Source: Candidatus Bathyarchaeota archaeon (lineage in GTDB: Archaea > Thermoproteota > Bathyarchaeia > Bathyarchaeales > Bathycorpusculaceae). From it: DNA of 64,000 bases. Each line of letters begins with the position of its first letter. Positions within the stretch are counted from its first letter, which is position 1. Positions 1-64,000 of the stretch are shown here, in pieces. A program made the position numbers and the translations under genes. The notes under the pieces are model-generated. The model searched no databases. It saw only the letters and a program-made list of their open reading frames with translations, and was not told the origin of the DNA. The DNA lies in assembly GCA_963782525.1 (NCBI GenBank), contig CAWAKC010000003.1, forward strand, positions 192,001 through 256,000, given 5' to 3'.

Positions 1-1743
1 CTAAATATCCACGACTTCGCTAACTGAGGTTGCTTGTTCAGGCGACTTTTCGCCTCTCCACCTCTTGAACCTTGGAAAACGCAGTGACAATCCACGCTTT
101 TCTTCGGTATGCCAATTACAGGTATGCACTGGACTCTGGGTAACCTCAAAACCTAACACTTCAACTACATATTTTGGAGCAAACCAATAATCCGGAAACA
201 TCTCCTTGTTAACAGCAACTCTCGCAGGCTTCTCGCCTACTTTTGTATCTTCAAGTTTTTTTGGTAGGCTGAAAAGTTGTTTGTCAGAAAAGCCGCTTCC
301 AAGCTTACAAACAGTCTGGAAAACGTCCTCACTCCTATTGTATGCGGCGCACAACAATGCTCCATAGGTTCCGCCTCTTTTGCCCTTGCCTGCGTATGCA
401 CCAACCACAAATAGGTCAAGGGTATCTGTAAGTTCGGAACTATAGCTTGGTTTCCATTTAATCCAAAACCAACCACGCCTCCCAGCTTGATAGTAAGAAT
501 CGCCCGCAGTTGACTTGCACACAATACCTTCCAATCCTCTTTCTAAGCAATCCTGAAAAAAATCGTCGATTTCTTCTATTTGGGTGCTTACCACTCGACT
601 AGCTATAGCTATTCGCTTGTTGTTTTCCACAATTTTTTCTAGTTTGCTCCTCCGCTGAGGATAACTTGTTTTTACGCAAGATTTTCCATCAACATAGAGA
701 ACGTCAAAAAGCATGTATTTGACAGGACTCTTCTCCGCAAACTCTTCAACATTGTACTTTCTTTTTCTCTGCATAAGCTTCTGAAATGAATCGAAAGCTT
801 CTTTTTCAAAATTGTAAGCCACAATTTCTCCGTCAAGAATTGCCTTTTTAGCCAATATCTGCTCGTGTACTTGATCAACAATTATTGGAAATTGATCAGT
901 GACATCTGTTAACCTTCTGGAGAAAAGCTTGACTGAATCGCGGTTCTTATGAGCCTGAATTCGTTCTCCGTCGTATTTCTCTTCGGCAGCTATTTCCTCA
1001 GACTTCATATGTTCCGTTATTTCAGATAGCTTGGAAACGCGTTGAGCCAACATTGGCTGTATTGGCTTACCTAAAGAAATTCGAATATGCTTGACCCCGC
1101 TTAACCCGTTTCCTGCTAGGATTTTGGCGACGTAGCCTATATCAGAGCAGAAATTATAAGCCTCCTCGAGAGGCGCACGCTTTTGCTTGGACCCGAGAAA
1201 GGTAACTGCAAGAGCATCCAGCAGCGTCATATCCGCCACTCCAAAACGCATGTTGCCCAAAGCAAGCCTGATTATGTACTTTCTTTCGTGAGGAGTTGCC
1301 CCAGCCAAAATATTAGTCAAAGTCTTCTTTTTGAAATCTTGAGAAATAGGTCCTTTGGCTCTGGCAATCTTTAAGAATTCTTTGTGTAAACCGTTCACAG
1401 AGATGTTCTCTTTGAGTGAGAAATCTTCAATTTCCTTTTTTGTTGTCTTGTTGATTTTTGAAGCTACTGTTCCTAGGTCGCCTAGTTTTTTCAATTCATT
1501 TTCGACTTCAGTTTCATCCATTCCAAAGGCAAGAGAAACAGCCGACTTGGCGATTTCGCTGCCTATTCCTATCTGCAAATTCTCATACGCAGCTACAACC
1601 TCTCCAAGTGCGAAGTAGCATACAATATCGATGTTGCTGGCTGTGGCTTTTTTCAGCAATGAAACTAACGTTTGAATCATTGCTTTCTTAGATGAGGTTT
1701 TTTCTAGTTTTTCAAAGTATTCAACAAGGCTTGAAAAACGCAA
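1..1743 (-). CDS. lig: ATP-dependent DNA ligase
   Basis: 580 aa; motif I EEKYDGER, EGIVCK, WIKWK, TLDLFVVGAYAGKGKRGG, SLRFPRF; stop codon at 1-3. Confidence 0.97.
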   Translation of the reverse strand: MRFSSLVEYFEKLEKTSSKKAMIQTLVSLLKKATASNIDIVCYFALGEVVAAYENLQIGIGSEIAKSAVSLAFGMDETEVENELKKLGDLGTVASKINKTTKKEIEDFSLKENISVNGLHKEFLKIARAKGPISQDFKKKTLTNILAGATPHERKYIIRLALGNMRFGVADMTLLDALAVTFLGSKQKRAPLEEAYNFCSDIGYVAKILAGNGLSGVKHIRISLGKPIQPMLAQRVSKLSEITEHMKSEEIAAEEKYDGERIQAHKNRDSVKLFSRRLTDVTDQFPIIVDQVHEQILAKKAILDGEIVAYNFEKEAFDSFQKLMQRKRKYNVEEFAEKSPVKYMLFDVLYVDGKSCVKTSYPQRRSKLEKIVENNKRIAIASRVVSTQIEEIDDFFQDCLERGLEGIVCKSTAGDSYYQAGRRGWFWIKWKPSYSSELTDTLDLFVVGAYAGKGKRGGTYGALLCAAYNRSEDVFQTVCKLGSGFSDKQLFSLPKKLEDTKVGEKPARVAVNKEMFPDYWFAPKYVVEVLGFEVTQSPVHTCNWHTEEKRGLSLRFPRFKRWRGEKSPEQATSVSEVVDI

Positions 1744-1821
1744 GGTATCTCCTTGACAAGGTTATCAAGAGTGGATAAAAAAGATTTTCGGACAGATCCA
1801 ACCTTGCACGGCACTCTATTG

Positions 1822-1899
1822 CCTGTACTTCCAGAGTTCCCCTTGTGGATTCCGCCTACGATAATGATTATCACTGCTTTAGCAGTGTCTAAAATTTAG
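1822..1899 (+). pseudogene. Orphan PEF-CTERM-like sorting-signal remnant
   Basis: Reads PVLPEFPLWIPPTIMIITALAVSKI* (PEFP followed by a hydrophobic helix) with no protein body upstream. Confidence 0.4.
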
Positions 1900-2073
1900 A
1901 CAAATAGTTCATTAGGTTTTAGCTTTGTCTCTGTCTCTCTACGGCGTAATCCTTTTTGACGAATTCGAGGCTGAAAAACTGGCGGTTTGAGATTCGGGTT
2001 CCAGACCTGAATGGGCCCGCGCTTGATAATAGCGTCTGATTAACAAAACACTGTGCCATTAAGCGCGCGGAAT

Positions 2074-2763
2074 CTAGTAGTATTTCTTTAAAAGGTTCTG
2101 AGAGTCTGACGCCAACTTTATGCTTCTCGAAATCCGTACGCCTTTCCAACATAGTTTGAAGGCTTTTTGTTTTTTTGAAACCAAGCTCCAATTAGCTAAT
2201 TCAAGGTCACAAACCGACGCTCGATCCTGCGGATTCTCCAACTTACACATCTGACCTCTACTCAAGTTTTCAAAAACCCTTCTAAAAGGGCGCATGGAAT
2301 TGTTATGGCAAGAAATCGCCACATTGCCTGGGTTTTGCTTAAGCCACTCTGTGAGTTGGTCAAGAAACGAAATTACGCGTTTTTCAACCATCTCCAAACT
2401 CTCGCCACCAGGTGGACCAAAACCATAGCCCCGGTGAATTCGAGCGTACCAATCAGGATTTTCATCCTTCATTTTTCTTTTGTTTCTGCCTTGGAGTAAA
2501 CCGTAGCAGCGTTCAATGAGGCGGTCGTCGATGAAAACTGGAACTTGCGTGCGGTCCTGGAGTACGATTTCAAGGGTTTTTCTGGCTCGTTTCAAATGTG
2601 AGGTAAAAGCATAATCAATTTGGTATGGTTTGAGTTGTTCAGAGGTTTCCTGTGCCTGGGAAAGCCCCTTCAAAGTAAGTTCAGAGTCACGCCAGCCAGA
2701 AAATACCCCGCGACTGTTATCAAACGTTTCAGCATGCCGAAAAACAAACAGCTTACAAATCAT
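2074..2763 (-). CDS. Histidine phosphatase family protein (dPGM-like phosphoglycerate mutase)
   Basis: RHAET...FSGWRD, LIERCYG, GGESL, SCHNNSMR motifs; probable ATG at 2763 rather than 2838. Confidence 0.88.
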   Translation of the reverse strand: MICKLFVFRHAETFDNSRGVFSGWRDSELTLKGLSQAQETSEQLKPYQIDYAFTSHLKRARKTLEIVLQDRTQVPVFIDDRLIERCYGLLQGRNKRKMKDENPDWYARIHRGYGFGPPGGESLEMVEKRVISFLDQLTEWLKQNPGNVAISCHNNSMRPFRRVFENLSRGQMCKLENPQDRASVCDLELANWSLVSKKQKAFKLCWKGVRISRSIKLASDSQNLLKKYY

Positions 2764-2842
2764 ATTTTCCAACCAGGCAAATTGAGTTCGATCAACAGAT
2801 AGGTTAATTCTATTTCGCTGTTTCTGTTTTTTAGGCACACCG

Positions 2843-3331
2843 CTAAATGGAACCGCTCATGCTTATGTAGCATTCAGCTAATTGCTCTTGTCTTCTAGTG
2901 AGGGTGAACCCGTTGCACATTCGCTCCAACGCTTTTCGCAGCCTTTCTACGTCGTTTTCTGGTATCTGGAAGGAAAACTCGCCGTTCCTGTAAGCAGTCA
3001 ATATTGAGTCTAGGCCATCAATGTATTTTCTGTTTCTAATAACGTTCTCGCGTTTTGTTCTGAATTTCCTAAACCACTCTGATGCCTTGCGGTTCGTTAA
3101 GCGGTCTATACATCTGTTTCCAACACGCAGTTCCCGACCATCATTGCTCCTTATCACCGAGACATTCTTTATCGGATGATTTCCACATACATCACATCTC
3201 GTCCAAGGCGACGCCACATAATTGTTAACTAAACGGTAAGTCTTGTTCTCGTATTCGAAGGGGAAAAAACTCTTCAGGTTCGCAGCGAAAGTCCTGCTAA
3301 ATTCAATTGAAATATCATCTGTTTTTGTCAA
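2843..3331 (-). CDS. Hypothetical zinc-binding protein
   Basis: 162 aa; CDVCGNHPI...GRELRVGNRCI motif; 18 bp downstream of the CBS-HPF gene. Confidence 0.7.
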   Translation of the reverse strand: MTKTDDISIEFSRTFAANLKSFFPFEYENKTYRLVNNYVASPWTRCDVCGNHPIKNVSVIRSNDGRELRVGNRCIDRLTNRKASEWFRKFRTKRENVIRNRKYIDGLDSILTAYRNGEFSFQIPENDVERLRKALERMCNGFTLTRRQEQLAECYISMSGSI

Positions 3332-3349
3332 TTTGCCTTACCTGATAAT

Positions 3350-4511
3350 TTATGTCAACGGAAATCTTCGCCTCAAATATTCTTTCGCAAATTCACGGTC
3401 ATGAGACAATTCGGTGCTTTTCACAATTTGACCCTCAAGCCTATCCAAAGCAACCTTGAATGTCTGTTCCACACCATATCCCTCACCTGGAACTAAAAAA
3501 TGAACCTTTAACAGTTCTAAATTGCAGACGACAGTGAACCAGTTGGTCACCCTTAAAATTTGTACCATGCGTCTTCATGTAAACAAAGAGCGTGCCCGAC
3601 TCCAAAGTTTTTCCATATCTGTGAGTGAAAGATTCAAAGTCATCCATAATCAAGCCTCGTTGTAGTTCATCAACTTCCACGTCTTTAACGGAAAACTGCA
3701 CCGTAAGCTTTTGCGGCGGCTGCTCTATTTGAGCTAATGGCTCAAGAAAATCACGTTTAGTTACGATACCTACAGGTCTTCCTTTGCTAACAATTACCAA
3801 AGATGAGATATTGAATTTGTGCATTTGCTCTTCTGCATCCTGCAATTTAGTTTCAGGCAAAACAGTGACCACAGGCTTAACCATTATACCCTTAGCTGGA
3901 ATACTTAGAACAGGTACTTTCTGGCCTACTCTATCGCCAAACCTTTGCACCTGTCTTGGCTGAAAAATACTTTCAATTATATCGTAAATGCTTACTATTC
4001 CGACGAGTTTTCCATCTCTGACTATCGGTACGTGAGAAATCCCCTCTGCTCTTAAAAGGCTTAACACAGCCCCTAACGATTCGTCTTCTTCGACGACAAA
4101 CGGCTTCTTAGTCATTATCTCTTCAACACGAGTATTGCCCCATCGCTCGTTTACGGCCCCATGGATAACATCCTCATCTGTAACAAAACCCAAGAGTTTA
4201 TCTTCATTGTAGACTGGAAGCTGCCTAATCTCGCTCTCAATCATTAGCTTAGCCACCTTGTTAAGAGAATCCTGCAAAGTAACAGCAGGTGCAGGTCGCA
4301 TCAACGTCTTAACCTTTGTTTTTGAGGAGTCAAGACTCGAACGTATTATCCATTTGCGAGAAATAACCCCTTTATAATTACCTTTATCATCTAGGACCGC
4401 TAAAACAGGCGGCGTCTCTTCTTTGAAAAGCGATAAACAAGATGAAAGGGTATCATTCTCATGAACTTCCAAAAACCCCTTTCTAAAAATATCCTCAACA
4501 ATTTTAACCAT
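3350..4511 (-). CDS. 4xCBS plus C-terminal HPF/RaiA-like domain protein (putative ribosome hibernation factor), 1-nt frameshift near 3490
   Basis: Four CBS repeats; C-terminus CRLQFRTVKGSFFSS continues in the next frame as GEGYGVEQTFKVALDRLEGQI, typical of the HPF/RaiA fold. Confidence 0.8.
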
Positions 4512-4919
4512 AAAAAATCACTTAGTATTATTATTCTCATAGCGCAATTTAAGGATTAAAAGAAAAATCGCCGTACCACTCGGAAAATAGGTAAAAAGAA
4601 GCAATAATTTTTCAAACGTCGTTTTCGAACCACCAATGTTCGGGTTGCCAGCTATAAAACAGTAGACGAGTACTTCAGACTGTTCAACATTATCTGCCTC
4701 GCATACATCTCCATTCACATATTAAGAAGCTGTGCATCAAGACCTGCCCCCAAAACGATATGGATCATCCTCGGCTATCTACTACTCGGTTTCGGTCAGT
4801 ACTCTTCGTTGATTTGGTCGATTGATTCAAGCTTCACAGCATATGTAGGTGCACTTTTCCTTCGGCTGTCAGGATTATTGGTTCTCCTGTTGTGGTCTAC
4901 CAAGCTTTCTTCGGTACGC

Positions 4920-5224
4920 GTGAAGCGTCCTCAAAAAGAGAGATTAGAACTGAGAAAGCGTCCACGCAGAGATAAAATGAAAATTTACGGTGACCTACTT
5001 TTCGTTCTTTACAGTGAATCGAAGAAAGAAAAAATTGTTCTAACTCGTGTTCAGCAAAGAATACACGTTCCTTATGACCGCTTAAAAACTTACATCGCCG
5101 AAATCAAAGAACTCGGTTTGATCGAAGATGAAGCATCATTAAAACTGACAGAAAGGGTAAACTGTTCCTTGGAGAGTATGAGACAGTTCTTGATTCGATG
5201 AAGCGCATGGGCTTAACTTATTGA
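4920..5224 (+). CDS. Winged-helix transcription regulator (archaeal HTH_45-like), frameshift near 5152
   Basis: RRDKMKIYGDLL...LTRVQQRIHVPYDRLKTYI...LKLTE then KGKLFLGEYETV in the other frame; start uncertain. Confidence 0.75.
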
Positions 5225-5534
5225 TGGAACAGCTGATTTGGATATAATTGCAGTACGAGCAAGAGAAAGATTAAGAATTGATCCGAGGACAGGGTATTTT
5301 CTAATTTATATTTCTAAATTATCTAAAAAATTAGAAAATTAATACTTTATCAATTTATTTTCTTATTTATTTTCTTTAATCGATTAAGATTTAGAAATTA
5401 AAAATTTAGGAAATGAGTGCTCCTTATTACTCCCTGAATTGAACCTTTTTCTTCTCAAGGACACCGCGTCATTTGGTAGGGGGATAAAAAATTTATATGT
5501 ACTCTCTGTTCAGTAGTGAACCAAGGAGATCAAT

Positions 5535-6602
5535 ATACCAAAGGTAATTAAGGGTAGAACAAAAAAAGCCGGTTTGCCCCCTGGGACAATCGTATACATT
5601 GGGAAACATAAAAACGAAAAAGTACGTATCAGATTTATCGATTACGATGAACAGCATTTTGAAGAGAAAGAAGCTAAAGCAATTGAAGAGATATTTGAGT
5701 TTAGAGACAAGCCTACCATTACTTGGATAAATATTGATGGGCTTCAGAGAATTGATGTTATCGAAAAAATTGGGAAACACTATAACCTGCATCCGCTTGT
5801 TCTTGAAGATATTGCAAACACTGAACAGCGTCCAAAAATGGAGGACTTTACGGATTACATCTACATTGTGTTGAGGATGCTGCGGTATGATGATCAGAAC
5901 AGCGAGATCATATCCGAGCAGCTTAGTCTGATTCTTGGTTCAAGCTGGGTGATATCTTTTCAGGAAAGTGAGGGCGATGTTTTTGACCCTGTTAGAGAGC
6001 GATTAAGAAACAATAAAGGTCGCATTAGAACGCTGGGTGCTGACTACCTGGTATATACCCTAATAGACGCTGTGGTAGACAACTATTTCACAGTCCTCGA
6101 GAAGATGGGCGGAAAAATCGAAGATATAGAGGATGAATTAATTGCAAATCCAGAACCCGCAATCTTAAAGGTCATACACGACTTAAGGAGACAAAGCATA
6201 TCTCTACGCAAATCAGTCTGGCCCTTAAGGGAGGTCGTCAGTTGCTTAGAGAGAATGGAGTCAAAATTAATCAACAAAACCACAAATATCTATCTAAGGG
6301 ATGTGTACGACCACACAATTCAAGTTATTGATTCGATAGAAACGTTTCGCGACATGCTCTCAGGAATGCTGGATATTTACCTTTCCAGCATCAGCAACAG
6401 AATGAATGAAGTGATGAAAGTGCTCACGATTATCGCGACTATTTTTATTCCTCTAACTTTAGTCGCAGGCATTTATGGAATGAACTTTGCCTATATGCCT
6501 GAACTTAGGTCGCCTTGGGGTTATCCGTTCGTATTAGTTGTTATGTTATCAATAGCAATAGTGATGTTGTTTTACTTCAGAAAGAAGAAATGGATATTAT
6601 AG
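5535..6602 (+). CDS. corA: Magnesium/cobalt transporter CorA
   Basis: GIYGMNF and MPEL signature, HPLVLEDI; N-terminus extends in frame to an ATA at 5535 after a GGAG RBS. Confidence 0.95.
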   Translation: MPKVIKGRTKKAGLPPGTIVYIGKHKNEKVRIRFIDYDEQHFEEKEAKAIEEIFEFRDKPTITWINIDGLQRIDVIEKIGKHYNLHPLVLEDIANTEQRPKMEDFTDYIYIVLRMLRYDDQNSEIISEQLSLILGSSWVISFQESEGDVFDPVRERLRNNKGRIRTLGADYLVYTLIDAVVDNYFTVLEKMGGKIEDIEDELIANPEPAILKVIHDLRRQSISLRKSVWPLREVVSCLERMESKLINKTTNIYLRDVYDHTIQVIDSIETFRDMLSGMLDIYLSSISNRMNEVMKVLTIIATIFIPLTLVAGIYGMNFAYMPELRSPWGYPFVLVVMLSIAIVMLFYFRKKKWIL

Positions 6603-6697
6603 AACTGAAAAACGAAAGTCACCTGCCCCAAAGAATACCTCGGAAAAACAGTCTACCGAGTCATAGTAGATGAACCAACCGAAGGGAGCCAGCAACC

Positions 6698-6745
6698 ATG
6701 AGCGAACTTGTTTGCGGAACCCATAGAGACCAAACCGTACTTTTC
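6698..6745 (+). pseudogene. Remnant of the 5' end of an IS1182-family transposase
   Basis: Reads MSELVCGTHRDQTVLF, versus MSEHVNGTHRDQTVLF at the start of the full IS copies. Confidence 0.8.
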
Positions 6746-6836
6746 TACAGACCTCAACGACAAGAATATCAGCTTGAATTCCCTCGAAGTTATCGGGGAT
6801 CTCAGCCCCTATTTACCAGTAAAGAGATGTTGATGA

Positions 6837-6889
6837 TGGGTCGTACCGGACTTAACCCCTTCGCGATATGAGCCCCTCTTGCCCAAACT
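6837..6889 (-). repeat. Empty copy of the tRNA-Val-3'-fragment/hairpin att-like site
   Basis: TGGGTCGTACCGGACTTAACCCC-TTCG-CGATATGAGCCCCT matches the joined flanks of both complete IS copies. Confidence 0.85.
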
Positions 6890-6999
6890 TTGATTATTTT
6901 ACTTTTTTTTTTATCTAAACGTGTTATGAGAAAACCCGCAAAAAGTCAACTATGTGCTTTTGCTAAAAGTTTTGGTTTGTCCGCTCTTTATTGCTTTTT

Positions 7000-8562
7000 T
7001 TATTCAAAAGCCTCTTGGTCGAGATAGTATTTTCCGTTGACTTCTACGAACATTTTTGTTTGCTCTCTACGTCTTTCCATGATTCTTACAAATATTCGTG
7101 ACAAACCCAGTTCTTTAGCTGTCATGGCAGTTTGGGGGCTGGTGGCTCCTTTTTCTTGGAATTTTTGGATGATTTGCTGGATTTTCTCATCTCTCCAGCC
7201 TTGTGGCTCTTTTGGTTCTTGTTGGCTTGGTGGTGGAGGAGGTGGGGTTGGGGCAAGGATTGGCGCAGATTGTATTGGAACTTGCGTTTGTTGCTGTTGG
7301 GCTACAACGCGGTTTGTTTTGCCTTCATTGTCAGGGCCATTTCCACTGTTGCTTATTTTCGGTGCTTCAGAGGGTGATGCAGCCTTATGTTGACGTTTGC
7401 GCCATAAGAGAATTATGAGGATCAGTACTATAACGATAACTATGATCACTATTAGCCATTCAATCGTACCAAAACTGGGTGAGCCTGAGCTGGGGGTAGG
7501 CGAAGTAGACGTAGTTGGGATTGGTGTTGAAGAGGTTGTTGTGCTCGGTGAAGAAGACGTAGTTGGATTAACGGAAGGGGAGGTTCCTGAGCTACCTGTT
7601 ATCACTTTTGCGGTATTGCCGTCGTTGATGACAGCGAATATTTCGCCTTTGCCAAGGTCGTAAACTAAATTGTTGACGTTTATGGAGGCTTCATCAACTA
7701 TGGCATTGTTGCTTTCAGAAATAATGATAAGATGCTGGACAGGTACGATTATTTCGTCTCTAGCAGGATTGTAAGCTAGGGTCTGGGGGTCCCCTCCATA
7801 GACGCCTAGTGAAATTTCTTTTACCACCGTGTTGGTTTGATCTGATATTACGGAAACCGCTGCGGCGTTATAATCAGCGACGAAAATCTCGCCTTTACTG
7901 GAAGCATAGGCTAATCCTTCAACAGCATTTCCTCCCATATCAATGGTTGCAACCACTGTATTGTCGCTGTCTCTTATCACCGAGATACTTGGGGCGCCCG
8001 AATTGGATACGAATATTTCGTTTTTGCCAGAATCATATACTATGCCAGTAGGTGAGTCTCCTACGGTTATTGTTGCAACCACGGTGTTAGTGCTGTCTGA
8101 TATTACAGATACAGAGTGGGAATCGGCATTGCACACAAAAACTTCACCTTTAGAAGAATCATAAGCTACTCCACGGGGGTTACTTCCCACAGTCACGTTT
8201 GCGACCACACAGTTAGTGCTGTCTGAAATTATTGAAACTGTGTTGTCACCGGAATTAGCGACGAAAATCTCACCCTTTCCGGAATCATAAGCTATTTCTC
8301 GAGGATATTGCCCGACGGGTATAGTTGCAACAACAGCGTTGGTGATATCCGAAATAACAGAAACAGTGCCGTCACCAAGATTGCAAACAAAAATCTCGCC
8401 CTTTCCAGAATCATAAGCTACACCGTAAGGAAAGTGTCCCACGGTTATTGTAGCAGATACTGCAAGTGTTGATGCCGCGTTAACCAGATTGACCGCTGAC
8501 AAAATAAAAATCATAATGAATAATAAGACTAAAAGTTTCGAAACTTTAAGTTTCATAGACAT
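7000..8562 (-). CDS. YVTN/YncE-type beta-propeller surface protein with Ser/Thr linker, TM helix and cytoplasmic wHTH-like domain
   Basis: Signal peptide; repeated VG..P.GVAYDSGKGEIFV.N....VSVISD.TN.VVATI units; TM WLIVIIVIVIVLILIILLWRKR; Pro-rich linker; C-terminal AMTAKELGLSR...FVEVNGKYYL. Confidence 0.9.
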   Translation of the reverse strand: MSMKLKVSKLLVLLFIMIFILSAVNLVNAASTLAVSATITVGHFPYGVAYDSGKGEIFVCNLGDGTVSVISDITNAVVATIPVGQYPREIAYDSGKGEIFVANSGDNTVSIISDSTNCVVANVTVGSNPRGVAYDSSKGEVFVCNADSHSVSVISDSTNTVVATITVGDSPTGIVYDSGKNEIFVSNSGAPSISVIRDSDNTVVATIDMGGNAVEGLAYASSKGEIFVADYNAAAVSVISDQTNTVVKEISLGVYGGDPQTLAYNPARDEIIVPVQHLIIISESNNAIVDEASINVNNLVYDLGKGEIFAVINDGNTAKVITGSSGTSPSVNPTTSSSPSTTTSSTPIPTTSTSPTPSSGSPSFGTIEWLIVIIVIVIVLILIILLWRKRQHKAASPSEAPKISNSGNGPDNEGKTNRVVAQQQQTQVPIQSAPILAPTPPPPPPSQQEPKEPQGWRDEKIQQIIQKFQEKGATSPQTAMTAKELGLSRIFVRIMERRREQTKMFVEVNGKYYLDQEAFE

Positions 8563-8814
8563 TTCCCTTACTTTCCTTCTGAATCGGGTAGTTTCAAAAT
8601 AGATTTAAGGCTTTCGTTTGCTCGCTTGGGGTACCCGTCGATGGCATTTGGCGACGCTATTTATTTTTGTCGACGAATTCGCCAATGGGATTTTGTAGCC
8701 AACCTAGCAGTAAAAATGATTTGAGGAATCCAAAATCGAAAATTGGTTTGGGATAGATGGGATTCGTTTAAATTATTAAGCAAATCCTTATTTTTCCTCG
8801 GAAAAAGAATGAAA

Positions 8815-8838
8815 CGGGCCCGCTGGGAATCGCACCCC
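8815..8838 (-). repeat. tRNA 3'-end fragment (T-arm plus GGGCCCG-type acceptor strand), att-like
   Basis: Reverse complement GGGGTGCGATTCCCAGCGGGCCCG gives a degenerate T-loop, T-stem, CGGGCCC and discriminator G. Confidence 0.6.
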
Positions 8839-9312
8839 AAAACTAAGTCTCTCCTAGACCTAACAAGCCGACTTTTGATTTTCAAGTCCGTTTGGGAACC
8901 GAACCCTGAACATTCATGTCAGTAATTATATTGGGGATGGGCTTTTGACTTGAGGTGCGATTTCCTACTTGTTTACAGTTCAAGGGCGTGCCTTGTATTT
9001 TAACTGCCTTAATTTGCCAAACCAGAATCGACTGAGGATTTTAGCACTAATTTACCTTAAAAGAAATTTAAAGTGAAAGACATTCAAAACATTGGATTCG
9101 AGTCTAAAGCGGTTTCAATCTTTATGGTTCTGCGTCCAAAAGGGGTTGGAACTTTTTAATAATTTATTGATTTTTTCGAATCTTGCTGTAAGATTTAAAC
9201 GCTCTCCGGGAATGCTTGGACCCGAAAAATTATTTATAGACAAAATAAATTAAATTAAGCCCGCTCTACGCTAATGCACTCCATATCAAGTAGATTGGTT
9301 TATGTTAATTGG

Positions 9313-9325
9313 TGGTGCCGAGGGC
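9313..9325 (-). repeat. 13-bp direct repeat of the tRNA-Phe 3' end (putative att)
   Basis: TGGTGCCGAGGGC is identical to 20415-20427. Confidence 0.7.
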
Positions 9326-9407
9326 TAGCTTGACACCGTCGTTTAAACCGTCGTTACAACATTATCTAAAAAAACAGGGGCAGGTCGTACCGGACTTAAC
9401 CCCGAAA

Positions 9408-11030
9408 CAGACTGTGTGAAAAGTCCTATAGTCCACTTACCGTTAAGCTTAAAGCTAGCTTCAGAACAACTGAAAAGCCATGAGCGAACATGTAAACGGA
9501 ACTCACAGAGACCAAACAGTGCTGTTTCCAGACACCATCGACAAATATGTTGACAAAGAAAATCCCGTCAGGTTCATTGACGCATTCGTTGAAAGCCTCA
9601 ACTTGGAAAAGTTGGGGTTCAAACACTCAAGCCTGGCCGACACTGGAAGACCATCTTACAATCCTTCAGACCTTCTCAAGCTCTATGTTTATGGCTACCT
9701 CAACCAGGTAAGATCCAGCAGGAAACTGGAGAAAGAATGCTACCGCAACGTCGAAGTCATGTGGCTCATGAAAAAGCTGTCTCCAGACTTCAAAACCATC
9801 GCAGACTTCAGAAAAAACAACGTAGACTGCATCAAAGGAGTATTCAAAGAATTCGTTTACCTCTGCAGGAGCTTGGACCTTTACGGTGCGCAACTTGTAG
9901 CGATTGATGGAACCAAATTTAGGGCTGTCAACTCAAAAAGCAACAACCTCAACGAGAAAACCGTTGCGTTGAGGCTTAAGCAGACAGAGGAAAAGATAGC
10001 ACAATACCTCAACGAATTAGATTCTAATGATGCCAACGATTCAGAGGACGATGATAATGCACCTGCTGATGAGCTTAGGGAAAAAATAGGCCAGCTTGAA
10101 GAGAAGAGGCAGCAATATGAGCAAATTCGAGAGCAGATGAAGGCTACAGGCCAAAGGGAGGTTTCACTTGTGGATCCAGACAGCCGTTTAATGCGAGTTG
10201 ATAGTCAACGGCTTGAAGTTGGCTACAATATTCAAACTTCCGTTGATGCAAAACAGCACCTCATTGTCGATTATGACGTGATAAATATCTCCACTGATCA
10301 CCATCAGCTGGTTAAGGACGCTTTAGCAGCGAAGGAAACCTTAGGTGTGGATAGGCTAGCTGTTTTGAGTGACAAGGGTTTCTACGTCGAGAAAGATGTT
10401 GCAGGTTGTGAGGATAATAATATACCCTTTTCATGCCTATACCTGGGGCTTTGAATCCATACAAGAGCGTTGGCATTCCTGAGCCTGAATTTTACTCTGA
10501 CAAATTTGTTTATGATGCCGCTAAGGACGTGTATGTTTGTCCTGTGGGAAATGAGATGCCTTTTTGGAAGCGTAGTAACCGCGGCAAAGGTTTTGATGGT
10601 AGGCTGTATAGGTCGAGGTGTTGTGATTCTTGTTTGGTGAGAGGTAGGTGTACTAGGAATAAGCGTGGACGGTATATGTTCAGGGGTGAATATGATGGGG
10701 CGGTTGATCGTTTAAGGGAGCGGTTGAAGGGTTCGGAGGGCAAAAAGATGCTTCGTTTGAGGCGGTTGTTGGCGGAGCATCCGTTTGGGACGATGAAGCG
10801 GGCTTTTAATCAGGGTTATGTGCTTTTGAAGGGTCTTAGGAAAGTGAGAGGAGAGGTTGGTTTCACTATGTTGGCTTACAATATGAGAAGGGCTATCAAT
10901 ATTCTTGGAGTTGGAATGCTAATAGGTTTGATTAAAGCGTAAGGAAAAAGAAAGTAAGTGCAGGTAATCGAAGACAAGAGATTAGGCGCCAGATATCTCA
11001 GGCTTTAGCGGTGAGTTTTAACACAGTCTG
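9408..11030 (+). mobile_element. IS1182-family insertion sequence, copy 1 (1623 bp)
   Basis: TIRs CAGACTGTGTGAAAAGTC / CAGACTGTGTTAAAACTC; 4-bp TSD GAAA at 9404-9407 and 11031-11034. Confidence 0.93.
9480..10942 (+). CDS. IS1182-family DDE transposase, split by a frameshift at ~10425
   Basis: GRPSYNP, SSRKLE, PDFKTIADFR, AIDGTK, DPDSRLM, GYNIQ, SDKGF; second ORF has the Cys cluster and EHPFGTMK. Confidence 0.92.
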
Positions 11031-11748
11031 GAAAGGGTATGAGTCCCTTCACCTAAATTCTTTGAATTAGGCTATTTTGACGAGTTGAACTATGATATGA
11101 AGCCTCGCTCTCCCTAATCAATCAGAGAACAAGTCCGCCGAGTCGCAGACCTGAACAGGTTCAAGTCCAAGTGATGCCTCTTCAGAAACTAACCTTCTTT
11201 TCCTAAGTAGGGGCATTTCGAGTCAGCATCTAATTTTTTCTTAAAGTAATCAAAGGGCCAAGCCTAAGCGGTGTGGTTAGAAAGAGTGTTTGATGAAAAC
11301 TCCTTTGTATAGGCCGAGCTGGCGTTTTCTATGTATTCGTTGATTTCTTGTAGTAGGCTGGGTGTGTTTTGTTGGAGTGGATTTGGGCTTGTTGTTGGTC
11401 TTGGAAGTGCGTGGTTAGGGTTTGGCGTGCGTTATCGCTGGAGTGGTGTAACCTTATTACTCATATGTCCTTTTCCAAACATTAATCGAACACTGATTTC
11501 AACAGTAAGAACTCCCCTTGTATATGCAGTTGCTACATCCAGGATTAGTAAAATATCTACTCTTACTCAAAAAGAATCCATCAAACAACTAATATACGCC
11601 CAAGTTACATTTCAGGTTTTGCAAGCAAAACACTTGATTGACAGAAAATAGGTATGGTACTGCAAAGCGATTGATTGATGGGTTACTCAAAGTGCTCTTA
11701 GAAATAAAATGGATTGAAGCACACTAAAATTTGGCGTTTCCTTTTGTG

Positions 11749-12159
11749 CTATTCTAATTTTAACACTACTGCAACTTTTTTCTTGGTTAAATCTTCAACT
11801 ATTTGAATCCATGCAAATGGAATATCCACTTTCTCTTCTTCTGTGAGTTTCCTCACTTTGAAAGCGCTTTGGACGAAAAAAGAACGTTTGCATGATTCAC
11901 AATTCAAATATGGAAAAATTCCATCTAACGGCCTAGTGACTTCTTGTTTAGCACCGCAATAAGGACATTGTTGAATCTTAGGTTTCTCGAGGCTGGTTGT
12001 AACGTTTGATTTAACATCGATACTACTTTCTAACTCGTCCCAGGAAGAATACATTCGATGCAAAGGGGAATTTCCGCTAGACCATAATTCTTTGAAAATG
12101 CTAAGGGCTTCTTTTCGATCATTTTTTGTGGATACTGGATAATCATTTTGATCGACCAT
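11749..12159 (-). CDS. Hypothetical zinc-ribbon protein
   Basis: CPYCG...CESC; GGTGA RBS. Confidence 0.7.
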   Translation of the reverse strand: MVDQNDYPVSTKNDRKEALSIFKELWSSGNSPLHRMYSSWDELESSIDVKSNVTTSLEKPKIQQCPYCGAKQEVTRPLDGIFPYLNCESCKRSFFVQSAFKVRKLTEEEKVDIPFAWIQIVEDLTKKKVAVVLKLE

Positions 12160-12379
12160 CAGAAATCACCCAGTCTACTGGTAAAAATGGTGTTCATTAA
12201 AACTAATAACGTTTGTGAATAAAACAAAAACGCGCTGCATCCCAAATAGTTTTACTATTTGGACTGAATTTATTCATGATTATTTGCAGTTCCAGAGAGC
12301 CTAAACTCCAAGAGATAATTGGTTGTTTTTTCACCAAGTTCTATGACAACATGTTTGATTATTTTTATGGCAGTTAAAT

Positions 12380-12733
12380 TTAAGAGTATTGCCACCAATG
12401 CTTTTTTGGTTCAATGAAGAGAACTGTGTCATTTTGCGTTAATTCACAAACATTACTTAAACCGTATTTTTTGACTTCCACTTCATAAGAACCCTCTGCA
12501 AGTTCAGCAGATACCATACCATTATCATTTGTATTCATCGCGAGTATCAACTTTTTAAATGGTGTTCCATTTTTGAGATTCTCAGCCCACTGCTTGGGCG
12601 TTATAGGTTCCATTTCCAATCTGAAAACTTTAACGTTAACATTCTTGATTGGTTTATTTTCTTTAAAATTAACCACTCTTACAACAAACATGTAAGTCTT
12701 TTCTAAAACGTTATCAACATTTTGGGTGCTCAC
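12380..12733 (-). CDS. Hypothetical protein with carboxypeptidase-regulatory/Ig-like fold
   Basis: PIKNVNVKV...TNDNG...LAEGSYEVEVKKYG pattern. Confidence 0.65.
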   Translation of the reverse strand: MSTQNVDNVLEKTYMFVVRVVNFKENKPIKNVNVKVFRLEMEPITPKQWAENLKNGTPFKKLILAMNTNDNGMVSAELAEGSYEVEVKKYGLSNVCELTQNDTVLFIEPKKHWWQYS

Positions 12734-13069
12734 TGTAAAAACCTGGATAACTTTATTCTGTGATTTGTAGATTTAAGACTTTTGAACATAGACTTCATGA
12801 TACTGCACCGTACACTCTAAAACTATGATGCATGTAGTAATAGAAATTTTATTTTTCCCGATTTCAAATCCTTATGGGGTGAAGATGTGAAGGCTAATCG
12901 AAAATATGAAGTGTTGGCTATTGCTTGCTTATGGGTCCTTGAGGGTAAGGCCTCAGCGCAGAGTACGCAACGCATAAGAAGTTGTTGGAGGCTAGATGTC
13001 CAGGGCAAGATACGAGTAGGATTGTGGTTGTGGCTTAACGGATGCTGAAAGATGGGCGGGCATTTGGAA

Positions 13070-13384
13070 ATGAGTAGCTCCAAAAAATCTGTGACGTGCC
13101 CTACTTGCCACAAGGTTTTCGGTTCATCGATTGAGTATCAACTTCACTGGTCGCATAATCACCCTGGGAGGGTTCTTGCTCCATTGATCCAGTTTGTGCC
13201 TTCGGGCATTGCGGAGCCTGCAGTATCTAAAGTGGTTGTGTCCGCTTCAAATGGTACCGCTCAAGGATGCAGTTGTCCCGTCTGTGGGCACATAATCAGC
13301 GCTGACGTTTACGGCAAGTTGCGGCTTAAGTTCTCGAAGTATCCTGGTCTGTTTCCAGCAGTGGATAGGGACGTGGCAACATGA
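13070..13384 (+). CDS. C2H2 zinc-finger protein with a second CxxC
   Basis: CPTCHKVFGSSIEYQLHWSHNH and CPVCGH. Confidence 0.7.
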   Translation: MSSSKKSVTCPTCHKVFGSSIEYQLHWSHNHPGRVLAPLIQFVPSGIAEPAVSKVVVSASNGTAQGCSCPVCGHIISADVYGKLRLKFSKYPGLFPAVDRDVAT

Positions 13385-13647
13385 CTTTTGAATAGGAGTA
13401 AACCTTGGTGTGACTATGAAATGTTTTGCTTGCAGTCAAATGCTTAAGCGAATAAAGGGTGTATGCAGCGATTACATCTAAATTAATCCTAAGTGCTTTA
13501 AAAACAAGAAAGCACGCGTGCAGGCGCACGCAAAGTTTTGCAGGCTCTCCAGAGCAGAAATACGCGCAACTATGGTGTAGCACTTACCAAAAAATAGGAA
13601 GGAGAAATAGCCAAACACTAAAATAAGGTAAATAAAATATAAATAAA

Positions 13648-13806
13648 GTGAATGAACAACCTGTGAAAAACTTGAATAACGTTTTATGTTCAAATTGTTC
13701 TTATTGTGGTAGCACTCGCCTTGAAGAAGATGAAGATGTCGTTAAGTGTCTTAATTGTGGCATGGGAAAGTATAAGCAAGGTAGACATAAGAAGTATTGT
13801 AAATAA
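13648..13806 (+). CDS. Small TFIIB-type zinc-ribbon protein (52 aa, not in ORF track)
   Basis: Manual translation MNEQPVKNLNNVLCSNCSYCGSTRLEEDEDVVKCLNCGMGKYKQGRHKKYCK. Confidence 0.6.
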   Translation: MNEQPVKNLNNVLCSNCSYCGSTRLEEDEDVVKCLNCGMGKYKQGRHKKYCK

Positions 13807-13833
13807 TTGCTTAAGTAATGATATGGAAAAACA

Positions 13834-14037
13834 TTGGAAAATGTAAACGTGTTCAAATCTAATAGAAGTCCACGTAGCAATTGGGGAAGCAATCAACCTT
13901 ATGAGTGTCTTCGTTGCGCAACCACGATGGGTGAAGACATAGAGGAGAGAAACGGCTTAATCAAATGTATCGTATGCGGATACAGAGTTTTAAAGAAGAC
14001 GAAGCCCCCAGTTGTAAAGAGAGTTCTCGCAAGATGA
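13834..14037 (+). CDS. rpo12: DNA-directed RNA polymerase subunit P (Rpo12)
   Basis: YECLRC...IKCIVCGYRVLKKTKPPVVKRVLAR, the Rpo12 signature. Confidence 0.88.
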   Translation: MENVNVFKSNRSPRSNWGSNQPYECLRCATTMGEDIEERNGLIKCIVCGYRVLKKTKPPVVKRVLAR

Positions 14038-14091
14038 TATAAGGCTGAATCGCCGTCAGCGTAAATTGACGTTTATCTGTCCCTTCCGGAA

Positions 14092-16260
14092 TTACACTAC
14101 AAAAGGCACAGGCTTCTGCAGCCTTCGAACCTGATTCATAAAGTTCCTGTACCAATTCTCAATTTCTGGCGCTATGCTCGGCGGAACCTCTTTCATAGCT
14201 TTCTCAAAATCGCTTAAGGTAACCTCTTTTGCGTTGTTGTCTCTTCTCAAAGCGTTCATGGCGGCCTCCCTGCATACGGATGATATGTCGGCGCCGGAGT
14301 AACCTTTCGTCATGTGATACTCCTTGATGTCTACATCATTTGCTAGTGGCATGTTCTTTGTATTAATCTTGAAGATTTCAAGTCTGGCCGCTTCGTCGGG
14401 TTCTGGAACATAAATTAGTCGATCGAATCTGCCTGGCCTTAATACTGCTGAGTCGACAATATCGGGCCTATTTGTTGCAGCTATAACTATGATGTCTTCT
14501 AAGGGCATTATTCCGTCCATTTCTGTTAAAAGTTGGCTGATGACGCGTTCAGTTACTCCGGTGTCACCGTCACCCTGCCCCCTCCTTGGAGCAAGAGAGT
14601 CAACTTCATCGAAGAATATGACCACTGGCGAAGCCATTCTAGCCTTCCTGAAGATTTCTCGAATAGCCTTTTCAGATTCGCCAACCCACTTAGAGAAAAC
14701 CTCCGGGCTCTTAATCGAAATGAAGTTTGCCTCGCTTTCAGTTGCAACAGCCCTAGCCAGCATTGTCTTCCCACACCCAGGCGGGCCTATCAACAGTATA
14801 CCTTTAGGCGGCTGAATCCCCATTCTCTTGAAGACTTCAGGATTTTTCAGCGGCCACTCAACAGCCTCCTTTAACTTTTCTTTAACCTCCTCCAAGCCTC
14901 CCACTTCATCCCAATGAACAACCGGAACTTCCACAGCAATCTCTCTCATAGCTGTAGGCGTAATCTCCTTGAAGGCATTCATGAAGTCATCTATCTGAAC
15001 CTCCATCTTCTCCAGGACGCAGGGAGGTATTCGCTCTTCCTTCAGATTTATCTCGGGAAGATACCTGAGTAGAGCTTTCATAGCTGCCTCTCTACACAGG
15101 GCGGCCAAGTCAGCACCCGTGTAACCGTACGTCCGCTCAGCAAGCACCTTTAAGTCAACATCACTGGCTAAGGGCATACCTCTGCTATGAATCAACAATA
15201 TTTCATGACGCCCCCGCTTGTCTGGGGACCCTATCTCTATCTCGCGATCAAACCTCCCAGGCCTCCTGAGAGCTGAATCCAAGGCATTCGGCCTGTTTGT
15301 TGCACCTATTACTATAACATTTCCTCTACCAGTCAATCCGTCCATAAGAGATAGAAGCTGAGCGACAACCCTTTTCTCCACTTCACCAGTAACCTCCTCC
15401 CGTTTGGGCGCGATGGAGTCCAACTCGTCTATGAGTATGATGCTCGGGGCGGTTTTATGAGCCTGTTGAAATATTTCTCGAAGCTTCGCTTCCGACTCCC
15501 CATAGAACTTACTTATTATTTCAGGTCCGTTTATTGAGAAGAAGTTTGCGTCAGACTCGTTCGCTACTGCTTTAGCTATGAGGGTCTTTCCGCAGCCGGG
15601 TGGACCGAGCAGTAGAACCCCTTTTGGAGGATCTATTCCAAGCGTCTGGAAAATCTCAGGATGCCGCATTGGAAGTTCAACCATCTCCCTTATGCGTTGA
15701 ATCTCCTCCTCCAAGCCTCCTAAGTCCTCATAGGTGATACGTGGCACACTTTCAGCTTCCGTCGAAGGTTCAGTCAATATCTTCAATGTGGTATCTTGGG
15801 TCATCTTTACTATTCCTTGGGGCTGCATCTTCGCAACAGTGAACTGAACAGAATGACCAAGCATCATAACGGACGTCGTGTCTCCTTCAACAAACGTCCT
15901 ATCGATAAGTCTGTTCTTCACAAAATTTGCAAAGTCTTCGTCAACGTTCAATCGCATATTCACTGGAGCAAGCACTATTCTCAGGGCATTTTTAACTTCA
16001 GCCTTTCGAACTAGAACGTAATCGTTTATTGATACGTCAGCATTTTTACGTAAGACCCCATCGATTCGCATAATGTCTGGATCCTGGTCTTCAGAGTACG
16101 CTGGCCAAGCGATCGCGGACGTTTTTTTCTTCCCTGAGAACTCTATTACGTCTCCAGATGAAACCCCTAACTTTTGCATTGTTCTCGGGTCTATTCTAGC
16201 GATTCCTCTTGCCACATCTGTCTGTCTGGAATCCAGAACTTTCAGCTGAACTTCGCTCAA
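14092..16260 (-). CDS. cdc48: CDC48/VCP family AAA+ ATPase
   Basis: N domain ([10 protein letters not shown]), two GPPGCGKT Walker A motifs, two RPGRFDR motifs. Confidence 0.96.
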
Positions 16261-16485
16261 TTTTCAACGTTCCATTAAACATATTTCTGATAGAAGCACT
16301 AAATCCGTTCTCTCAACATCATTAGAACATATTGTTATTCGGGAAGGGTGTCAGGACACTTTCTTAGATATAAACTTGGCAATTTTCTGAAAGTGAAGCT
16401 AGTTTTCAGCGCACACGCTGATTAGTTTAATTCAATTTTTTCTCGGTTGTTATTTGGCTTTATTTGGCTTCACTCTTCGTAGTTG

Positions 16486-16626
16486 TTATTTAGTTTCACC
16501 CTTCTTCTTGGTGTCTACGTAGGTTTTCTTTTTCATTTTCTTTCTAATCGGGCAATTAAGTCGAATACTCGATTTGCATCTGCGGCAGTTTTTAACTAAA
16601 CCTGCTCTTAATTGGCACATTTTCAT
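16486..16626 (-). CDS. Small basic Cys-containing protein (46 aa, not in ORF track)
   Basis: MKMCQLRAGLVKNCRRCKSSIRLNCPIRKKMKKKTYVDTKKKGETK; GAGGT RBS. Confidence 0.5.
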   Translation of the reverse strand: MKMCQLRAGLVKNCRRCKSSIRLNCPIRKKMKKKTYVDTKKKGETK

Positions 16627-16998
16627 TTACCTCTTTTCTCATGCTTATACTCAATGCGCTTATGTTTATACTAATGCTTTTTTTTAGCTTAATTTTTTAT
16701 TTTTGCAATAGTTAAGCGATTAATTAAAATTAACAATTCACTATATTTACCAAACTCAGATTTTAATTTGTCTCGGTGACTTGGTTTAGGCTTTTCTGGT
16801 TGCACTGTCTCCTCTACCCATGCGTTCAACCATAACCTTTATCCTCGGTTTTTTCGTATTGAGGTTTCCACTGTTCACTTTTGCCTTTGCTCATAAATTC
16901 ATTTAAACTTGTGTTATTGCGTAAACTACTGCCTAAATTAATAGCTAAAACCTTGCCCATTACTTTCTCGTCTATTTCTTTTGCTTTAGTTCCCTTCT

Positions 16999-17151
16999 TT
17001 AGACTGTCATGGCTCCAGATCTTTTCCTAACATAACTTGCCCCACACTTGTTTGAATGGTACACTTTTTTTGGATCATACGTTTCGAATACGATCCCGCA
17101 AGGGCAGGTTCTAATAAGAACTTTATTGCTTAATCTTTCAAAGTTTTCCAT
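16999..17151 (-). CDS. Small treble-clef-like zinc-finger protein (50 aa, not in ORF track)
   Basis: MENFERLSNKVLIRTCPCGIVFETYDPKKVYHSNKCGASYVRKRSGAMTV (CxC...HxxxC). Confidence 0.6.
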   Translation of the reverse strand: MENFERLSNKVLIRTCPCGIVFETYDPKKVYHSNKCGASYVRKRSGAMTV

Positions 17152-17305
17152 ACCACTCTACCCAACAATTTTTACATTCAAGAGACTTATGAACAGCCTT
17201 ATCCACATCATTATACTCAACGATTAAAGATAATAAGTCCTTCTTTTTCTCTTCAGTATTCCATGGATACTTTTTTTCGTCAGTTCTTCTCTGGAATGGT
17301 AAGTT

Positions 17306-17866
17306 TTATTCGTAGAATATGAGGTTTTGTTCCTCCAATATTACATGAAGCTTATGCACTGCGTCAAAAACGTACTGTTCTTTCTTCGCTCCGGTACAAA
17401 CTAGACTCCCGCTTGCGAATACTAGTATGACAACCTTAGGCTCGTCCATCCTGTAGATCAAGCCTGGAAACTGCTCTGGCTCATACATCGTTTTTGTAAG
17501 CGTGGAAACTGTCTTCTCCAAATCTACTGTTCCGCCTAGACTTGCAGAAGCAACAATGTTCACAACTTCCACGCTCGGTTTGCTATGGAAGATTATTCCG
17601 CACTTTTTCAGTTCTTTAACAACATTCATGATTGCGCTGCGGAATTCCTTTCCAGATTTTGCTCCTGTACAAACCATTTTACCCGAGCCAAAAATCAACG
17701 TACCCGTCTTCGGTCTCTTAAGCCTAAACACTAACCCGGGAAACCGGTCCGGACGATATTCTGCTTTTGGATAACCCTTCACAACAGCGTTTAAGTCAAT
17801 TTTCTGATTTAAAGTCGCTATAGCCACGACGTTCTGAATGTTTATTATGGCTTTAGTTTTCGGCAT
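17306..17866 (-). CDS. tbp: TATA-box-binding protein
   Basis: Two TBP repeats: NVVA..., FPGLVFRL, IFGSGKMVCTGAK, YEPEQFPGLIYRM. Confidence 0.97.
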   Translation of the reverse strand: MPKTKAIINIQNVVAIATLNQKIDLNAVVKGYPKAEYRPDRFPGLVFRLKRPKTGTLIFGSGKMVCTGAKSGKEFRSAIMNVVKELKKCGIIFHSKPSVEVVNIVASASLGGTVDLEKTVSTLTKTMYEPEQFPGLIYRMDEPKVVILVFASGSLVCTGAKKEQYVFDAVHKLHVILEEQNLIFYE

Positions 17867-18205
17867 TAAAAAACCACTTCGTATAGTGTAGCGGATGCCT
17901 AAATAACCTTCACAAAAGTCTTACGTTGCCAGCGTAGGGAAGTTTCCCGTACGTTCCCTATTTTTCTCTATTACATAAAATTGGATTGATGGAGGCTTCT
18001 TAGGGGGATGAGCGCAAATCGCGGCTTGAATGGTTGTTTATTGTTTGAGTGGTTAACATAAAACACAAACGTTCCATCCATATCATTCACCGCTATAGCA
18101 TCATTAGCTTTTTATAATATATTTCTTGCCTAGCTACCTTTTTGACTTTTTTAACATGAACAAATAGAGCATGGAAAAATGCAAAAAATCATAGTTTTCA
18201 TATAT

Positions 18206-18274
18206 TTACCAGTCCTCTTCTTCCCAATCTTCTTCGGTTGGCTCTTCTTCCCCTTCCTCCTCTTCCTCAAACAT
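18206..18274 (-). CDS. Ultra-acidic 22-aa peptide
   Basis: MFEEEEEGEEEPTEEDWEEEDW*; GAGG RBS and AAACCTTATAAG BRE/TATA-like element upstream. Confidence 0.55.
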   Translation of the reverse strand: MFEEEEEGEEEPTEEDWEEEDW

Positions 18275-18404
18275 GCCTCTTTCAACTCACTTTTTAAAAA
18301 AACGTATTAGTTACTATACTTATAAGGTTTAATTGAAAAAAGAAGCAGAAGCGAGCTAAACTTATCCACCCAACGCTTCAACACACTCTTGATGCATCTT
18401 CCTT

Positions 18405-19583
18405 CTATAGAGCCTTAAATGATTCAAACCATCTGTCGTATTGCGCCAGCATGTCAATGGATACACTGGGCTTTCTTTCTTCGAGTATCTGCCTAAAATC
18501 CTCCATCGTCAACGGCCGTGGCTTGGCCCTTCTGTCGCTTGCCTTACCTGAATCAAAGAATTCGCCGATGAGTTTCAGCTGTGCCGACTGGTTGAGATCT
18601 CTTATGTCGCTTCCTGAGAATCCCTCTGAGAGTCTCGCGAGCTCCCGCAGCTTAACATCTGGAGCAAGTTGAAGACTGGCAGTGTAGAGCTTGAACATCA
18701 TCAATCGTGTATGGCGCTCAGGCAGTGAGACCAGAATTCTTTTCTGAAATCTTCTTATGAAAGCCCAGTCCAAATCCCAAGGCTTGTTAGTCGCTCCAAT
18801 CACGTACACGTGAAGGTTCTTGCCTTTGTCTAAGATACCATCCATCTCTTTCAAAAACTGGTTGCGAACACGGATTTCGCCGCCTACCTCATTTGCGTGT
18901 TTTCCCATCAAAGAATCAAGCTCATCGACGAAGATTATTGCAGGCTTTCCTTCCAACGATGTTTTCCTTACTTGACCAAACAGGCGTGCGACATTCTGTT
19001 CACCTTCACCCATCCATTTTGACATTATCGAAGCCGCGTCAATTGAGACGAAAGTAGCATCTATTTCCGTAGCGACGGCTGCTGCAAGCAATGTTTTCCC
19101 GCAACCTGGCGGTCCGAAGAACAATATTCCCCGTGGCCATCCTAATGGAAACAGGTCGGGTCTCTGAACAGGATAGAGTATTGCCTCCTTCACCGCCTTC
19201 TTTGCGGGGGCCAGTCCAACGACTTCCTCCCATTTCACGTTGAGCTTCTCTGTACCTATCAGTTCTTCGTAACTGGATTTGCCGCCTTCACTCTTTTTGG
19301 TTTCACCCTCACGCCCGCTATATCTAACTTCTGCGTGAGGTTGTTCGCGCGGCACACCTAGGGCGCCTTGAATCGCCTTTATGCGTTCTTGGTAGGCGAT
19401 CGCTTTTTGCACGTAGACTTTGTTCAAGTCGTATTCAGGATAGAGTTTAACAAGTTGCAGTAGGCTTTCTATGGATTTCTGGTACATGATTATTGCCATG
19501 CCCCTTGAGCCTTGCTTGTCCAAGCGCACTGCTTCCGACGCGTAGTTGGTTGCATTCTTCTCAAGCTCTTGGGAAGCACTCAT
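18405..19583 (-). CDS. cdvC: Vps4/CdvC AAA ATPase (MIT domain plus single AAA domain)
   Basis: MIT helix ASEAVRLDKQG...YQKSIE; GPPGCGKT; ATNKPWDLDWAFIRRFQKRI. Confidence 0.93.
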   Translation of the reverse strand: MSASQELEKNATNYASEAVRLDKQGSRGMAIIMYQKSIESLLQLVKLYPEYDLNKVYVQKAIAYQERIKAIQGALGVPREQPHAEVRYSGREGETKKSEGGKSSYEELIGTEKLNVKWEEVVGLAPAKKAVKEAILYPVQRPDLFPLGWPRGILFFGPPGCGKTLLAAAVATEIDATFVSIDAASIMSKWMGEGEQNVARLFGQVRKTSLEGKPAIIFVDELDSLMGKHANEVGGEIRVRNQFLKEMDGILDKGKNLHVYVIGATNKPWDLDWAFIRRFQKRILVSLPERHTRLMMFKLYTASLQLAPDVKLRELARLSEGFSGSDIRDLNQSAQLKLIGEFFDSGKASDRRAKPRPLTMEDFRQILEERKPSVSIDMLAQYDRWFESFKAL

Positions 19584-19702
19584 AACCTCTTTTCTCCAGT
19601 CTGCAATTCAACTTTTATTTTATCTTTCGACCCTAAACTTTCAAGGCGCACACGCGCTAAGCTGAAAAGTCTACGTTTACTCACAAAGAACTCGCCAATT
19701 AT
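19580..19702 (-). pseudogene. Possible remnant of the cdvB/ESCRT-III C-terminal winged helix
   Basis: Startless frame ...RVRLESLGSKDKIKVELQTGEKRL* whose stop overlaps the cdvC ATG (ATGA). Confidence 0.4.
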
Positions 19703-20414
19703 CTAATAAGCACAATCAACATTTCAGTTTTTCCTAAGCAACAAAGAATCATCACAAGCATTCCAAGTAATCCAGATGGTTTTTTTCTGATAAGGGCAAG
19801 TTACCTAGACGACTCGTTATGCTAATCATTGAACAGTTGGTGAATGGAGGAAAATATTGCGCTTGTAGCACATTACAACAAGAAAAAAGATTTGCTTACT
19901 CTGATTATTGTGGCAGTTCTTGGTTTGGCAAAGGTTTCTTCTTTGTCAGGTCCTGTTGTGCCTTAGTTAAGTCTTTGAAGCCGTAGGTTCCAACTGGCGA
20001 CCAACCTGCTTCCGGCATAACCCCTGGCACTAACATGATTGTGTTTGTTTGCGATTGCTGACTTAACACGCAGAGCAAAAAACCAAAAACGTACCAAGAG
20101 GCAGGAGTATGAGTTGAAGTATATTGCCTACGCTTTTTGAAATCGCAAGGCAACTCGTAGATTCTATTCCCATTTGCCGTTTGTTTGCTTAAACTGCATC
20201 TGAACCACACGGCAATCCTCACACCAAATCCGCTACATCTTCAAAACAGATTCGCCCTGGTACGCCGCGCTTTTTTTGCCCTGGTGGCAAGTACAAGGGA
20301 GTTGAAAACTGTGTGTTTGATCCTTTAATTTGAACGGTTAAAAGCGAGCGCTAAGCGCACATAATATCGTAATTTATGCCCAATATTGCAAAATAACCTC
20401 AAATTAAGGTTATT

Positions 20415-20491
20415 TGGTGCCGAGGGCAGGGTTTGAACATGCGACGACTCGGTCTTCAGCCGAGCGCTCTCCCAGGCTGAGCTACCTCGGC
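20415..20491 (-). tRNA. tRNA-Phe(GAA), CCA encoded
   Basis: GCCGAGG acceptor, CTCGG-CTGAAGA-CCGAG anticodon arm; one T-stem mismatch (GCATG/CCTGC). Confidence 0.92.
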
Positions 20492-20804
20492 ACATTTTGA
20501 TGGACTTTCCGATATACCTCGGGATATTCCACTTTCGGGAGAGTCGAAACATTTACGCCTTCTGAGGAATATTAAGTTATCTTTTTGACAAGCCCATTCG
20601 AAACTAACTTCAAGCGCCATTTTTCCCAAGCTCACAAATATGAAATAGACACCAGTCGCTTGCTCTTGGCTAAAACTTTTTAGGTTCGTTCTTACTTTAT
20701 AATATTTTTGCAGCAGTTCTTGATGCAAACGCAACTTTCTGCTTAAAGTTAATTTTAAAAACTCTGGATTTTAAGAACTGCCACATATAAAGAAGGAAAA
20801 AAAA

Positions 20805-23528
20805 ATGTCTAAAAAAACAATTTTCGGAAAAGCCAATCTAAAAGAAAACAAAAAAACGATATTCTCAGCCTTTTTCATTGCGTTATTGACTCTAAGCCTC
20901 ACCGCAGTTTTATCACCATATGCTACTGCGCACAATCCACCTATTTCAATCCCAAATTACGTATACATCAGTGCATTCCCTAACCCCGACGGAGTTGGTC
21001 AACCAATTAGCTTATTTGCATGGAGTGCAACTTATCCGCCGACTGCACAAGGAGAATTCGGTGACCGTTGGGAAAACTTGACGATAAATGTCATATTGCC
21101 AAATGGCTCCAACGCAACCTTAGGACCCTACGAATCAGACCCTGTAGGCACAATTTTCGCGTCGTATATTCCCACTGATCCCGGCAACTATACCTTCCAG
21201 TTCCATATGCCCGCCTATAAAATGGTAGGTTACAACCCACAGTACCCCGTAACACCACCTAACCAGGTAACAGGTTCACAATACATCAACGATACTTTCC
21301 AAGAGGCATGGTCTGCACCTGTCACAGTTCAAGTGACCACCGAGCAGGTTCCACCTGCGCCGAATTATCCGTTGCCAACTGACTACTGGTCTACTCCAAT
21401 AAGTCAACCTGGGCACCAATCCTGGCAATATGTCACGGGCAACTGGCTCTCCGCTCCGATACCTGGCGCTGCCGTAAATGATTACTCGCAGCCACCGACA
21501 ACTGCCCACATTCTCTGGACGAGGCCAATTAACTTTGGGGGCGTTGGCGGTCAACCAACTGCTATTGATTCCGGCGGCGACAACTACTACTCATATCTTT
21601 CATACGAAGGCATGTTCAATCCCCCAATCCTGATGAACGGGCGACTCTACTACAACACACCTAATCCGCCAGAATATGGTTTCCAATGCGTCGATTTGCA
21701 AACAGGACAACAAATCTGGTACAATAACGGCACACAGGATCCTTTAGCATTAGGAAACATAAATGTGGGCTTCGGTTTTGCCAAACAGAACTATCCGCAA
21801 CTAAGCTTTGGACAAGAACTCGACTATGAATCTCCAAACCAGCATGGTTTAATCAGCTATCTTTGGGCTACTTACACAGCTAAGAACGGCTCAAACGTTT
21901 GGGCAATGTATGACCCATTCAGCGGTAACTGGATATGCGACATAGTAGGCGTTCCAGCATCTTCAGCATTTTTCGGAGCCTCAAGCCAGATCACAGACCA
22001 AATTGGCAGCTTCCTTATCTTTAGTGCATCAGCAGACTTTAAAACTATGACTGTATGGAACAGCACCCAATGCATACAAAACACCAATCCATCGATGGCA
22101 CAAACTAACGGTTATTGGATGTGGCGTCCACCATTAGGAGGACTCATACCTGCAAGCACAGGAACAACGATCTATAACACCACAGGTATACCGGTAGCTT
22201 TCCAAAAAACAGCAATCGGAATTTTTGGACCAAGCAATGCCATGGGTTTGAGTCTTTTAGGAGTTGATGCACAAAAACAAATCGCGATTTATAGCAACGC
22301 TACAGCAATTTTAGGCATGGCTAGTTTTCCCCAACCAAACGCTATCGCATCTATGGGTATCAGTATAGCTCCCGAAAGCATGGGCACCTATCTATGGAGC
22401 AACGTTCAGTCGTATCCAGCGGGTAACATTACTCTCTTAAGCGGCTTTGTAGGTGACGGAGCTTACACTCTCTACGAAAAAGAAACAACCACATGGTTAG
22501 CTTACAACTCAACTACTGGCGCCTACATGTGGACTTCGCAAACGCCTGAAGTTAGTCTTCACTCCTACGGCGTTACGGGTGGCATCTATAACAATGTACT
22601 CTACAGCGGCGATTCAATCGGCGAAGGCGGCACAATCTACGCATATGAAATAACCAACGGAAACATGCTTTGGCAGACAACGCCCGTCAGTATGGGCAAC
22701 ACAGGCTATTGGGATTATGTACCCCAAAGCGTTGGAACATTCGCAGCAGGTAACATATACTGGTATGGCTCAGAACACAGCCCAGGACCCAACCTGGAAT
22801 CAGGATTCAAGATAGGCGCTACAAACGCTTCAACCGGCGAACCGCTCTGGAATATAACTTGCTGGAGTTCAGGCGGCGGCATAGGTACAGGGCTTCCAAT
22901 TGCAAGCCAATATATGACAGTGCTTAATGCTTATGACAACCAAATCTACTGTTTCAGCAGAGGACCAACCGCAACCATACTGCAAACTCCCTTAACCGAA
23001 GTGGCTTCTGGACAAGGACTAATAATTCAGGGAGCAGTGATGGATACCTCTGCAGGCACCAAACAAACTGCAATCGCCTCCCGTTTCGCAAATGGTGTTC
23101 CAGCTGTCTCTGATAATGATCAGACGCCATGGATGGAATACGTGTACATGCAGAATCCGAAGCCGACATCTGTTACAGGCATATCAGTGACCCTAACATT
23201 CATCGACTCTAACGGCAACTTACACCAAGATACTGTTACAACTGACGGTGCAAGCGGTACATTCAGTTACGTTGTGCCTTCCAACATGATTCCTGTTGCA
23301 GGGAGATACATAGTTATAGCGTCTTTTGATGGAACCCACGCGTATGCATCTTCAAGCGCTCAATCGAGTCTTCTCATAGGGAGCAGCGCGGCAGCAACGC
23401 CGACACCTACCCCAACTGGTCCATCAACACTTGTCGATACATACTTCCTACCTGCTGTTATAGCCATAATCGTCATTCTCGTAGTGGGCATTGCCCTGAT
23501 TATGCTGATGCTTAGAAGACGACCATAA
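20805..23528 (+). CDS. Large PQQ-type beta-propeller cell-surface protein
   Basis: Signal peptide, PNPDGVGQ, PLPTDYWSTPI, TAHILWTRP, NAYDNQIYCF, GVPAVSD, C-terminal TM plus RRRP. Confidence 0.85.
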   Translation: MSKKTIFGKANLKENKKTIFSAFFIALLTLSLTAVLSPYATAHNPPISIPNYVYISAFPNPDGVGQPISLFAWSATYPPTAQGEFGDRWENLTINVILPNGSNATLGPYESDPVGTIFASYIPTDPGNYTFQFHMPAYKMVGYNPQYPVTPPNQVTGSQYINDTFQEAWSAPVTVQVTTEQVPPAPNYPLPTDYWSTPISQPGHQSWQYVTGNWLSAPIPGAAVNDYSQPPTTAHILWTRPINFGGVGGQPTAIDSGGDNYYSYLSYEGMFNPPILMNGRLYYNTPNPPEYGFQCVDLQTGQQIWYNNGTQDPLALGNINVGFGFAKQNYPQLSFGQELDYESPNQHGLISYLWATYTAKNGSNVWAMYDPFSGNWICDIVGVPASSAFFGASSQITDQIGSFLIFSASADFKTMTVWNSTQCIQNTNPSMAQTNGYWMWRPPLGGLIPASTGTTIYNTTGIPVAFQKTAIGIFGPSNAMGLSLLGVDAQKQIAIYSNATAILGMASFPQPNAIASMGISIAPESMGTYLWSNVQSYPAGNITLLSGFVGDGAYTLYEKETTTWLAYNSTTGAYMWTSQTPEVSLHSYGVTGGIYNNVLYSGDSIGEGGTIYAYEITNGNMLWQTTPVSMGNTGYWDYVPQSVGTFAAGNIYWYGSEHSPGPNLESGFKIGATNASTGEPLWNITCWSSGGGIGTGLPIASQYMTVLNAYDNQIYCFSRGPTATILQTPLTEVASGQGLIIQGAVMDTSAGTKQTAIASRFANGVPAVSDNDQTPWMEYVYMQNPKPTSVTGISVTLTFIDSNGNLHQDTVTTDGASGTFSYVVPSNMIPVAGRYIVIASFDGTHAYASSSAQSSLLIGSSAAATPTPTPTGPSTLVDTYFLPAVIAIIVILVVGIALIMLMLRRRP

Positions 23529-23873
23529 AACAGCGATGTAGTCATAAAAATTTCCCTCTTTTTTTATTTTAGACCGAAAGTACTCCTTGTTTATCAAGAA
23601 ATTGGTAGCTCTTTTGCTTTTAATTGTTAGATCTGCAGCGGTTTAGGGATTGGACCATTTAATGTATGAAGTATGTTAAATGGGTTAAAATGTAGCCAGC
23701 TGACGCGCTGACAAAAAAGCAAACGAAAATCAACAAACCATCGTGCTTGTGTTCTACAAATCCCTCGTATTCTTCATGCTTACTCAAGTTGGGTTCCCTT
23801 AAGTTAATAGTTTTAGTGCTTGTTAAGTAAAGGTTTTATGAAGGAAACCTATGTATTCACAATCCCCAGATAG

Positions 23874-23947
23874 GGGCCGTTAGTCTAGCTGGCTAGGACG
23901 TCGCCCTCACGCGGCGAAGATCACCGGTTCAAATCCGGTACGGCCCA
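23874..23947 (+). tRNA. tRNA-Val(CAC)
   Basis: GGGCCGT/ACGGCCC acceptor, TCGCC-CTCACGC-GGCGA anticodon arm, ACCGG-TTCAAAT-CCGGT T-arm; CCA not encoded. Confidence 0.96.
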
Positions 23948-24181
23948 TTTTCATAGCTATTTTGCTGTAAATTCGAGAAAAATCCCATTTGTGCGTTTAA
24001 TAATTGTGGACTAATTGACTAATTTCTATATTTGTTTTCATAAAACAGCTTTAGTTAATACGGGCTCAGCCCTCAACAGGGATGGGCCCAGTAGAAACCT
24101 GCCCGACTCTGGGTTTGAGCCCTTTGGTTCTAGAAATAGCGCACTGACTTGTCCCAAAATTGAAAAGTTTATAACTAGACC

Positions 24182-25307
24182 TTGCACATAAGGACTCAGG
24201 AATCGCTTGCAGATGGAAAAAAACAGCACAATTTACTTAAATTATTGAAAACTATTCTTGGAACTTACATTATTTTAGCTATTTTAATAGCGGGTATTAA
24301 TTATGGATATGCAAGCGTAGCCCCTAAAAACATTGCCTCAATTATTAATTGGGTTTGGTTGGTCTACGAAAACTGGATAAAGACAGCCTTTATTCTAATC
24401 GGCTCGTTTTTGACCTTAAAAATCATCGGTTCTTCAAAGAGAACAACCATGAGGAAAACAAATCTCATCGGTTTTATAATCGCGGCTTTAACCGTACATG
24501 TTGTTACTCCGCTGCTTGTTAACAATTATGACCTTTACTTTTACGCTATGCCCCTACCATGGACAACCACGCCGCTACAATTACTAAACACTAATTCATC
24601 GCTATATCACAGCACTATAACATCATGGGGAAGTAGCGGAATCCTATCAGCTTTAACCTTCTTCACCGCGATTAGCCTTGTAGTATTGATTGGAACGCTG
24701 CTTTACGATAGCCGATTCCAATGCTCCTCAATCTGTCTTTTCAATGGATTTGCCGCTGAGGTTTTTGACCCCGCAATTCCATTACTTGGCAAACGAAGGA
24801 AAATTAAATCCAGAACACTCCGATTTATGAGTATTCTTAGATGGGTATTTCTTGGAATTGCATTATTATTTATCGTATATTGGGCATTATACCTACTTGG
24901 AGTAGCTGTCATACCTAATATCGGTATAATAGCGAAAATTGAATCGTACAAATATCTTGTCGGAGAGCTTTTGTTGTCTTTGTTTTTCTGGATTGCTTTC
25001 ATTGGTAGAGGCTACTGCTATTATTGTCCGTTGGGAAACGGTATTGAGTGGATTTGCCAGAATAGCTGGTCAGAAAATAGTCACTAACAACACAAAATGT
25101 GTACAATGTAACAAATGCAATGAGACTTGTCCAATGTCCATTGATATCAAAGGCAAAGCAATCAATGGTAAGATCGTTCAAGATATCCGATGCGTAGGTT
25201 GTGGTCACTGCGTTGATGAATGCCCAACAATGAATCTTAGTTATTCAACAAAGTTTACAGAACGCATTAAGTCTAAGAAAACACCTGTGCAAATCGTTAA
25301 GAAATAA
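24182..25307 (+). CDS. Membrane 4Fe-4S binding protein (NapH/MauN-like), frameshift at ~25036
   Basis: Multiple TMs; CSSICL and RGYCYYCPLG; next frame has CVQCNKCNETCP and CVGCGHCVDECP. Confidence 0.85.
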
Positions 25308-25357
25308 CATCTGTCCCGACTCCATCTTACCCTGGATTGGGAGTATTATCTCACTTT

Positions 25358-25889
25358 TCAGCGACCAGTTTTATTATCATGGTATTCTACTTCGATTGCA
25401 ACTTCGTTTCTTCGCAAGAATCCTGGAATAAAAGGCGGATTGTAAAGCATTGTGAACACGTTTCCTTTTGTTTTGATTTTTTCTTTAGCCAGCTCGTTTA
25501 GTAGTTCTTGTGTTTCTTTTTCAAAATGTGACTCTGACCAACCGCCAGAAAAACATAAGGCGGCAATGAGTCTTTCTGGGATTTCAGCAATTTTCACCCT
25601 TGTATCTAAGGGTTCGGGTGTGGTTTCTATGGTGAATTCTTTTGGCATTACAAACGCCATTGTTCCCGTTTCTGAAAGGACGGGTGATGTCATTTGGATC
25701 TCTTGAGATACAACTGGAGCTGTCATTTTCACTTTGACTTTTTGCCTATTCTCTCCCGGTTATGAACCTGTAAAGTAGATTGAACCCATTTGACGGGTCT
25801 TCGACTTTGGCTACAATAATTTTGGGGTACCTGCGTATCTCTACTTTGTCTATTTCATGTATGATCTCATATCTTATCGTTTCAACCAT
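25358..25889 (-). CDS. SOUL heme-binding protein, frameshift at ~25757
   Basis: VEIRRYP, MTAPV/MTSPV, MAFVMP, YNPPFIPGFLRRNEV. Confidence 0.88.
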
Positions 25890-25976
25890 ACCTTCACGCT
25901 CATTTTGAATAATTGGTTTCCAATTATTTTGGCTGCTCAAAGCTTAAAAATGTATTAAAAAAAGAAAAGGAAGGGG

Positions 25977-26807
25977 TTAGAAGGGTCTGAATAGACCAAC
26001 AAACACTAACCAAACTAGAAACGTTTTCGCTACGAAACTAAGGACAATGTAGGTTCTTTCTCCATAAAGATAGTCTCTCCATCGTCCAACAGCCTTGTAC
26101 TGCAAAACTTGATTGACCGCAAAACTCATGAAAAGCGCCAGATATACAACGAATATCACATAAACGAAGTTTGGAACATTGCCTCCACTTGAGGCTACAG
26201 CGCCTCCGAAGTAGGCAAACAGGACAACCCAGGGAAAACCGCCGGATATGCATCCTAAAATAAACGATGACCAGTTTGTTTTCTCCGTTTTCTGATTAAC
26301 CAACTCCATGAGATATCCAAACATTATCATCATAGCGTTCAAAACAAATATCATTGCTAGCGACCAGAAATCCCAGATCCCAACGAAAGTAGCAATTATC
26401 CAGATCATTATCGAACTTGAAAAAGCGTATTCGAACCAGCGATAGGGGTTCATGCCTTTTTTGAGGTTTTCATTGTATGATTTATTCTTTGGAAAAGCTA
26501 CTGTGAAATGTGCAAATGCAGAGATAAGCGGGAAAGCGGCAAGTAGCAATCCTAGATGAGTGACGGTGAAGAGAACCTGCGGGTTTGGCGCTGCAAAAAA
26601 TGCGGGAGTTGTTGGACTGACATGGGCAAACGTGAGGTAGAATGTGTATATGTCTGTGCCTTTGGGCCAAGTTAATAGAAATGTCAATGCCAGAATGATA
26701 ATGCCGTTTATCAACTGTAGGGTGCCTGCACCTATGTTGAATTTTTTTAGGTATCCAAGAGAGATAGGCGATTTGGCAATTATTTCCTGTCTTTCTTTGT
26801 AATTTAT
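25977..26807 (-). CDS. heR: Heliorhodopsin
   Basis: SAFAHF, NPYRWFEYAFSSSIMI, MIMFGYLME, YLYGERTYIVLSFVAKT (retinal Lys); N-terminus extends in frame to an ATA at 26807 after AGGAGG. Confidence 0.93.
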   Translation of the reverse strand: MNYKERQEIIAKSPISLGYLKKFNIGAGTLQLINGIIILALTFLLTWPKGTDIYTFYLTFAHVSPTTPAFFAAPNPQVLFTVTHLGLLLAAFPLISAFAHFTVAFPKNKSYNENLKKGMNPYRWFEYAFSSSIMIWIIATFVGIWDFWSLAMIFVLNAMMIMFGYLMELVNQKTEKTNWSSFILGCISGGFPWVVLFAYFGGAVASSGGNVPNFVYVIFVVYLALFMSFAVNQVLQYKAVGRWRDYLYGERTYIVLSFVAKTFLVWLVFVGLFRPF

Positions 26808-26942
26808 AATTATTCCTCCTTTCTACTCTTGTCTATCGGTATCTTGGATTAATTAGATTAACTGTTGCCTCAGAGCCTGAGCAGTGCCGCAAATGAAAAA
26901 TTTATATTCAACAGTATTTTCATATGATTCAGGTGTCAAATT

Positions 26943-27116
26943 TTGTCGAAAGTTCAACCTCATCCGGGTCATGAAAATCACCTCTGCAAAATGGTAGAGG
27001 ACAAAGTACCAATAGAAAAGATTAAGCCACTTGTGAAAGATGCGAAATACATCTGCAAAGGATGCATGCGCACAGCTGCCAAAGCAGAAAACCTCTGCGC
27101 CCCAGAAAAGCTCTAA
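26943..27116 (+). CDS. Small Cys/His metal-binding protein (57 aa, not in ORF track)
   Basis: MSKVQPHPGHENHLCKMVEDKVPIEKIKPLVKDAKYICKGCMRTAAKAENLCAPEKL; AGGTG RBS; T-rich terminator. Confidence 0.75.
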   Translation: MSKVQPHPGHENHLCKMVEDKVPIEKIKPLVKDAKYICKGCMRTAAKAENLCAPEKL

Positions 27117-27181
27117 ACATCTTTTCTTTTTTTTGTATCAAGTGAGAAGCTTAGTGAAATTTGTTGGCTTTTTTGTTTTAG

Positions 27182-27988
27182 CTATGATACTTTTCGTCTG
27201 AACAATAAGATGCTGGCGCCTAAGCTTAGCACACCAACGATGAATATTGCGATTAGTGCGTATTCTATTTTTTGCCAGACCAAACCATTTATGATTAAGG
27301 ATTGAAACGCCTCAGCTATGTAGGTGAAGGGGTTAACGTTTGCGACTTGCTGTACCCAACTTGGCAGCAGTCCGATTGGCATTACTGATGCCGATAAGAA
27401 TAGCAGTGGAAAAGTAGTTAACAAGCCCACTGAGAGTGTGGTTTCTGCGTTCTTTGTGTTTAGAGCCACAAACAGGGATATACCAGACCAGGCAACTCCA
27501 AATAAGGCTGCTAAAATGAAAATTACTATCGCGCCAACGATACCTGAAGCTATGTTTACGCCCAAGGCTAAACCGATAACTAATATTATGGCCACCTGGA
27601 GAACTGTAGTAAGTGCGCTGCTGAAGAGTCTGCCAAACAAGATTGAGGATTTGTTAATTGGAGCTACTCTCATTTTATCCATAAAACCGCTATCAAAATC
27701 ATTAACTAAACCAAGACCGGTGTTAAGGGCGGAAGAAGCTATGGTTTGTATTATGACGGCAGCAGTGAAGAAAGTAATGTAACTACTAGTGCCTGTAAGC
27801 AACTTAAATGAAGGAATGTTTCCGATCGCTGAGAAGGCTTGTGTAAAAAGCAAGAACCATACTAACGGTTGAATAAGGTTAAAGAAGATCAAGATAGGTT
27901 GACGAAGTAATTTCTTGTTCCAACGAGAGAAAATCGCTACGATTTCGGAAAGCATTTCTATCATTTTTATCTTCTCCTTCTTCCCCAT
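27182..27988 (-). CDS. ABC-2 type exporter permease (DrrB-like)
   Basis: Six TMs; QPLVWFLLF, LPSWVQQVANVNPFTY. Confidence 0.92.
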   Translation of the reverse strand: MGKKEKIKMIEMLSEIVAIFSRWNKKLLRQPILIFFNLIQPLVWFLLFTQAFSAIGNIPSFKLLTGTSSYITFFTAAVIIQTIASSALNTGLGLVNDFDSGFMDKMRVAPINKSSILFGRLFSSALTTVLQVAIILVIGLALGVNIASGIVGAIVIFILAALFGVAWSGISLFVALNTKNAETTLSVGLLTTFPLLFLSASVMPIGLLPSWVQQVANVNPFTYIAEAFQSLIINGLVWQKIEYALIAIFIVGVLSLGASILLFRRKVS

Positions 27989-28992
27989 CCACCTGTTGTT
28001 TGCTTGCGTTCCACTACATTCAACGTTTTTCCTGTAAGCTTTAGGAAGACTTCATCAAGAGTGGGAGCTGAAAGGTTGAGTTGTTCCACATTGATTCCAG
28101 CTCCATCCAAAGCTCTTACTACCTGCGTGACCAATGCGGAACCATTCTTAGTCATTATTGTTAAGCCGTTTTCAGCAGCTAACCCGTCTCCACATTTACC
28201 CACTGCTTCGATTCCTTGCAATTTTGCCATCGACTCCTTGGCTTTTTGGCAGCCTTCAAGATCATCTGCTTTAAAGCGAAGCGTGATCTTATCTGCTCCA
28301 ACTTGAGCCTTGAGTTCTGCGGGTGTCCCTTCAGCTACTATCTTACCTTGGTCGACTATGCATAATCGGTTAGCTAACCGATCTGCCTCTTCCATGTACT
28401 GTGTCGTAAGGAAAATTGTCATACCTTCTCGATTTAGTTTAACTATGTATTCCCAGATGTCTTGTCTACTCTGAGGATCTAACCCTGTTGTCGGTTCATC
28501 TAAGAACAGAACTTTTGGATCTGAGACCAAGGATGAGGCTAAGTCCAGTCGTTTTCTCATTCCCCCCGAAAACGTTTTCAATCGTCGATCTGCAGCTTCA
28601 GCAAGACGGATAGTTTGCAGAAGCTCCTTTACCTTGGTTTCTGCTTTTTCCTTTGGTATATGGTGAAAGCTGCATTGGAGCATAAGGTTCTCTCGTGCCG
28701 TAAGATCGTCATCTACTCCTACTTCCTGAGAGGAATAACCTATTATTCGTCTAACTTTTACCTGATCAGCGTCAACGTCTAATCCGTCGATTGTGGCTTT
28801 TCCAGAGGTTTTTTCCAGCAATGTTGTGAGAATTTTAATGGTTGTGCTTTTGCCAGCCCCATTTGGGCCCAAGAAACCGAAAATCTCTCCTTCTTTAACG
28901 GTAAATGATATGCCGTCTACAGCAATTACGTTTTTTCCGTAAGTCTTATGCAGATTATCAACTATTACAATATCTTTCACGCTAAAAGCCAC
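27967..28992 (-). CDS. ABC exporter ATP-binding protein (DrrA-like)
   Basis: GPNGAGKST, FSGGM, LFLDEPTTGLDP, LTTQYMEEAD, C-terminal PTLDEVFLKLTG. Confidence 0.95.
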   Translation of the reverse strand: MAFSVKDIVIVDNLHKTYGKNVIAVDGISFTVKEGEIFGFLGPNGAGKSTTIKILTTLLEKTSGKATIDGLDVDADQVKVRRIIGYSSQEVGVDDDLTARENLMLQCSFHHIPKEKAETKVKELLQTIRLAEAADRRLKTFSGGMRKRLDLASSLVSDPKVLFLDEPTTGLDPQSRQDIWEYIVKLNREGMTIFLTTQYMEEADRLANRLCIVDQGKIVAEGTPAELKAQVGADKITLRFKADDLEGCQKAKESMAKLQGIEAVGKCGDGLAAENGLTIMTKNGSALVTQVVRALDGAGINVEQLNLSAPTLDEVFLKLTGKTLNVVERKQTTGGWGRRRR

Positions 28993-29035
28993 CGTTAGAC
29001 TGAATAATTAAAAAAAATAAGGTATTTTTACCTTA

Positions 29036-29452
29036 CTACTTGGGCATTAAAACTTTGTCGATCACATGGATAACGCCGTTGTCTGTAGCAATGTCTGCTT
29101 TAACTATTTCGGCGTCGTTTATCTTCACATTCTTGTGCATATGCCACTTAGATGCGTCGACTTTTAGATCTTGACCTTGTAGCGTAGTTAGTTTTTGATG
29201 TTGTACTACATCGCTTGCCGGAACGTTTCCAGCCACGACATGGTATGTTAGAACAGCCGTCAACTTTGGAATGTCTTTCAATAGACCATCAACTGTGCCC
29301 ATAGGCAATTTTGCAAATGCTTCGTCATTTGGTGCAAAAACCGTAAAAGGACCTGTGCCTTTTAATGTGTCAACTAAATTTGCTGCTGTTACAGCCGCTA
29401 CAAGAGTTTTGAATGTACCTGCCGCTACTGCGGTATCAACTATATCTGCCAT
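29036..29452 (-). CDS. Fasciclin (FAS1) domain protein
   Basis: [34 protein letters not shown]. Confidence 0.96.
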
Positions 29453-29746
29453 AAAAATTCATCTCTTACTGTTTATAGGCTATACCACTAGTTAAGGATT
29501 CATTAAGTTGTGGACTCACACTAACACTTTTTGCGTCTTTTTTGATTTATGGGGAAAAAACTGCAGAGGAACTTGGCGTTAATACATTCCCGAGACTGGG
29601 GTAGAACTAGTAAAAGTTGAGCCTGAGAAAAATCGAATTAATCGATATGTCTTTAAAAAAAACAGGCTTCAGCCCACGGCAAACACTCAACGTGAACTAA
29701 TTTCTTTAAGCATATTAATCGGAGTTTAAAATAAGCTGTATTTCAA

Positions 29747-30025
29747 CTATTTGTTTGCATCCAGCTTTCCAAACCAACGCGAACGCCAACTTAAAACTTC
29801 CATCATTTGGCGTTCCAATTCCTCGTATCGATTCTTGTACTCTTCGTCTAGCCATTTGTGGGGTAGTTCATATTCAAACTCAATTGATGGAAAATCGTTA
29901 TTTGCTTCGTGCAAAACGTCCCGAATATACTCAGGAGGAACAATCTTGCTGGGTAAGTAGGGATCGACAATTGTTTTCTCTAATTTTCCTTTGATCATTT
30001 TTGTTTTCTCTATATGGAATGTCAT
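29747..30025 (-). CDS. Hypothetical protein
   Basis: 92 aa; shares EA..(D/E)FP...W..(R/K)W pattern with 38469-38639. Confidence 0.6.
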   Translation of the reverse strand: MTFHIEKTKMIKGKLEKTIVDPYLPSKIVPPEYIRDVLHEANNDFPSIEFEYELPHKWLDEEYKNRYEELERQMMEVLSWRSRWFGKLDANK

Positions 30026-30184
30026 CCGAATAATCTAATATTTCTTATGTTTATCCACCTCGCTTTGAGGAGAAATTGGCAAGTTTTTTTTTAATTTCTA
30101 CCGTTTCAACGTAAAAATTGGCAAGTCACTAACAGTTCCGCAATCAAACCTGAGCTGCTGACTCTCAATAGTTTTAGTGTTAAA

Positions 30185-30673
30185 TTAAGGCGACTTGAGT
30201 CCTATTTTTTCTATCACTTCATCAAGCTTTATTATTAGAATCGGTTTGTCTGCAGAAAAATCGCTCCAGTCGGAACCCATGGAAAAGCCATGAGCCAACA
30301 GAAAGTTTTTTGAAATTTTCTGTTTGCCCACTTCAGCCATCGTTTCTATAGCCAGTTTTCTTTCCTCGCGGTCCTCCACCAATTGAAGTTTTCCAGTAAG
30401 CACAACAAACTCATATTCGCTAAAATTTGGAGTGTACTGTTCTATTTCTACGCAAACTGGGGTTTCTTGCTTGAAAAAACTCATCTTCTTCCCGTAATCT
30501 GTGAAATGAAAGTAAAGAATACCATTAACATAAGCGTATTGAAAAGGAGCAATGTAAGGCTTCAAGTCACCTTTGAATGCTATTCGACAAAGGAATTGCC
30601 CTCTAATTAGTTCTTCGATCTCGTTTTCTTTCATTTTTGGCAGCTCTACCTTCGTCATTTCTAATACCCGCAA
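30185..30673 (-). CDS. Pyridoxamine 5'-phosphate oxidase (NimA-like) flavin-binding protein
   Basis: LCRIAF...PYIAP...LYFH...GKKM...VCVEIE. Confidence 0.88.
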   Translation of the reverse strand: MRVLEMTKVELPKMKENEIEELIRGQFLCRIAFKGDLKPYIAPFQYAYVNGILYFHFTDYGKKMSFFKQETPVCVEIEQYTPNFSEYEFVVLTGKLQLVEDREERKLAIETMAEVGKQKISKNFLLAHGFSMGSDWSDFSADKPILIIKLDEVIEKIGLKSP

Positions 30674-30799
30674 TTACTAAATTATCCCTTCTCCTTTTTT
30701 AGAGTACTCATCATCCAGGCAAGACTATTCTGTGGTGACTACGAAAATGGAGAGCTTTAAGACAGATGATCAATTAAGTCTAAGGAAGAAGGATGAGTA

Positions 30800-31732
30800 A
30801 TGAGAATAGGTTATCCTTGTATCAATAGAACTATTGACTGCACCGCAAACAGCACTTTTCGGCTAAAATCTTACTCTGAAACCCGACTTAAGGAGACAGT
30901 GAAAAATAACTTAGACTGCTTGATAAGAATCTTGCATTTCAATCTTGAGCATGGTTTATTCTTTTTTAGAATTTCCTCAGACTTGGTCCCTTTTGCATCT
31001 CATCCGATAAATAAGTTCGACTGGCAAGGGCATTTCCAAGAAGATTTTGAAGAAATTGGCGAGTTCATTACCAAAAATAGAATGCGAATCTCAATGCATC
31101 CAGACCAGTTTACCCTAATTAACTCAATTAAAGAGGATATTTTCGAAAGAAGCAAAAATGAACTCAAATATCACGCCCAAATACTTGACTTATTGAAACT
31201 TGACACTTCGGCAAAAATTCAAATACATGTTGGCGGAGCTTACGGAGACAAAAAGAAGAGCATGGAGAGATTTGTAACAAGATTCAATGAGCTTGATGGT
31301 TCAATAATTCGGCGCTTGGTAATTGAGAATGATGATAAATTGTTTGATTTGAAGAACTGCCTTGAGATAAATGCACAAATCCAAATTCCAATTCTATTTG
31401 ATGTCTTTCATCATAAACTCAACAATTCCGTAAACCAGACGATAGAAGAATCTTTCAAACTTACTACAAAGACATGGACTGAAAAAAGCGATGGAATCCC
31501 AATGGTCGACTACAGCTCTCAAGAACCTAATGGATTGCCAAGGCAACATTCCGAGGCAATTAAACTAGAGGATTTTGAACTGTTATTGAAACAAACTGAA
31601 ACCTTCGATTTCGATATAATGCTGGAGATCAAAGATAAAGAAAAAAGTGCAACCAAAGCAATTGAATTGGCAATCACAGATTGGCGAGTTCAGAATTTTT
31701 TGAATAATAACTCTGACCCTTTAGTCGCCTAA
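30800..31732 (+). CDS. uvsE: UV DNA damage endonuclease UvsE (UVDE)
   Basis: MRIGYPC, FRISSDLVPFASHP, SMHPDQF, IHVGG, IENDD, FDVFHH, MLEIKDKE. Confidence 0.96.
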   Translation: MRIGYPCINRTIDCTANSTFRLKSYSETRLKETVKNNLDCLIRILHFNLEHGLFFFRISSDLVPFASHPINKFDWQGHFQEDFEEIGEFITKNRMRISMHPDQFTLINSIKEDIFERSKNELKYHAQILDLLKLDTSAKIQIHVGGAYGDKKKSMERFVTRFNELDGSIIRRLVIENDDKLFDLKNCLEINAQIQIPILFDVFHHKLNNSVNQTIEESFKLTTKTWTEKSDGIPMVDYSSQEPNGLPRQHSEAIKLEDFELLLKQTETFDFDIMLEIKDKEKSATKAIELAITDWRVQNFLNNNSDPLVA

Positions 31733-31767
31733 GTTTTTTTCTCTATCATGAGGCATATTTACGTTTC

Positions 31768-32752
31768 TTATTTCCAGTAGTTTTTTCCATCAACCTCTGA
31801 AAAGACAGTTTCAAGTTCTGCAAGCTGTTCTGGGTAAGGTTCTAGCAAAGTCTGGCTCGATAAATATTCTTGATTGAACCTAACAATCCAAGCCTTCAAA
31901 ACACTCATGCATGCACTCAGAGGCAATCTTCCTGCCCTGTACTTGTCAACTGAAGACAGGAAGAAGAGCTTTTCATCCTTAGAAAGTTGATGAGAGAAAT
32001 AACCCATTATCTTTGACATGACGTTTATGTTTGCGCCGGCACTCGGAGTACGTGCTAATGCATTGTACAATTGCGTTTCATAGTTCTTGATTATTTCATC
32101 AAAAGCTTTGTGCTCTTGGTTTGCCGCCAACTTCCCCAAGATCCTAAGCTCCGTCTGATTGTAAGCTGTAAATAAGTACTTGTTATCAGCTTGAAATTTC
32201 ACTAGATCTCTAACTTTCCCGGATTTTTTTACTTCTCTAAAACTAGCTAAAGTAAATAGTTTCGTGAGAAAATGCTCCCTTATCCTCGGATTAAGCAGGC
32301 GGCGCTCATCTTCAATTGCCAAATTCGGAAATTTCTGGAGAACTGCTCCTCCAAAGAAGCCAGGGGCTTTCTCTATTGATGAGACTTTTTCGATGCTTGG
32401 ATACACTTTTACGTTTTTGAAACCACTACTCGGAGACGCACTCTTGAGGATAAAACCATCAACTGCATCCAAAGAATCCAAGAAATAATCTGAGAACTTT
32501 GTCATTTTATCGGTGAAGTCAAAACCGGTAGCTGGTTGCAGGAGTTTTTTTTCTCCGTTTACTAATACTATTCTGATAGGGTCGCGGGGGTACGCCAAGT
32601 CCTATTTCAACTTCTGGACAAACTGGAACAAAATTTACGTACGGCTTAAGTTTCTCAACGAATTCGCTAGCTATTATTTGCCCGTTCCATCTAACGGGTT
32701 CGAAAGTGATGCATTTGGAAACTACAACAACAGGTTTGGGGAATTCCCTCAT
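31768..32752 (-). CDS. DUF523 + DUF1722 (YbgA) protein, frameshift in C-run at ~32588
   Basis: VVVSKC..VRWNG, VCPEVEIGLGVP(R), GFILKSASPSSG, IMGYFS, QEYLSSQTLLEPYP. Confidence 0.9.
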
Positions 32753-32938
32753 TTAGCGCCCTCGTTTTGCTCCGAGTGATAATTGAAAAAATGAGAGGTT
32801 GCGTGTTTCATAAGTCTTCTTATCGCTGGCAGAATAGGCTTTTCAGAAATAAAATTAGTCTTTCCAAACTCTTCTAAGACTTTGCAGTCTTCGATTGCCT
32901 TATATATTTAGAGCAAAGAATAAGTTTCGGAGATTCTG

Positions 32939-33724
32939 ATGACAAATAATAATTCAAGCGTTCTAAGATATGCGAACATACTATTTTTTGCCTTAACAAT
33001 AATAGTTAACAGTTTGGCTGGAAGCTCAACAATTATTGGTGGCAGGAATACTGCTCAAATCTCCGATGCCAACCCGACTCTAATAACTCCTGCTGGCTAC
33101 GTATTCTCCATATGGGGAATCATCTACATTCTGCTTGGAGCTTTTGTAGTTTACCAAGCATTGCCCAAACAACAGGGAAAAGACTACCAGAAAAGAATCG
33201 GTTGGCTCTTTGTTCTAAGCAGCATAATAAATATTGCTTGGATTTTCGTCTGGCAATTTGAATATCTTGCTCTATCGGTTTTGCTTATCTTCGCGTTACT
33301 CTTAACGTTGATTGCCATTTACATTCGCATTGGTGTTGGAAAGTCTAAAGCCCAGTTGAGTGAGAAACTTGCAGTTCACCTTCCTTTCAGCGTCTACTTA
33401 GGCTGGATAACTATTGCTTCAATAGCTGATATTGCCGCAACCTTGGTTTCTTACAATTGGAATGGTTTTGGTTTAAGCCCAGAGACATGGGCTATTGTGG
33501 TTGTTGCAGTGGCTCTGATAATTACAATTCTAATGCTGGCTATTCGAAAAGATGTGGCTTATTCACTTGTAGTCATTTGGGCTTTGGTTGGCATAGGAGT
33601 AAGTCATAGCGTCAATCAATCAGTTGTTACATTAACCGAAATAGGTGCTGCAATTGTTGCTATTGCCATAATTGTAACTATTTCTTTATCTTTGCTAAGA
33701 CATAAGAAAACAACAGCATCTTAA
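32939..33724 (+). CDS. TspO/MBR-like tryptophan-rich sensory membrane protein
   Basis: ITPAGYVFSIWGIIY, NIAWIFVWQ, PFSVYLGWITIA. Confidence 0.85.
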   Translation: MTNNNSSVLRYANILFFALTIIVNSLAGSSTIIGGRNTAQISDANPTLITPAGYVFSIWGIIYILLGAFVVYQALPKQQGKDYQKRIGWLFVLSSIINIAWIFVWQFEYLALSVLLIFALLLTLIAIYIRIGVGKSKAQLSEKLAVHLPFSVYLGWITIASIADIAATLVSYNWNGFGLSPETWAIVVVAVALIITILMLAIRKDVAYSLVVIWALVGIGVSHSVNQSVVTLTEIGAAIVAIAIIVTISLSLLRHKKTTAS

Positions 33725-33754
33725 TCAGTTATCTTGGGGTGTTTCAGTAAACTT

Positions 33755-34324
33755 ATGGTACAAACCGTAAATTATGAAATCATAAGAAAAATAGACAACG
33801 TTGAGATTCGACGCTATCCTAGAATCGTAATTGCTAAAGTAGCCAACCATGAATCAGATAGTTTTGGCCTTCTTTTTCGATTCATTTCAGGAAATAACAA
33901 AGAAAAAGAAAAAGTCAAAATGACTACTCCCGTGGTCTCACAGGAACCTTCAAAAGAAATTAAGATGACGTCACCTGTACTTTCAGATTTCTCAAATGAA
34001 GGCTACATGGCTTTTGTTATGCCTTCTGAATTTAGTTTTGATACAACCCCATTTCCCTTAGATAGCAGGGTCAAAATAGAAGAGTTGCCTCCAAGGTCAG
34101 TAGCTGTTTTGCGTTTCTCCGGAAGTTGGTCTGAGACTCACTTTGAAGAAAAAACCAAAGAGCTACTACAAGAGATAGCTAACGCAAAAGTGAAAACGAA
34201 AGGCCATGTCTTTACGATGCTTTATAATCCACCGTTCACTCCAAGTTTTCTGCGAAGAAACGAAGTAGCCGTAGAAGTAGAACTCTCGCCTTCAAAATCA
34301 AGCAGGTCAACAAAGCATATTTAG
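33755..34324 (+). CDS. SOUL heme-binding protein (second paralog)
   Basis: VEIRRYP, FRFISGNN, MTTPV/MTSPV, YNPPFTPSFLRRNEV. Confidence 0.92.
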   Translation: MVQTVNYEIIRKIDNVEIRRYPRIVIAKVANHESDSFGLLFRFISGNNKEKEKVKMTTPVVSQEPSKEIKMTSPVLSDFSNEGYMAFVMPSEFSFDTTPFPLDSRVKIEELPPRSVAVLRFSGSWSETHFEEKTKELLQEIANAKVKTKGHVFTMLYNPPFTPSFLRRNEVAVEVELSPSKSSRSTKHI

Positions 34325-34344
34325 ATTGATTCCTGTCCTTGAAG

Positions 34345-35081
34345 CTACGTCAGTTTTTGTAATAATTCTACTGTAGCGTTTAACGTTTGGCTTTGTTGGG
34401 CTTCTCTTGTTATTGTAGCCGGATTGTCTCCTGATTGATCGCCGTAATATCCGAATTGCGCATGGTTTCCTCCCGCTATTTCAACATAAACTGTTATTGG
34501 GGGAAGCATCTCCCGAGAATTCAGTATTTGGGAAGTACTTACCAATCCATCGTTACTACCGTGAACAGTAGTTACTAACAGATCGTATTTTGACAGGTTA
34601 TTTCCAGATGCAGGATATGCCGCCCAGAGTACAAGTCCTTGTATTTTCGATGGGTTTTGGTAAGCGAACTGGGCAGCCATGGTTCCTCCAAGAGAGTGTC
34701 CGCCAATTGCCCAAGAGGTAATCTCCGGATGAGATGCGATTACATCGTTTGCCGCATTCGCTCCCAGGACTGCTAAATTAAGAGGCATAGGCACGATAAC
34801 TGCCAAGTATCCTTCATTAGCTATTGCATGAGCAAGCGGTGCATATGAACGGTAATCTACCCTTCCACCGGGATAAATAATCAAGCCTGTGGTGTAATTG
34901 GTGGTTGTGGGTTTAAAAGTCAACCATTGACCGCTTATCACTGTGACGTTTGAATCGGATTGTAATGCGTTGATGGCTTGCTTCATTGGCGACGGGGGGT
35001 TTCAGCCCACACAATAAATCCTGTGAAAATCACTAAGGCAACAAGCAGAGCAATTATCAGTATTTTGTAGCGTCTACGCAA
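34345..35081 (-). CDS. Alpha/beta hydrolase with N-terminal anchor, frameshift in C-run at ~34996
   Basis: YPGGRV, GGHSLGG, GSNDGL, GGNHAQFG. Confidence 0.88.
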
Positions 35082-35280
35082 TTACATCTTCTCCTATTTA
35101 TTAAGCTGCTTTCTAAGTCTAAAAGGCTTCTTTTTGTGACAGACGATGCAATACCTTGATTTGAAGTCTATTTACTTTTTGTAGATAGGTTAGCAGTGCG
35201 AATAATCCTGCCAGTCCATTCGGAATCGATATTCCTAAATAGAAAAAATTGCTAAATAAGAAAACATAGGGTGCAGTGTT

Positions 35281-35787
35281 ATGAGTTCTGAATCAAGAGA
35301 TCAAACATTCGTTAAGAAACAAATGCCAACCAAATTTTTGGAGGAGCGCATTATTGAGTTTCTTAAGAAACAAAACATGTGCGTTCTTGCTACTTGTGGC
35401 GATGGGCTTCCTAGGGCTACTCCGATTGAGTATCACTCCAAAGGAATCACTATTTACTTCGTGGGTGAACCAGGCGAAAAAATAAAGAACATAACGGATA
35501 ATCCCAACGTTAGCATAGGTATTTTTCTCCCGTACACAGGTTGGGATAGCGCCAAGGGTGCCCAAATAACTGGAAGAGCAAAAATTATCTCCAGACAAGA
35601 CCATGATGGCCTCAGAGAAGGCTTAGAAGCATACCAATGGGAAAAAACAGCGAAGCAGTTGAACATAAAAGAGTTTCCCAAAACAGTAGAGCTAGTAAAA
35701 GTTGATCCTGAAAAAATAGAGTACGTTGACATTTCGTTGAAGAAAATGGGCTATAGCCCACGGCAAACTCTCGTATTGCTTAACTAA
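35281..35787 (+). CDS. Pyridoxamine 5'-phosphate oxidase family protein
   Basis: CVLAT..DGLPRATP, KIKNI..NPNVS, QITGRA. Confidence 0.88.
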   Translation: MSSESRDQTFVKKQMPTKFLEERIIEFLKKQNMCVLATCGDGLPRATPIEYHSKGITIYFVGEPGEKIKNITDNPNVSIGIFLPYTGWDSAKGAQITGRAKIISRQDHDGLREGLEAYQWEKTAKQLNIKEFPKTVELVKVDPEKIEYVDISLKKMGYSPRQTLVLLN

Positions 35788-35801
35788 CAAAGACCTGTAG
35801 G

Positions 35802-36650
35802 TTAGGCGGAGGGTAAGTTAAGCATGGTAGTCGTTTCATTCCATAATCGCTTTTGGAGTGACTCATCATAAGATGTTAGGCAAGTAGCGCTTTCTTTTTT
35901 CTTAGCAAAGCATTTTCCAGTGACATCCCTTACCTCGTTGGATGAGGCTAAATAGACTGATGTTTCTGCCCCTTTCTTTGCATTAATCTGCATTGGGCGA
36001 ACCATCTTGAACATGATAGAAGACCGTAAGCTTCCGCTGTTTTTTCCAAGATTAGTAGCTACAAAACCCGGCATCAAAACATTTGCTGTAACTCCACTTC
36101 CCACCAACCGCCTAGCCAACTCATAAGTAAACATCATAAGCATCAACTTCGCATTTGAATAAACTTGCATTCCCTTGTAATCTTTCACACTTTGCAGGTC
36201 ATCAAAATTAACTTTACCATTCTTCGCTAACCCAGAGCTTACATTAATTATTCTAGAAGGCGCACTGACCTTTAGTAAGTCTAGCAACTTATTCGTCAAA
36301 AGGAACGGCGCCAAATAATCTACCGCAAATGTACGTTCAAAATCCTCAGGCGTAACCTCACGTTTACTGAATTCTCCGCCAGCATTGTTAACCAATACCT
36401 CCAATCGACTGTATTTTTTCTTAAATTCCCTTGAAAAATCTCTTATCGACGCCATCGATGACATATCACATAACATCAGACTAACAGATTTATTACCGGT
36501 CTTTTCGATTATTTCAGCTAATGCTTTTTCTCCCTTCTCTTGATTACGAACAACCATTACAACCGTGGCGCCCATTTCTGCTAAAGCAAAAGCGGTCTCT
36601 TTGCCTATCCCCGAGTTACTGCCAGTAACAATACAAATCTTACCAGACAT
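35802..36650 (-). CDS. Short-chain dehydrogenase/reductase (retinol-dehydrogenase-like subgroup)
   Basis: TGSNSGIGKETA, NNAG, RIINVSS, YSNAK, GAETSVYLA. Confidence 0.9.
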   Translation of the reverse strand: MSGKICIVTGSNSGIGKETAFALAEMGATVVMVVRNQEKGEKALAEIIEKTGNKSVSLMLCDMSSMASIRDFSREFKKKYSRLEVLVNNAGGEFSKREVTPEDFERTFAVDYLAPFLLTNKLLDLLKVSAPSRIINVSSGLAKNGKVNFDDLQSVKDYKGMQVYSNAKLMLMMFTYELARRLVGSGVTANVLMPGFVATNLGKNSGSLRSSIMFKMVRPMQINAKKGAETSVYLASSNEVRDVTGKCFAKKKESATCLTSYDESLQKRLWNETTTMLNLPSA

Positions 36651-36919
36651 CGCCAAATTGCATCATCACTACTCAATATATACGGAACCAAATAAAAAAC
36701 TGCTCATAGGTAACTCTTTGGCAATTCTATGCCTCGAAGCTCGAGTTGTACCTGCAGAATCGTGTAAATCAAAATTTTTTCTATGTAAGTTTCTCTTGAA
36801 GCTTCACATTCAAAACCATTGAGCATCCAATGCTCCAGATCATCGCCGAATTTCACGTCTTAGACGTCTAAATTTGATAAATATTAACAAGTGGCAAATA
36901 CTCAGAGGCTCAGGTTACA

Positions 36920-37060
36920 GTGCGAAAACACCCAGTAAGCATAGCCTTTTCCAATCGCGTATTAGAGAAAATAGATAAAGAAGCCTCAAAACAAAAAAGA
37001 TCCAGAAGCGAATATGTAGAACTGCACTTGAGAGTATGTTTTTTAGACTACCAGCGATAG
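36920..37060 (+). CDS. Small ribbon-helix-helix (CopG-like) protein (46 aa, not in ORF track)
   Basis: MRKHPVSIAFSNRVLEKIDKEASKQKRSRSEYVELHL... Confidence 0.65.
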   Translation: MRKHPVSIAFSNRVLEKIDKEASKQKRSRSEYVELHLRVCFLDYQR

Positions 37061-37200
37061 AGAACGAAATAAAAATGAAACCAATGTAAGCGCGCGCTGC
37101 AACGCTTATAGGTTTTTTGCAGAATTCGAGAAATTTGAAGCTTGCAGATGCAAAAACATCTGTTTAATAGACACGGTGTAAGCAAGATTTTAGGGATTTT

Positions 37201-37410
37201 ATGAGCAACAAAGAAAAGAAGAGAAAAGCCGACTCCACAATAAGCAAGGATCCTAAAGAAAAAGACAAGACTGCTATAAGCGAAAGAGAGCGATTCAAAG
37301 GCAAGTTGAACAAGGCAGAAAACAAAGCTCAAGAAACTATTATTAAAGCAAGAAGTAAGAACCAAGGTCACGAAGCCGTTTCCGACCAGAAGTCACACGA
37401 ATACCACTAA
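37201..37410 (+). CDS. Small highly charged hypothetical protein
   Basis: 69 aa, Lys/Glu-rich, TATA-like TTTAATAG upstream. Confidence 0.55.
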   Translation: MSNKEKKRKADSTISKDPKEKDKTAISERERFKGKLNKAENKAQETIIKARSKNQGHEAVSDQKSHEYH

Positions 37411-37664
37411 ACGCAAACATTCACTGAACCGTTTATGCTACTTGCCGTTGACAATACTAAGCTCCTAATCAATTTTTATTCTCCTTCAGTTTTCCCCATG
37501 ATTCCGTGACAAAGCTTAGATAGCCCAATGCCAGTATCTTTTCTCCGCAAAATTTTGGGACTTTACCTATTCAGACCTACAATTCGGCTGAGTTATCATA
37601 ATCATACAATTTGATAAAAAAAATCAAAATCGTCAGGTTTGAGCTAAGGGGCTCGTACCCAATT

Positions 37665-38298
37665 CAGACTGTGTAAAAACTTAGATCACGACGTTATTCC
37701 ACTCGAAGCTTATACTCCCAGGCAACGCCTGCTTAATCCTTTTCTGGCCTTTTTCACGACTTCAACAAAGCAATCAGTAATCCCACTCCAAGGATGTTGA
37801 TAGCTCTCCTCATGTTGTAAGCTAACATGGTGAACCCAACTTCTCCTTTAACCTTCCGAAGTCCCTTCAAAAGAAGATAACCCTGATTAAACGCCCTCTT
37901 CATCGTCCCAAACGGATGCTCCACCAACATCCGTCGCAAACGCAAGTTCCTTTTCCCTTCAGAACTCTCCAACCTTGCCCTGAGCCGCTCAACCGAACCC
38001 TCATACTCCGACCTATAAATTATCCTTCCACGCTTGTTCCTCGTGCACCTCTCCCTCAAAGAGCAGGAAAAGCAAGACCTAGTTCTATAGAGCCTACCGC
38101 CTACATCCTTACCTTTAGAGCTGCGCTTCCAAAACCTCATTTCCCATCCAGCAGGACAAGTATAAACATCTCTGACAGAATCGTACGCAAACAAGTCAGT
38201 GTAAAACTCAGGCTCTGGCACACCAAAACGCATATGCGGATTCACAACAGCGGGAATCGGCATAAACACCCTCAAGCCTTCAGCCTCGCAGCAGGCAA
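37665..38298 (-). mobile_element. Truncated, diverged IS1182-family element (right end only)
   Basis: TIR CAGACTGTGTAAAAAC at 37665; ORF homologous to the transposase C-terminus (EHPFGTMKRAFNQGY); 5' part absent. Confidence 0.88.
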
Positions 38299-38468
38299 AC
38301 CAGTGGAACACTACTGCTTTAACGGTAAAGCCGTCTAAAACGAGAGCGACCTGTGAATTTTCTATTTCTTTTTTTAACTTTTTCTGCTAGAAGCAAAAAA
38401 TAGGTGCTTTGCAACAGTAAGGATAATTCTTAATTATTCAATAATGCAATTTACCCGATGGGATTTAC

Positions 38469-38639
38469 ATGGTTAACGAGTTTAGAAAACGTATTGACCT
38501 TTTGGGGCTCGATGAGGAAAATAAGAAGAAAGTCATCGAGTTAATCGAGGAAGCAGGAAGGGAATTTCCATGTTTAGCATGTCCTTCAAAAGATACCTGC
38601 GAAAACTTCAAGTGGTACATAAAATGGCTTAGCAATTAG
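38469..38639 (+). CDS. Small CxxC-x5-C protein (56 aa, not in ORF track)
   Basis: MVNEFRKRIDLLGLDEENKKKVIELIEEAGREFPCLACPSKDTCENFKWYIKWLSN. Confidence 0.7.
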   Translation: MVNEFRKRIDLLGLDEENKKKVIELIEEAGREFPCLACPSKDTCENFKWYIKWLSN

Positions 38640-38983
38640 CCACAACCTTAGCGGAGGCTTTAGTCGGAAAGTTTTTAGCCGTTCAAATTAAAGAGAAATC
38701 ATCGTAGTTTTCAACTCCTTTGTACGTGCCACCAGGGCAAAAAGCGCGGGGTATCAGGGCACATTAACCATAGATAGAGAGTAAATGTTAATTGGGAATG
38801 ATTTTTACTGGTAAATTGGGGCTAGTACCCCCACTCAGCGCCTAGAGTAAAAAATCAGAAGTTCAAGTGTTAAGAAAAGTTTTGAACCATTTTGGGTATG
38901 GGGACGGGCGCCTTCAAACTTGGTCAAAATTTGCAAAGATTAGTCTTATTCAATGAGTTTGAGTAAGGGACCCATACCGTGTA

Positions 38984-40606
38984 CAGACTGTGTTAAAACT
39001 CACCGCTAAAGCCTGAGATATCTGGCGCCTAATCTCTTGTCTTCGATTACCTGCACTTACTTTCTTTTTCCTTACGCTTTAATCAAACCTATTAGCATTC
39101 CAACTCCAAGAATATTGATAGCCCTTCTCATATTGTAAGCCAACATAGTGAAACCAACCTCTCCTCTCACTTTCCTAAGACCCTTCAAAAGCACATAACC
39201 CTGATTAAAAGCCCGCTTCATCGTCCCAAACGGATGCTCCGCCAACAACCGCCTCAAACGAAGCATCTTTTTGCCCTCCGAACCCTTCAACCGCTCCCTT
39301 AAACGATCAACCGCCCCATCATATTCACCCCTGAACATATACCGTCCACGCTTATTCCTAGTACACCTACCTCTCACCAAACAAGAATCACAACACCTCG
39401 ACCTATACAGCCTACCATCAAAACCTTTGCCGCGGTTACTACGCTTCCAAAAAGGCATCTCATTTCCCACAGGACAAACATACACGTCCTTAGCGGCATC
39501 ATAAACAAATTTGTCAGAGTAAAATTCAGGCTCAGGAATGCCAACGCTCTTGTATGGATTCAAAGCCCCAGGTATAGGCATGAAAAGGGTATATTATTAT
39601 CCTCACAACCTGCAACATCTTTCTCGACGTAGAAACCCTTGTCACTCAAAACAGCTAGCCTATCCACACCTAAGGTTTCCTTCGCTGCTAAAGCGTCCTT
39701 AACCAGCTGATGGTGATCAGTGGAGATATTTATCACGTCATAATCGACAATGAGGTGCTGTTTTGCATCAACGGAAGTTTGAATATTGTAGCCAACTTCA
39801 AGCCGTTGACTATCAACTCGCATTAAACGGCTGTCTGGATCCACAAGTGAAACCTCCCTTTGGCCTGTAGCCTTCATCTGCTCTCGAATTTGCTCATATT
39901 GCTGCCTCTTCTCTTCAAGCTGGCCTATTTTTTCCCTAAGCTCATCAGCAGGTGCATTATCATCGTCCTCTGAATCGTTGGCATCATTAGAATCTAATTC
40001 GTTGAGGTATTGTGCTATCTTTTCCTCTGTCTGCTTAAGCCTCAACGCAACGGTTTTCTCGTTGAGGTTGTTGCTTTTTGAGTTGACAGCCCTAAATTTG
40101 GTTCCATCAATCGCTACAAGTTGCGCACCGTAAAGGTCCAAGCTCCTGCAGAGGTAAACGAATTCTTTGAATACTCCTTTGATGCAGTCTACGTTGTTTT
40201 TTCTGAAGTCTGCGATGGTTTTGAAGTCTGGAGACAGCTTTTTCATGAGCCACATGACTTCGACGTTGCGGTAGCATTCTTTCTCCAGTTTCCTGCTGGA
40301 TCTTACCTGGTTGAGGTAGCCATAAACATAGAGCTTGAGAAGGTCTGAAGGATTGTAAGATGGTCTTCCAGTGTCGGCCAGGCTTGAGTGTTTGAACCCC
40401 AACTTTTCCAAGTTGAGGCTTTCAACGAATGCGTCAATGAACCTGACGGGATTTTCTTTGTCAACATATTTGTCGATGGTGTCTGGAAACAGCACTGTTT
40501 GGTCTCTGTGAGTTCCGTTTACATGTTCGCTCATGGCTTTTCAGTTGTTCTGAAGCTAGCTTTAAGCTTAACGGTAAGTGGACTATAGGACTTTTCACAC
40601 AGTCTG
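38984..40606 (-). mobile_element. IS1182-family insertion sequence, copy 2 (1623 bp, inverted relative to copy 1)
   Basis: Same length, TIRs and translated ORFs as copy 1; flanks TGTA/TGTC (3 of 4 TSD match). Confidence 0.93.
39072..40534 (-). CDS. IS1182-family transposase with the same frameshift as copy 1
   Basis: 324-aa and 169-aa ORFs identical to those at 9480-10942. Confidence 0.92.
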
Positions 40607-40616
40607 TGTCGGGGGT

Positions 40617-40636
40617 AAGTCCGGTACGGCCCACCA
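40617..40636 (+). repeat. Direct repeat of the tRNA-Val 3' end (putative attR)
   Basis: AAGTCCGGTACGGCCCACCA; 16 of 17 nt match 23931-23947, followed by CCA. Confidence 0.85.
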
Positions 40637-40691
40637 GCCAACCTTTAAATGCTTATTAGGAGCGGAAGAGAAATATTTTTAGTGAACTTTT

Positions 40692-40976
40692 ATGCATCGT
40701 AAAGCAATATTTGCCTTAGCAGGCGTTTTTCTAATTGTGGCATTAGTTGTTCCTCCAGTCCTTTTAATAATGGAATCTGATCATGACTTAGACAACTACA
40801 TCAATTCCCAGCAGAACCCAAACGGGTTACAAACAAACGGCAACATCACGATTACGGATGAAAGAAACGAAAATTTCCAAACATATTCATATGCAGCAAT
40901 CATCGAAGTTGTTTTTGTTGTCCTATTTGCGATTACACTGTTCTACGGAATAAATCAGCCTCACCCTAAACATTAG
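40692..40976 (+). CDS. Hypothetical two-TM membrane protein
   Basis: Two hydrophobic helices, ATG start. Confidence 0.65.
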   Translation: MHRKAIFALAGVFLIVALVVPPVLLIMESDHDLDNYINSQQNPNGLQTNGNITITDERNENFQTYSYAAIIEVVFVVLFAITLFYGINQPHPKH

Positions 40977-41129
40977 GCGCAATACAGCCATTTCAGCTTG
41001 TTTCCAACCGGTAACCTATTTGTCAAGCATGCGCTAATTTGAAGTAGTGCAAACACAGTCACAAATTTATAAAAGCAGTTAGCTCGCAGATGCTTATAGT
41101 GCAGAACCTTTAGTTAGGAGGTGCAATTT

Positions 41130-41330
41130 ATGCCTGAAACATCCATTAACATCACTGAGAAGCTCCAGCAGATTGAAAAAACCGCCCAAGACTACAAAGA
41201 CGCCATCGTTAACCAATTCCAAGATCTGGAAGTCGAAGTTAAAGATTGGAACTTCTCAGTTGGAAAAGCCGAAAAAGAATACACTGTTGAAGTAAACCTT
41301 AAGCTTGGCATCCGCTCAAAAAAAGCTTAA
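41130..41330 (+). CDS. Hypothetical small protein
   Basis: GGAGGTG RBS, TTTATAAA box upstream, hairpin plus T-run downstream. Confidence 0.75.
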   Translation: MPETSINITEKLQQIEKTAQDYKDAIVNQFQDLEVEVKDWNFSVGKAEKEYTVEVNLKLGIRSKKA

Positions 41331-41376
41331 GCAGCCGTCAGGTTAAACCTGCACCCCTTTTCTTTCAAAATTCTTG

Positions 41377-42621
41377 TTAACTGATTGTTTGGTTCCAATA
41401 GTAAATTTCACTGTAATTTCCAGCAGCAACCAAAAACGCTGGATCATCGTAAACTATGTCCAATTTCAAGCCGTATCTGTTAAGAAGCAGCTGTGTAGCA
41501 TTCCAAATTATTGGCGATTTGTTGTCTGGACCCCAAAAACCCCAAATCCTATCGTTCAAGTTTCGCATTCCCCACCCGTAATCCTTGGGCAACACTAAAG
41601 CTGCCTCAGCGTGGATTGAATTGGGCGATGATTTGATTACGATTTGATTCCAGAAGTTCCGAAGTACCTGGAAATGTGCATCAGTCATTGCTCCTCCATA
41701 CTGGTCAATTTGGGTTCCGTTGGAATAGTTGAAGATAATGATATATTTTGCTCCAGCATTATAAGAGTCCACCATTTGCTGGTAAATGTTATCGGGCGTG
41801 TCAAGGTAAGGTGCTTGATTGTACTTCCATGTAATAATTATGCCCCAAGTTTTATTCTGCAATGTTGCTGCTCCGCGAACAAGCGCAATTTGCTGGTCAA
41901 CACTACTGTTCCAGCCTAACTGAGCCAATATAGTTTTGTACTCTCCAACATAGTCAAACCAATAAAGAGAATAGTCGGTGGTCAAATACGATAAGTTATA
42001 CTGTTTTAGGCTGATGACGCCTAGATTTTGTGTCAACATGAAATTAAACCATGTAGCTTCTAGCGTGTAATTATCTGGAAGAATCCCGCTTATCTTTGAA
42101 TCTTGCAGTTTGTCGTAGATCTTTTTTGTGTAAATCGATGAATTCCAATGCTGATTAACGTTGAAAGTAGTTTCTTGGAAGTATTTCGTCCAATTATAGT
42201 CCATTTCGATTCCGCCTGGTTCGTCATCATAGTAAACGCTCAAAAACTTGTTTCCATAAATGTAACGTGACTCATTGAGAAATTGGGCTTTTGCAGGCCA
42301 AGCGCCGGGAGTCCAAGTTCCCAAATTAATAATCAGGTATAAGCCTGAGTTGACGGCGTAATCGCAGATTTCCCTTGCAGCAGTCAGATTATCGCTTATG
42401 GGATTTATACCGCAGTCTAAAACAAAGACGTTGGTGTAGCTTTTAACACGGTCAATCAATGCATATGCTTGGCTTGTTGTGTTGCCGCAGAAAGCAACTC
42501 CGACGTAAACTTGGTCTTTTCCAGTATTACCGCTGCTTTGCGTATAGGAGAAAAGCAGTGACACAGTTGCCGTTACTATGATCATGATTAGGATAAGCGA
42601 GAGGATATGGATTCTTTTCAA
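41377..42621 (-). CDS. Secreted/membrane-anchored hypothetical protein (glycoside-hydrolase-like YYDDEPGG)
   Basis: N-terminal TM; DRVKSYTN, DEPGG, RGAATLQNKTWG, LPKDYGWG. Confidence 0.75.
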   Translation of the reverse strand: MKRIHILSLILIMIIVTATVSLLFSYTQSSGNTGKDQVYVGVAFCGNTTSQAYALIDRVKSYTNVFVLDCGINPISDNLTAAREICDYAVNSGLYLIINLGTWTPGAWPAKAQFLNESRYIYGNKFLSVYYDDEPGGIEMDYNWTKYFQETTFNVNQHWNSSIYTKKIYDKLQDSKISGILPDNYTLEATWFNFMLTQNLGVISLKQYNLSYLTTDYSLYWFDYVGEYKTILAQLGWNSSVDQQIALVRGAATLQNKTWGIIITWKYNQAPYLDTPDNIYQQMVDSYNAGAKYIIIFNYSNGTQIDQYGGAMTDAHFQVLRNFWNQIVIKSSPNSIHAEAALVLPKDYGWGMRNLNDRIWGFWGPDNKSPIIWNATQLLLNRYGLKLDIVYDDPAFLVAAGNYSEIYYWNQTIS

Positions 42622-42803
42622 TCGCTTATTTCTCCGTAGAGTTAAGCATGTTTAGCGTAACTTTCCTTTCCGTAATTATGCATCTTTATTGAATATAAAA
42701 GTTGTAATAATATGGAATTATATTGCTATACATCTTCAGCACCAAAACAGATAAAAACGTGGCTTTGCATCATCACAGCGAACTAACCAAGAAGGATAAA
42801 ACC

Positions 42804-43007
42804 ATGCCATCTGAAATTACTGATGTTGAAAAATTCGTGGCCATGAGCGCCAAAGCAAAACAATGCCAGGTCAAAAGGCTCAAGGACACCGTAAAATTGA
42901 AGCTTCGAACAGCCAGCCAACTTTACACTTTAAAGATTGAGCCGCTGAGAGCCGACGAAATCATAAAGAGGCTGCAGTGCGAAATTAAAGAAAAAGAAAA
43001 AGAATAA
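42804..43007 (+). CDS. rpl38e: 50S ribosomal protein eL38
   Basis: MPSEITDVEKF...VKLKLRTASQLYTLKI matches the L38e pattern. Confidence 0.88.
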   Translation: MPSEITDVEKFVAMSAKAKQCQVKRLKDTVKLKLRTASQLYTLKIEPLRADEIIKRLQCEIKEKEKE

Positions 43008-43074
43008 TCAGTTTTTTACTATTTTGTTCTTTGTTCCTTATTTTAAGCTTACAATATTCTTTTGAGCTTGTTCG

Positions 43075-43788
43075 CTATATCCCTTTGTTTCCGAACTTGT
43101 TGTAATAGGCAAAATCTTCAATGTCGCGACGTACCCTCAGATACTTGGATGCCCCAGTAGGATAACCTAAACGGCAGCAATAGGCAATTTTTAGTTGATC
43201 AGGTATACCTAAAATCTTTTTAAGCTCTTTTTCCACTGGCGGCGCTGCGAAAGCACTCAGAATCTGCAAACTAATGCCCAGTGATTGAGCCATAAGCCAC
43301 ATGTTCTCCATCACACAGCCCAGACTCATGAATCCCAAAACGTCGCCTTCAGAAGCAGGTGCTCTCTTTTGGGGGTCATAAACCAAAATTAAAAGACATG
43401 GGCTACCCCTGATGGATTGAGTCAATGGCATGGGCTCGCTTTTGCGGGCAGCTTCTGACATTTTTGACGGATCTACCCATGCTGGCGGAAACATCGCTCC
43501 CAAAATTCCGGTCTTCTTCTTGAGCAATTCTTCCTTGGAGAACGAAAGCTGCTCATAATTTTCCCTTAGAAACACCTCTGAAATGCGGGATTTTACGTTC
43601 CCAATGATTTCTAAAATCTCTTTGTCTTCTACGACGATTACCTCGAAGTTTTGCATGTTATGCGCTGTTGGTGCCCATCGTCCAGCATCCAAGATTTGCC
43701 GCAAATCCTCTTTGGACACCTTTTGATTTGGGTCAAAGGGAACTCGGGCTGATTGTCTTTCTTGAATTATTCGTCGGACTTCATTCAT
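43075..43788 (-). CDS. Nitroreductase family protein
   Basis: ERQSAR, RWAPTAHNMQ, ENMWLMAQSLG, LGYP. Confidence 0.93.
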   Translation of the reverse strand: MNEVRRIIQERQSARVPFDPNQKVSKEDLRQILDAGRWAPTAHNMQNFEVIVVEDKEILEIIGNVKSRISEVFLRENYEQLSFSKEELLKKKTGILGAMFPPAWVDPSKMSEAARKSEPMPLTQSIRGSPCLLILVYDPQKRAPASEGDVLGFMSLGCVMENMWLMAQSLGISLQILSAFAAPPVEKELKKILGIPDQLKIAYCCRLGYPTGASKYLRVRRDIEDFAYYNKFGNKGI

Positions 43789-44804
43789 TTTGATTCATCT
43801 TCCCTTTTTAATACTGCCCTAAAATGAACCTTCGCCGTCATCATTCGATCAAACGCAACTGCTGCTTGTTCAAGAGGAAAAACCTCTACCATTGGAACAA
43901 CATGTGTAAGAACACTGAAGTTTAGGGTATCAGCGGTGTTTCCTCCCACCCAACCACTAACGGACCGAACCGCACGCATCAGTTGTGTTGGAGAAATCTG
44001 CATAGGCTCATAAACGAAGGTAACAATGATTAGTTGTCCGTTGCGGGCAAGACCTTCAACGAGGTCTGCGATCGCCTTGCTGTTGGGAGCTGTGCAGAAT
44101 ATGGCTTTTGCACCACCAAGCTTCATCAGTTCCTCGCTGGGATTGGACTTTTCTGAGTCGATGTAGTATTTTGCGCCGAGCTTGCGCGCTAATTCTTCTT
44201 TTTCTTTGCCTCGGGAAACAACAGCGGTCTTCATGCCAAGTCTTACCGCGAACTGCAAAGCTAAATGTCCTAAGCCGCCGAGTCCTTGAATAGCCACTAA
44301 GTCTCCACCCTTTGCCGCGCTGCTCTTTATTGCTCCTAAAGTGGTTGCGCCAGCACACAGAAGTGGAGCAGCTTCCACAGAAGATAATTCGTCAGGGATA
44401 GGTGTTAAGACATCCATGCGGGCAACCATGTACTCAGCATATCCATCGTCGGTTGAAATGCCCGTTGCCAAGGGACTCTCGCAAGCCCAATAATCGCCCC
44501 TTAAGCATGACCTGCACTTTTTGCAGTGTCCGCCACGCCAGCCAACGCCGACTCGTTGCCCAACTTTCCAATAATGCGATTCTGAACCCAACTTGGCGAT
44601 CGTGCCAACAACTTCGTGTCCAGGAGTTCTTGGATACTGAAGCCCAGGGAAGCCTCCGTATTTGACGATGGCGTCGCCGTGGCATATTCCGCAGGCTTCT
44701 ACTTTTAACAGAACTTCGTGTTCTTGTGGTTCTGGAACATCATTTTGTACCAGAACAAATTCTCCGCCTGGATGATTAACCTGGATTGCTTTCATTAAAT
44801 TCAT
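43785..44804 (-). CDS. Zn-dependent alcohol dehydrogenase
   Basis: CGICHGD, GHEVVG, CxxCxxC..C, GLGGLG. Confidence 0.95.
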   Translation of the reverse strand: MNLMKAIQVNHPGGEFVLVQNDVPEPQEHEVLLKVEACGICHGDAIVKYGGFPGLQYPRTPGHEVVGTIAKLGSESHYWKVGQRVGVGWRGGHCKKCRSCLRGDYWACESPLATGISTDDGYAEYMVARMDVLTPIPDELSSVEAAPLLCAGATTLGAIKSSAAKGGDLVAIQGLGGLGHLALQFAVRLGMKTAVVSRGKEKEELARKLGAKYYIDSEKSNPSEELMKLGGAKAIFCTAPNSKAIADLVEGLARNGQLIIVTFVYEPMQISPTQLMRAVRSVSGWVGGNTADTLNFSVLTHVVPMVEVFPLEQAAVAFDRMMTAKVHFRAVLKREDESK

Positions 44805-45772
44805 AAAATTACCTATTCAGCCTAACCGATTCTGAATATTTAAACATGCTTTTTCGTTAAACCATCCATTTTGTATACAAAAGCATCGCCCAACACACTT
44901 TTTGCTCTAACCCTTGCGCTCGCCTCAAAAAACTGCAAAGATAGTTAAAAATTGCGAAAAATTCGAAATCGAGCGAACTATATATAATCATACATTTAAT
45001 TTGGAACATAAATCGGGGAATCTTCGATTTTTCTAAAGCCGCAGGGCGAAATTGGAAAAAAAAGCAGGTGACTCAAGTGAACGATTAAGTTAAGTTTTCT
45101 TAGTTAGACTTCGGGTCGGACCATTAAGGCTCTCAGATGATAAAAACAGCATAAAACAACTCTCAATTATGTTTTTTTGCTAACACGCTTTGAGCCAGCC
45201 GCTGGTTTAGATGCTCCTTTGACACCATAATCTTTCATTCGGCACCTTGACCTGCTCAATTCACAGCGTTCAGACTATCTTTTTAGTCAACAGGTATGCC
45301 GATTAATTAGTTGCTCGTGTCTTCCTGCGCTAAAGTTTTGCTCTTCAGAAGCGTGAGAGCGTTTTGCTTTGCGAAAAACAATCGAATGTACATTTTTTAC
45401 ATTAAAAAGTTAAAAAAGCACTAATGTAATTAAATGAAATTAGTCATAACTGTCTATTTATTCGTCCACACTTCTGTTTTTGCAATAGGATCACCGAAGA
45501 ATAGCGAAATTTTACAAATCAAACAGAAAACTCGAAAAAATGGGGAAGACTATTTCAGAAAGGCCAAACTATAGATTTTAAACCGAAGTCAAAAAAAAAG
45601 GGTGCCGAAAAATGGTTTGGGGAAAGTAACCGAAGCTTGCAAAGGAGTTACAAAATGTGTTTGGGTGATGCTTTTGTATACCGTTTCCACTCATGCCCCA
45701 CCTCGCTATCAAACCCAATCTTCTATCGACATAATTTTTGCGCTCTTTGCTTCAATTTTTGGAGAACTGCTT

Positions 45773-46474
45773 ATGAGTGTTGAACGGAATCTGTTAATTT
45801 CAATCCTAAAATTAACCAAAGAAGGACCAGTTTTAATTGAAAATGTCAATAAAGAGGCAAGGATACCATCCACTGTTTCATTGGAGTTGCTGGAAAAACT
45901 GCAAAACGAAGACCTCCTTTATCTAAACAACGGCATTATAGAAGCAGAAAGTAGCAGCAGAATCAAATTAGCAGTTAAAGCAGTATCTCAAGGAGCAGTC
46001 ATCGAACATATCAGTAACCTACTTTGCTGGCAAGAGTTTGAAGAAATCGCCGCCATAGCGCTCAAAAACAACGGGTACATTGTGAAAAATAATGTAAGGT
46101 TCAAACATGGAACCAAACGATGGGAAATAGATGTGGTGGGCTGCAAAAAACCCCTGGTTGTCTGCATTGATTGTAAGCATTGGCAGCATGCAATTTCATC
46201 GTCGGCTTTGAAGCGAATAGTTGATTTGCAATCGCAGAGAACTCACGCCCTAGCGGATTCATTACCCAATCTTAAATTAAAATTTGAATGTGATAAGTGG
46301 GAAAAAGCCAAGTTTATCCCAACCGTGCTGTCGCTTGTCCCCAGCGCTTACAAATTCTACGACAACCTGCCGGTGGTCCCCGTTCTCCAGCTTCAAGATT
46401 TTATATGTCAACTGCCAGCCTATATAGGGGAATTAAAAATTTTTTCCAAAACCTTCAAAACGCTTAAGACATAA
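45773..46474 (+). CDS. wHTH plus PD-(D/E)xK (Mrr/NERD-like) endonuclease
   Basis: WQEFEE, EIDVVG, IDCKHW; probable ATG at 45773 after GGAG. Confidence 0.8.
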   Translation: MSVERNLLISILKLTKEGPVLIENVNKEARIPSTVSLELLEKLQNEDLLYLNNGIIEAESSSRIKLAVKAVSQGAVIEHISNLLCWQEFEEIAAIALKNNGYIVKNNVRFKHGTKRWEIDVVGCKKPLVVCIDCKHWQHAISSSALKRIVDLQSQRTHALADSLPNLKLKFECDKWEKAKFIPTVLSLVPSAYKFYDNLPVVPVLQLQDFICQLPAYIGELKIFSKTFKTLKT

Positions 46475-47332
46475 CTTTTAGGATTGAAGTTTTAGCAAGC
46501 TTAAATGCTGGATAAAGGATTAAGATGAACATTATAATTAAGGCTGCAAGTAACCACAAGGCTATTTCCGCAATAGTAAGGCTAGTAACAAGAGGATTAG
46601 TCATTAAAATCATCAAAGTTGTAATCATGCCGAACGAAATGCCCACGGCAAAACTGGAAAAAAGCACAATTGCCGCTTGAATCGCTGAAATATTGATTAT
46701 TATTCTTGGTTTGGCGCCTACAGCTCGCAAAATGACGAATTCTTGGCGTTGCTCGTCCATCGCAAGAATCATAAAACCCACAACACACAATGCCAGCTGA
46801 AGCTAAGATAAAAAGTGGTAGAAGCATTATTGATTGCCAAGTTGAACCCAGAAAAGCCAAGTTTTGAGTCACTACTCCGCTAAGATCAAAGCCGTCTAAG
46901 TCTGTATTAGTCGCTTTAACCATGTTTCTTATTTCGCTGATTAACGTTTCTCGGTTAACTGAATTGTTTAGCTTAATTAACAGCAGGTTAGGGAAGGCGA
47001 CGTTTTCTGCGACCGTCAAAGTAGAAACCAAGTTGTAGCCTTGAAAAACAAAACCTACTAGATTACAGCGAAAATCAGCCAGGAAATCCTCATCTTTCTC
47101 TGTTAAATCTTGCTCGGCAACGATTATTTTTCCTTTCGTAGGCCTGTCAACTCCACTTATAATGTTGAGGAGGGCGGTTTTTCCTGATCATGAAAACCCA
47201 CATATAACGGACGAATTTTGCCCGTGGAATCTCTAGATTTATGTCTTTTAGAACAGTAACTTTGATGTTGCCCAATTCGTAAGTCTTTTCCAAGGCCTGT
47301 GTAGAAACCATTAGTCCATTATCTTGGCTCAT
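46464..47332 (-). pseudogene. Deleted LolD/FtsX-type ABC operon remnant (ATPase N-half fused to permease C-terminus)
   Basis: LEKTYELG..., SGKT, GFVFQGYNLVSTLTVAENVAFP joined directly to permease EFVILRAVGA; several frameshifts. Confidence 0.8.
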
Positions 47333-47406
47333 TAAAGCTTACCTGCTTTCGCTGATTAATCGTCAGTTGTCTTAAGGTAATAAGTTTGTGGTACGTTTAC
47401 TTGGCT

Positions 47407-47844
47407 CTACTGCTGATAGCTTGTGTCGATGTTGAGGTTTCCTCTATCCCGCTTAAGAATCCTTACCTTGTCTGGGAGCTTGGTTTTTTCCCAGTCCGTC
47501 CAGCTGATTTCTTTGAACAGCCACCGTTTGCCCAGATGCGCTGCGACTACAGCGTGTTTGTTTTCGTTGCCTGCTGGTATGAATTGGTCGAGGAAACGGA
47601 AAAGTTTGTCGATCTGCATTCTTGGGAAATATGCGTAGTAGGTGGCGTTTTTTACTTCGAATGCGTACATATGTTTGCCTTTGCGGGCCATGACGTCTGG
47701 TAAGGGGTTGAGGCTTGGGTTGCTTACGGGGATGCGGACAGCGTTGTAGCCTTTTTTCTGCAGGAGTTTGACTAGGACGGTTTCGCTGTAAAATCCTCTT
47801 TTGCGCCAACGCCTAAGTTTGATGCGGTCAATTTCAGTGGTCAA
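47407..47844 (-). CDS. hjc: Archaeal Holliday junction resolvase (Hjc/Hje family)
   Basis: KRGFYSETVLV, GYNAVRIPVS, LPDVMA, AFEVK. Confidence 0.85.
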   Translation of the reverse strand: MTTEIDRIKLRRWRKRGFYSETVLVKLLQKKGYNAVRIPVSNPSLNPLPDVMARKGKHMYAFEVKNATYYAYFPRMQIDKLFRFLDQFIPAGNENKHAVVAAHLGKRWLFKEISWTDWEKTKLPDKVRILKRDRGNLNIDTSYQQ

Positions 47845-49657
47845 CGATTGTCCCTTTCTTGCATGTATCTATTGGAGCTCTTGAGATAAAAAATTGTTCC
47901 CTTAGAGCATTGAAAAAATGTGTTTGGGGATGCTTTTGTATCCAACACGTTTAGAAGGTGAGATTGGAGACTGCTGGTGAACATAAATATCTTATGTATT
48001 ACTAATACAACCATAATCACCAATAATGTATTTGGCAACATTCACCGGTTAAAAATAATGGGTATTTAGACTACAGTAAGCACCTGAAAAGCCATCGTTG
48101 ACTTGAAAGAGAGCTCGATACAATGTTTATCTTAGAACCCAAAAACATGAACAAACCGCCGTCAACCCAAAAAATAAGAACAAAAACGTCCTATGAAAAA
48201 CAGAAACGCCGCAGAAGTAGCAAAAATCAGCCGAAGAAAAAAAACCAAAAAATGGCTCAGCCCCCTACTGGAAAACAGCCTGAAAAAAAGATTTCCTTAA
48301 AAGTTGCTTACAAACCCAAAAAGATGACAAAAAAAATTGGTAGCCACAGAATTTCAGAATAAATTTTTATGCAAAAAATTAGCAAAGTTTTCATTACTAG
48401 CAAAAAAAGGCGTTTTTCTTCGAAGGATAGCCGAAAAAATAGGCTTTGGCTTCGCATGGAGATTTTCGAAGGTACTTATATGAGGCTCCGGTAATGTCCA
48501 TGCCAGTTGTTTTGGACCTAAGTGATTAAGCCTTAATTGAAGGTATTTCATTATTTTAGGCTTAAATTGAGCGTTTAGATTATGTTTTCCATAGAAAAAA
48601 ATCACGGTTTTTTGTATTAACCGCATTTCGGAGCAAAACAACCACTATGACATAGGTTTAATCCAAAAAAATCCCAAATAGGAGTTATTTAGAGAAAAAA
48701 AGCTTAACGGCAGCCCGTAAATTTTGTGGCAAAAAATTTTTCCGCTTTTGTCAGAATTGATTTTTTTTAATCTTAATTTTCCAAAACTCACAAGTGTTTA
48801 TGCAACTTAGACTTTTTGTCTTGCAAAATGAAAAAAGTAATCGAACAAACAAAGGTCAATTGCTTAATGCTGTTTTACAAACCTAATGCGATCTAATGGA
48901 AAAAAATCTTTGGCGCTGTGGTTGTTTTTTCTAAGACCACATCCAGAATTTTCAGATTTGCTTCGTGACATACTCAGTCGCATTGAAATTACTGAAAAGA
49001 AAAATAACCTCACCAACTCTCACTTGAAACTTACAAATGGGTTTTCTAGCCACTTTTCTTTTAAGAACTGAAAAATGATTTGCTGGTGCAGAGTTTGGGT
49101 TTTCTAGTGGTTGCCTAAGTTAACGGAATTTCTCTTTGACAAAAAAATCGTTGCAATAGTAAGCGACAGTTGAGCAAGCAAGTGTTGATGTTTTCGTTTT
49201 AATGAAAATGAGTGTTTGACGGTTCTGTGGCTGCATGATTTTTTAACTTCTGTTCAAGCAAGACTGCAATACTGCAGGTGTTAGACAAGTCCCTATCTGC
49301 CCAATGTTGTAGGGGTTGCTTGATTGAAAAACAACTTTCAGTGTTATCGGTGAAAATTGTATTGCTCGCAAAAACATCCATCACTAAGCACAACCGACCT
49401 CACGTGTAACATTCAGCCTGCAGATCAACCAAACTATCCCCTATGGGAAAAGATTTAATTCATTTGAGAGTCTCTTAAGAAGATCTAAGAAATTTGGAAA
49501 TCGTCGATAGCAAAAATCGCTAGTTGAAGTAAATGTTTTGATTTCGCGAACAAAACACACTTGGGAACTCAAAGTTTCTGTATACAAAAGCATCACCCAA
49601 ACACATTTTTTACTTTAAGTTCTAGAAAACTTTTTCAGAAATAAACCGATACAAACC

Positions 49658-50089
49658 ATGAGGATAGTTGCAATGTCAAATTTCAAAGTAGTAACAAAAG
49701 CAACCAAGTTCACCACACAAGGAGAAATAGACTTTATAGATTTATCAGACCAGGTCCAAAAAGAAGTCTTTGATTCAGGAATCAGAAACGGAATCGTTCA
49801 TGTTTTTTCTCCACACGCAACCGGAATTTTGGTTCTGACAGAAAATGACGATGCCCTCCTCGAAGACATCAAAGTTTTCCTTGAAGAATTGGCGCCAAGA
49901 CGTGGTCGGTATAAGCATCCGTCTAATGCCCACTCGCATTTGCGATCGATGCTTCTTCCCCCTGACAAGACGCTGCCTATAGTTGATGGGAAGGTTGAGT
50001 TTGGGACTTGGCAGTCTCTGCTCTTTGTTGAAACCGATGTGTACCCCCGGGAACGAAAAGTTATTATCCAAGTCTTGGGCGAGGGATAA
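49658..50089 (+). CDS. yjbQ: YjbQ (UPF0047) family protein
   Basis: PHATG, NAHSHLRS, GTWQS. Confidence 0.92.
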   Translation: MRIVAMSNFKVVTKATKFTTQGEIDFIDLSDQVQKEVFDSGIRNGIVHVFSPHATGILVLTENDDALLEDIKVFLEELAPRRGRYKHPSNAHSHLRSMLLPPDKTLPIVDGKVEFGTWQSLLFVETDVYPRERKVIIQVLGEG

Positions 50090-50607
50090 AATTTAGTTTG
50101 CCCCCCGATTTCAAATCCACAATTGTTAAGAATTTTAGATTTCGTTCTTCGTAAAAGCAAAATATCTAATGAAATATGAAAGTTTAACAATTTAAAGCTA
50201 AATACCCAAGGTTGAATAGGCTATTTTTACTATTTATTGTAAAAAGCGCTTAATCGAACTGAATTCGCAGACTGAAAACAGAAACAAAATAGAAACAAAG
50301 TGCTAACAGCAGCCCTGACGCCTAAAAACCAAAAATAAAGCTACGTAAAATCAGTCAAAGAAAATGAAAAGGCTAAACTTATAGCCAAAAAGTAGCTTTT
50401 GCAAATAATTCTCCGCTAAATTCAACCATAAATGCCAAATGCGCACGCTAATGTCCATTTGCTTTACGTTAATTCAATTCAGATTTTGACAAGAATTCAT
50501 TTTTGCAAAGCAAAAAAGTGTAGGAAGAGATTGGATACTCCCTTTTCAGGTTTCCTTCAGCTTCACAACTGCATGATTATATAAGCTTCGGAGAAATTCG
50601 GAAAAAC

Positions 50608-51348
50608 TTAGCCTTTCCGCTCCGTCCGAATCCGCTTTGATGATCCTTTAGGCCGCATGCGCGCTTTCTTCTTAACTTCAGCTCTCTGCGAAGGCTTTTC
50701 TTCCAAAGCATCAGGCTGCATTTCTTCTATGGGTAAAACGTCGACAGCCTCGGAAAAATCTTCAATAGTTGCCTGTTGTGCCCCATTTTGTTGCATCGTT
50801 TCTATGGCTCTATCCACATCGCCTGGTTCAGCATTAATGCCTAAGGTTGCGTCCATGAGGACGACCACTTCAAAACCAAGCTTGCAAGCGTCAACAACTG
50901 TGTTCACGACGCAGTAATCCGTTGCTAATCCACCGACAAAAAGCCGTTTGACGCACAGGGTTTGAAGGTCGTGTTCAAGGCTTGTGCTGTCAAAAGATGA
51001 GTAAGCTTCCCGTTCAGGGTTTGTACCTTTGGAAATAACAATTGTGTGGGGGGACAGTTTGAGATCAGGACTAAATTTTGCTCCAGCCGTTTCTTGCACA
51101 CAATGTGGTGGCCATGGACCACCCTGCGCCTCAAAAGAAACATGGTTTTGGGGGTGCCAGTCTCTCGAAGCTAAAACATGCCCGTTCGCTTCTACAAAAC
51201 GTCGTATGTAATCGTTCAGGACGGGGATAATTTTGTCACCGTCGTCGATGGGTATGGCTCCGCCGGGCAAAAAATCTTTCTGGATGTCGGTGATTAAAAG
51301 GGCATCAGAGTTTTTTATAACATAGTTTTTACTCAAACAAGTCACCAT
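50608..51348 (-). CDS. pncA: Nicotinamidase
   Basis: DIQKDFLPGG, RDWHP, WPPHCVQ, KG..AYSSF, GLATDYCV. Confidence 0.93.
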   Translation of the reverse strand: MVTCLSKNYVIKNSDALLITDIQKDFLPGGAIPIDDGDKIIPVLNDYIRRFVEANGHVLASRDWHPQNHVSFEAQGGPWPPHCVQETAGAKFSPDLKLSPHTIVISKGTNPEREAYSSFDSTSLEHDLQTLCVKRLFVGGLATDYCVVNTVVDACKLGFEVVVLMDATLGINAEPGDVDRAIETMQQNGAQQATIEDFSEAVDVLPIEEMQPDALEEKPSQRAEVKKKARMRPKGSSKRIRTERKG

Positions 51349-51479
51349 TTTTAAAATCGTTTTGTTATGCTAAAACTAACTTAATTAACGTGAAGATATG
51401 GATAAACTTTTTTACCATTTGTTTTTGCCGGCATGGAAAGGTAATTAAGGCTTCATGAGACTATTTTGTGGTGAAAAAG

Positions 51480-51750
51480 TTGGCAATTTTAGCGTATGTT
51501 CTTTTCAAAGTGGCTTCAGGAACCGAAAGAGCGGTTGCCCAAAAAACTTACCGAATTCAAAGAAGTTAAGGAGGCAGACATTGTTTTCGGTGAATATGAT
51601 GTAATTGCAAGCTTGACGATTGATAGCTTGGAAAAGCTGGAAGAGTTCGTTTCAGAAAGCATCAGGAACGTTCCAAACGTGCTCGTTACTTCGACGATGA
51701 TTATTTCAAGAGAGTATAAGGGCAAGAATACTAAACCAAAAGTCAAGTAG
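51480..51750 (+). CDS. Lrp/AsnC ligand-binding-domain protein, frameshift in A-run at ~51545
   Basis: AYVLFKVASGTE...VFGEYDVI...TSTMI. Confidence 0.85.
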
Positions 51751-52466
51751 TTTATATTTGAATTTTAATGTTCAGTTCTTCAGGACCAAATTTTAGCGTA
51801 GCTTTTTTCGACTAGAGACAGCGCCCTTCGTTAGTCAGGTGGCTTCACTATAAACTCCTCTATGGTAAATTATGAATATTTCAGCTATTTTGATCATATA
51901 ATCATGGATGGTTTTAACTCTTTAGTGTAAAAAATTAACGTTCGATAGTTTTTCGCTTAACAACGAAGGTCCACTCAGCCTAAACGCGTAAACTTAGCAA
52001 CCCAGTTGAGCTAACGACTTAACCCAAAAAAACAAAACGCGCTTCTTAAGAAGAAATAAAGTTCTAAAAAAAAATTTATGAGCCCGAGAAAACGGGAAAT
52101 CGCAGTGATAACAGATTTTACCTGACTTTGCTGTCTGCTTTAATCGCTTGAAATGGATATTGCGACCAGTCTCTCAGAAAAACCATGTTCAACCGGGAGC
52201 CAAAACGGAGATTTTTTGTGTTTACCGATTATTTTGGACCTGAAATCAAAAATTAACAACTTGCTCTTGCCATAACTGTGAGATTCCTTATTTTAGCTTA
52301 GGCAACAAACAATGAATATATAAGGTTCGTTGAACTTCGATTATTTTGCATTTTTTAGACTGCCAGAATGCGGTTTGAACTTTTTCTATGTTTGGGCGAT
52401 GCTTTTGTATACAGCCAAGGATATGCTTATCTTTCAACCAAGCCATAACAGTAATCAGGCGTCTGT

Positions 52467-54008
52467 ATGCAAGCAAAAAACAAAACCCCCAGCATTACAA
52501 GCCGCGAAATGCGTGCCTTAGAAGTAAACGCACAATACTTTGGCGTCAGTCTGCTTCAGCTTATGGAGAACGCTGGACGCAACGTAGCCCAGGAAACCAT
52601 CACACGTTTCCAAAAAAACAAGAAAGCAGCGGTGTTTTGTGGTTTAGGTGGAAATGGCGGCGATGGATTCGTTGCAGCTAGGCATCTTTTGGCTGAGGAT
52701 TTTGAGGTTACTGTTGTTTTAGTCGGAAGAAGTCGAGAAATTAGCCATAAAGCTGCGCTTAGCAACTGGGTTATTCTTGAGTCTCTTAAGGATAAAGTCA
52801 CTTTGATAGAAGTTTCTGATAGTTCACTTATTCCCAAGGTGAATGCAGGCATAATTATCGACGCTTTGCTTGGAACAGGAACAAAAGGAAAGCTGAAACC
52901 GCCAATCGCCCAAGTAGTCGACTACACAAACTCGTTGAATGGCTTCAAGATTGCAGTTGACGTCCCTACAGGTATTGATTCAGACACCGGCGAAGTGTTA
53001 GGCACTGCCGTAAAAGCCGATTTAACCATAACCTTCCACAAGGCAAAGCCGGGGCTGGATAAAGCCAAAAAATACATTGGCGAACTCGAAGTGGTCGACA
53101 TTGGTTTACCAATTGAGTTGGAGCGGTTTGCTGGTCCAGGCGACGTTTCCCTTGTCACTAAACCGCGCAATCCATCAGCTCACAAGGGCGACTTTGGACG
53201 TTTACTCGTTATTGGTGGAAGCGAAGTTTACTCTGGAGCGCCTACATTGGTTTCCTTAGCTGCCATGCGTACAGGAGTTGATATTGTTTATCTTGCGGCT
53301 CCAGCCAAAACGGCTACCACAATTTCCTCCATGTCCCCCGATTTGATCACGATAAAGCTTGAAGGAGAAAACCTCAACCCAGCAAACATTGAAGCAATCA
53401 AACCTTACTTAGGCATGGTTGACGCTGTTGCAATGGGACCGGGGCTGGGCTTGAACCCTGAAACCGTAAAGTTTGTCAAAGCATGTGTGGAAGAGGTTGA
53501 AAAAGCAAAGAAACCGCTGCTTTTGGATGCCGACGGATTGAAAGCGTTTGCAAAATTCAAGCGATTACTAAAGGTTCCGCTGGTGTTGACGCCACACGCA
53601 GGAGAATACGAAATACTTACGGGAGAAACATTGCCTGACAATCAGGAGGAACGCGTCTTGACTATACAGAAAACCGCCAAGAAACTCAACGCCACCATCC
53701 TTGTTAAGGGCAAAGTTGACATCATATGCGATGCCAACCGTTCAAAATTGAATTTCACGGGTAATCCAGGAATGACAGTTGGAGGAACGGGCGACGTCCT
53801 CAGCGGCATTGCCGGCGGCTTGATGGCAATGAACGTAGACCCCTTTGAGGCGGCCGTTGCCGGTGCCTTTGTGAACGGTGCTGCAGGCGACTTTGTTGCA
53901 AATGAAATTGGCTTTCACATGGTGGCAACTGATATAATCGATTGGATACCCCACATGTTTGAAGATCCGATGAGTCATTTGAAGGTGCGCAAGCCAAATG
54001 GAAGCTGA
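52467..54008 (+). CDS. nnr: Bifunctional NAD(P)H-hydrate epimerase/dehydratase
   Basis: LMENAG, GGNGGDG, DALLGTG, HKGDFG, GPGLG, DADG, TPHAGE, GGTGDVL. Confidence 0.96.
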   Translation: MQAKNKTPSITSREMRALEVNAQYFGVSLLQLMENAGRNVAQETITRFQKNKKAAVFCGLGGNGGDGFVAARHLLAEDFEVTVVLVGRSREISHKAALSNWVILESLKDKVTLIEVSDSSLIPKVNAGIIIDALLGTGTKGKLKPPIAQVVDYTNSLNGFKIAVDVPTGIDSDTGEVLGTAVKADLTITFHKAKPGLDKAKKYIGELEVVDIGLPIELERFAGPGDVSLVTKPRNPSAHKGDFGRLLVIGGSEVYSGAPTLVSLAAMRTGVDIVYLAAPAKTATTISSMSPDLITIKLEGENLNPANIEAIKPYLGMVDAVAMGPGLGLNPETVKFVKACVEEVEKAKKPLLLDADGLKAFAKFKRLLKVPLVLTPHAGEYEILTGETLPDNQEERVLTIQKTAKKLNATILVKGKVDIICDANRSKLNFTGNPGMTVGGTGDVLSGIAGGLMAMNVDPFEAAVAGAFVNGAAGDFVANEIGFHMVATDIIDWIPHMFEDPMSHLKVRKPNGS

Positions 54009-54576
54009 CTCAGAACAACCAAAGTCAGACTTACCTGTTAGAATAACCATTTACCACGCTGCCCAAGATGACCCAAAAAAAAACACTGCATTACGGCTTA
54101 AACGTCGAGGACTTGCCCGTATCGTTACAAGTGCAAGATTCTTGCCTAAGCGAGCCATCGTTCTAAACCCCTTTGGCGAAATCGCGTTTTCTCCAGCGGA
54201 CAAGGAGAGGCTTGAGCAGTTTGGAGTAGCGGCTTTAGATTGCAGTTGGGAACATGCCCAGAAAGTTATGGAAAAACAAGTTAAAGGAACTAGCCGCTGC
54301 TTGCCAATTTTAATTGCAGGTAACCCAGTGAATTATGGCAAGCTTACCAAGTTGACAACTGTCGAAGCCATCGCGGCTGCCTTGTACATTGCGGGTTTCA
54401 AGAAAGAGGCTGAGGATATTTTATTAATTTTTCCTTGGGGACATACATTTTTCGAGTTAAACCAAACGTTCCTTGACAATTATGTAACTGCTAAGGATAG
54501 CGCTGACATTGTAGAAATGCAAACGAGGCTTTTGAAACCCCAAAAACGCGAGCCAAGCAAGAATGTCTTTGAGTGA
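53998..54576 (+). CDS. tsr3: 16S rRNA aminocarboxypropyltransferase Tsr3 (DUF367)
   Basis: QDDPKKNT, LDCSW, LIAGNPVNYG, WGHTFFELN. Confidence 0.95.
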   Translation: MEADSEQPKSDLPVRITIYHAAQDDPKKNTALRLKRRGLARIVTSARFLPKRAIVLNPFGEIAFSPADKERLEQFGVAALDCSWEHAQKVMEKQVKGTSRCLPILIAGNPVNYGKLTKLTTVEAIAAALYIAGFKKEAEDILLIFPWGHTFFELNQTFLDNYVTAKDSADIVEMQTRLLKPQKREPSKNVFE

Positions 54577-54742
54577 TACGTTGGGCAGAGTAGTTTTAAG
54601 ACATATTTGCTTCTATAGAGGACAGGAAAAAATCCAAGGAGGGTAAATCATTATTGGGGTTTTTTCGTTTAAACCGTCATAAAATATGTGAAGCCTTATT
54701 GCCGACAATGCGAACTTGAAAAAAGCATGGGAGACCTGAAGC

Positions 54743-55375
54743 TTGGAGTTTATCACTGACTTCTTTGTGTTCTTAGCTTCAGTCCTGTTAATTTCACTTT
54801 CAGGAGTCCTTATGCCTGGACCTCTCTTTGCAATCACGATAAAGAAGGCATCAAAAAGTAAAACAGCAGGCGCCTTGATAGCGGTCGGCCATGGGATCGT
54901 TGAGTTTCCCTTGATGTTTCTTATTTTCTTTGTATTAAACCAATTTAACATTCCCAGCTTTGTGCAAGTTGCGGTGGGTTTGGTTGGAGGTTTCTTCATG
55001 GTTTTCATGGGAGTCCAAGCATTTCGAAACAGGTACAGACAGCAAGAAGCAACAGTAGATTTAAAACGAGATTCTGTGCTTGCTGGGATATGGACGACAG
55101 CGGCTAATGCGGGCTTTATCTTATGGTGGTTAACCATTGGTACCACCCTTATTTTGAACGCTAAACTATTTGGACTCGTAGGCTTCTCTGTCTTTGCGGG
55201 GGTTCATTGGCTCACTGATTTCGTTTGGTACACCGTGGTTGCAGTTTTGATTTTTAAGTCGCAGCGGTTCTGGACCGCCCGCGTGCACAACGGCATTGCT
55301 CTTTTCTGTGTAGCTGTATTCATCGGTTTCGGAGCTTACTTTATGGGTTCAGCACTATGGTCTTTGCTTTCATAG
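54743..55375 (+). CDS. LysE family translocator
   Basis: SLSGVLMPGPL, GHGIVE, WWLTIG. Confidence 0.9.
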   Translation: MEFITDFFVFLASVLLISLSGVLMPGPLFAITIKKASKSKTAGALIAVGHGIVEFPLMFLIFFVLNQFNIPSFVQVAVGLVGGFFMVFMGVQAFRNRYRQQEATVDLKRDSVLAGIWTTAANAGFILWWLTIGTTLILNAKLFGLVGFSVFAGVHWLTDFVWYTVVAVLIFKSQRFWTARVHNGIALFCVAVFIGFGAYFMGSALWSLLS

Positions 55376-55405
55376 TTAAATAACCAGCCGAAGTAAATTG
55401 TATTC

Positions 55406-55957
55406 ATGGAATTTAAAGTTGGAAGCGCCACACTTGAACTAATCAAAGGCGACATAACAAACGTGGAAGCTGATGCAATAGTGAACGCAGCTAACTCGAC
55501 GCTGCTTGGAGGCGGCGGAGTAGATGGAGCCATTCACCGTAAAGGTGGACCAAAAATCCTTGAAGAATGCAAACTAATACGGGCAACGGAGTGGCCCGAT
55601 GGATTGCCCACGGGCAAAGCAGTGATGACATCAGGCGGAAAATTGAAAGCTAAACATGTCATACACACGGTTGGGCCGGTTTGGATGGGCGGCTTTCACG
55701 TTGAAGCGGAACTTCTAAAGCAGGCATACCGCAATACGTTAAAACTTGCAGTTTCTAAGGGACTTCGAACCATTGCGTTTCCGTCAATTAGCACGGGCGC
55801 TTATGGTTACCCGATTGAAGAAGCAAGCCGCGTTGCCTTAGGGACGGTTAAAGCGTTTTTAGAGAATGAGGATAAGCTTGAAAAAGTAACTTTTGTTTTG
55901 TTTTCTGAGGGGGCTTTTGAGGTTTACAAAAAAACGGCTGAGTCCATGTTTCTGTAG
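55406..55957 (+). CDS. Macro-domain O-acetyl-ADP-ribose deacetylase
   Basis: GDIT, NAAN..LLGGGGVDGAIH, HTVGP, FPSISTGAYGYP. Confidence 0.96.
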   Translation: MEFKVGSATLELIKGDITNVEADAIVNAANSTLLGGGGVDGAIHRKGGPKILEECKLIRATEWPDGLPTGKAVMTSGGKLKAKHVIHTVGPVWMGGFHVEAELLKQAYRNTLKLAVSKGLRTIAFPSISTGAYGYPIEEASRVALGTVKAFLENEDKLEKVTFVLFSEGAFEVYKKTAESMFL

Positions 55958-55996
55958 TTGCGTGACTTAGAAAAAGAGAAAAATTTGGGTTACAGC

Positions 55997-56260
55997 TTAT
56001 GGTATGACAGAGACTTTTTCGGCTTCAGTAATGGATGCGACAGGAATGTCAAGTTGCTCTTGTACCACAAGCAGAATAGCTTCTTCGCTTGGTCCATCAA
56101 ATATGAAGGACACTCTGTTCTCCGTTACACAGCAGTAGCAAGCCGTCAATTCGACGCCTTTGATTTTTCCTTTAGAGAACATTTTAACTGCTCCTTCTGC
56201 ACATGCTTTGGGTTCTTTTCCAGATTTTAATATGGCTGAATTCACTAAATAGCTTGGCAA
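55997..56260 (-). CDS. Hypothetical small alpha/beta protein
   Basis: 87 aa, TTG start, TATA-like element upstream. Confidence 0.65.
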   Translation of the reverse strand: MPSYLVNSAILKSGKEPKACAEGAVKMFSKGKIKGVELTACYCCVTENRVSFIFDGPSEEAILLVVQEQLDIPVASITEAEKVSVIP

Positions 56261-56413
56261 AAATTCACTTCCTTACTACTTATTTAATAGAAGGATTTTA
56301 TAAGCATTCTGACTTGGATCCTATTAGAAAAAACAATCAAATATGTTGTTGGTGGATTGCAGTCACAAATTCATATAACATGTTAGATACGAGAGTATTG
56401 TTAGGTGGCCGTT

Positions 56414-56575
56414 TTGGTTAAAGCTTTGTTTAGTTGCCCTTTCTGTGAAACGCCAGCTTGGCGTACGCGTTACATGCTTTGGCTTCACATGAGGGAATGT
56501 ATCAAGAAAAACCTGGAAGATAAAACGGCGAACAATGTTGTTGACTCTGCTGTTGTCAAATTAACTGACCAATAG
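56414..56575 (+). CDS. Small C2HC zinc-finger protein (53 aa, not in ORF track)
   Basis: MVKALFSCPFCETPAWRTRYMLWLHMRECIKK...; AGGTG RBS. Confidence 0.6.
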   Translation: MVKALFSCPFCETPAWRTRYMLWLHMRECIKKNLEDKTANNVVDSAVVKLTDQ

Positions 56576-56603
56576 GTCGGGGTTAAAATCTAAGAAAGTT
56601 GTT

Positions 56604-56921
56604 TCAGATGAGGGTTAACGTCAAGGTTGATTTGACGCTACTTAAGTTGCCAATCTGCTTGAGAATCACTTCACGCACATGATCATAGGATTCTCCAACT
56701 ACCTTCGCCACAACATCGTAGGCGCCATGCGCCAAATAAACTTCTTTTACTTCGGTGATCTTCCGTAAATCTTCAAGCGCCAAAGCACTAGCATTAGATT
56801 CGATGGTTGTGATAAAAACGAAGGCACTTCGATTTGGCTTATCCGAAACTTGTTTTGTGGGGTGGCTGCTGATTGCTGCACTAATGTCCTCAAAAACATT
56901 CTCCAAAATACTGCACCTCAA
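56604..56921 (-). CDS. Lrp/AsnC ligand-binding-domain protein
   Basis: AFVFI, VKEVYLAHGAYDVV, STLTL. Confidence 0.85.
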   Translation of the reverse strand: MRCSILENVFEDISAAISSHPTKQVSDKPNRSAFVFITTIESNASALALEDLRKITEVKEVYLAHGAYDVVAKVVGESYDHVREVILKQIGNLSSVKSTLTLTLI

Positions 56922-57028
56922 AAACCGTTTGTATTAACTATCTCAAGAATAAGTATTAAAGATGTGTTGCTGTCACGCAACTACAACAAAAAATAAAGAA
57001 AAATTTGGCGTCCCAGAGAAAAAGTGGT

Positions 57029-57574
57029 TTATCCGTTTTTGGTTTTGAGGTTTATCTGCGAGTAGATTTCGTATTTGTCGCCGAGAACTTTTCTACCGTC
57101 TAAGTAGCCAAGTTCTATGAGGAAACCCAACCCGACAACTTTGCCGCCTAGTTTCTCCACTAGCTCCACGTTGGCTTTTACAGTTCCGCCCGTCGCCAAC
57201 AAATCGTCGATGATTAGAACATTCTGCCCCTTCACAATGGCGTCCTCATGCATCTCGATGGTGTCACCCTCGTACTCTTTCTTATAGGTCAAATCAACGC
57301 ACTTGTGGGGAAGCTTTCCTTTTTTGCGAACGGGAACAAAACCGACGCCGAGCTCGTAAGCAAGGGGAGCGCCTATGATGAATCCGCGGGCTTCGTTGGA
57401 GACGATTACGTCGATTTTTTTTCCTCGATAATGGTCTGCAAGTTGTTTTATGCATTCGCGGAAGCAGGTTTTGTCTTTAAGCAGGGGCGTGATGTCCCAG
57501 AATACGACGCCCTTGAACTCTGGGATTCGGCGGATTTTGCCTTTTAAATCGATGGTTTTATCTGTTTTTGTCAT
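57029..57574 (-). CDS. apt: Adenine phosphoribosyltransferase
   Basis: DITPLL, EARGF, RKKGKLP, IDDLLATGGT. Confidence 0.96.
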   Translation of the reverse strand: MTKTDKTIDLKGKIRRIPEFKGVVFWDITPLLKDKTCFRECIKQLADHYRGKKIDVIVSNEARGFIIGAPLAYELGVGFVPVRKKGKLPHKCVDLTYKKEYEGDTIEMHEDAIVKGQNVLIIDDLLATGGTVKANVELVEKLGGKVVGLGFLIELGYLDGRKVLGDKYEIYSQINLKTKNG

Positions 57575-57585
57575 TTTTTTCTCCT

Positions 57586-58377
57586 TTAAACGAATGCGCC
57601 CTTCAACGCTTCAGGACACTTGCAGGTGAATTCCGTAGGGGTTTTCCCGATGGTTTGTGCAATTATTTGTTTAACGTTTTCGGTGCCGGTGCGCATGATG
57701 TTTATTATGTCATCAACACATACAGCATGGTCTTTCCAGCAGTCATAGTCCGTGACGGTGCTGATGTTTGTGTAGCAGATTTCAGCTTCCCGCGACAACA
57801 CCACTTCAGGAACCATCGTCATGCCAATGATGTCGGCGCCCCACTTCTGATACATCCGCGACTCAGCTTTAGTTGAGAAACGTGGACCTTCAATACAGAC
57901 GTATGTGCCTGTTTCATGCATCTTGATTTTGAGGCTCTTAGCAACATCAACAACGGTTTTGTGGAGTTGGGGACACATGGGTTCTGCAACGGATATGTGG
58001 CAGACGCGTGCTTCGGCGAGGGCGTAGAAGGATTGTTCACGTCTTGTTGTGCGGTCGATGAATTGATCAGCGAAAACGATGTCGCCAGGCGCATAATCCT
58101 CACGGAGGGAACCAACCGTGGAAGCCGCCAAAATACGTTTGACGCCTAACCGCTTGAGGGCAAAAATGTTGGCCCGTACATTAATGTCTGTGGGGCGAAT
58201 CGTATGCAGTTTTCCATGACGAGGCAAAAATGCCACAGATTTGCCGCCGAGTTCACCAACAGTTATAGCGTCCGAGGGTTTACCATAAGGCGTTTCAACC
58301 GTGACTTCCTGAACATTCTTGAGAAGTTTAGGGTCATAAAGACCAGTTCCACCGATAACTCCAAATTCAGCTTGCAT
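57586..58377 (-). CDS. mtnP: S-methyl-5'-thioadenosine phosphorylase
   Basis: IGGTG, TPYG, PRHG, EGPRFST.AES, GMT, VTDYD. Confidence 0.96.
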   Translation of the reverse strand: MQAEFGVIGGTGLYDPKLLKNVQEVTVETPYGKPSDAITVGELGGKSVAFLPRHGKLHTIRPTDINVRANIFALKRLGVKRILAASTVGSLREDYAPGDIVFADQFIDRTTRREQSFYALAEARVCHISVAEPMCPQLHKTVVDVAKSLKIKMHETGTYVCIEGPRFSTKAESRMYQKWGADIIGMTMVPEVVLSREAEICYTNISTVTDYDCWKDHAVCVDDIINIMRTGTENVKQIIAQTIGKTPTEFTCKCPEALKGAFV

Positions 58378-58552
58378 AAAAACCTAATTCAAACGCTGAG
58401 CTTATAAGAATAGCGACACAATCTGTGCTTACCTTTTTTTTATAGCCCTTCATATATAGGCAAAAAAATTGGAGCCGAATACGATAGTGAGCTTAGGAAA
58501 AACAAATGATGAAAATGCAAGCACAATGCACTTTTCAATATACATTCACAAT

Positions 58553-59775
58553 TTAGGCTTTTCCTATAGTGACTTGGACGGTTTGTTGTTGTCCGTTTCT
58601 AATGACGGTGAAGTCTATGGTTTGTCCGAGTAGGGTGTGTTCTTCTAGGTAGCTGAGGAGGTCGTCAGTGTTGGCTATGCGTTGGTTGTTTATGGCGGTT
58701 ATGATGTCGCCGCCGAGGACGACGGTTGAGCCGAGTATACTTTTTTGGGTATTGCCGCCTTGGAGGCCGTTTTGTATTGAGACGCTTTCGACGAGGAAGC
58801 CGTAGGTGACGGGTGCGCCCATGGCTTGGGCGATTGGGTAGTTCATGTCTGTTCCCACGACGTTTATGGAGGGGTGCTGGTCGTATGAACCTGAGGTTAC
58901 CAGTGAACTGATTTCACGTATTATGGTGTCCGAGGGAATTGCGAATCCCAGGCTCTGTGAGTTGCTGATACCTGCAGTAGTTATGCCAACGACGTCACCG
59001 CCATATGTGATGAGGGGTCCTCCAGAGTTGCCGGGGTTGATGGCGGTGCTGGTTTGGATGATGTCTGCGATAGTTTGGCCGTTTTGGCTTGATGAAGAGT
59101 CTTCGGTAATGGTTCTGCCCAAGGCGCTGATAACTCCTGTGGTTAATGTGCCTGACAGCCCGTATGGTGTGCCGACGGCAACGACGGGGTCGCCGACTTG
59201 CAGGGTGTCTGAGTCTGCGAGGGTTAGGGGTGTTAAACCGCTTGGCATCGACGATATGGAGAGGACAGCGAGGTCAGCTTGTGGGTCAGAACCTAATACT
59301 TTTGCAGGGTAAGAGTCGCCGTTTGAGAAGGTTACGGTTTCATTTATGGCATTCGCAATTACGTGGTCGTTGGTGACTATGACGTTTTGGTTGTTAACGT
59401 GGGTTATAAATCCTGAACCCTGCTGTTGACTGTAACCTATAAGATTTCCAAAGAAATTATACGAGGGTACAAGGTCTTGGATAACCACAACGGATGATTT
59501 TACTTGTTGATAGAGGTTGGAGAGCGAAATGCTGCCATTGATGAGGTAGGTTTGTTGTGTACCGTTGCTGCTGGAGCCTTGGTAGAGGCCAATTTGGGAT
59601 TGCAGGTTTGAGAGTTTTGTGTTGAAGTCTTGGTAGGTTACGGTGTAAGAGATTATTCCTCCTGCAACCAACCCCACGAGTAAAAAAGCAACGATGATCA
59701 CTGCCATGAAGCGCCGGTTTTTTTTGGTGGAGGCGGAAGGGAGGGAGAAGAAGAAGGTAAAGATGTTGATTCCAT
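58553..59775 (-). CDS. HtrA-like serine protease with PDZ domain (probable A-run frameshift near 59720)
   Basis: GSGF, TNDHV, DLAVL, INPGNSGGPL, GDII; N-terminal TM. Confidence 0.93.
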
Positions 59776-59816
59776 GGGGGAAATCCTCAAGTTGAATGAT
59801 ATTTATCTTTTTGAGT

Positions 59817-60626
59817 TTACGATGAGAACGGTTCATCTGTTATGGTCAGAGATTTTTGGCAAATTGGGCATACGTTGTCGCTTGGTTTTATGTCGGCTCC
59901 GCAGTTGGGGCACTTATTGTTCTTCTTTGCAAGGTGGAGTCCTTCTTTTTCCTTGATTATTTTGCCGTCTTTAAGGAGCAGCATCCGCTCGGTGTGGTTG
60001 GCGGCTTGGCTGTCGTGGGTAACCATGATGATGGTGGTGCCCTGTGTAAGGTTGAGGTTGGCGAGGAGCTTTATGATTTCCTGTTTGTTTTGACTGTCGA
60101 GGTTTCCTGTGGGTTCATCTGCGAGGATGAATGCGGGGTTGTTTGCGAGGGCTCGTGCGATTGCGACACGTTGCTGCTCACCAGCGCTTAATCGTTGGGG
60201 TCGGTGATTTTCTCTTCCCGACAGCCCAACCATCGCCAAAAGTTCACTTGCTCGTTTTTTGCGTTCAGATTTGGATTTGATTTTGCCTTCCATGGGCAAC
60301 TCGACGTTTTCGCGGGCGTTTAGGTAGGGGAGTAGGTTGAATGTTTGGAATACGAAGCCCATTTTGTCTCGGCGGATTTTATAGAGTTGGTTTTCAGGCA
60401 TTTTGCTAACGTCGATGCCGTCTAAGAGGACTTGGCCGTCGGTGGCTTTGTCGATGCAGCCGATGACGTTGAGCAATGTGGTTTTGCCGGAGCCTGAAGG
60501 TCCCATGATCGCTATGAATTCGCCCTGATTGACTTGCAGGTTCAGGTTTGTGAGGGCTTGAACGGGGCGTTTGCCTAGCATGTAGGTTTTGTTTAGGTTT
60601 GATATTTGCAGTACTGGCTTACTCAT
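59817..60626 (-). CDS. LolD/MacB-type ABC ATP-binding protein with C-terminal zinc ribbon
   Basis: [33 protein letters not shown]. Confidence 0.95.
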
Positions 60627-62112
60627 ATTTCATCGCCTCTGCGGGTCGAATTTTTGCAGCTCTCCATGCGGGATATAAACTGCCTAAAGCGCCAAGTAGA
60701 ACTGATGCACCGAACAATATCAGTATAAGTTCAGGATTCAAAGTCGCAACTGATAATCCGCCGATTCTTGATGTGCCTGAAACGACTACAGCCCCTGCAC
60801 CGGCTCCGCCGCCTAGACCAACGCTTGGAAGCAAAAGGGATGAGATCGTGGGCGCTGCTATGCTGCCTATTGCGATGCCAACTATACCAGCAATTATGCT
60901 TAATAAGATACCCTCAAGCATAAACTGGCTCATCACAACAGAGTTGCTAAAACCAATCGCTTTAAGCGTGCCAATCTCTTTGGTTCTCTCCTTGACCGTG
61001 TATAGCATAACAAATAGTACTATCAAGCTTGTTGCTACAACCACTATGGCAATTTCTTCCACGGCAGTTGAATACGTTTGGCTATTAGATGCTTGGGCAG
61101 TTGCCAGTTCACTATTATAGGTCGTTTGTAAGTTTTGAAGTTGATTTAGCCGGGTTTGGTCAGTAGTAACTGTAAGTTCAGGGTGCAATGTACTTATGGC
61201 GCTAGCTACCTGTGTAACAGCCTCGCTGCTTGTAGCAAACACTTTGAAACTAGTTATGTATCCTGTGTTGTTAGTTATTGTTTGAGCGTCAGATAGATTC
61301 ATGTATAATGTTTGTGTTTGCGAAACGGAAGCTGGGCTATAGATGCCTACGACAGTAAAGGGTTGGTTTAAAACGGTAATTGTGTCGCCTACTCCAGCAT
61401 TGAAGTATGCTGAGTTGTTTTCACTAAGCAACACTTCTCCACTAGCGCCAGCCTGTAAGTTGCTTCCTTCAGTTATGTTTGTCGGCAACACAGGATAGAT
61501 ATTTACCAAATCAGAAGTTAACGGAATACCTTCAATTGTGTACTCGACTTCAAGAGTTGTGATGGTTCGTGAGTATCCATTAAATGATAGGTCTCGCGTT
61601 ACATTTTGTCCTTCAGAAGCTTGCAGTATAGGCTCAACAGTTGCTATGCCAGAAATTGTATCGTTGATATCAGTGTATAAGCTCTCGTTCATAGGATTTG
61701 ATTGACCACCACTAAATGCGCCACCACCAAATTGGCCACCTACAGTTCCGCCACCGAATTGACCAGGCGTAAAACCGCCACCGCCAGGTCTACCACCACT
61801 ACCACTAGGAGGAAAACCTGAACCAGAACCGCTACCGCCAGAGTTGGCGCCAAAACCGCTGAAACCGAAACCCGAAAAACTCGGCGCAAGGTTACAGTCT
61901 ATTTGAGTTGAGGTTTGATTAATTGCGGCGCTGGTTTGAGTAATGATGTTGCTTAAATTTGTGGCTGCCGTACTAGCTGTCTGCTGATTAGCCAAAACGC
62001 CTGCAGGAATTGAAACCAAAATTGCCATTGAAAAACCCAACGCGATAATTACTAGTAGCGCTCGGATTTTTCTTCTTGAAATGTTTCTTATTGCTCTATT
62101 AATTATTCCCAT
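60619..62112 (-). CDS. MacB/FtsX-type ABC permease with Gly-rich insert
   Basis: RNISRRKIR, ERTKEIGTLKAIG, YPAWRAAK. Confidence 0.93.
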   Translation of the reverse strand: MGIINRAIRNISRRKIRALLVIIALGFSMAILVSIPAGVLANQQTASTAATNLSNIITQTSAAINQTSTQIDCNLAPSFSGFGFSGFGANSGGSGSGSGFPPSGSGGRPGGGGFTPGQFGGGTVGGQFGGGAFSGGQSNPMNESLYTDINDTISGIATVEPILQASEGQNVTRDLSFNGYSRTITTLEVEYTIEGIPLTSDLVNIYPVLPTNITEGSNLQAGASGEVLLSENNSAYFNAGVGDTITVLNQPFTVVGIYSPASVSQTQTLYMNLSDAQTITNNTGYITSFKVFATSSEAVTQVASAISTLHPELTVTTDQTRLNQLQNLQTTYNSELATAQASNSQTYSTAVEEIAIVVVATSLIVLFVMLYTVKERTKEIGTLKAIGFSNSVVMSQFMLEGILLSIIAGIVGIAIGSIAAPTISSLLLPSVGLGGGAGAGAVVVSGTSRIGGLSVATLNPELILILFGASVLLGALGSLYPAWRAAKIRPAEAMKYE

Positions 62113-62262
62113 GAAAGGTTCTTTCCTCATTAGTGTCGAAGGCAACCAAGAAGAGACTTGAAGGGGTATTCGATTGGGCAGTTATAGGCCTATGGCCTTG
62201 ATTGATTTCAAATCCCTTCTTGGCTGCTTATTCCCACTGTAACCCCGAAGTGTTATTAAATA

Positions 62263-62297
62263 ATTTTTCAAAATCTTACCCAAATCTCTCCCCAATC
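62263..62297 (-). promoter_or_regulatory. Putative operator abutting the BRE/TATA of the ABC operon
   Basis: 26 of 35 nt identical to 62968-63002; CCCAAAT-N5-CCCAATC. Confidence 0.65.
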
Positions 62298-62356
62298 ACA
62301 AACGCTAACGCGCTAAAACACAAAAAAAGAGAGAAAATTTTTAAAAAAAATTTGGC

Positions 62357-62911
62357 TTACTTGTCGATTTCTGTCACCGTTAACGTCAAGATCTTTGTTA
62401 CTTTTTCTTGGGAGAGGTCAACGACCACGAAAGATCTACTACCGTTGTTGCCAACTAAGAGTAAGTTTGCAGTTGAGGCTTGAGTTACTATGTTGCCGTT
62501 GCCGTCAATTGATCTGGTGATTACTGGGCGAATTGATGTTATGTTGAAGCCTTGGTTAAGCAGGTTTTGTACATCACTGTCGCTCTTAGCTATGTTTGTT
62601 ACGTTTGCAGTGAAATCAGCGCTTACCTGTATTGCTTGGGCACCGAATCCGCTATCCATGCCTCGGGGACCACCCATCCCAAATCGGGATTCCATACCCA
62701 TTGCCATGGGTCCGTTGCCGACTCCGCCAAAATTGAGGGGGCCATTGTCAGTGACGTTTACATTAGAGGAGGGAGTTGTTTCAACATCGGTTGCCACGGA
62801 GGCAGTGGGGTCAGCTTTAGCGAGTGATTGGGTTAAAGAAATTAATGATCCAGCTACTAAGGCGACAGCGATGACGGAAAGTAAGAGTAAGGCTTTAGTT
62901 TTTGTGTTCAT
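62357..62911 (-). CDS. Secreted Gly/Met-rich hypothetical protein
   Basis: Signal peptide, GGAGGTGA RBS. Confidence 0.8.
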   Translation of the reverse strand: MNTKTKALLLLSVIAVALVAGSLISLTQSLAKADPTASVATDVETTPSSNVNVTDNGPLNFGGVGNGPMAMGMESRFGMGGPRGMDSGFGAQAIQVSADFTANVTNIAKSDSDVQNLLNQGFNITSIRPVITRSIDGNGNIVTQASTANLLLVGNNGSRSFVVVDLSQEKVTKILTLTVTEIDK

Positions 62912-62967
62912 ATACTATTTTTCACCTCCTGATTTTCAAACAAATGAGGGAGTTTTCGTATTAAGGG

Positions 62968-63002
62968 ATTTTTCAGGATTTCACCCAAATTAACTCCCAA
63001 TC
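62968..63002 (-). promoter_or_regulatory. Second copy of the putative operator
   Basis: ATTTTTCAGGATTTCACCCAAATTAACTCCCAATC next to a TATA-like element. Confidence 0.65.
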
Positions 63003-63096
63003 TCAATATCTTCGGGAGTTTGAAAGCACACATTTATTACCCAAGTCGGATTAAATCTGAAGAAGAATCCACCTACTGCACGGAGAACCCAAAAAA

Positions 63097-63399
63097 ATGT
63101 CGGCAAATGCACGTTCCTTGAAATACCTGCTAGGATGGCTGATTGCAGGGACACGAGGCGGACCGACGCGTGCAAAAATAATCTTGGCTCTAAAAGAGTC
63201 TCCGCAGAATGCAAACCAGTTAGCAACCATGCTAAAGATGGACTATAAGACCATGCGGCATCATCTTGAAGTTTTAGAGAAGAACAAAATCATAACTTCT
63301 GTTGGAGACAGGTATGGAGCAACATACTTTCTTTCTCAAATGATGGAAGACAACTATATCCTGTTTGAGGAGATTGTGAAGAAAATCGGGAAAAAGTAG
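63097..63399 (+). CDS. ArsR-family winged-helix regulator
   Basis: WLIAGTRGGPTR, NANQLA, DYKTMRHHLEVL. Confidence 0.92.
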   Translation: MSANARSLKYLLGWLIAGTRGGPTRAKIILALKESPQNANQLATMLKMDYKTMRHHLEVLEKNKIITSVGDRYGATYFLSQMMEDNYILFEEIVKKIGKK

Positions 63400-63417
63400 A
63401 AAAAGGAGAACAACACG

Positions 63418-63864
63418 TTGGAGAAACAAATGAGCAATAGATTCAAAATCGGATTAATTCTCGCCGTTTTAATAGCGGTTGCAGTTGTAGCGGCTCTTTG
63501 GGCGTTAGTAGCTTTGCATGAGCCGCCTCTTCAATTGAGACGACCTCCGCCGCCAGGCTCCGTTATTCCAGGTGACTTTGAATACTTCTATGTGGCGTTC
63601 ACTATTGTTTCAACAATAAACATTACTTTGCTTGTCATTGTACTTGTATCATACATAAACATCTACAATAAAACCCGCTCTCCCTTTACGATTGGATTGA
63701 TAATTTTTGCGTTAGCATTCCTGCTGAAAGACGTTGCTTCTCACCCGTTCGTAGTGGGACTGTTCAGTTATAGAGCGTATGGACTTGGACCTTTCGCGTT
63801 TCTCCCTGGACTCTTTGAACTTGCTGCTTTGTCTGTGTTGCTTTACCTAAGCGTAAGGTACTAA
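63418..63864 (+). CDS. Four-TM membrane protein co-transcribed with the ArsR gene
   Basis: Hydrophobic helices; SPFTIGLIIF. Confidence 0.8.
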   Translation: MEKQMSNRFKIGLILAVLIAVAVVAALWALVALHEPPLQLRRPPPPGSVIPGDFEYFYVAFTIVSTINITLLVIVLVSYINIYNKTRSPFTIGLIIFALAFLLKDVASHPFVVGLFSYRAYGLGPFAFLPGLFELAALSVLLYLSVRY

Positions 63865-64000
63865 ACACACAGCAGCTCAAGTCTGCTTTTGTCCATTGTC
63901 GAGAGGGATTGGGTTAAATCTGGAAAAAATCTTTTATACACAAGACAGCTAAGGGGTTAGAAAACAGATGATAGCACATGAGTCAAGAAAACACAGTTCA

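Follow-up and report, generated by a model that had tools for sequence, protein, structure and literature searches.

An IS1182 clade of a bathyarchaeon targets the centre of imperfect dyads, the probable junctions of islands at tRNA 3' ends

Introduction

Within the IS1182 insertion-sequence family, some members target palindromes, according to a review cited in PMC4923244. In staphylococci, the IS1182-family elements IS1272 and TnSha1 use inverted repeats or hairpins as targets, as described in the available excerpts of PMC4923244 and PMC5678879. The targeting of palindromes is already on record for certain IS1182 members, such as IS1272, and is not a new principle. Families of palindromic repeats can also be landing pads, as in IS1397-type insertions, which are found in the loops of REP/BIME repeats. 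Cis-mobilisable elements of bacteria are flanked by att sites, carry no recombination genes and accrete beside ICEs, on which they depend.

The window, which is the whole stretch of DNA analysed here, comprises 64,000 nt of contig CAWAKC010000003.1 from the Candidatus Bathyarchaeota archaeon assembly GCA_963782525.1. A first-pass annotation described in it a repeated att-like unit related to a tRNA 3' end, whose 4-nt loop would be the target of IS1182-family elements, and all the sequences that it quoted are found in their places. Units, empty or joined to an IS end, were sought in 120 genomes of the genus, and the neighbouring tRNA genes were compared with those of relatives.

Results

Identity of the insertion sequence

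The repeated element of the window is an IS1182-family insertion sequence, which has a DDE transposase and terminal inverted repeats of 15 nt and duplicates 4 bp of its target. The copies and remnants in the window, with their target duplications, are the following.

6615-6763, plus strand: decayed 5' remnant of a related IS1182-family element, similar to the contig-5 copy and to copy 1
9404-9407: target-site duplication GAAA, left of copy 1
9408-11030, plus strand: IS1182-family element, copy 1, 1623 bp, inverted repeats CAGACTGTGTGAAAA and CAGACTGTGTTAAAA
11031-11034: target-site duplication GAAA, right of copy 1
37665-38311, minus strand: 3' remnant of a diverged IS1182-family element, with a DDE_Tnp_1_6 ORF at 37757-38311
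38980-38983: target-site duplication of copy 2, TACA on the IS strand
38984-40606, minus strand: IS1182-family element, copy 2, 1623 bp, identical to copy 1
40607-40610: target-site duplication of copy 2, GACA on the IS strand, 1 nt off its partner

The two copies are identical at 1618/1618 positions of the query used, their inverted repeats match at 14/15 positions, and neither of them disrupts a gene. The family ranges from about 1.3 to 1.95 kb (ISfinder), and the 1623 bp of the element fall within this range. A third copy, 75% identical to those of the window, is located on another contig (contig 5). The transposase remnant that had been noticed near 6698 is real, since 6696-6744 is 82% identical to 9478-9526, and the 131 nt of 6615-6745 are 77% identical to the contig-5 copy.

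With the IS1182-family model NF033551, whose cut-off is 270, an intact transposase from a relative (G029, 487 aa) reaches 384.4 bits, and the two transposase ORFs of the window, which match the Pfam domains DUF772 and DDE_Tnp_1_6, score 255.6 bits (model positions 2-335) and 112.5 bits (model positions 352-486). The window copies have no single uninterrupted transposase ORF: in copy 1 a 1-nt deletion near 10427, seen by comparison with five intact relatives, breaks the transposase into ORFs of 324 aa and 169 aa, and the open frames of relatives have 489-499 aa. Judged from these ORFs, the window copies are frameshifted IS1182 members and not non-members. Because the same frameshift is present in both copies, their own transposase is probably inactive.

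Geometry of the target

The units that are empty or occupied by an IS in the window consist of two arms around 4 nt.

6834-6859, minus strand: arm 1 of the empty unit, a tRNA-Val-like 3' fragment, which reads GGGGTTAAGTCCGGTACGACCCATCA on the minus strand
6860-6863: 4-nt spacer TTCG of the empty unit, the position taken by the IS in other units
6864-6877, plus strand: arm 2 of the empty unit, CGATATGAGCCCCT
9382-9403, minus strand: arm 1 of the copy 1 target, a tRNA-Val-like fragment
11035-11048, plus strand: arm 2 of the copy 1 target, GGGTATGAGTCCCT
37647-37664, minus strand: further unit, with arm 2 GGGTACGAGCCCCT (37660-37647) and spacer AATT
38966-38979, minus strand: arm 2 of the copy 2 target, CGGTATGGGTCCCT
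40611-40632, plus strand: arm 1 of the copy 2 target, within the tRNA-Val 3' end 40611-40636

The empty unit reads GGGTCGTACCGGACTTAACCCC-TTCG-CGATATGAGCCCCT at 6837-6877. The end of the truncated element, ...ACACAGTCTG, stops at 37665 and is followed by AATT and then by GGGTACGAGCCCCT. Both full copies, the contig-5 copy and this one truncated remnant interrupt one and the same imperfect palindrome at its 4 central nt, each having a 4-bp duplication, and the contig-5 copy occupies the same unit type in the opposite orientation.

The IS clade inserts centrally in an imperfect dyad, which measures about 12 + 4 + 12 bp and is typically ...CCC-NNNN-GGG..., and this pattern is beyond chance. A 4-nt direct repeat flanks 12/12 complete IS copies of the clade, being perfect in 10, and at least 7 of the 12 flanking positions pair across the spacer at 10/12, counts that do not represent independent events, because one unit type accounts for five of the 12 sites and the genomes are related to each other. 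The same pairing score is reached by only 1.6% of 200,000 random genome positions, and the other two IS sites are poor palindromes, with 5/12 and 2/12 pairs. Flanks of further IS copies, which the first-pass annotation had named as the place to look, agree with its claim of a fixed entry point. A pattern with a fixed 4-nt gap finds 27 arms with an IS end exactly 4 nt on, in 17 of the 120 genomes, and when the gap is left free it is 4 nt at 7/7 arm-1 and 7/7 arm-2 junctions in all the sequence retrieved for analysis. The orientation of the IS relative to the tRNA-like arm, derived by hand, is 6:6. The IS moves without the dyad and in either orientation, always cutting around the same 4 nt.

The loop of a palindrome had been named as the target, and the fixed central position stands, but the hairpin fares less well. 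Folded as single-stranded DNA, three of four empty units do not exceed shuffled sequence in stability (z = 0.66, -0.02 and -0.98), and the fourth folds at z = -2.5. Since three of the four fold no better than shuffled sequence, the hairpin loop may be the wrong picture of the target; the transposase would probably read the two half-sites in double-stranded form, as one symmetric site, and not as a stable hairpin.

Independence of the unit from the IS

Copies 1 and 2 are identical inside and their flanking arms differ at 5/36 positions, and therefore the boundary of the moving DNA is the IS inverted repeat and not the unit. Empty units number 74 in 38 of the 120 genomes, with up to five copies per genome, and reversed-pattern controls give no match in either 120-genome search (empty units and arm-IS junctions). 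At junctions homologous to that of copy 1 the unit is empty in G089, G103, G135 and G029, and at the tRNA-Val junction of copy 2 it is empty in G001 and G023. As had been claimed, the unit is a target that predates the IS and is not a part of it.

Probable insertion at tRNA-Val(CAC)

Copy 2 lies at the distal end of an insertion that begins at a tRNA gene.

23874-23947, plus strand: tRNA-Val(CAC), 74 nt, no encoded CCA, read as the attL of an island
23948-40610: 16.6-kb insertion relative to six relatives, with accessory genes
40611-40636, plus strand: putative displaced native 3' end of tRNA-Val(CAC) with CCA, GGGGGTAAGTCCGGTACGGCCCACCA, arm 1, read as attR

Among the best-matching loci examined in 11 relatives, six (G010, G084, G027, G085, G079 and G103) have tRNA-Phe, a 77-nt tRNA-Val(CAC) with CCA and the flank at the same locus, so that their tRNA-Val site is unoccupied. 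In G010, which was read out, the CCA directly abuts the flank that here follows 40636, with 93% identity over 486 nt. In the window, the far end of the insert carries the tRNA 3' fragment, directly oriented, and the native downstream flank comes next. This comparison points to 23948-40610 as an inserted island and to 40611-40636 as the displaced tRNA-Val(CAC) end. The cargo includes ferredoxin, SOUL, heliorhodopsin, an ABC transporter, UvdE, TspO and others. In G023 the attL and attR ends are the same as here and enclose different cargo. The 28 kb from IS to IS do not form one cargo, as they hold tRNA-Phe, tRNA-Val, TBP, CDC48 and a Vps4-like ATPase.

The relation of the unit to tRNA-Val holds, with the 14-nt TCCGGTACGGCCCA common to the units and to tRNA-Val(CAC) at 23874-23947. 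The centre of the dyad falls on the 5' edge of the tRNA-shared block or slightly beyond it, whereas the core of a classical tyrosine recombinase would be expected within such a block. No joints of excised or circular forms were seen in the data, which are assembled contigs of low depth only.

Related IS copies elsewhere lie in analogous palindromes beside 3' fragments that resemble other tRNAs. The adjacent sequences equal the 3' ends of this genome's own tRNA-Ala(CGC) (26 nt, with 10 nt more from its downstream flank), tRNA-Pro(GGG) (16 nt) and tRNA-Arg(TCT).

Search for a recombinase

No recombinase domain, including the PF00589 integrase, is found in the window (41 ORFs; PF00589 genome scan), and no tyrosine integrase beside tRNA-Val. 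Recombinase domains are likewise missing from the tRNA-Val islands of G023 and G001, from the DNA around five other IS-occupied units, from the 1.5 kb around 30 empty units and from two unit arrays, and whole-genome scans find no PF00589 integrase in the islands of 10 relatives. The tyrosine integrase linked to tRNA-Val, which the first-pass annotation had proposed to look for, is thus found neither in the window, nor beside tRNA-Val, nor in the relatives' examined islands and arrays, so site-specific integration has to be read from its footprint alone. The reading of the units as att sites keeps, on its positive side, the unoccupied tRNA-Val(CAC) of relatives and the displaced 3' fragment here.

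Features near the units and probable junction modules on the tRNA-Phe side

Four further features are found in the window.

6795-6823, plus strand: accompanying motif, a GGGG-N7-CCCC hairpin and the palindrome ATTTACCAGTAAA, 83% complementary to 38804-38832
9313-9357, minus strand: tRNA-Phe 3' fragment joined to about 33 nt of conserved sequence; the IS-occupied unit is 25 nt away
20415-20491, minus strand: tRNA-Phe(GAA), divergent neighbour of tRNA-Val(CAC) in relatives, about 230-350 bp apart
38804-38965, minus strand: conserved non-coding module, located on the unit's island side and ending in the GGGG-N7-CCCC / ATTTACCAGTAAA motif at 38804-38832

The first 13 nt of the tRNA-Phe composite (9313-9325) are the reverse complement of GCCCTCGGCACCA, and 9313-9357 is 98% identical over 46 nt to C3:190243-190288. 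The composite of tRNA-Phe fragment and unit is found with an empty unit in four relatives (L071, L074, L080 and L082). The motif of GGGG-N7-CCCC followed by the 12-bp palindrome TTTACYRGTAAA is a conserved companion of the units, which lies about 15 nt from a unit on contig 5, at C3:190333 and also in relatives; 6795-6823 and 38804-38832, which had been described as right-arm-only copies, belong to this separate motif. The module at 38804-38965 matches contig 5, 88501-88681, at 90% identity over 182 nt, and of the 31 empty units inspected in relatives most have kept the 70 nt that adjoin the unit. The units at 6834-6877 and 9382/11048 would be the same junction module, copied inside neighbouring insertions on the tRNA-Phe side.

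Discussion

Origin of the dyads

It is fairly probable that this IS1182 clade targets dyad centres and that the dyads are junctions of islands at tRNA 3' ends. By comparison of genomes, the dyads used by the IS appear to be the island-side junctions of DNA integrated at these ends. Arm 1 would correspond to the part of the tRNA 3' end from T-arm to acceptor, and arm 2 to island DNA that mirrors arm 1. An IS insertion would part the island-side arm and the conserved 70-nt module from the tRNA-side arm, and a junction split in this way would be expected to lose its function as a recombination site. Attachment sites might be a safe haven for the IS, and the IS might block excision.

A more doubtful proposal is that the units are working recombination sites of an integrase-poor, cassette-like system, whose segments are moved in trans by a recombinase encoded elsewhere, and that the crossover site of this system has become the speciality of a dedicated IS1182 lineage. 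The 70-nt module, the 12-4-12 dyad and the TTTACYRGTAAA palindrome would then bound exchangeable segments of accessory genes, stacked at the tRNA-Phe/tRNA-Val pair across the genus, and the IS lineage could freeze cassettes in place.

It is rather unlikely that the units form a family of small, dispersed and non-coding repeats, like REPs or MITEs and ultimately of tRNA origin, which spreads by itself with no part in site-specific integration and whose palindrome the IS merely prefers. Such a repeat would fit the several empty copies in one genome with no integrase nearby, the small gene-less segments between two units (contig 5 has one of about 190 nt, G107 one of 536 nt) and the Val-type units about 62 nt from tRNA-Phe fragments. 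Against it, the unit at the tRNA-Val locus lies precisely where a 14-17-kb insertion has its distal end, with native flank next to it; neighbouring units are always direct (12/12 pairs no more than 14 kb apart on one contig), with kilobases of variable cargo between them; and units of other types agree with 3' ends of other tRNAs plus their native flanks.

It is very unlikely that a transposase without real specificity inserted at random and that insertions survived only in neutral junction scars: these scars are presumably neutral, and the window copies spare all genes, but the same 4 nt are hit every time (12/12 copies, 27 arm-IS junctions, 7/7 on each side), a second IS1182-like family in the same genome uses another palindrome with the same geometry, and intergenic DNA has far more neutral positions. 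That the unit belongs to an IS with true ends further out, and travels with it, is hardly credible even though 4/5 clear units in this genome adjoin an IS or IS remnant, since it is refuted by the empty homologous sites among the 74 empty units and is opposed by copies identical inside with different arms, by the inverted contig-5 copy and by the arm at 40611-40636, which runs on into the native tRNA-Val flank.

Comparison with known systems

Integron attC sites have an R''/R' core of RYYYAAC/GTTRRRY, L boxes and a length of 55-141 nt, and occur with an IntI gene or in attC clusters. They were considered because of the direct unit arrays between cargo and were rejected: the dyad has only about 28-31 nt, ACTTAAC/GTTAAGT occurs in some unit copies and GCTTACC/GGTAAGC instead in many, and no integrase is near the 30 empty units (within 1.5 kb) or in the two arrays. 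Cis-mobilisable elements share with the junction islands the tandem segments, the direct att-like repeats and the lack of an own recombinase, but they depend on ICEs in bacteria, whereas no helper element was identified here.

The IS1111-attC group and the group IIC-attC introns, as they are outlined in available accounts, also use the symmetric site of another mobile system as a landing pad. The enzymes differ, being RNA-guided DEDD transposases, group II intron ribonucleoproteins and, for the REP/BIME insertions, IS3-family transposases, in contrast to the IS1182 DDE transposase here, and the IS1111-attC elements of those accounts insert in one orientation, unlike the 6:6 of this clade.

Islander-type islands and the tycheposon islands of Prochlorococcus, in the excerpts of PMC4383910 and 10.1101/2020.12.28.424599, resemble the tRNA-Val island in the regenerated tRNA at one end and the displaced 3' fragment at the other, in further partial tRNAs inside and in the variable accessory cargo. 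They are defined in those excerpts by integrases, of which at least fragments remain, whereas the islands and arrays examined here have none; unlike them, each junction here has the conserved 70-nt module and the 12-4-12 dyad, and the same Val-type module stands also beside tRNA-Phe junctions.

IS1272/TnSha1 share with the present clade the transposase family, insertion in both orientations and the repeated use of the same targets (PMC4923244; PMC5678879), and their hosts are staphylococci, whereas the host here is an archaeon. As portrayed in the excerpts, IS1272 cuts within the stem, deletes part of the hairpin, makes no target duplication and has no primary-sequence preference, while this clade cuts at the centre without target loss, leaves a clean 4-bp duplication and strongly prefers CCC-N4-GGG with T-arm-like arms.

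Element and target unit

The IS1182-family sequences of the window are two full copies and two remnants:

9408-11030, forward strand, IS copy 1, 1623 bp
38984-40606, reverse strand, IS copy 2, 1623 bp, inverted relative to copy 1
37665-38311, IS 3' remnant
6615-6763, IS 5' remnant

Copies 1 and 2, which have the termini CAGACTGTGTGAAAA and CAGACTGTGTTAAAA, show no difference over all 1618 bases compared, and each is flanked by a 4-nt repeat, GAAA/GAAA in copy 1 and GACA/TACA in copy 2. Their transposase is split into two ORFs of 324 and 169 aa, both of which match the Pfam models DUF772 and DDE_Tnp_1_6 and the NCBIfam IS1182 model; the latter gives 384 bits with an intact 487-aa relative (cut-off 270). 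Alignment with five intact relatives shows that both window copies have lost 1 nt near 10427. A diverged copy on contig 5 of the same genome, with 75% nucleotide identity in the full-length IS alignment (78% in the best local BLAST piece), has a 497-aa open frame, and the frameshifted copies may have moved with the help of this intact transposase or been homogenised by gene conversion. An inversion between the two inverted copies is rejected: the existing pairs, GAAA/GAAA and GACA/TACA (one mismatch), fit, and swapped partners are worse for both.

In-silico removal of the IS leaves a unit formed by arm 1, (G)GTCGTACCGGACTTAACCCC, which on the opposite strand is a tRNA end, four variable bases and arm 2, SGGTATGAGYCCCT. 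The first-pass annotation had stated that excision rebuilds the same unit each time, and this is the case for both window copies and for the contig-5 copy, which lies in the opposite orientation within its unit; the 37665 remnant retains arm 2 only. Copies 1 and 2 have identical interiors but differ at 5 of 36 arm positions, so the moving DNA stops at the inverted repeats. The alternative that the unit belongs to the IS and moves with it is contradicted by its occurrence elsewhere, since the unit is there before the IS arrives and is common at places that lack it; in the window an empty unit is found at 6834-6877. Directly beside it, on the reverse strand (7003-8562), is a 520-aa NHL-repeat beta-propeller ORF with five 126-nt periodic DNA repeats.

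Two sites formerly taken for right-arm-only copies, 6795-6823 and 38804-38832, proved to be a different motif, with the 12-bp palindrome TTTACYRGTAAA behind a GGGG-N7-CCCC hairpin; this motif accompanies units in this genome and in relatives. Single-strand folding gives no consistent stable hairpin for the unit itself, and because three of the four empty units folded are no more stable than shuffled sequence, the target is termed here a dyad-symmetric site and not a proven hairpin. Rfam models at gathering thresholds identify two tRNAs and nothing else in the whole window, so no known RNA family accounts for the unit or its module. Low-depth Logan contigs of four runs, compared with 38700-40900, contain neither a joint across the IS nor a circle junction, and are uninformative either way on empty alleles and excision.

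Target preference across genomes

Relatives of the IS were gathered from 61 genomes, and both ends were located for 12 complete copies of the window clade. A 4-nt direct repeat flanks all 12 (perfect in 10), and at 10 of the 12 sites the two flanks of the 4-nt spacer pair at 7 or more of 12 positions. The same pairing score is reached by 1.6% of 200,000 random positions of the genome under study. Insertion at the unit centre, as first proposed, is borne out by the clade survey. Derived by hand, the split between the two IS orientations with respect to the tRNA-like arm is 6:6.

Among 120 genomes of the genus, the empty Val-type unit pattern has 74 matches in 38 genomes, and arm 1 followed by exactly 4 nt and an IS end, a spacing preset by the pattern, has 27 matches in 17 genomes; reversed-pattern controls give 0 matches in both searches. 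When the spacing is left free, the gap is 4 nt at 7 of 7 arm-1 and 7 of 7 arm-2 junctions in the sequences compared. None of these counts, those of the 12 complete copies included, stands for independent events, as five of the 12 sites share a unit type and the genomes are closely related to one another. This IS1182-family DDE element inserts either way round by a 4-bp staggered cut at the dyad centre, and a dimeric transposase would read the two half-sites.

IS relatives in other genomes occupy comparable dyads, in which the arm on the tRNA side corresponds to other tRNAs of the genome under study:

Ala-type dyad, last 26 nt of tRNA-Ala(CGC) and 10 nt of downstream flank
Pro-type dyad, last 16 nt of tRNA-Pro(GGG)
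Arg-type dyad, end of tRNA-Arg(TCT)

In every unit type the tRNA-like block has the 4-nt centre at its 5' edge (the T-stem start), and the other arm mirrors the T-arm. The dyad centre is thus at the edge of the tRNA-shared block and not inside it, unlike a classical tyrosine-recombinase core.

A second IS1182-like family, with a transposase 49% identical to that of the window, is present outside the window as six identical 1676-bp copies with ends GAGACTGTGTGAAAAGTCT (C1:378532, C3:306452, C9:122077, C10:84793, C11:12090 and C11:110654, C denoting contigs of this genome). Perfect 4-bp duplications flank 5 of 6 copies, and 4 of 6 are centred in a different palindrome, GTCAA-N4-TTGAC, which recurs at several loci. 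As this family shares the geometry at another palindrome, centre-of-dyad insertion looks like a general trait of these IS1182 relatives.

Two further sites of the genome carry other unit types. At C5:86500-86600, which is 14 kb downstream of tRNA-Ala(CGC) on the same strand, an empty Ala-type unit, GTGGTTTGAACCC-AATT-GGGTTCAAATCCCGCCCAGTCCA, is about 100 nt from an IS-occupied Val-type unit, and a stranded IS end that has a half-unit of its own precedes it; the nested junctions make a small graveyard of this locus. Contig 7 begins (C7:1-36) within a tRNA-Pro(GGG)-type unit, AGACCCAGCGGCCTCACCA and then flank, and the homologous site in the relative G023 is occupied by an IS of the window clade. 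A further IS copy may lie hidden at this break in the assembly.

Probable integration at tRNA-Val

The segment 40611-40636, GGGGGTAAGTCCGGTACGGCCCACCA, has 14 consecutive bases in common with tRNA-Val(CAC) at 23874-23947. The best-matching loci of 11 relatives were examined for this site, and in six of them (G010, G084, G027, G085, G079 and G103) about 230-350 bp separate tRNA-Phe from a 77-nt tRNA-Val(CAC) with CCA. G010 was read out, and there the CCA continues directly into the flank found after 40636 in the genome under study (93% identity over 486 nt). Here, the order is a 74-nt tRNA-Val without CCA, 16.6 kb absent from the six relatives, and the displaced 3' end with the native flank, an arrangement that integration into a tRNA 3' end classically leaves behind. 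The 40611 unit is a junction of this island. In G001 and G023 the unit at this junction, which IS copy 2 occupies here, is empty, and the copy 1 composite (unit, about 62 nt and a tRNA-Phe 3' fragment) is found with an empty unit at five places in G089, G103, G135 and G029.

The other units would be copies of the same junction module, left where DNA integrated repeatedly at the tRNA-Phe side, and insertion of the IS would disable the junction. About 70 nt adjoining the unit on the island side are conserved in most of 31 aligned empty units. In all 12 pairs of neighbouring units that share a contig, at distances of 0.5 to 14 kb, the two members are in direct orientation. Tails of tRNA-Phe are present at 9313-9325 and at C3:190245, in two composites that lie downstream of tRNA-Phe with about 11 kb between them, which suggests tandem insertions at tRNA-Phe too. 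At 9313-9357 and C3:190243-190288 the 13-nt tail is followed by the same 33 nt, which has AACGACGG twice. The DNA between the tails encodes CDC48, TBP and a Vps4-like ATPase, an odd cargo for a mobile element.

The gap between tRNA-Phe and tRNA-Val also took an insertion, since it is only about 230-350 bp in the six relatives. A 907-aa ORF (20805-23525, forward strand) with a weak PQQ_2 match occupies the 3.4 kb between the two genes. A repeat of about 90-130 nt, 82-95% identical among its copies, is located just downstream of tRNA-Phe (20254-20343), in the tRNA-Val island beside the unit module (38673-38800) and at two more places (C3:191584-191713 and C11:44952-45043); within the window it has no Rfam family match at gathering thresholds.

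Search for a recombinase

An integrase linked to tRNA-Val, which the first-pass annotation proposed to look for, was not found in the window or in the islands and arrays examined. The PF00589 model has 8 matches genome-wide, with 0 in the window, and in 10 relatives scanned genome-wide it has 0 in islands. Pfam scans, which left out mostly shorter overlapping frames and in which ORFs under 100-130 aa were not called, detected no recombinase domain in 41 of 77 listed ORFs of the window, in 56 ORFs made up of six from the window and 50 of the 90 called in five loci, the G023 and G001 islands among them, in 47 of 59 around five other IS-occupied units, in 57 of 75 within 1.5 kb of 30 empty units and in 41 of 55 of two unit arrays. 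The att-like character of the unit is thus upheld by the junction footprint at tRNA-Val, with relatives in which the site is unoccupied, and not by an integrase.

An integrase on contig 17 of G107, which bears two units, is 13.5 kb away from them, directly beside tRNA-His, and belongs to another element. An SSV-type split integrase, with the att inside the gene, was considered for a diverged unit at C3:67935, which is 560 nt from an integrase C-terminal fragment, and was dropped because no frame runs through the unit. A reading of the units as integron attC sites was rejected as well.

Islands, arrays and cargo

The tRNA-Phe/tRNA-Val pair is a hot spot, in which the related genomes compared (23948-40610 here, locus L044 of G023 and locus L043 of G001) have unrelated cargo between the same conserved junction ends. 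The island of the window includes:

25980-26714, heliorhodopsin
30800-31729, UvdE

It also encodes a DUF1722/2-thiouracil desulfurase, TspO and two SOUL proteins, and the gene set looks related to light and UV repair. G023 has both junction ends, enclosing 13.8 kb of different genes (Hsp90-like, TPR, Hsp70, GrpE and AAA), and in G001 a urease cluster, which includes a urea transporter and an aquaporin, adjoins the same tRNA-Val junction. Segments between units in two arrays encode ABC transporters, an amidase, a TIR effector, radical-SAM enzymes and regulators. The window also encodes TBP, CDC48, a Vps4-like ATPase and an ATP-dependent DNA ligase, and the host is archaeal.

Comparison with known systems

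The first-pass observation is confirmed, and its interpretation, an IS parasitising tRNA-derived att-like units, is partly supported: this is a target-specific IS of a known kind, in an archaeon, on the junctions of tRNA-anchored islands. A literature search on IS1182 in Bathyarchaeota returned mainly ecology papers, and none of those listed mentioned IS1182. The sites form a natural data set on target choice by IS1182-family DDE transposases, with a fixed 4-nt centre, both orientations and dozens of occupied and empty sites, and they show how, in an archaeal genus without cultured members, one mobile element specialises on another's junctions. The exchange of islands without a resident integrase is a question testable with these same sites.

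Bacterial and archaeal islands that combine a regenerated tRNA with displaced fragments and internal partial tRNAs are described (PMC4383910), and the tycheposons of Prochlorococcus have the same traits (10.1101/2020.12.28.424599). Islander-type islands and tycheposons retain integrases or their fragments, whereas none were found here in or beside the islands and arrays examined. IS and introns specialised on integron attC sites are a functional parallel to the window IS. Palindrome targeting in the IS1182 family has so far been described mainly for the staphylococcal IS1272, which behaves differently. IS1272/TnSha1 use hairpin targets in both orientations, and are reported to do so with part of the stem deleted, no duplication and primary sequence ignored (PMC4923244; PMC5678879). 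The window IS shares with them the family and the use of both orientations, but differs in the 4-bp duplication at the dyad centre.

Follow-up and report, generated by a model that had tools for sequence, protein, structure and literature searches.

A conserved 31-bp box in a Bathyarchaeota gene block: a probable regulator site and a possible mark of a replication origin

The window, a 64,000-nucleotide stretch of a Candidatus Bathyarchaeota archaeon genome, carries five copies of a nearly invariant 31-bp box, AAAAnTGTGTTTGGnTGATGCTTTTGTATAC, which most likely serves a regulator and possibly marks a replication origin as well. On balance, the box would be the docking site of a sequence-specific DNA-binding protein that acts at promoters. 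Its architecture is composite; the 5' half (AAAAnTGTGTTTGG) is semi-conserved, whereas the 3' half (GATGCTTTTGTATAC) hardly varies.

Repeat finding and direct reading recovered the five copies that a sequence-only reading of this DNA had reported, at the same positions: c1 (44873..44903, minus strand, 33.9 bits), c2 (45652..45681, plus strand, 49.6 bits), c3 (47913..47943, plus strand, 30.9 bits; 1 base shorter and ending in GTATCC), c4 (49580..49609, minus strand, 53.0 bits), and c5 (52387..52412, plus strand, 39.2 bits; A-rich 5' part diverged). All five are joined by repeats D7, I6 (33 nt, 97%), I8 (c1/c3, 88%), I12 (c4/c5, 96%), and I17 (c1/c5, 22 nt, 100%). Boxes c2 and c4 are, as had been claimed, exact reverse complements over 30 bp; each matches the originally reported 30-mer with 0 mismatches, and 0 of 100 shuffles matched it. 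The partial copy noted near 45608 is also present, as a 5' half (AAAAATGGTTTGGGGA, read directly at 45609..45624, plus strand) 28 nt before c2.

The GTATAC end of c1 faces a Zn-dependent alcohol dehydrogenase gene (43785..44804, minus strand), which is followed by a nitroreductase gene (43075-43788); this pair separates c1 from the L38e gene only in this genome among those compared, and in relatives the GTATAC end is turned toward the 3' end of the L38e gene. The A-rich end of c1 faces spacer gapA. Downstream of c2, at 91 nt, is the start codon of a single-copy gene for a wHTH plus PD-(D/E)xK (NERD/Mrr_cat) nuclease (45773..46474, plus strand). The A-rich end of c3 lies 68 nt from the divergent start of hjc (Holliday junction resolvase; 47407..47844, minus strand), beyond which are ABC transporter remnants (FtsX fragment and ATPase fragment; 46464..47332, minus strand) that correspond to a region of ~2.5 kb with open frames in relatives. 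Similarly, the A-rich end of c4 lies 48 nt from the divergent start of yjbQ/UPF0047 (49658..50089, plus strand). An isochorismatase-family hydrolase (50608..51348, minus strand) and an 84-amino-acid stand-alone Lrp/AsnC ligand-binding (RAM) domain protein (51496..51750, plus strand) follow. Box c5 ends 54 nt before the start of nnr (NAD(P)HX epimerase/dehydratase; 52467-54008, plus strand), with tsr3 (53998-54576, plus strand) after it, and a TATA-like GCTTATCTT starts 14 nt past the GTATAC of c5, ahead of nnr.

A whole-genome scan with a weight matrix trained on 156 instances from relatives (cut-off, 12 bits) found 8 boxes in 2.87 Mb, with zero matches in the range of 12 to 16 bits. Apart from the five in the window, these are at C7:299278, C7:354844, and, weakly, C1:526993. 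The scan bears out the earlier statement that the 64 kb holds no further copy; the motif is not confined to the locus, however, as 3 of the 8 sites lie outside the block.

The box is conserved well beyond this genome. It is carried by 36 of 36 same-genus genomes searched, with 2 to 13 copies each, and a pattern search over 61 genomes gave matches in 45, compared with 2 matches for a reversed-pattern control. A variant, GTTGATGCTTTTGTATCC, occurs in another family of the same order (f7). The gene partners are kept across species: hjc, yjbQ, nnr, the wHTH-nuclease gene, gdh, a mazG-like gene, and nth. Tests for conservation beside hjc, yjbQ, and nnr, which the sequence-only reading had proposed, thus found the same partners from species to species. 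In the genomes compared (tblastn maps and upstream sequences), nnr starts 53 to 61 nt beyond GTATAC, hjc is divergent at 61 to 72 nt from the A-rich end, yjbQ is divergent at 48 to 60 nt, and the nuclease gene is 79 to 94 nt away in most genomes and 48 nt away in one (G017). The gdh, mazG-like, and nth pairings are seen again in further genomes, and family f7 shows the divergent yjbQ pair as well as an ABC-operon pair.

Spacing to the TATA-like box is fixed, with the near edge of the 31-bp box 12 to 23 bp away. In this genome, the TATA words TTTAAATA, TTTATATA, and CTTATA peak 30 to 50 nt before start codons; the TATA-like boxes of hjc and yjbQ both begin 36 nt from the core edge, and that of gdh begins 32 nt from it. 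Across 164 instances, AT-rich 8-mers peak 12 to 23 nt past the A-rich end (32 to 34%), compared with mostly 7 to 16% in other bins. Kept gene partners together with fixed TATA-like spacing are the signature of a protein-binding upstream element, and they speak against the box being an RNA, a canonical origin box, or part of a mobile element. The orientation of the motif relative to genes, which had been held against a simple regulon, does vary; it is no argument against a regulator, since the distance from near edge to TATA-like box is similar in both orientations.

From this distance, the box would cover approximately -45 to -80 relative to the predicted transcription start. It would function in either orientation, more commonly with the A-rich end toward the gene, and the bound protein would regulate transcription by activation or repression. 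The served set would comprise hjc (then the ABC transporter), yjbQ, nnr-tsr3, the wHTH-nuclease gene, and gdh, and further the mazG-like gene with sec61-beta, nth with an RHH gene, and lineage-specific extras. The clustering of 5 of the 8 sites in a single syntenic block would reflect five neighboring promoters of this kind. The wHTH-nuclease, for which no PDB relative was found, is itself a candidate box binder; its gene is present in 50 of 61 relatives, some of them without a strict box match.

Sites upstream of promoters bound by archaeal regulators (Ptr2 and the TrmB and Lrp families, as generally described) are similar in that a short conserved word lies upstream of BRE/TATA at several promoters and at the same genes across species. 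The box, however, far exceeds them in length and varies less (31 bp, ~40 bits), and it is asymmetric yet bidirectional, with 5 of 8 sites packed in one block. The value of ~40 bits is partly inflated, as the instances were selected on the core. By Schneider's argument, 8 sites would need ~19.5 bits, and the excess suggests more than one function or binder. Other observations also sit poorly with a regulator: the gene set lacks a single theme (repair or "house-cleaning" functions account for several members but not for gdh or sec61-beta), the gene that c1 faces in relatives is convergent and turns its 3' end toward the box, and c3 and c4 point into a noncoding spacer.

A special core promoter, with an alternative BRE/TATA and a paralogous TBP or TFB serving both genes and small RNAs from the spacers, would account for a T-rich TATA-like run in the 3' half (TTTTGTATA), for the presence of something downstream of every copy, and for further promoter-like words in the spacers (A1, A1', and the B2 core). 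We regard it as very improbable, because each gene has typical TATA words between the box and its start codon, at the usual spacing from the latter, whereas the distance from GTATAC to the start codon ranges from 54 to >160 nt, and the box serves genes on both sides. Downstream of the box, there is no sequence conservation between different copies, no conserved fold, and no Rfam family; the Rfam search gave no match for the box itself and only noise (E > 2) for the spacers.

Inverted pairs such as c2/c4 and c3/c4 would also suit the terminal inverted repeats of a miniature mobile element. This reading has next to no probability left, with only 8 copies in the genome, some of them unpaired, and no target duplications seen in the printed flanks of the copies. 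Ends of such an element (MITE) are effectively refuted by the positional conservation of the box, which extends across all 36 genus genomes searched and to a second family. In this genome, as stated earlier, a long AT-rich tract adjoins each copy; in relatives, the tract before c5 measures just ~70 to 90 nt, and c1 lies directly against the L38e gene at its 3' end. The genome is also rich in long ORF-free tracts, with 298 gaps of at least 500 nt.

The block itself is rearranged among relatives. The order L38e-c1-gapA...AsnC-c5-nnr is found in 9 of 14 genomes, and the whole c1-c5 segment is inverted in the other 5 (G005, G014, G025, G027, and G034), with junctions at the boxes; a tree built from four locus proteins implies at least 2 changes between the two orders. 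These inversions, together with 22 nt of perfect inverted identity between c1 and c5, are compatible with boxes that act as recombination sites, through a site-specific recombinase or homologous recombination, and with the block as an invertible segment. In family f7, moreover, two inverted boxes flank an ORF of 231 to 238 amino acids that has a weak tyrosine-recombinase match (PF00589; E = 0.001; 19.3 bits, below the cut-off of 27.1) and R...HxxR...Y motifs read by eye. Even so, a recombination role is improbable. A tblastn search with the f7 ORF found no relative in this genome at E up to 1, and no recombinase lies in or beside the segment, all 10 genomic PF00589 matches being outside the window. 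Boxes are also kept at the single-copy promoters of gdh, the mazG-like gene, and nth, which have no obvious recombination role, and short inverted repeats can invert without a dedicated system. Metagenome contigs yielded no junctions that could serve as evidence for inversion. Invertible segments of the fim, hin, and shufflon type, as commonly described, are likewise bounded by inverted copies and seen in both orientations, but here a recombinase in or beside the block is lacking, and the two orientations come from different species rather than from one population.

Two noncoding spacers lie between boxes and, judged from their sequence, are conserved DNA-level elements. Spacer gapA (44904..45651; 0.6 to 0.8 kb in relatives) lacks a conserved ORF and includes block A1 (44974-44992), a BRE/TATA-like CGAACnTTATATAATCATG, and conserved block A2 (45393-45416). 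A second copy of the promoter-like A1 word, A1' (50572..50590, minus strand), lies in the yjbQ-isochorismatase spacer, and a second copy of the A2 word, A2' (51911..51934, minus strand), lies in the 640-nt tract before c5. Spacer gapB (47944..49579; 1.4 to 3.4 kb in relatives), across which c3 and c4 face each other, is single copy and present in 37 of 38 high-quality genus genomes. It contains block B1 (47944-48140, with an anchor word at 48066-48083), the B2 core (48420-48506, nested inverted repeats around GGTACTTATATGAGGC at 48472-48486), and B2down (48507-48760). No coding signal was found in gapB, and neither spacer has a conserved fold (RNAalifold energies of 0 to -6.9, with unfavorable covariation terms). 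Conservation of gapB is 10-bp periodic in two separate stretches (P = 0.0055 and 0.001).

The coincidence of the block with a GC-skew minimum is no prediction of a plain regulon. On the contig that holds the window (C3), the cumulative skew reaches its minimum at 243,000 (window position 51000), inside the block; this is the deepest of 6 minima at ±100 kb across the assembly. An inflection of this kind had been proposed as a check on the locus, and the bottom of the minimum is flat over 44400..53400 (within 60 G-C counts of the minimum, in 200-nt steps), almost exactly from c1 to c5. At the block, the skew switches from -0.031 to +0.022. Gene orientation does not make this switch, since coding-strand skew is ~0 and net gene orientation is +0.10 on the left and -0.16 on the right. 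The genome's two orc1/cdc6 loci lie 3.4 kb and 0.07 kb from small-scale skew minima, which sets the polarity: a minimum corresponds to an origin. A minimum or slope change at the cluster also appears in G003, G014, and G052 (family f7); same-genus genomes are syntenic and thus not independent. The other deep minima in the assembly coincide with no known feature.

These observations make an orc-distal replication origin, or a replication-linked chromosome-organizing center, the main rival of the regulator reading, possible though doubtful. The boxes would then be recognized by an initiator or accessory factor with a few additional promoter targets elsewhere, and gapB, single copy, conserved, nonfolding, and helically phased between the facing c3 and c4, would be the place where a higher-order nucleoprotein complex assembles. 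At least two inversions of the c1-c5 segment among 14 genomes fit this picture as well. Against it, TIGR02928 profile matches over the cut-off occur solely at C7:365249-366322 and C10:98933-100033, so that neither the window nor contig C3 has an orc1/cdc6, and the box lacks ORB features (TCCA..TGGA dyad plus G-string); the sequence-only reading had likewise noted the lack of orc1/cdc6 in the window and the mismatch to the ORB. An ORB scan of the genome gave good matches only at C7:364577 and C7:365019, with an inverted copy read at C7:364838. These canonical ORBs (genus form TYCCAGTAGAA-N5-6-GGGGTG) and an AT-rich element adjoin orc1-1, on another contig, and no box above 12 bits lies near oriC1 or orc1-2. 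Neither skew nor periodicity is a proven origin mark in the genus, as at the bona fide origin beside orc1-1 the skew minimum is only weak and conservation shows no 10-bp period. Further, no feature is known at the remaining deep minima, G052 has a second minimum 90 kb away, A/T-tract phasing of gapB in this genome does not stand out (it ranks in the top 10% to 54% among 1235 background segments), and three boxes belong to ordinary promoters well away from the block. The proposal of a noncanonical origin or organizing locus therefore stands in part: the skew minimum and conserved spacers speak for it, and the sites outside the block, their promoter spacing, and the ORBs elsewhere speak against it. 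Relative to ORB and mini-ORB boxes with Orc1/Cdc6, the similarities are conserved asymmetric boxes, some inverted pairs around noncoding DNA, and a GC-skew minimum, whereas the dyad, the G-string, and an adjacent orc1/cdc6 are missing and the genus ORBs are elsewhere.

A precedent for a site with such a dual distribution is the Sulfolobus ucm, which is bound by UBP at origins and at >300 intergenic sites (PMC12141716). By analogy, and rather unlikely in our view, the Bathyarchaeia of this order may have, beside an ORB/Orc1 origin, a second origin or organizing center without orc or ORB, in which a UBP/ucm-like, dual-purpose box-binding protein would also act at a few promoters, gapB would be its platform, and the c1-c5 flips would be origin-centered. 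Both ucm and the box are sequence-specific sites, and ucm is used at origins and many intergenic places (PMC12141716). As described there, however, the 11-bp ucm is located within the unwinding element of ORB-type origins, and UBP occurs only in Sulfolobales and Desulfurococcales (PMC12141716). The box has 8 sites and is absent from this genome's ORB-type origin, compared with >300 sites for ucm in that account (PMC12141716). The reverse complement of the box core, GTATACAAAAGCATC, shares the 8-mer TATACAAA with ucm as given by the oligonucleotides in that study's methods (PMC12141716), which may be a chance match.

The motif clustered around hjc is a 31-bp asymmetric box, A-rich at its 5' end and ending in GTATAC, that occurs five times (c1 to c5) between positions 44873 and 52412 of the window. 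The 30-mer recognized in the sequence-only reading is exact at 45652 to 45681 (c2, plus strand) and 49580 to 49609 (c4, minus strand) and finds a match in 0 of 100 shuffles. Repeat finding ties in the remaining copies at 44873 to 44903 (c1, minus strand), 47913 to 47943 (c3, plus strand, one base shorter and ending in GTATCC), and 52387 to 52412 (c5, plus strand). The motif is thus genuine, and chance does not come close to accounting for it. The window corresponds to positions 192001 to 256000 of contig C3 in a 2.87-Mb, 12-contig assembly, which we scanned with a weight matrix built from 156 instances in relatives (43 columns, 40.5 bits; the instances were picked by their 15-nt core, which inflates the share of that core). 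Exactly eight sites score above 12 bits, with no match between 12 and 16 bits; those beyond the window lie at 299278 and 354844 on contig C7 and, more weakly, at 526993 on contig C1. The idea that the motif is confined to this locus thus holds as a strong concentration (five of eight sites) but not as exclusivity. A literature search found the box sequence in no paper.

Of 61 related genomes, 45 contain a degenerate 21-mer of the box (at most 2 mismatches), among them all 36 of the same genus, at 2 to 13 copies each; a reversed control pattern gives 2 matches in total over the 61. The copies are again clustered in each genome, and the 12 relatives with clusters retrieved have a common order: L38e, c1, the spacer gapA (0.6 to 0.8 kb), c2, the wHTH-nuclease, an ABC transporter, hjc, c3, the spacer gapB (1.4 to 3.4 kb), c4, yjbQ, an isochorismatase gene, an AsnC-type ligand-binding domain gene, c5, and then nnr and tsr3. 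Of 14 genomes compared, only this one has an alcohol dehydrogenase-nitroreductase pair (43075 to 44804) separating L38e from c1, so that c1 lies 68 nt ahead of a gene start in this genome but faces the 3' end of a gene in relatives. The ABC transporter (ATPase and FtsX permease; 46464 to 47332) is in fragments here and intact in relatives. Conservation in other genomes also covers the three sites beyond the block: one is upstream of, and divergent from, glutamate dehydrogenase (gdh), one precedes both a mazG-like gene (divergently) and sec61-beta, and one lies between nth and a ribbon-helix-helix gene. In two genomes from another family of the same order (family f7), the box variant GTTGATGCTTTTGTATCC has three copies in 5 kb; as in the genus, it precedes yjbQ and the ABC operon in divergent orientation and adjoins the nuclease gene. 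Placement beside hjc, yjbQ, and nnr is kept in other Bathyarchaeia, with the yjbQ pairing extending to this second family. With positions fixed across the genus, we rejected the box as the end of a mobile element, a reading whose probability is close to nil. Separately, a GC-rich hairpin-like stretch (GCAACCCCCG...CGGGGTTGC; C7:354700 to 354850) lies between the box and sec61-beta, in a 165-nt leader.

The usual TATA words of this genome (TTTAAATA, TTTATATA, and CTTATA) peak 30 to 50 nt before start codons, and a TATA word is found between box and start codon at each box-flanking gene. By manual count, it begins 36 nt from the core edge at hjc and yjbQ, about 20 nt past the A-rich end, and 32 nt from the core edge at gdh; at nnr, a conserved GCTTATCTT begins 14 nt after GTATAC. 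Across 164 instances, AT-rich 8-mers peak 12 to 23 nt past the A-rich end (32 to 34%, versus 7 to 16% in most other bins), with a second, weaker peak 36 to 52 nt past GTATAC. Box-to-start-codon distances are constant to a few bases across species although the sequence between is unconserved, and this kept spacing makes the box resemble a protein-binding upstream element. The presence of a separate TATA word at each flanking gene argues against the box being a special core promoter in itself, which we consider very improbable. The best explanation, which we hold with moderate confidence, is that the box is the site of a putative sequence-specific protein that would dock there and act just upstream of the core promoters belonging to a small group of conserved genes.

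This gene set comprises DNA repair genes (hjc, nth, and the PD-(D/E)xK nuclease), house-cleaning genes (nnr and the mazG-like gene, with an isochorismatase-family hydrolase nearby), and the unrelated gdh and sec61-beta; since it is mixed, a functional theme is only suggested. Even on this ordinary reading, the sites would define a conserved small regulon in which DNA repair is tied to the house-cleaning of metabolites and nucleotides. As a candidate binder, the wHTH-nuclease (45773 to 46474) is not singled out by its distribution across genomes, because nearly every genome of the order has it. By sequence it has no relative in the PDB; source names go no further than "Holliday junction resolvase-like" or "NERD domain," and the NCBI name of a homologue assigns it to Bathyarchaeia. 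Further candidate binders are Orc1-2 (C10:98933 to 100033), an 82-aa wHTH protein encoded next to the mazG-like gene, and proteins of the Lrp/AsnC family. No genetic system exists for the abundant Bathyarchaeia, and to our knowledge their cis-regulatory code and replication start are almost wholly uncharted. The specificity of the box offers a handle for capturing the putative binding protein by DNA affinity or DAP-seq.

The sequence-only reading had instead proposed a non-canonical origin, centromere-like, or terminus site, and the promoter spacing is exactly what it had said would favor a regulator. That the block is a replication origin or organizing center appears to us less likely but is the main rival; evidence pulls in both directions, and the skew and the phased, conserved spacer described below lend it independent support. 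As that reading had noted, the window contains no orc1/cdc6 gene (both genome copies are on other contigs than C3, to which the window belongs), and the box is unlike the canonical archaeal origin recognition box (ORB). Textbook ORBs lie instead upstream of orc1-1, where an 850-bp region (C7:364400 to 365250) contains three, of the form TYCCAGTAGAA-N5-6-GGGGTG, at 364577 (plus), 364838 (inverted), and 365019 (plus), around an AT-rich stretch at 364935 to 364995 and accompanied by repeated TTCACA words. This region is conserved over approximately 870 bp in 28 genus genomes, and the genome-wide matrix scan places no 31-bp box in it, leading us to reject the box as a canonical origin box. Near the second copy, orc1-2, a 2-kb ORF-free tract of 34% G+C (C10:103425 to 105447), 3.4 kb downstream of the gene, adjoins a 2-mismatch ORB-like word at C10:105674 and could be the orc1-2 origin. 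A literature search on Bathyarchaeia origins returned none naming "Bathyarchae" among the matches listed.

Nucleotide skew argues for the origin. The cumulative GC skew of C3 goes from +667 at 90 kb down to -1277 at 240 kb and up to +390 at 420 kb, with its minimum at 243,000, within the block (1-kb resolution); in 200-nt steps, the flat bottom spans 44,400 to 53,400 of the window, essentially c1 to c5. It is the deepest of six minima genome-wide at ±100 kb and stays a minimum at every window size tried, so the skew part of the check set by the sequence-only reading comes out in its favor. The skew switches from -0.031 to +0.022 across the block, and this does not come from gene orientation, since GC skew is nil along the coding strand (-0.000 for C3) and net gene orientation is +0.10 left of the block and -0.16 right of it. 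Small-scale minima (±30 kb, of which there are 23 genome-wide) lie just 3.4 kb and 0.07 kb from the two orc1 loci, which sets the polarity of an origin as a minimum. Elsewhere, the closed, half-sampled genome G003 has a local V in skew at its own cluster, the skew of G014 falls steeply for 190 kb and ends at its own cluster, and G052 of family f7 has a local minimum at its cluster, but also another 90 kb away. Further, skew in same-genus genomes is not independent because they are syntenic, the bona fide ORB origin yields a weak skew signal, and further deep minima occur with no known feature. A putative binder acting in both capacities would make the regulator-site and origin readings compatible; should the block prove to be an origin too, Orc boxes would have no part in defining this archaeal origin.

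The larger spacer, gapB, has a single-copy central island present in 52 of 61 genus genomes and in 37 of the 38 of high quality. Its 85-nt core is nearly invariant, and nested inverted repeats in this core surround a TATA-like word. Tested against AR(2) surrogates, per-column conservation shows significant 10-bp periodicity in the gapB parts B1 (band P of 0.0055; 192 columns, 23 sequences) and B2down (P of 0.001; 221 columns, 36 sequences), with none in the core (P of 0.46) or in a control alignment of the ORB origin (P of 0.26 to 0.65 in four blocks); a second control region (C3:61.9 to 63.6 kb) was multi-copy and unsuitable, and loci retrieved for C10:103.4 to 105.5 kb, C2, and C3:174 kb were left out. 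Conserved positions in gapB lie on one helix face. This pattern suggests an extended protein-DNA complex, and phased conservation at the DNA level also counts in favor of the origin. A/T-tract phasing in the single sequences of gapA and gapB is unexceptional against 1,235 background segments and thus does not demonstrate intrinsic curvature in gapB.

Conservation in gapB lacks 3-nt periodicity, excluding a coding reading, and a 95-aa ORF at 48354 to 48641 (minus strand) was dismissed as a gene because relatives have stops within it. Structured RNA was likewise rejected: RNAalifold gave no supported fold on either strand of the core, B2down, or B1. Rfam at gathering thresholds returns just two tRNAs in the window and, on 44800 to 52500, nothing but noise at E > 2. 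Promoter-like words are repeated in the spacers (A1/A1', A2/A2', and the B2 core), making unannotated small transcripts possible. ORF-free tracts of at least 500 nt are common, with 298 in the genome.

The closest functional analogue that we found for the box is ucm of Sulfolobus with its binding protein UBP (PMC12141716). According to that paper, origins require ucm, 11 bp long, within their unwinding element, and UBP, described as limited to Sulfolobales and Desulfurococcales, binds both ucm and over 300 further sites, most of them intergenic. In the oligonucleotides of the methods (PMC12141716), ucm has the 8-mer TATACAAA in common with the reverse-complemented box core. However, ucm lies in the unwinding element, and the ORB origin of this genome contains no copy of the box; given this and the limited range of UBP, the likeness is a lead only.

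Relative to L38e and nnr, the c1-to-c5 order is standard in 9 of 14 genomes, and the whole segment is inverted in the other five (G005, G014, G025, G027, and G034); when placed on a tree built from four proteins of the locus, the two orders imply a minimum of two changes. Crossing-over between c1 and c5, which are inverted copies and share 22 nt of perfect inverted identity in this genome, would put the junctions at boxes, where they do fall. Also pointing to the box as a recombination site, an ORF of 231 to 238 aa lies between two inverted boxes in family f7 (L133:8598 to 9314 and L134:10027 to 10722, from G052 and G060), with R...HxxR...Y motifs and a weak tyrosine-recombinase (Phage_integrase) match under the Pfam cut-off. 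This ORF has no relative in the present genome, though, and 0 of the genome's 10 integrase-family matches fall in the window, making a recombination site improbable. Contigs of four metagenome runs yielded only related-strain pieces, the joints of which have 22- to 32-nt sides that stem from the repeated box itself and are uninformative on inversion or coverage. We read the inversions as a consequence of the inverted repeats rather than the purpose of the boxes. Origin-centered flips may be favored, and recurrent ones here would also fit an origin.

Other repeats are found in the window. A perfect 1,667-nt inverted repeat (9383 to 11049 and 38965 to 40631, 27.9 kb apart) probably represents either a duplicated gene or an insertion sequence, with an invertible segment of 28 kb between its arms; diverged partial copies pair 10583 to 10940 with 37756 to 38113 (75%) and 37756 to 38055 with 39074 to 39373 (77%). 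A 46-nt inverted repeat (20265 to 20310 and 38706 to 38751; 89%) adjoins tRNA-Phe (20415 to 20491) and one arm of the 1,667-nt repeat and may be an attachment-site remnant. Finally, a run of direct repeats with a 126-nt period and 64 to 81% identity at 7635 to 8425 probably belongs to a gene for a repeat-domain protein.
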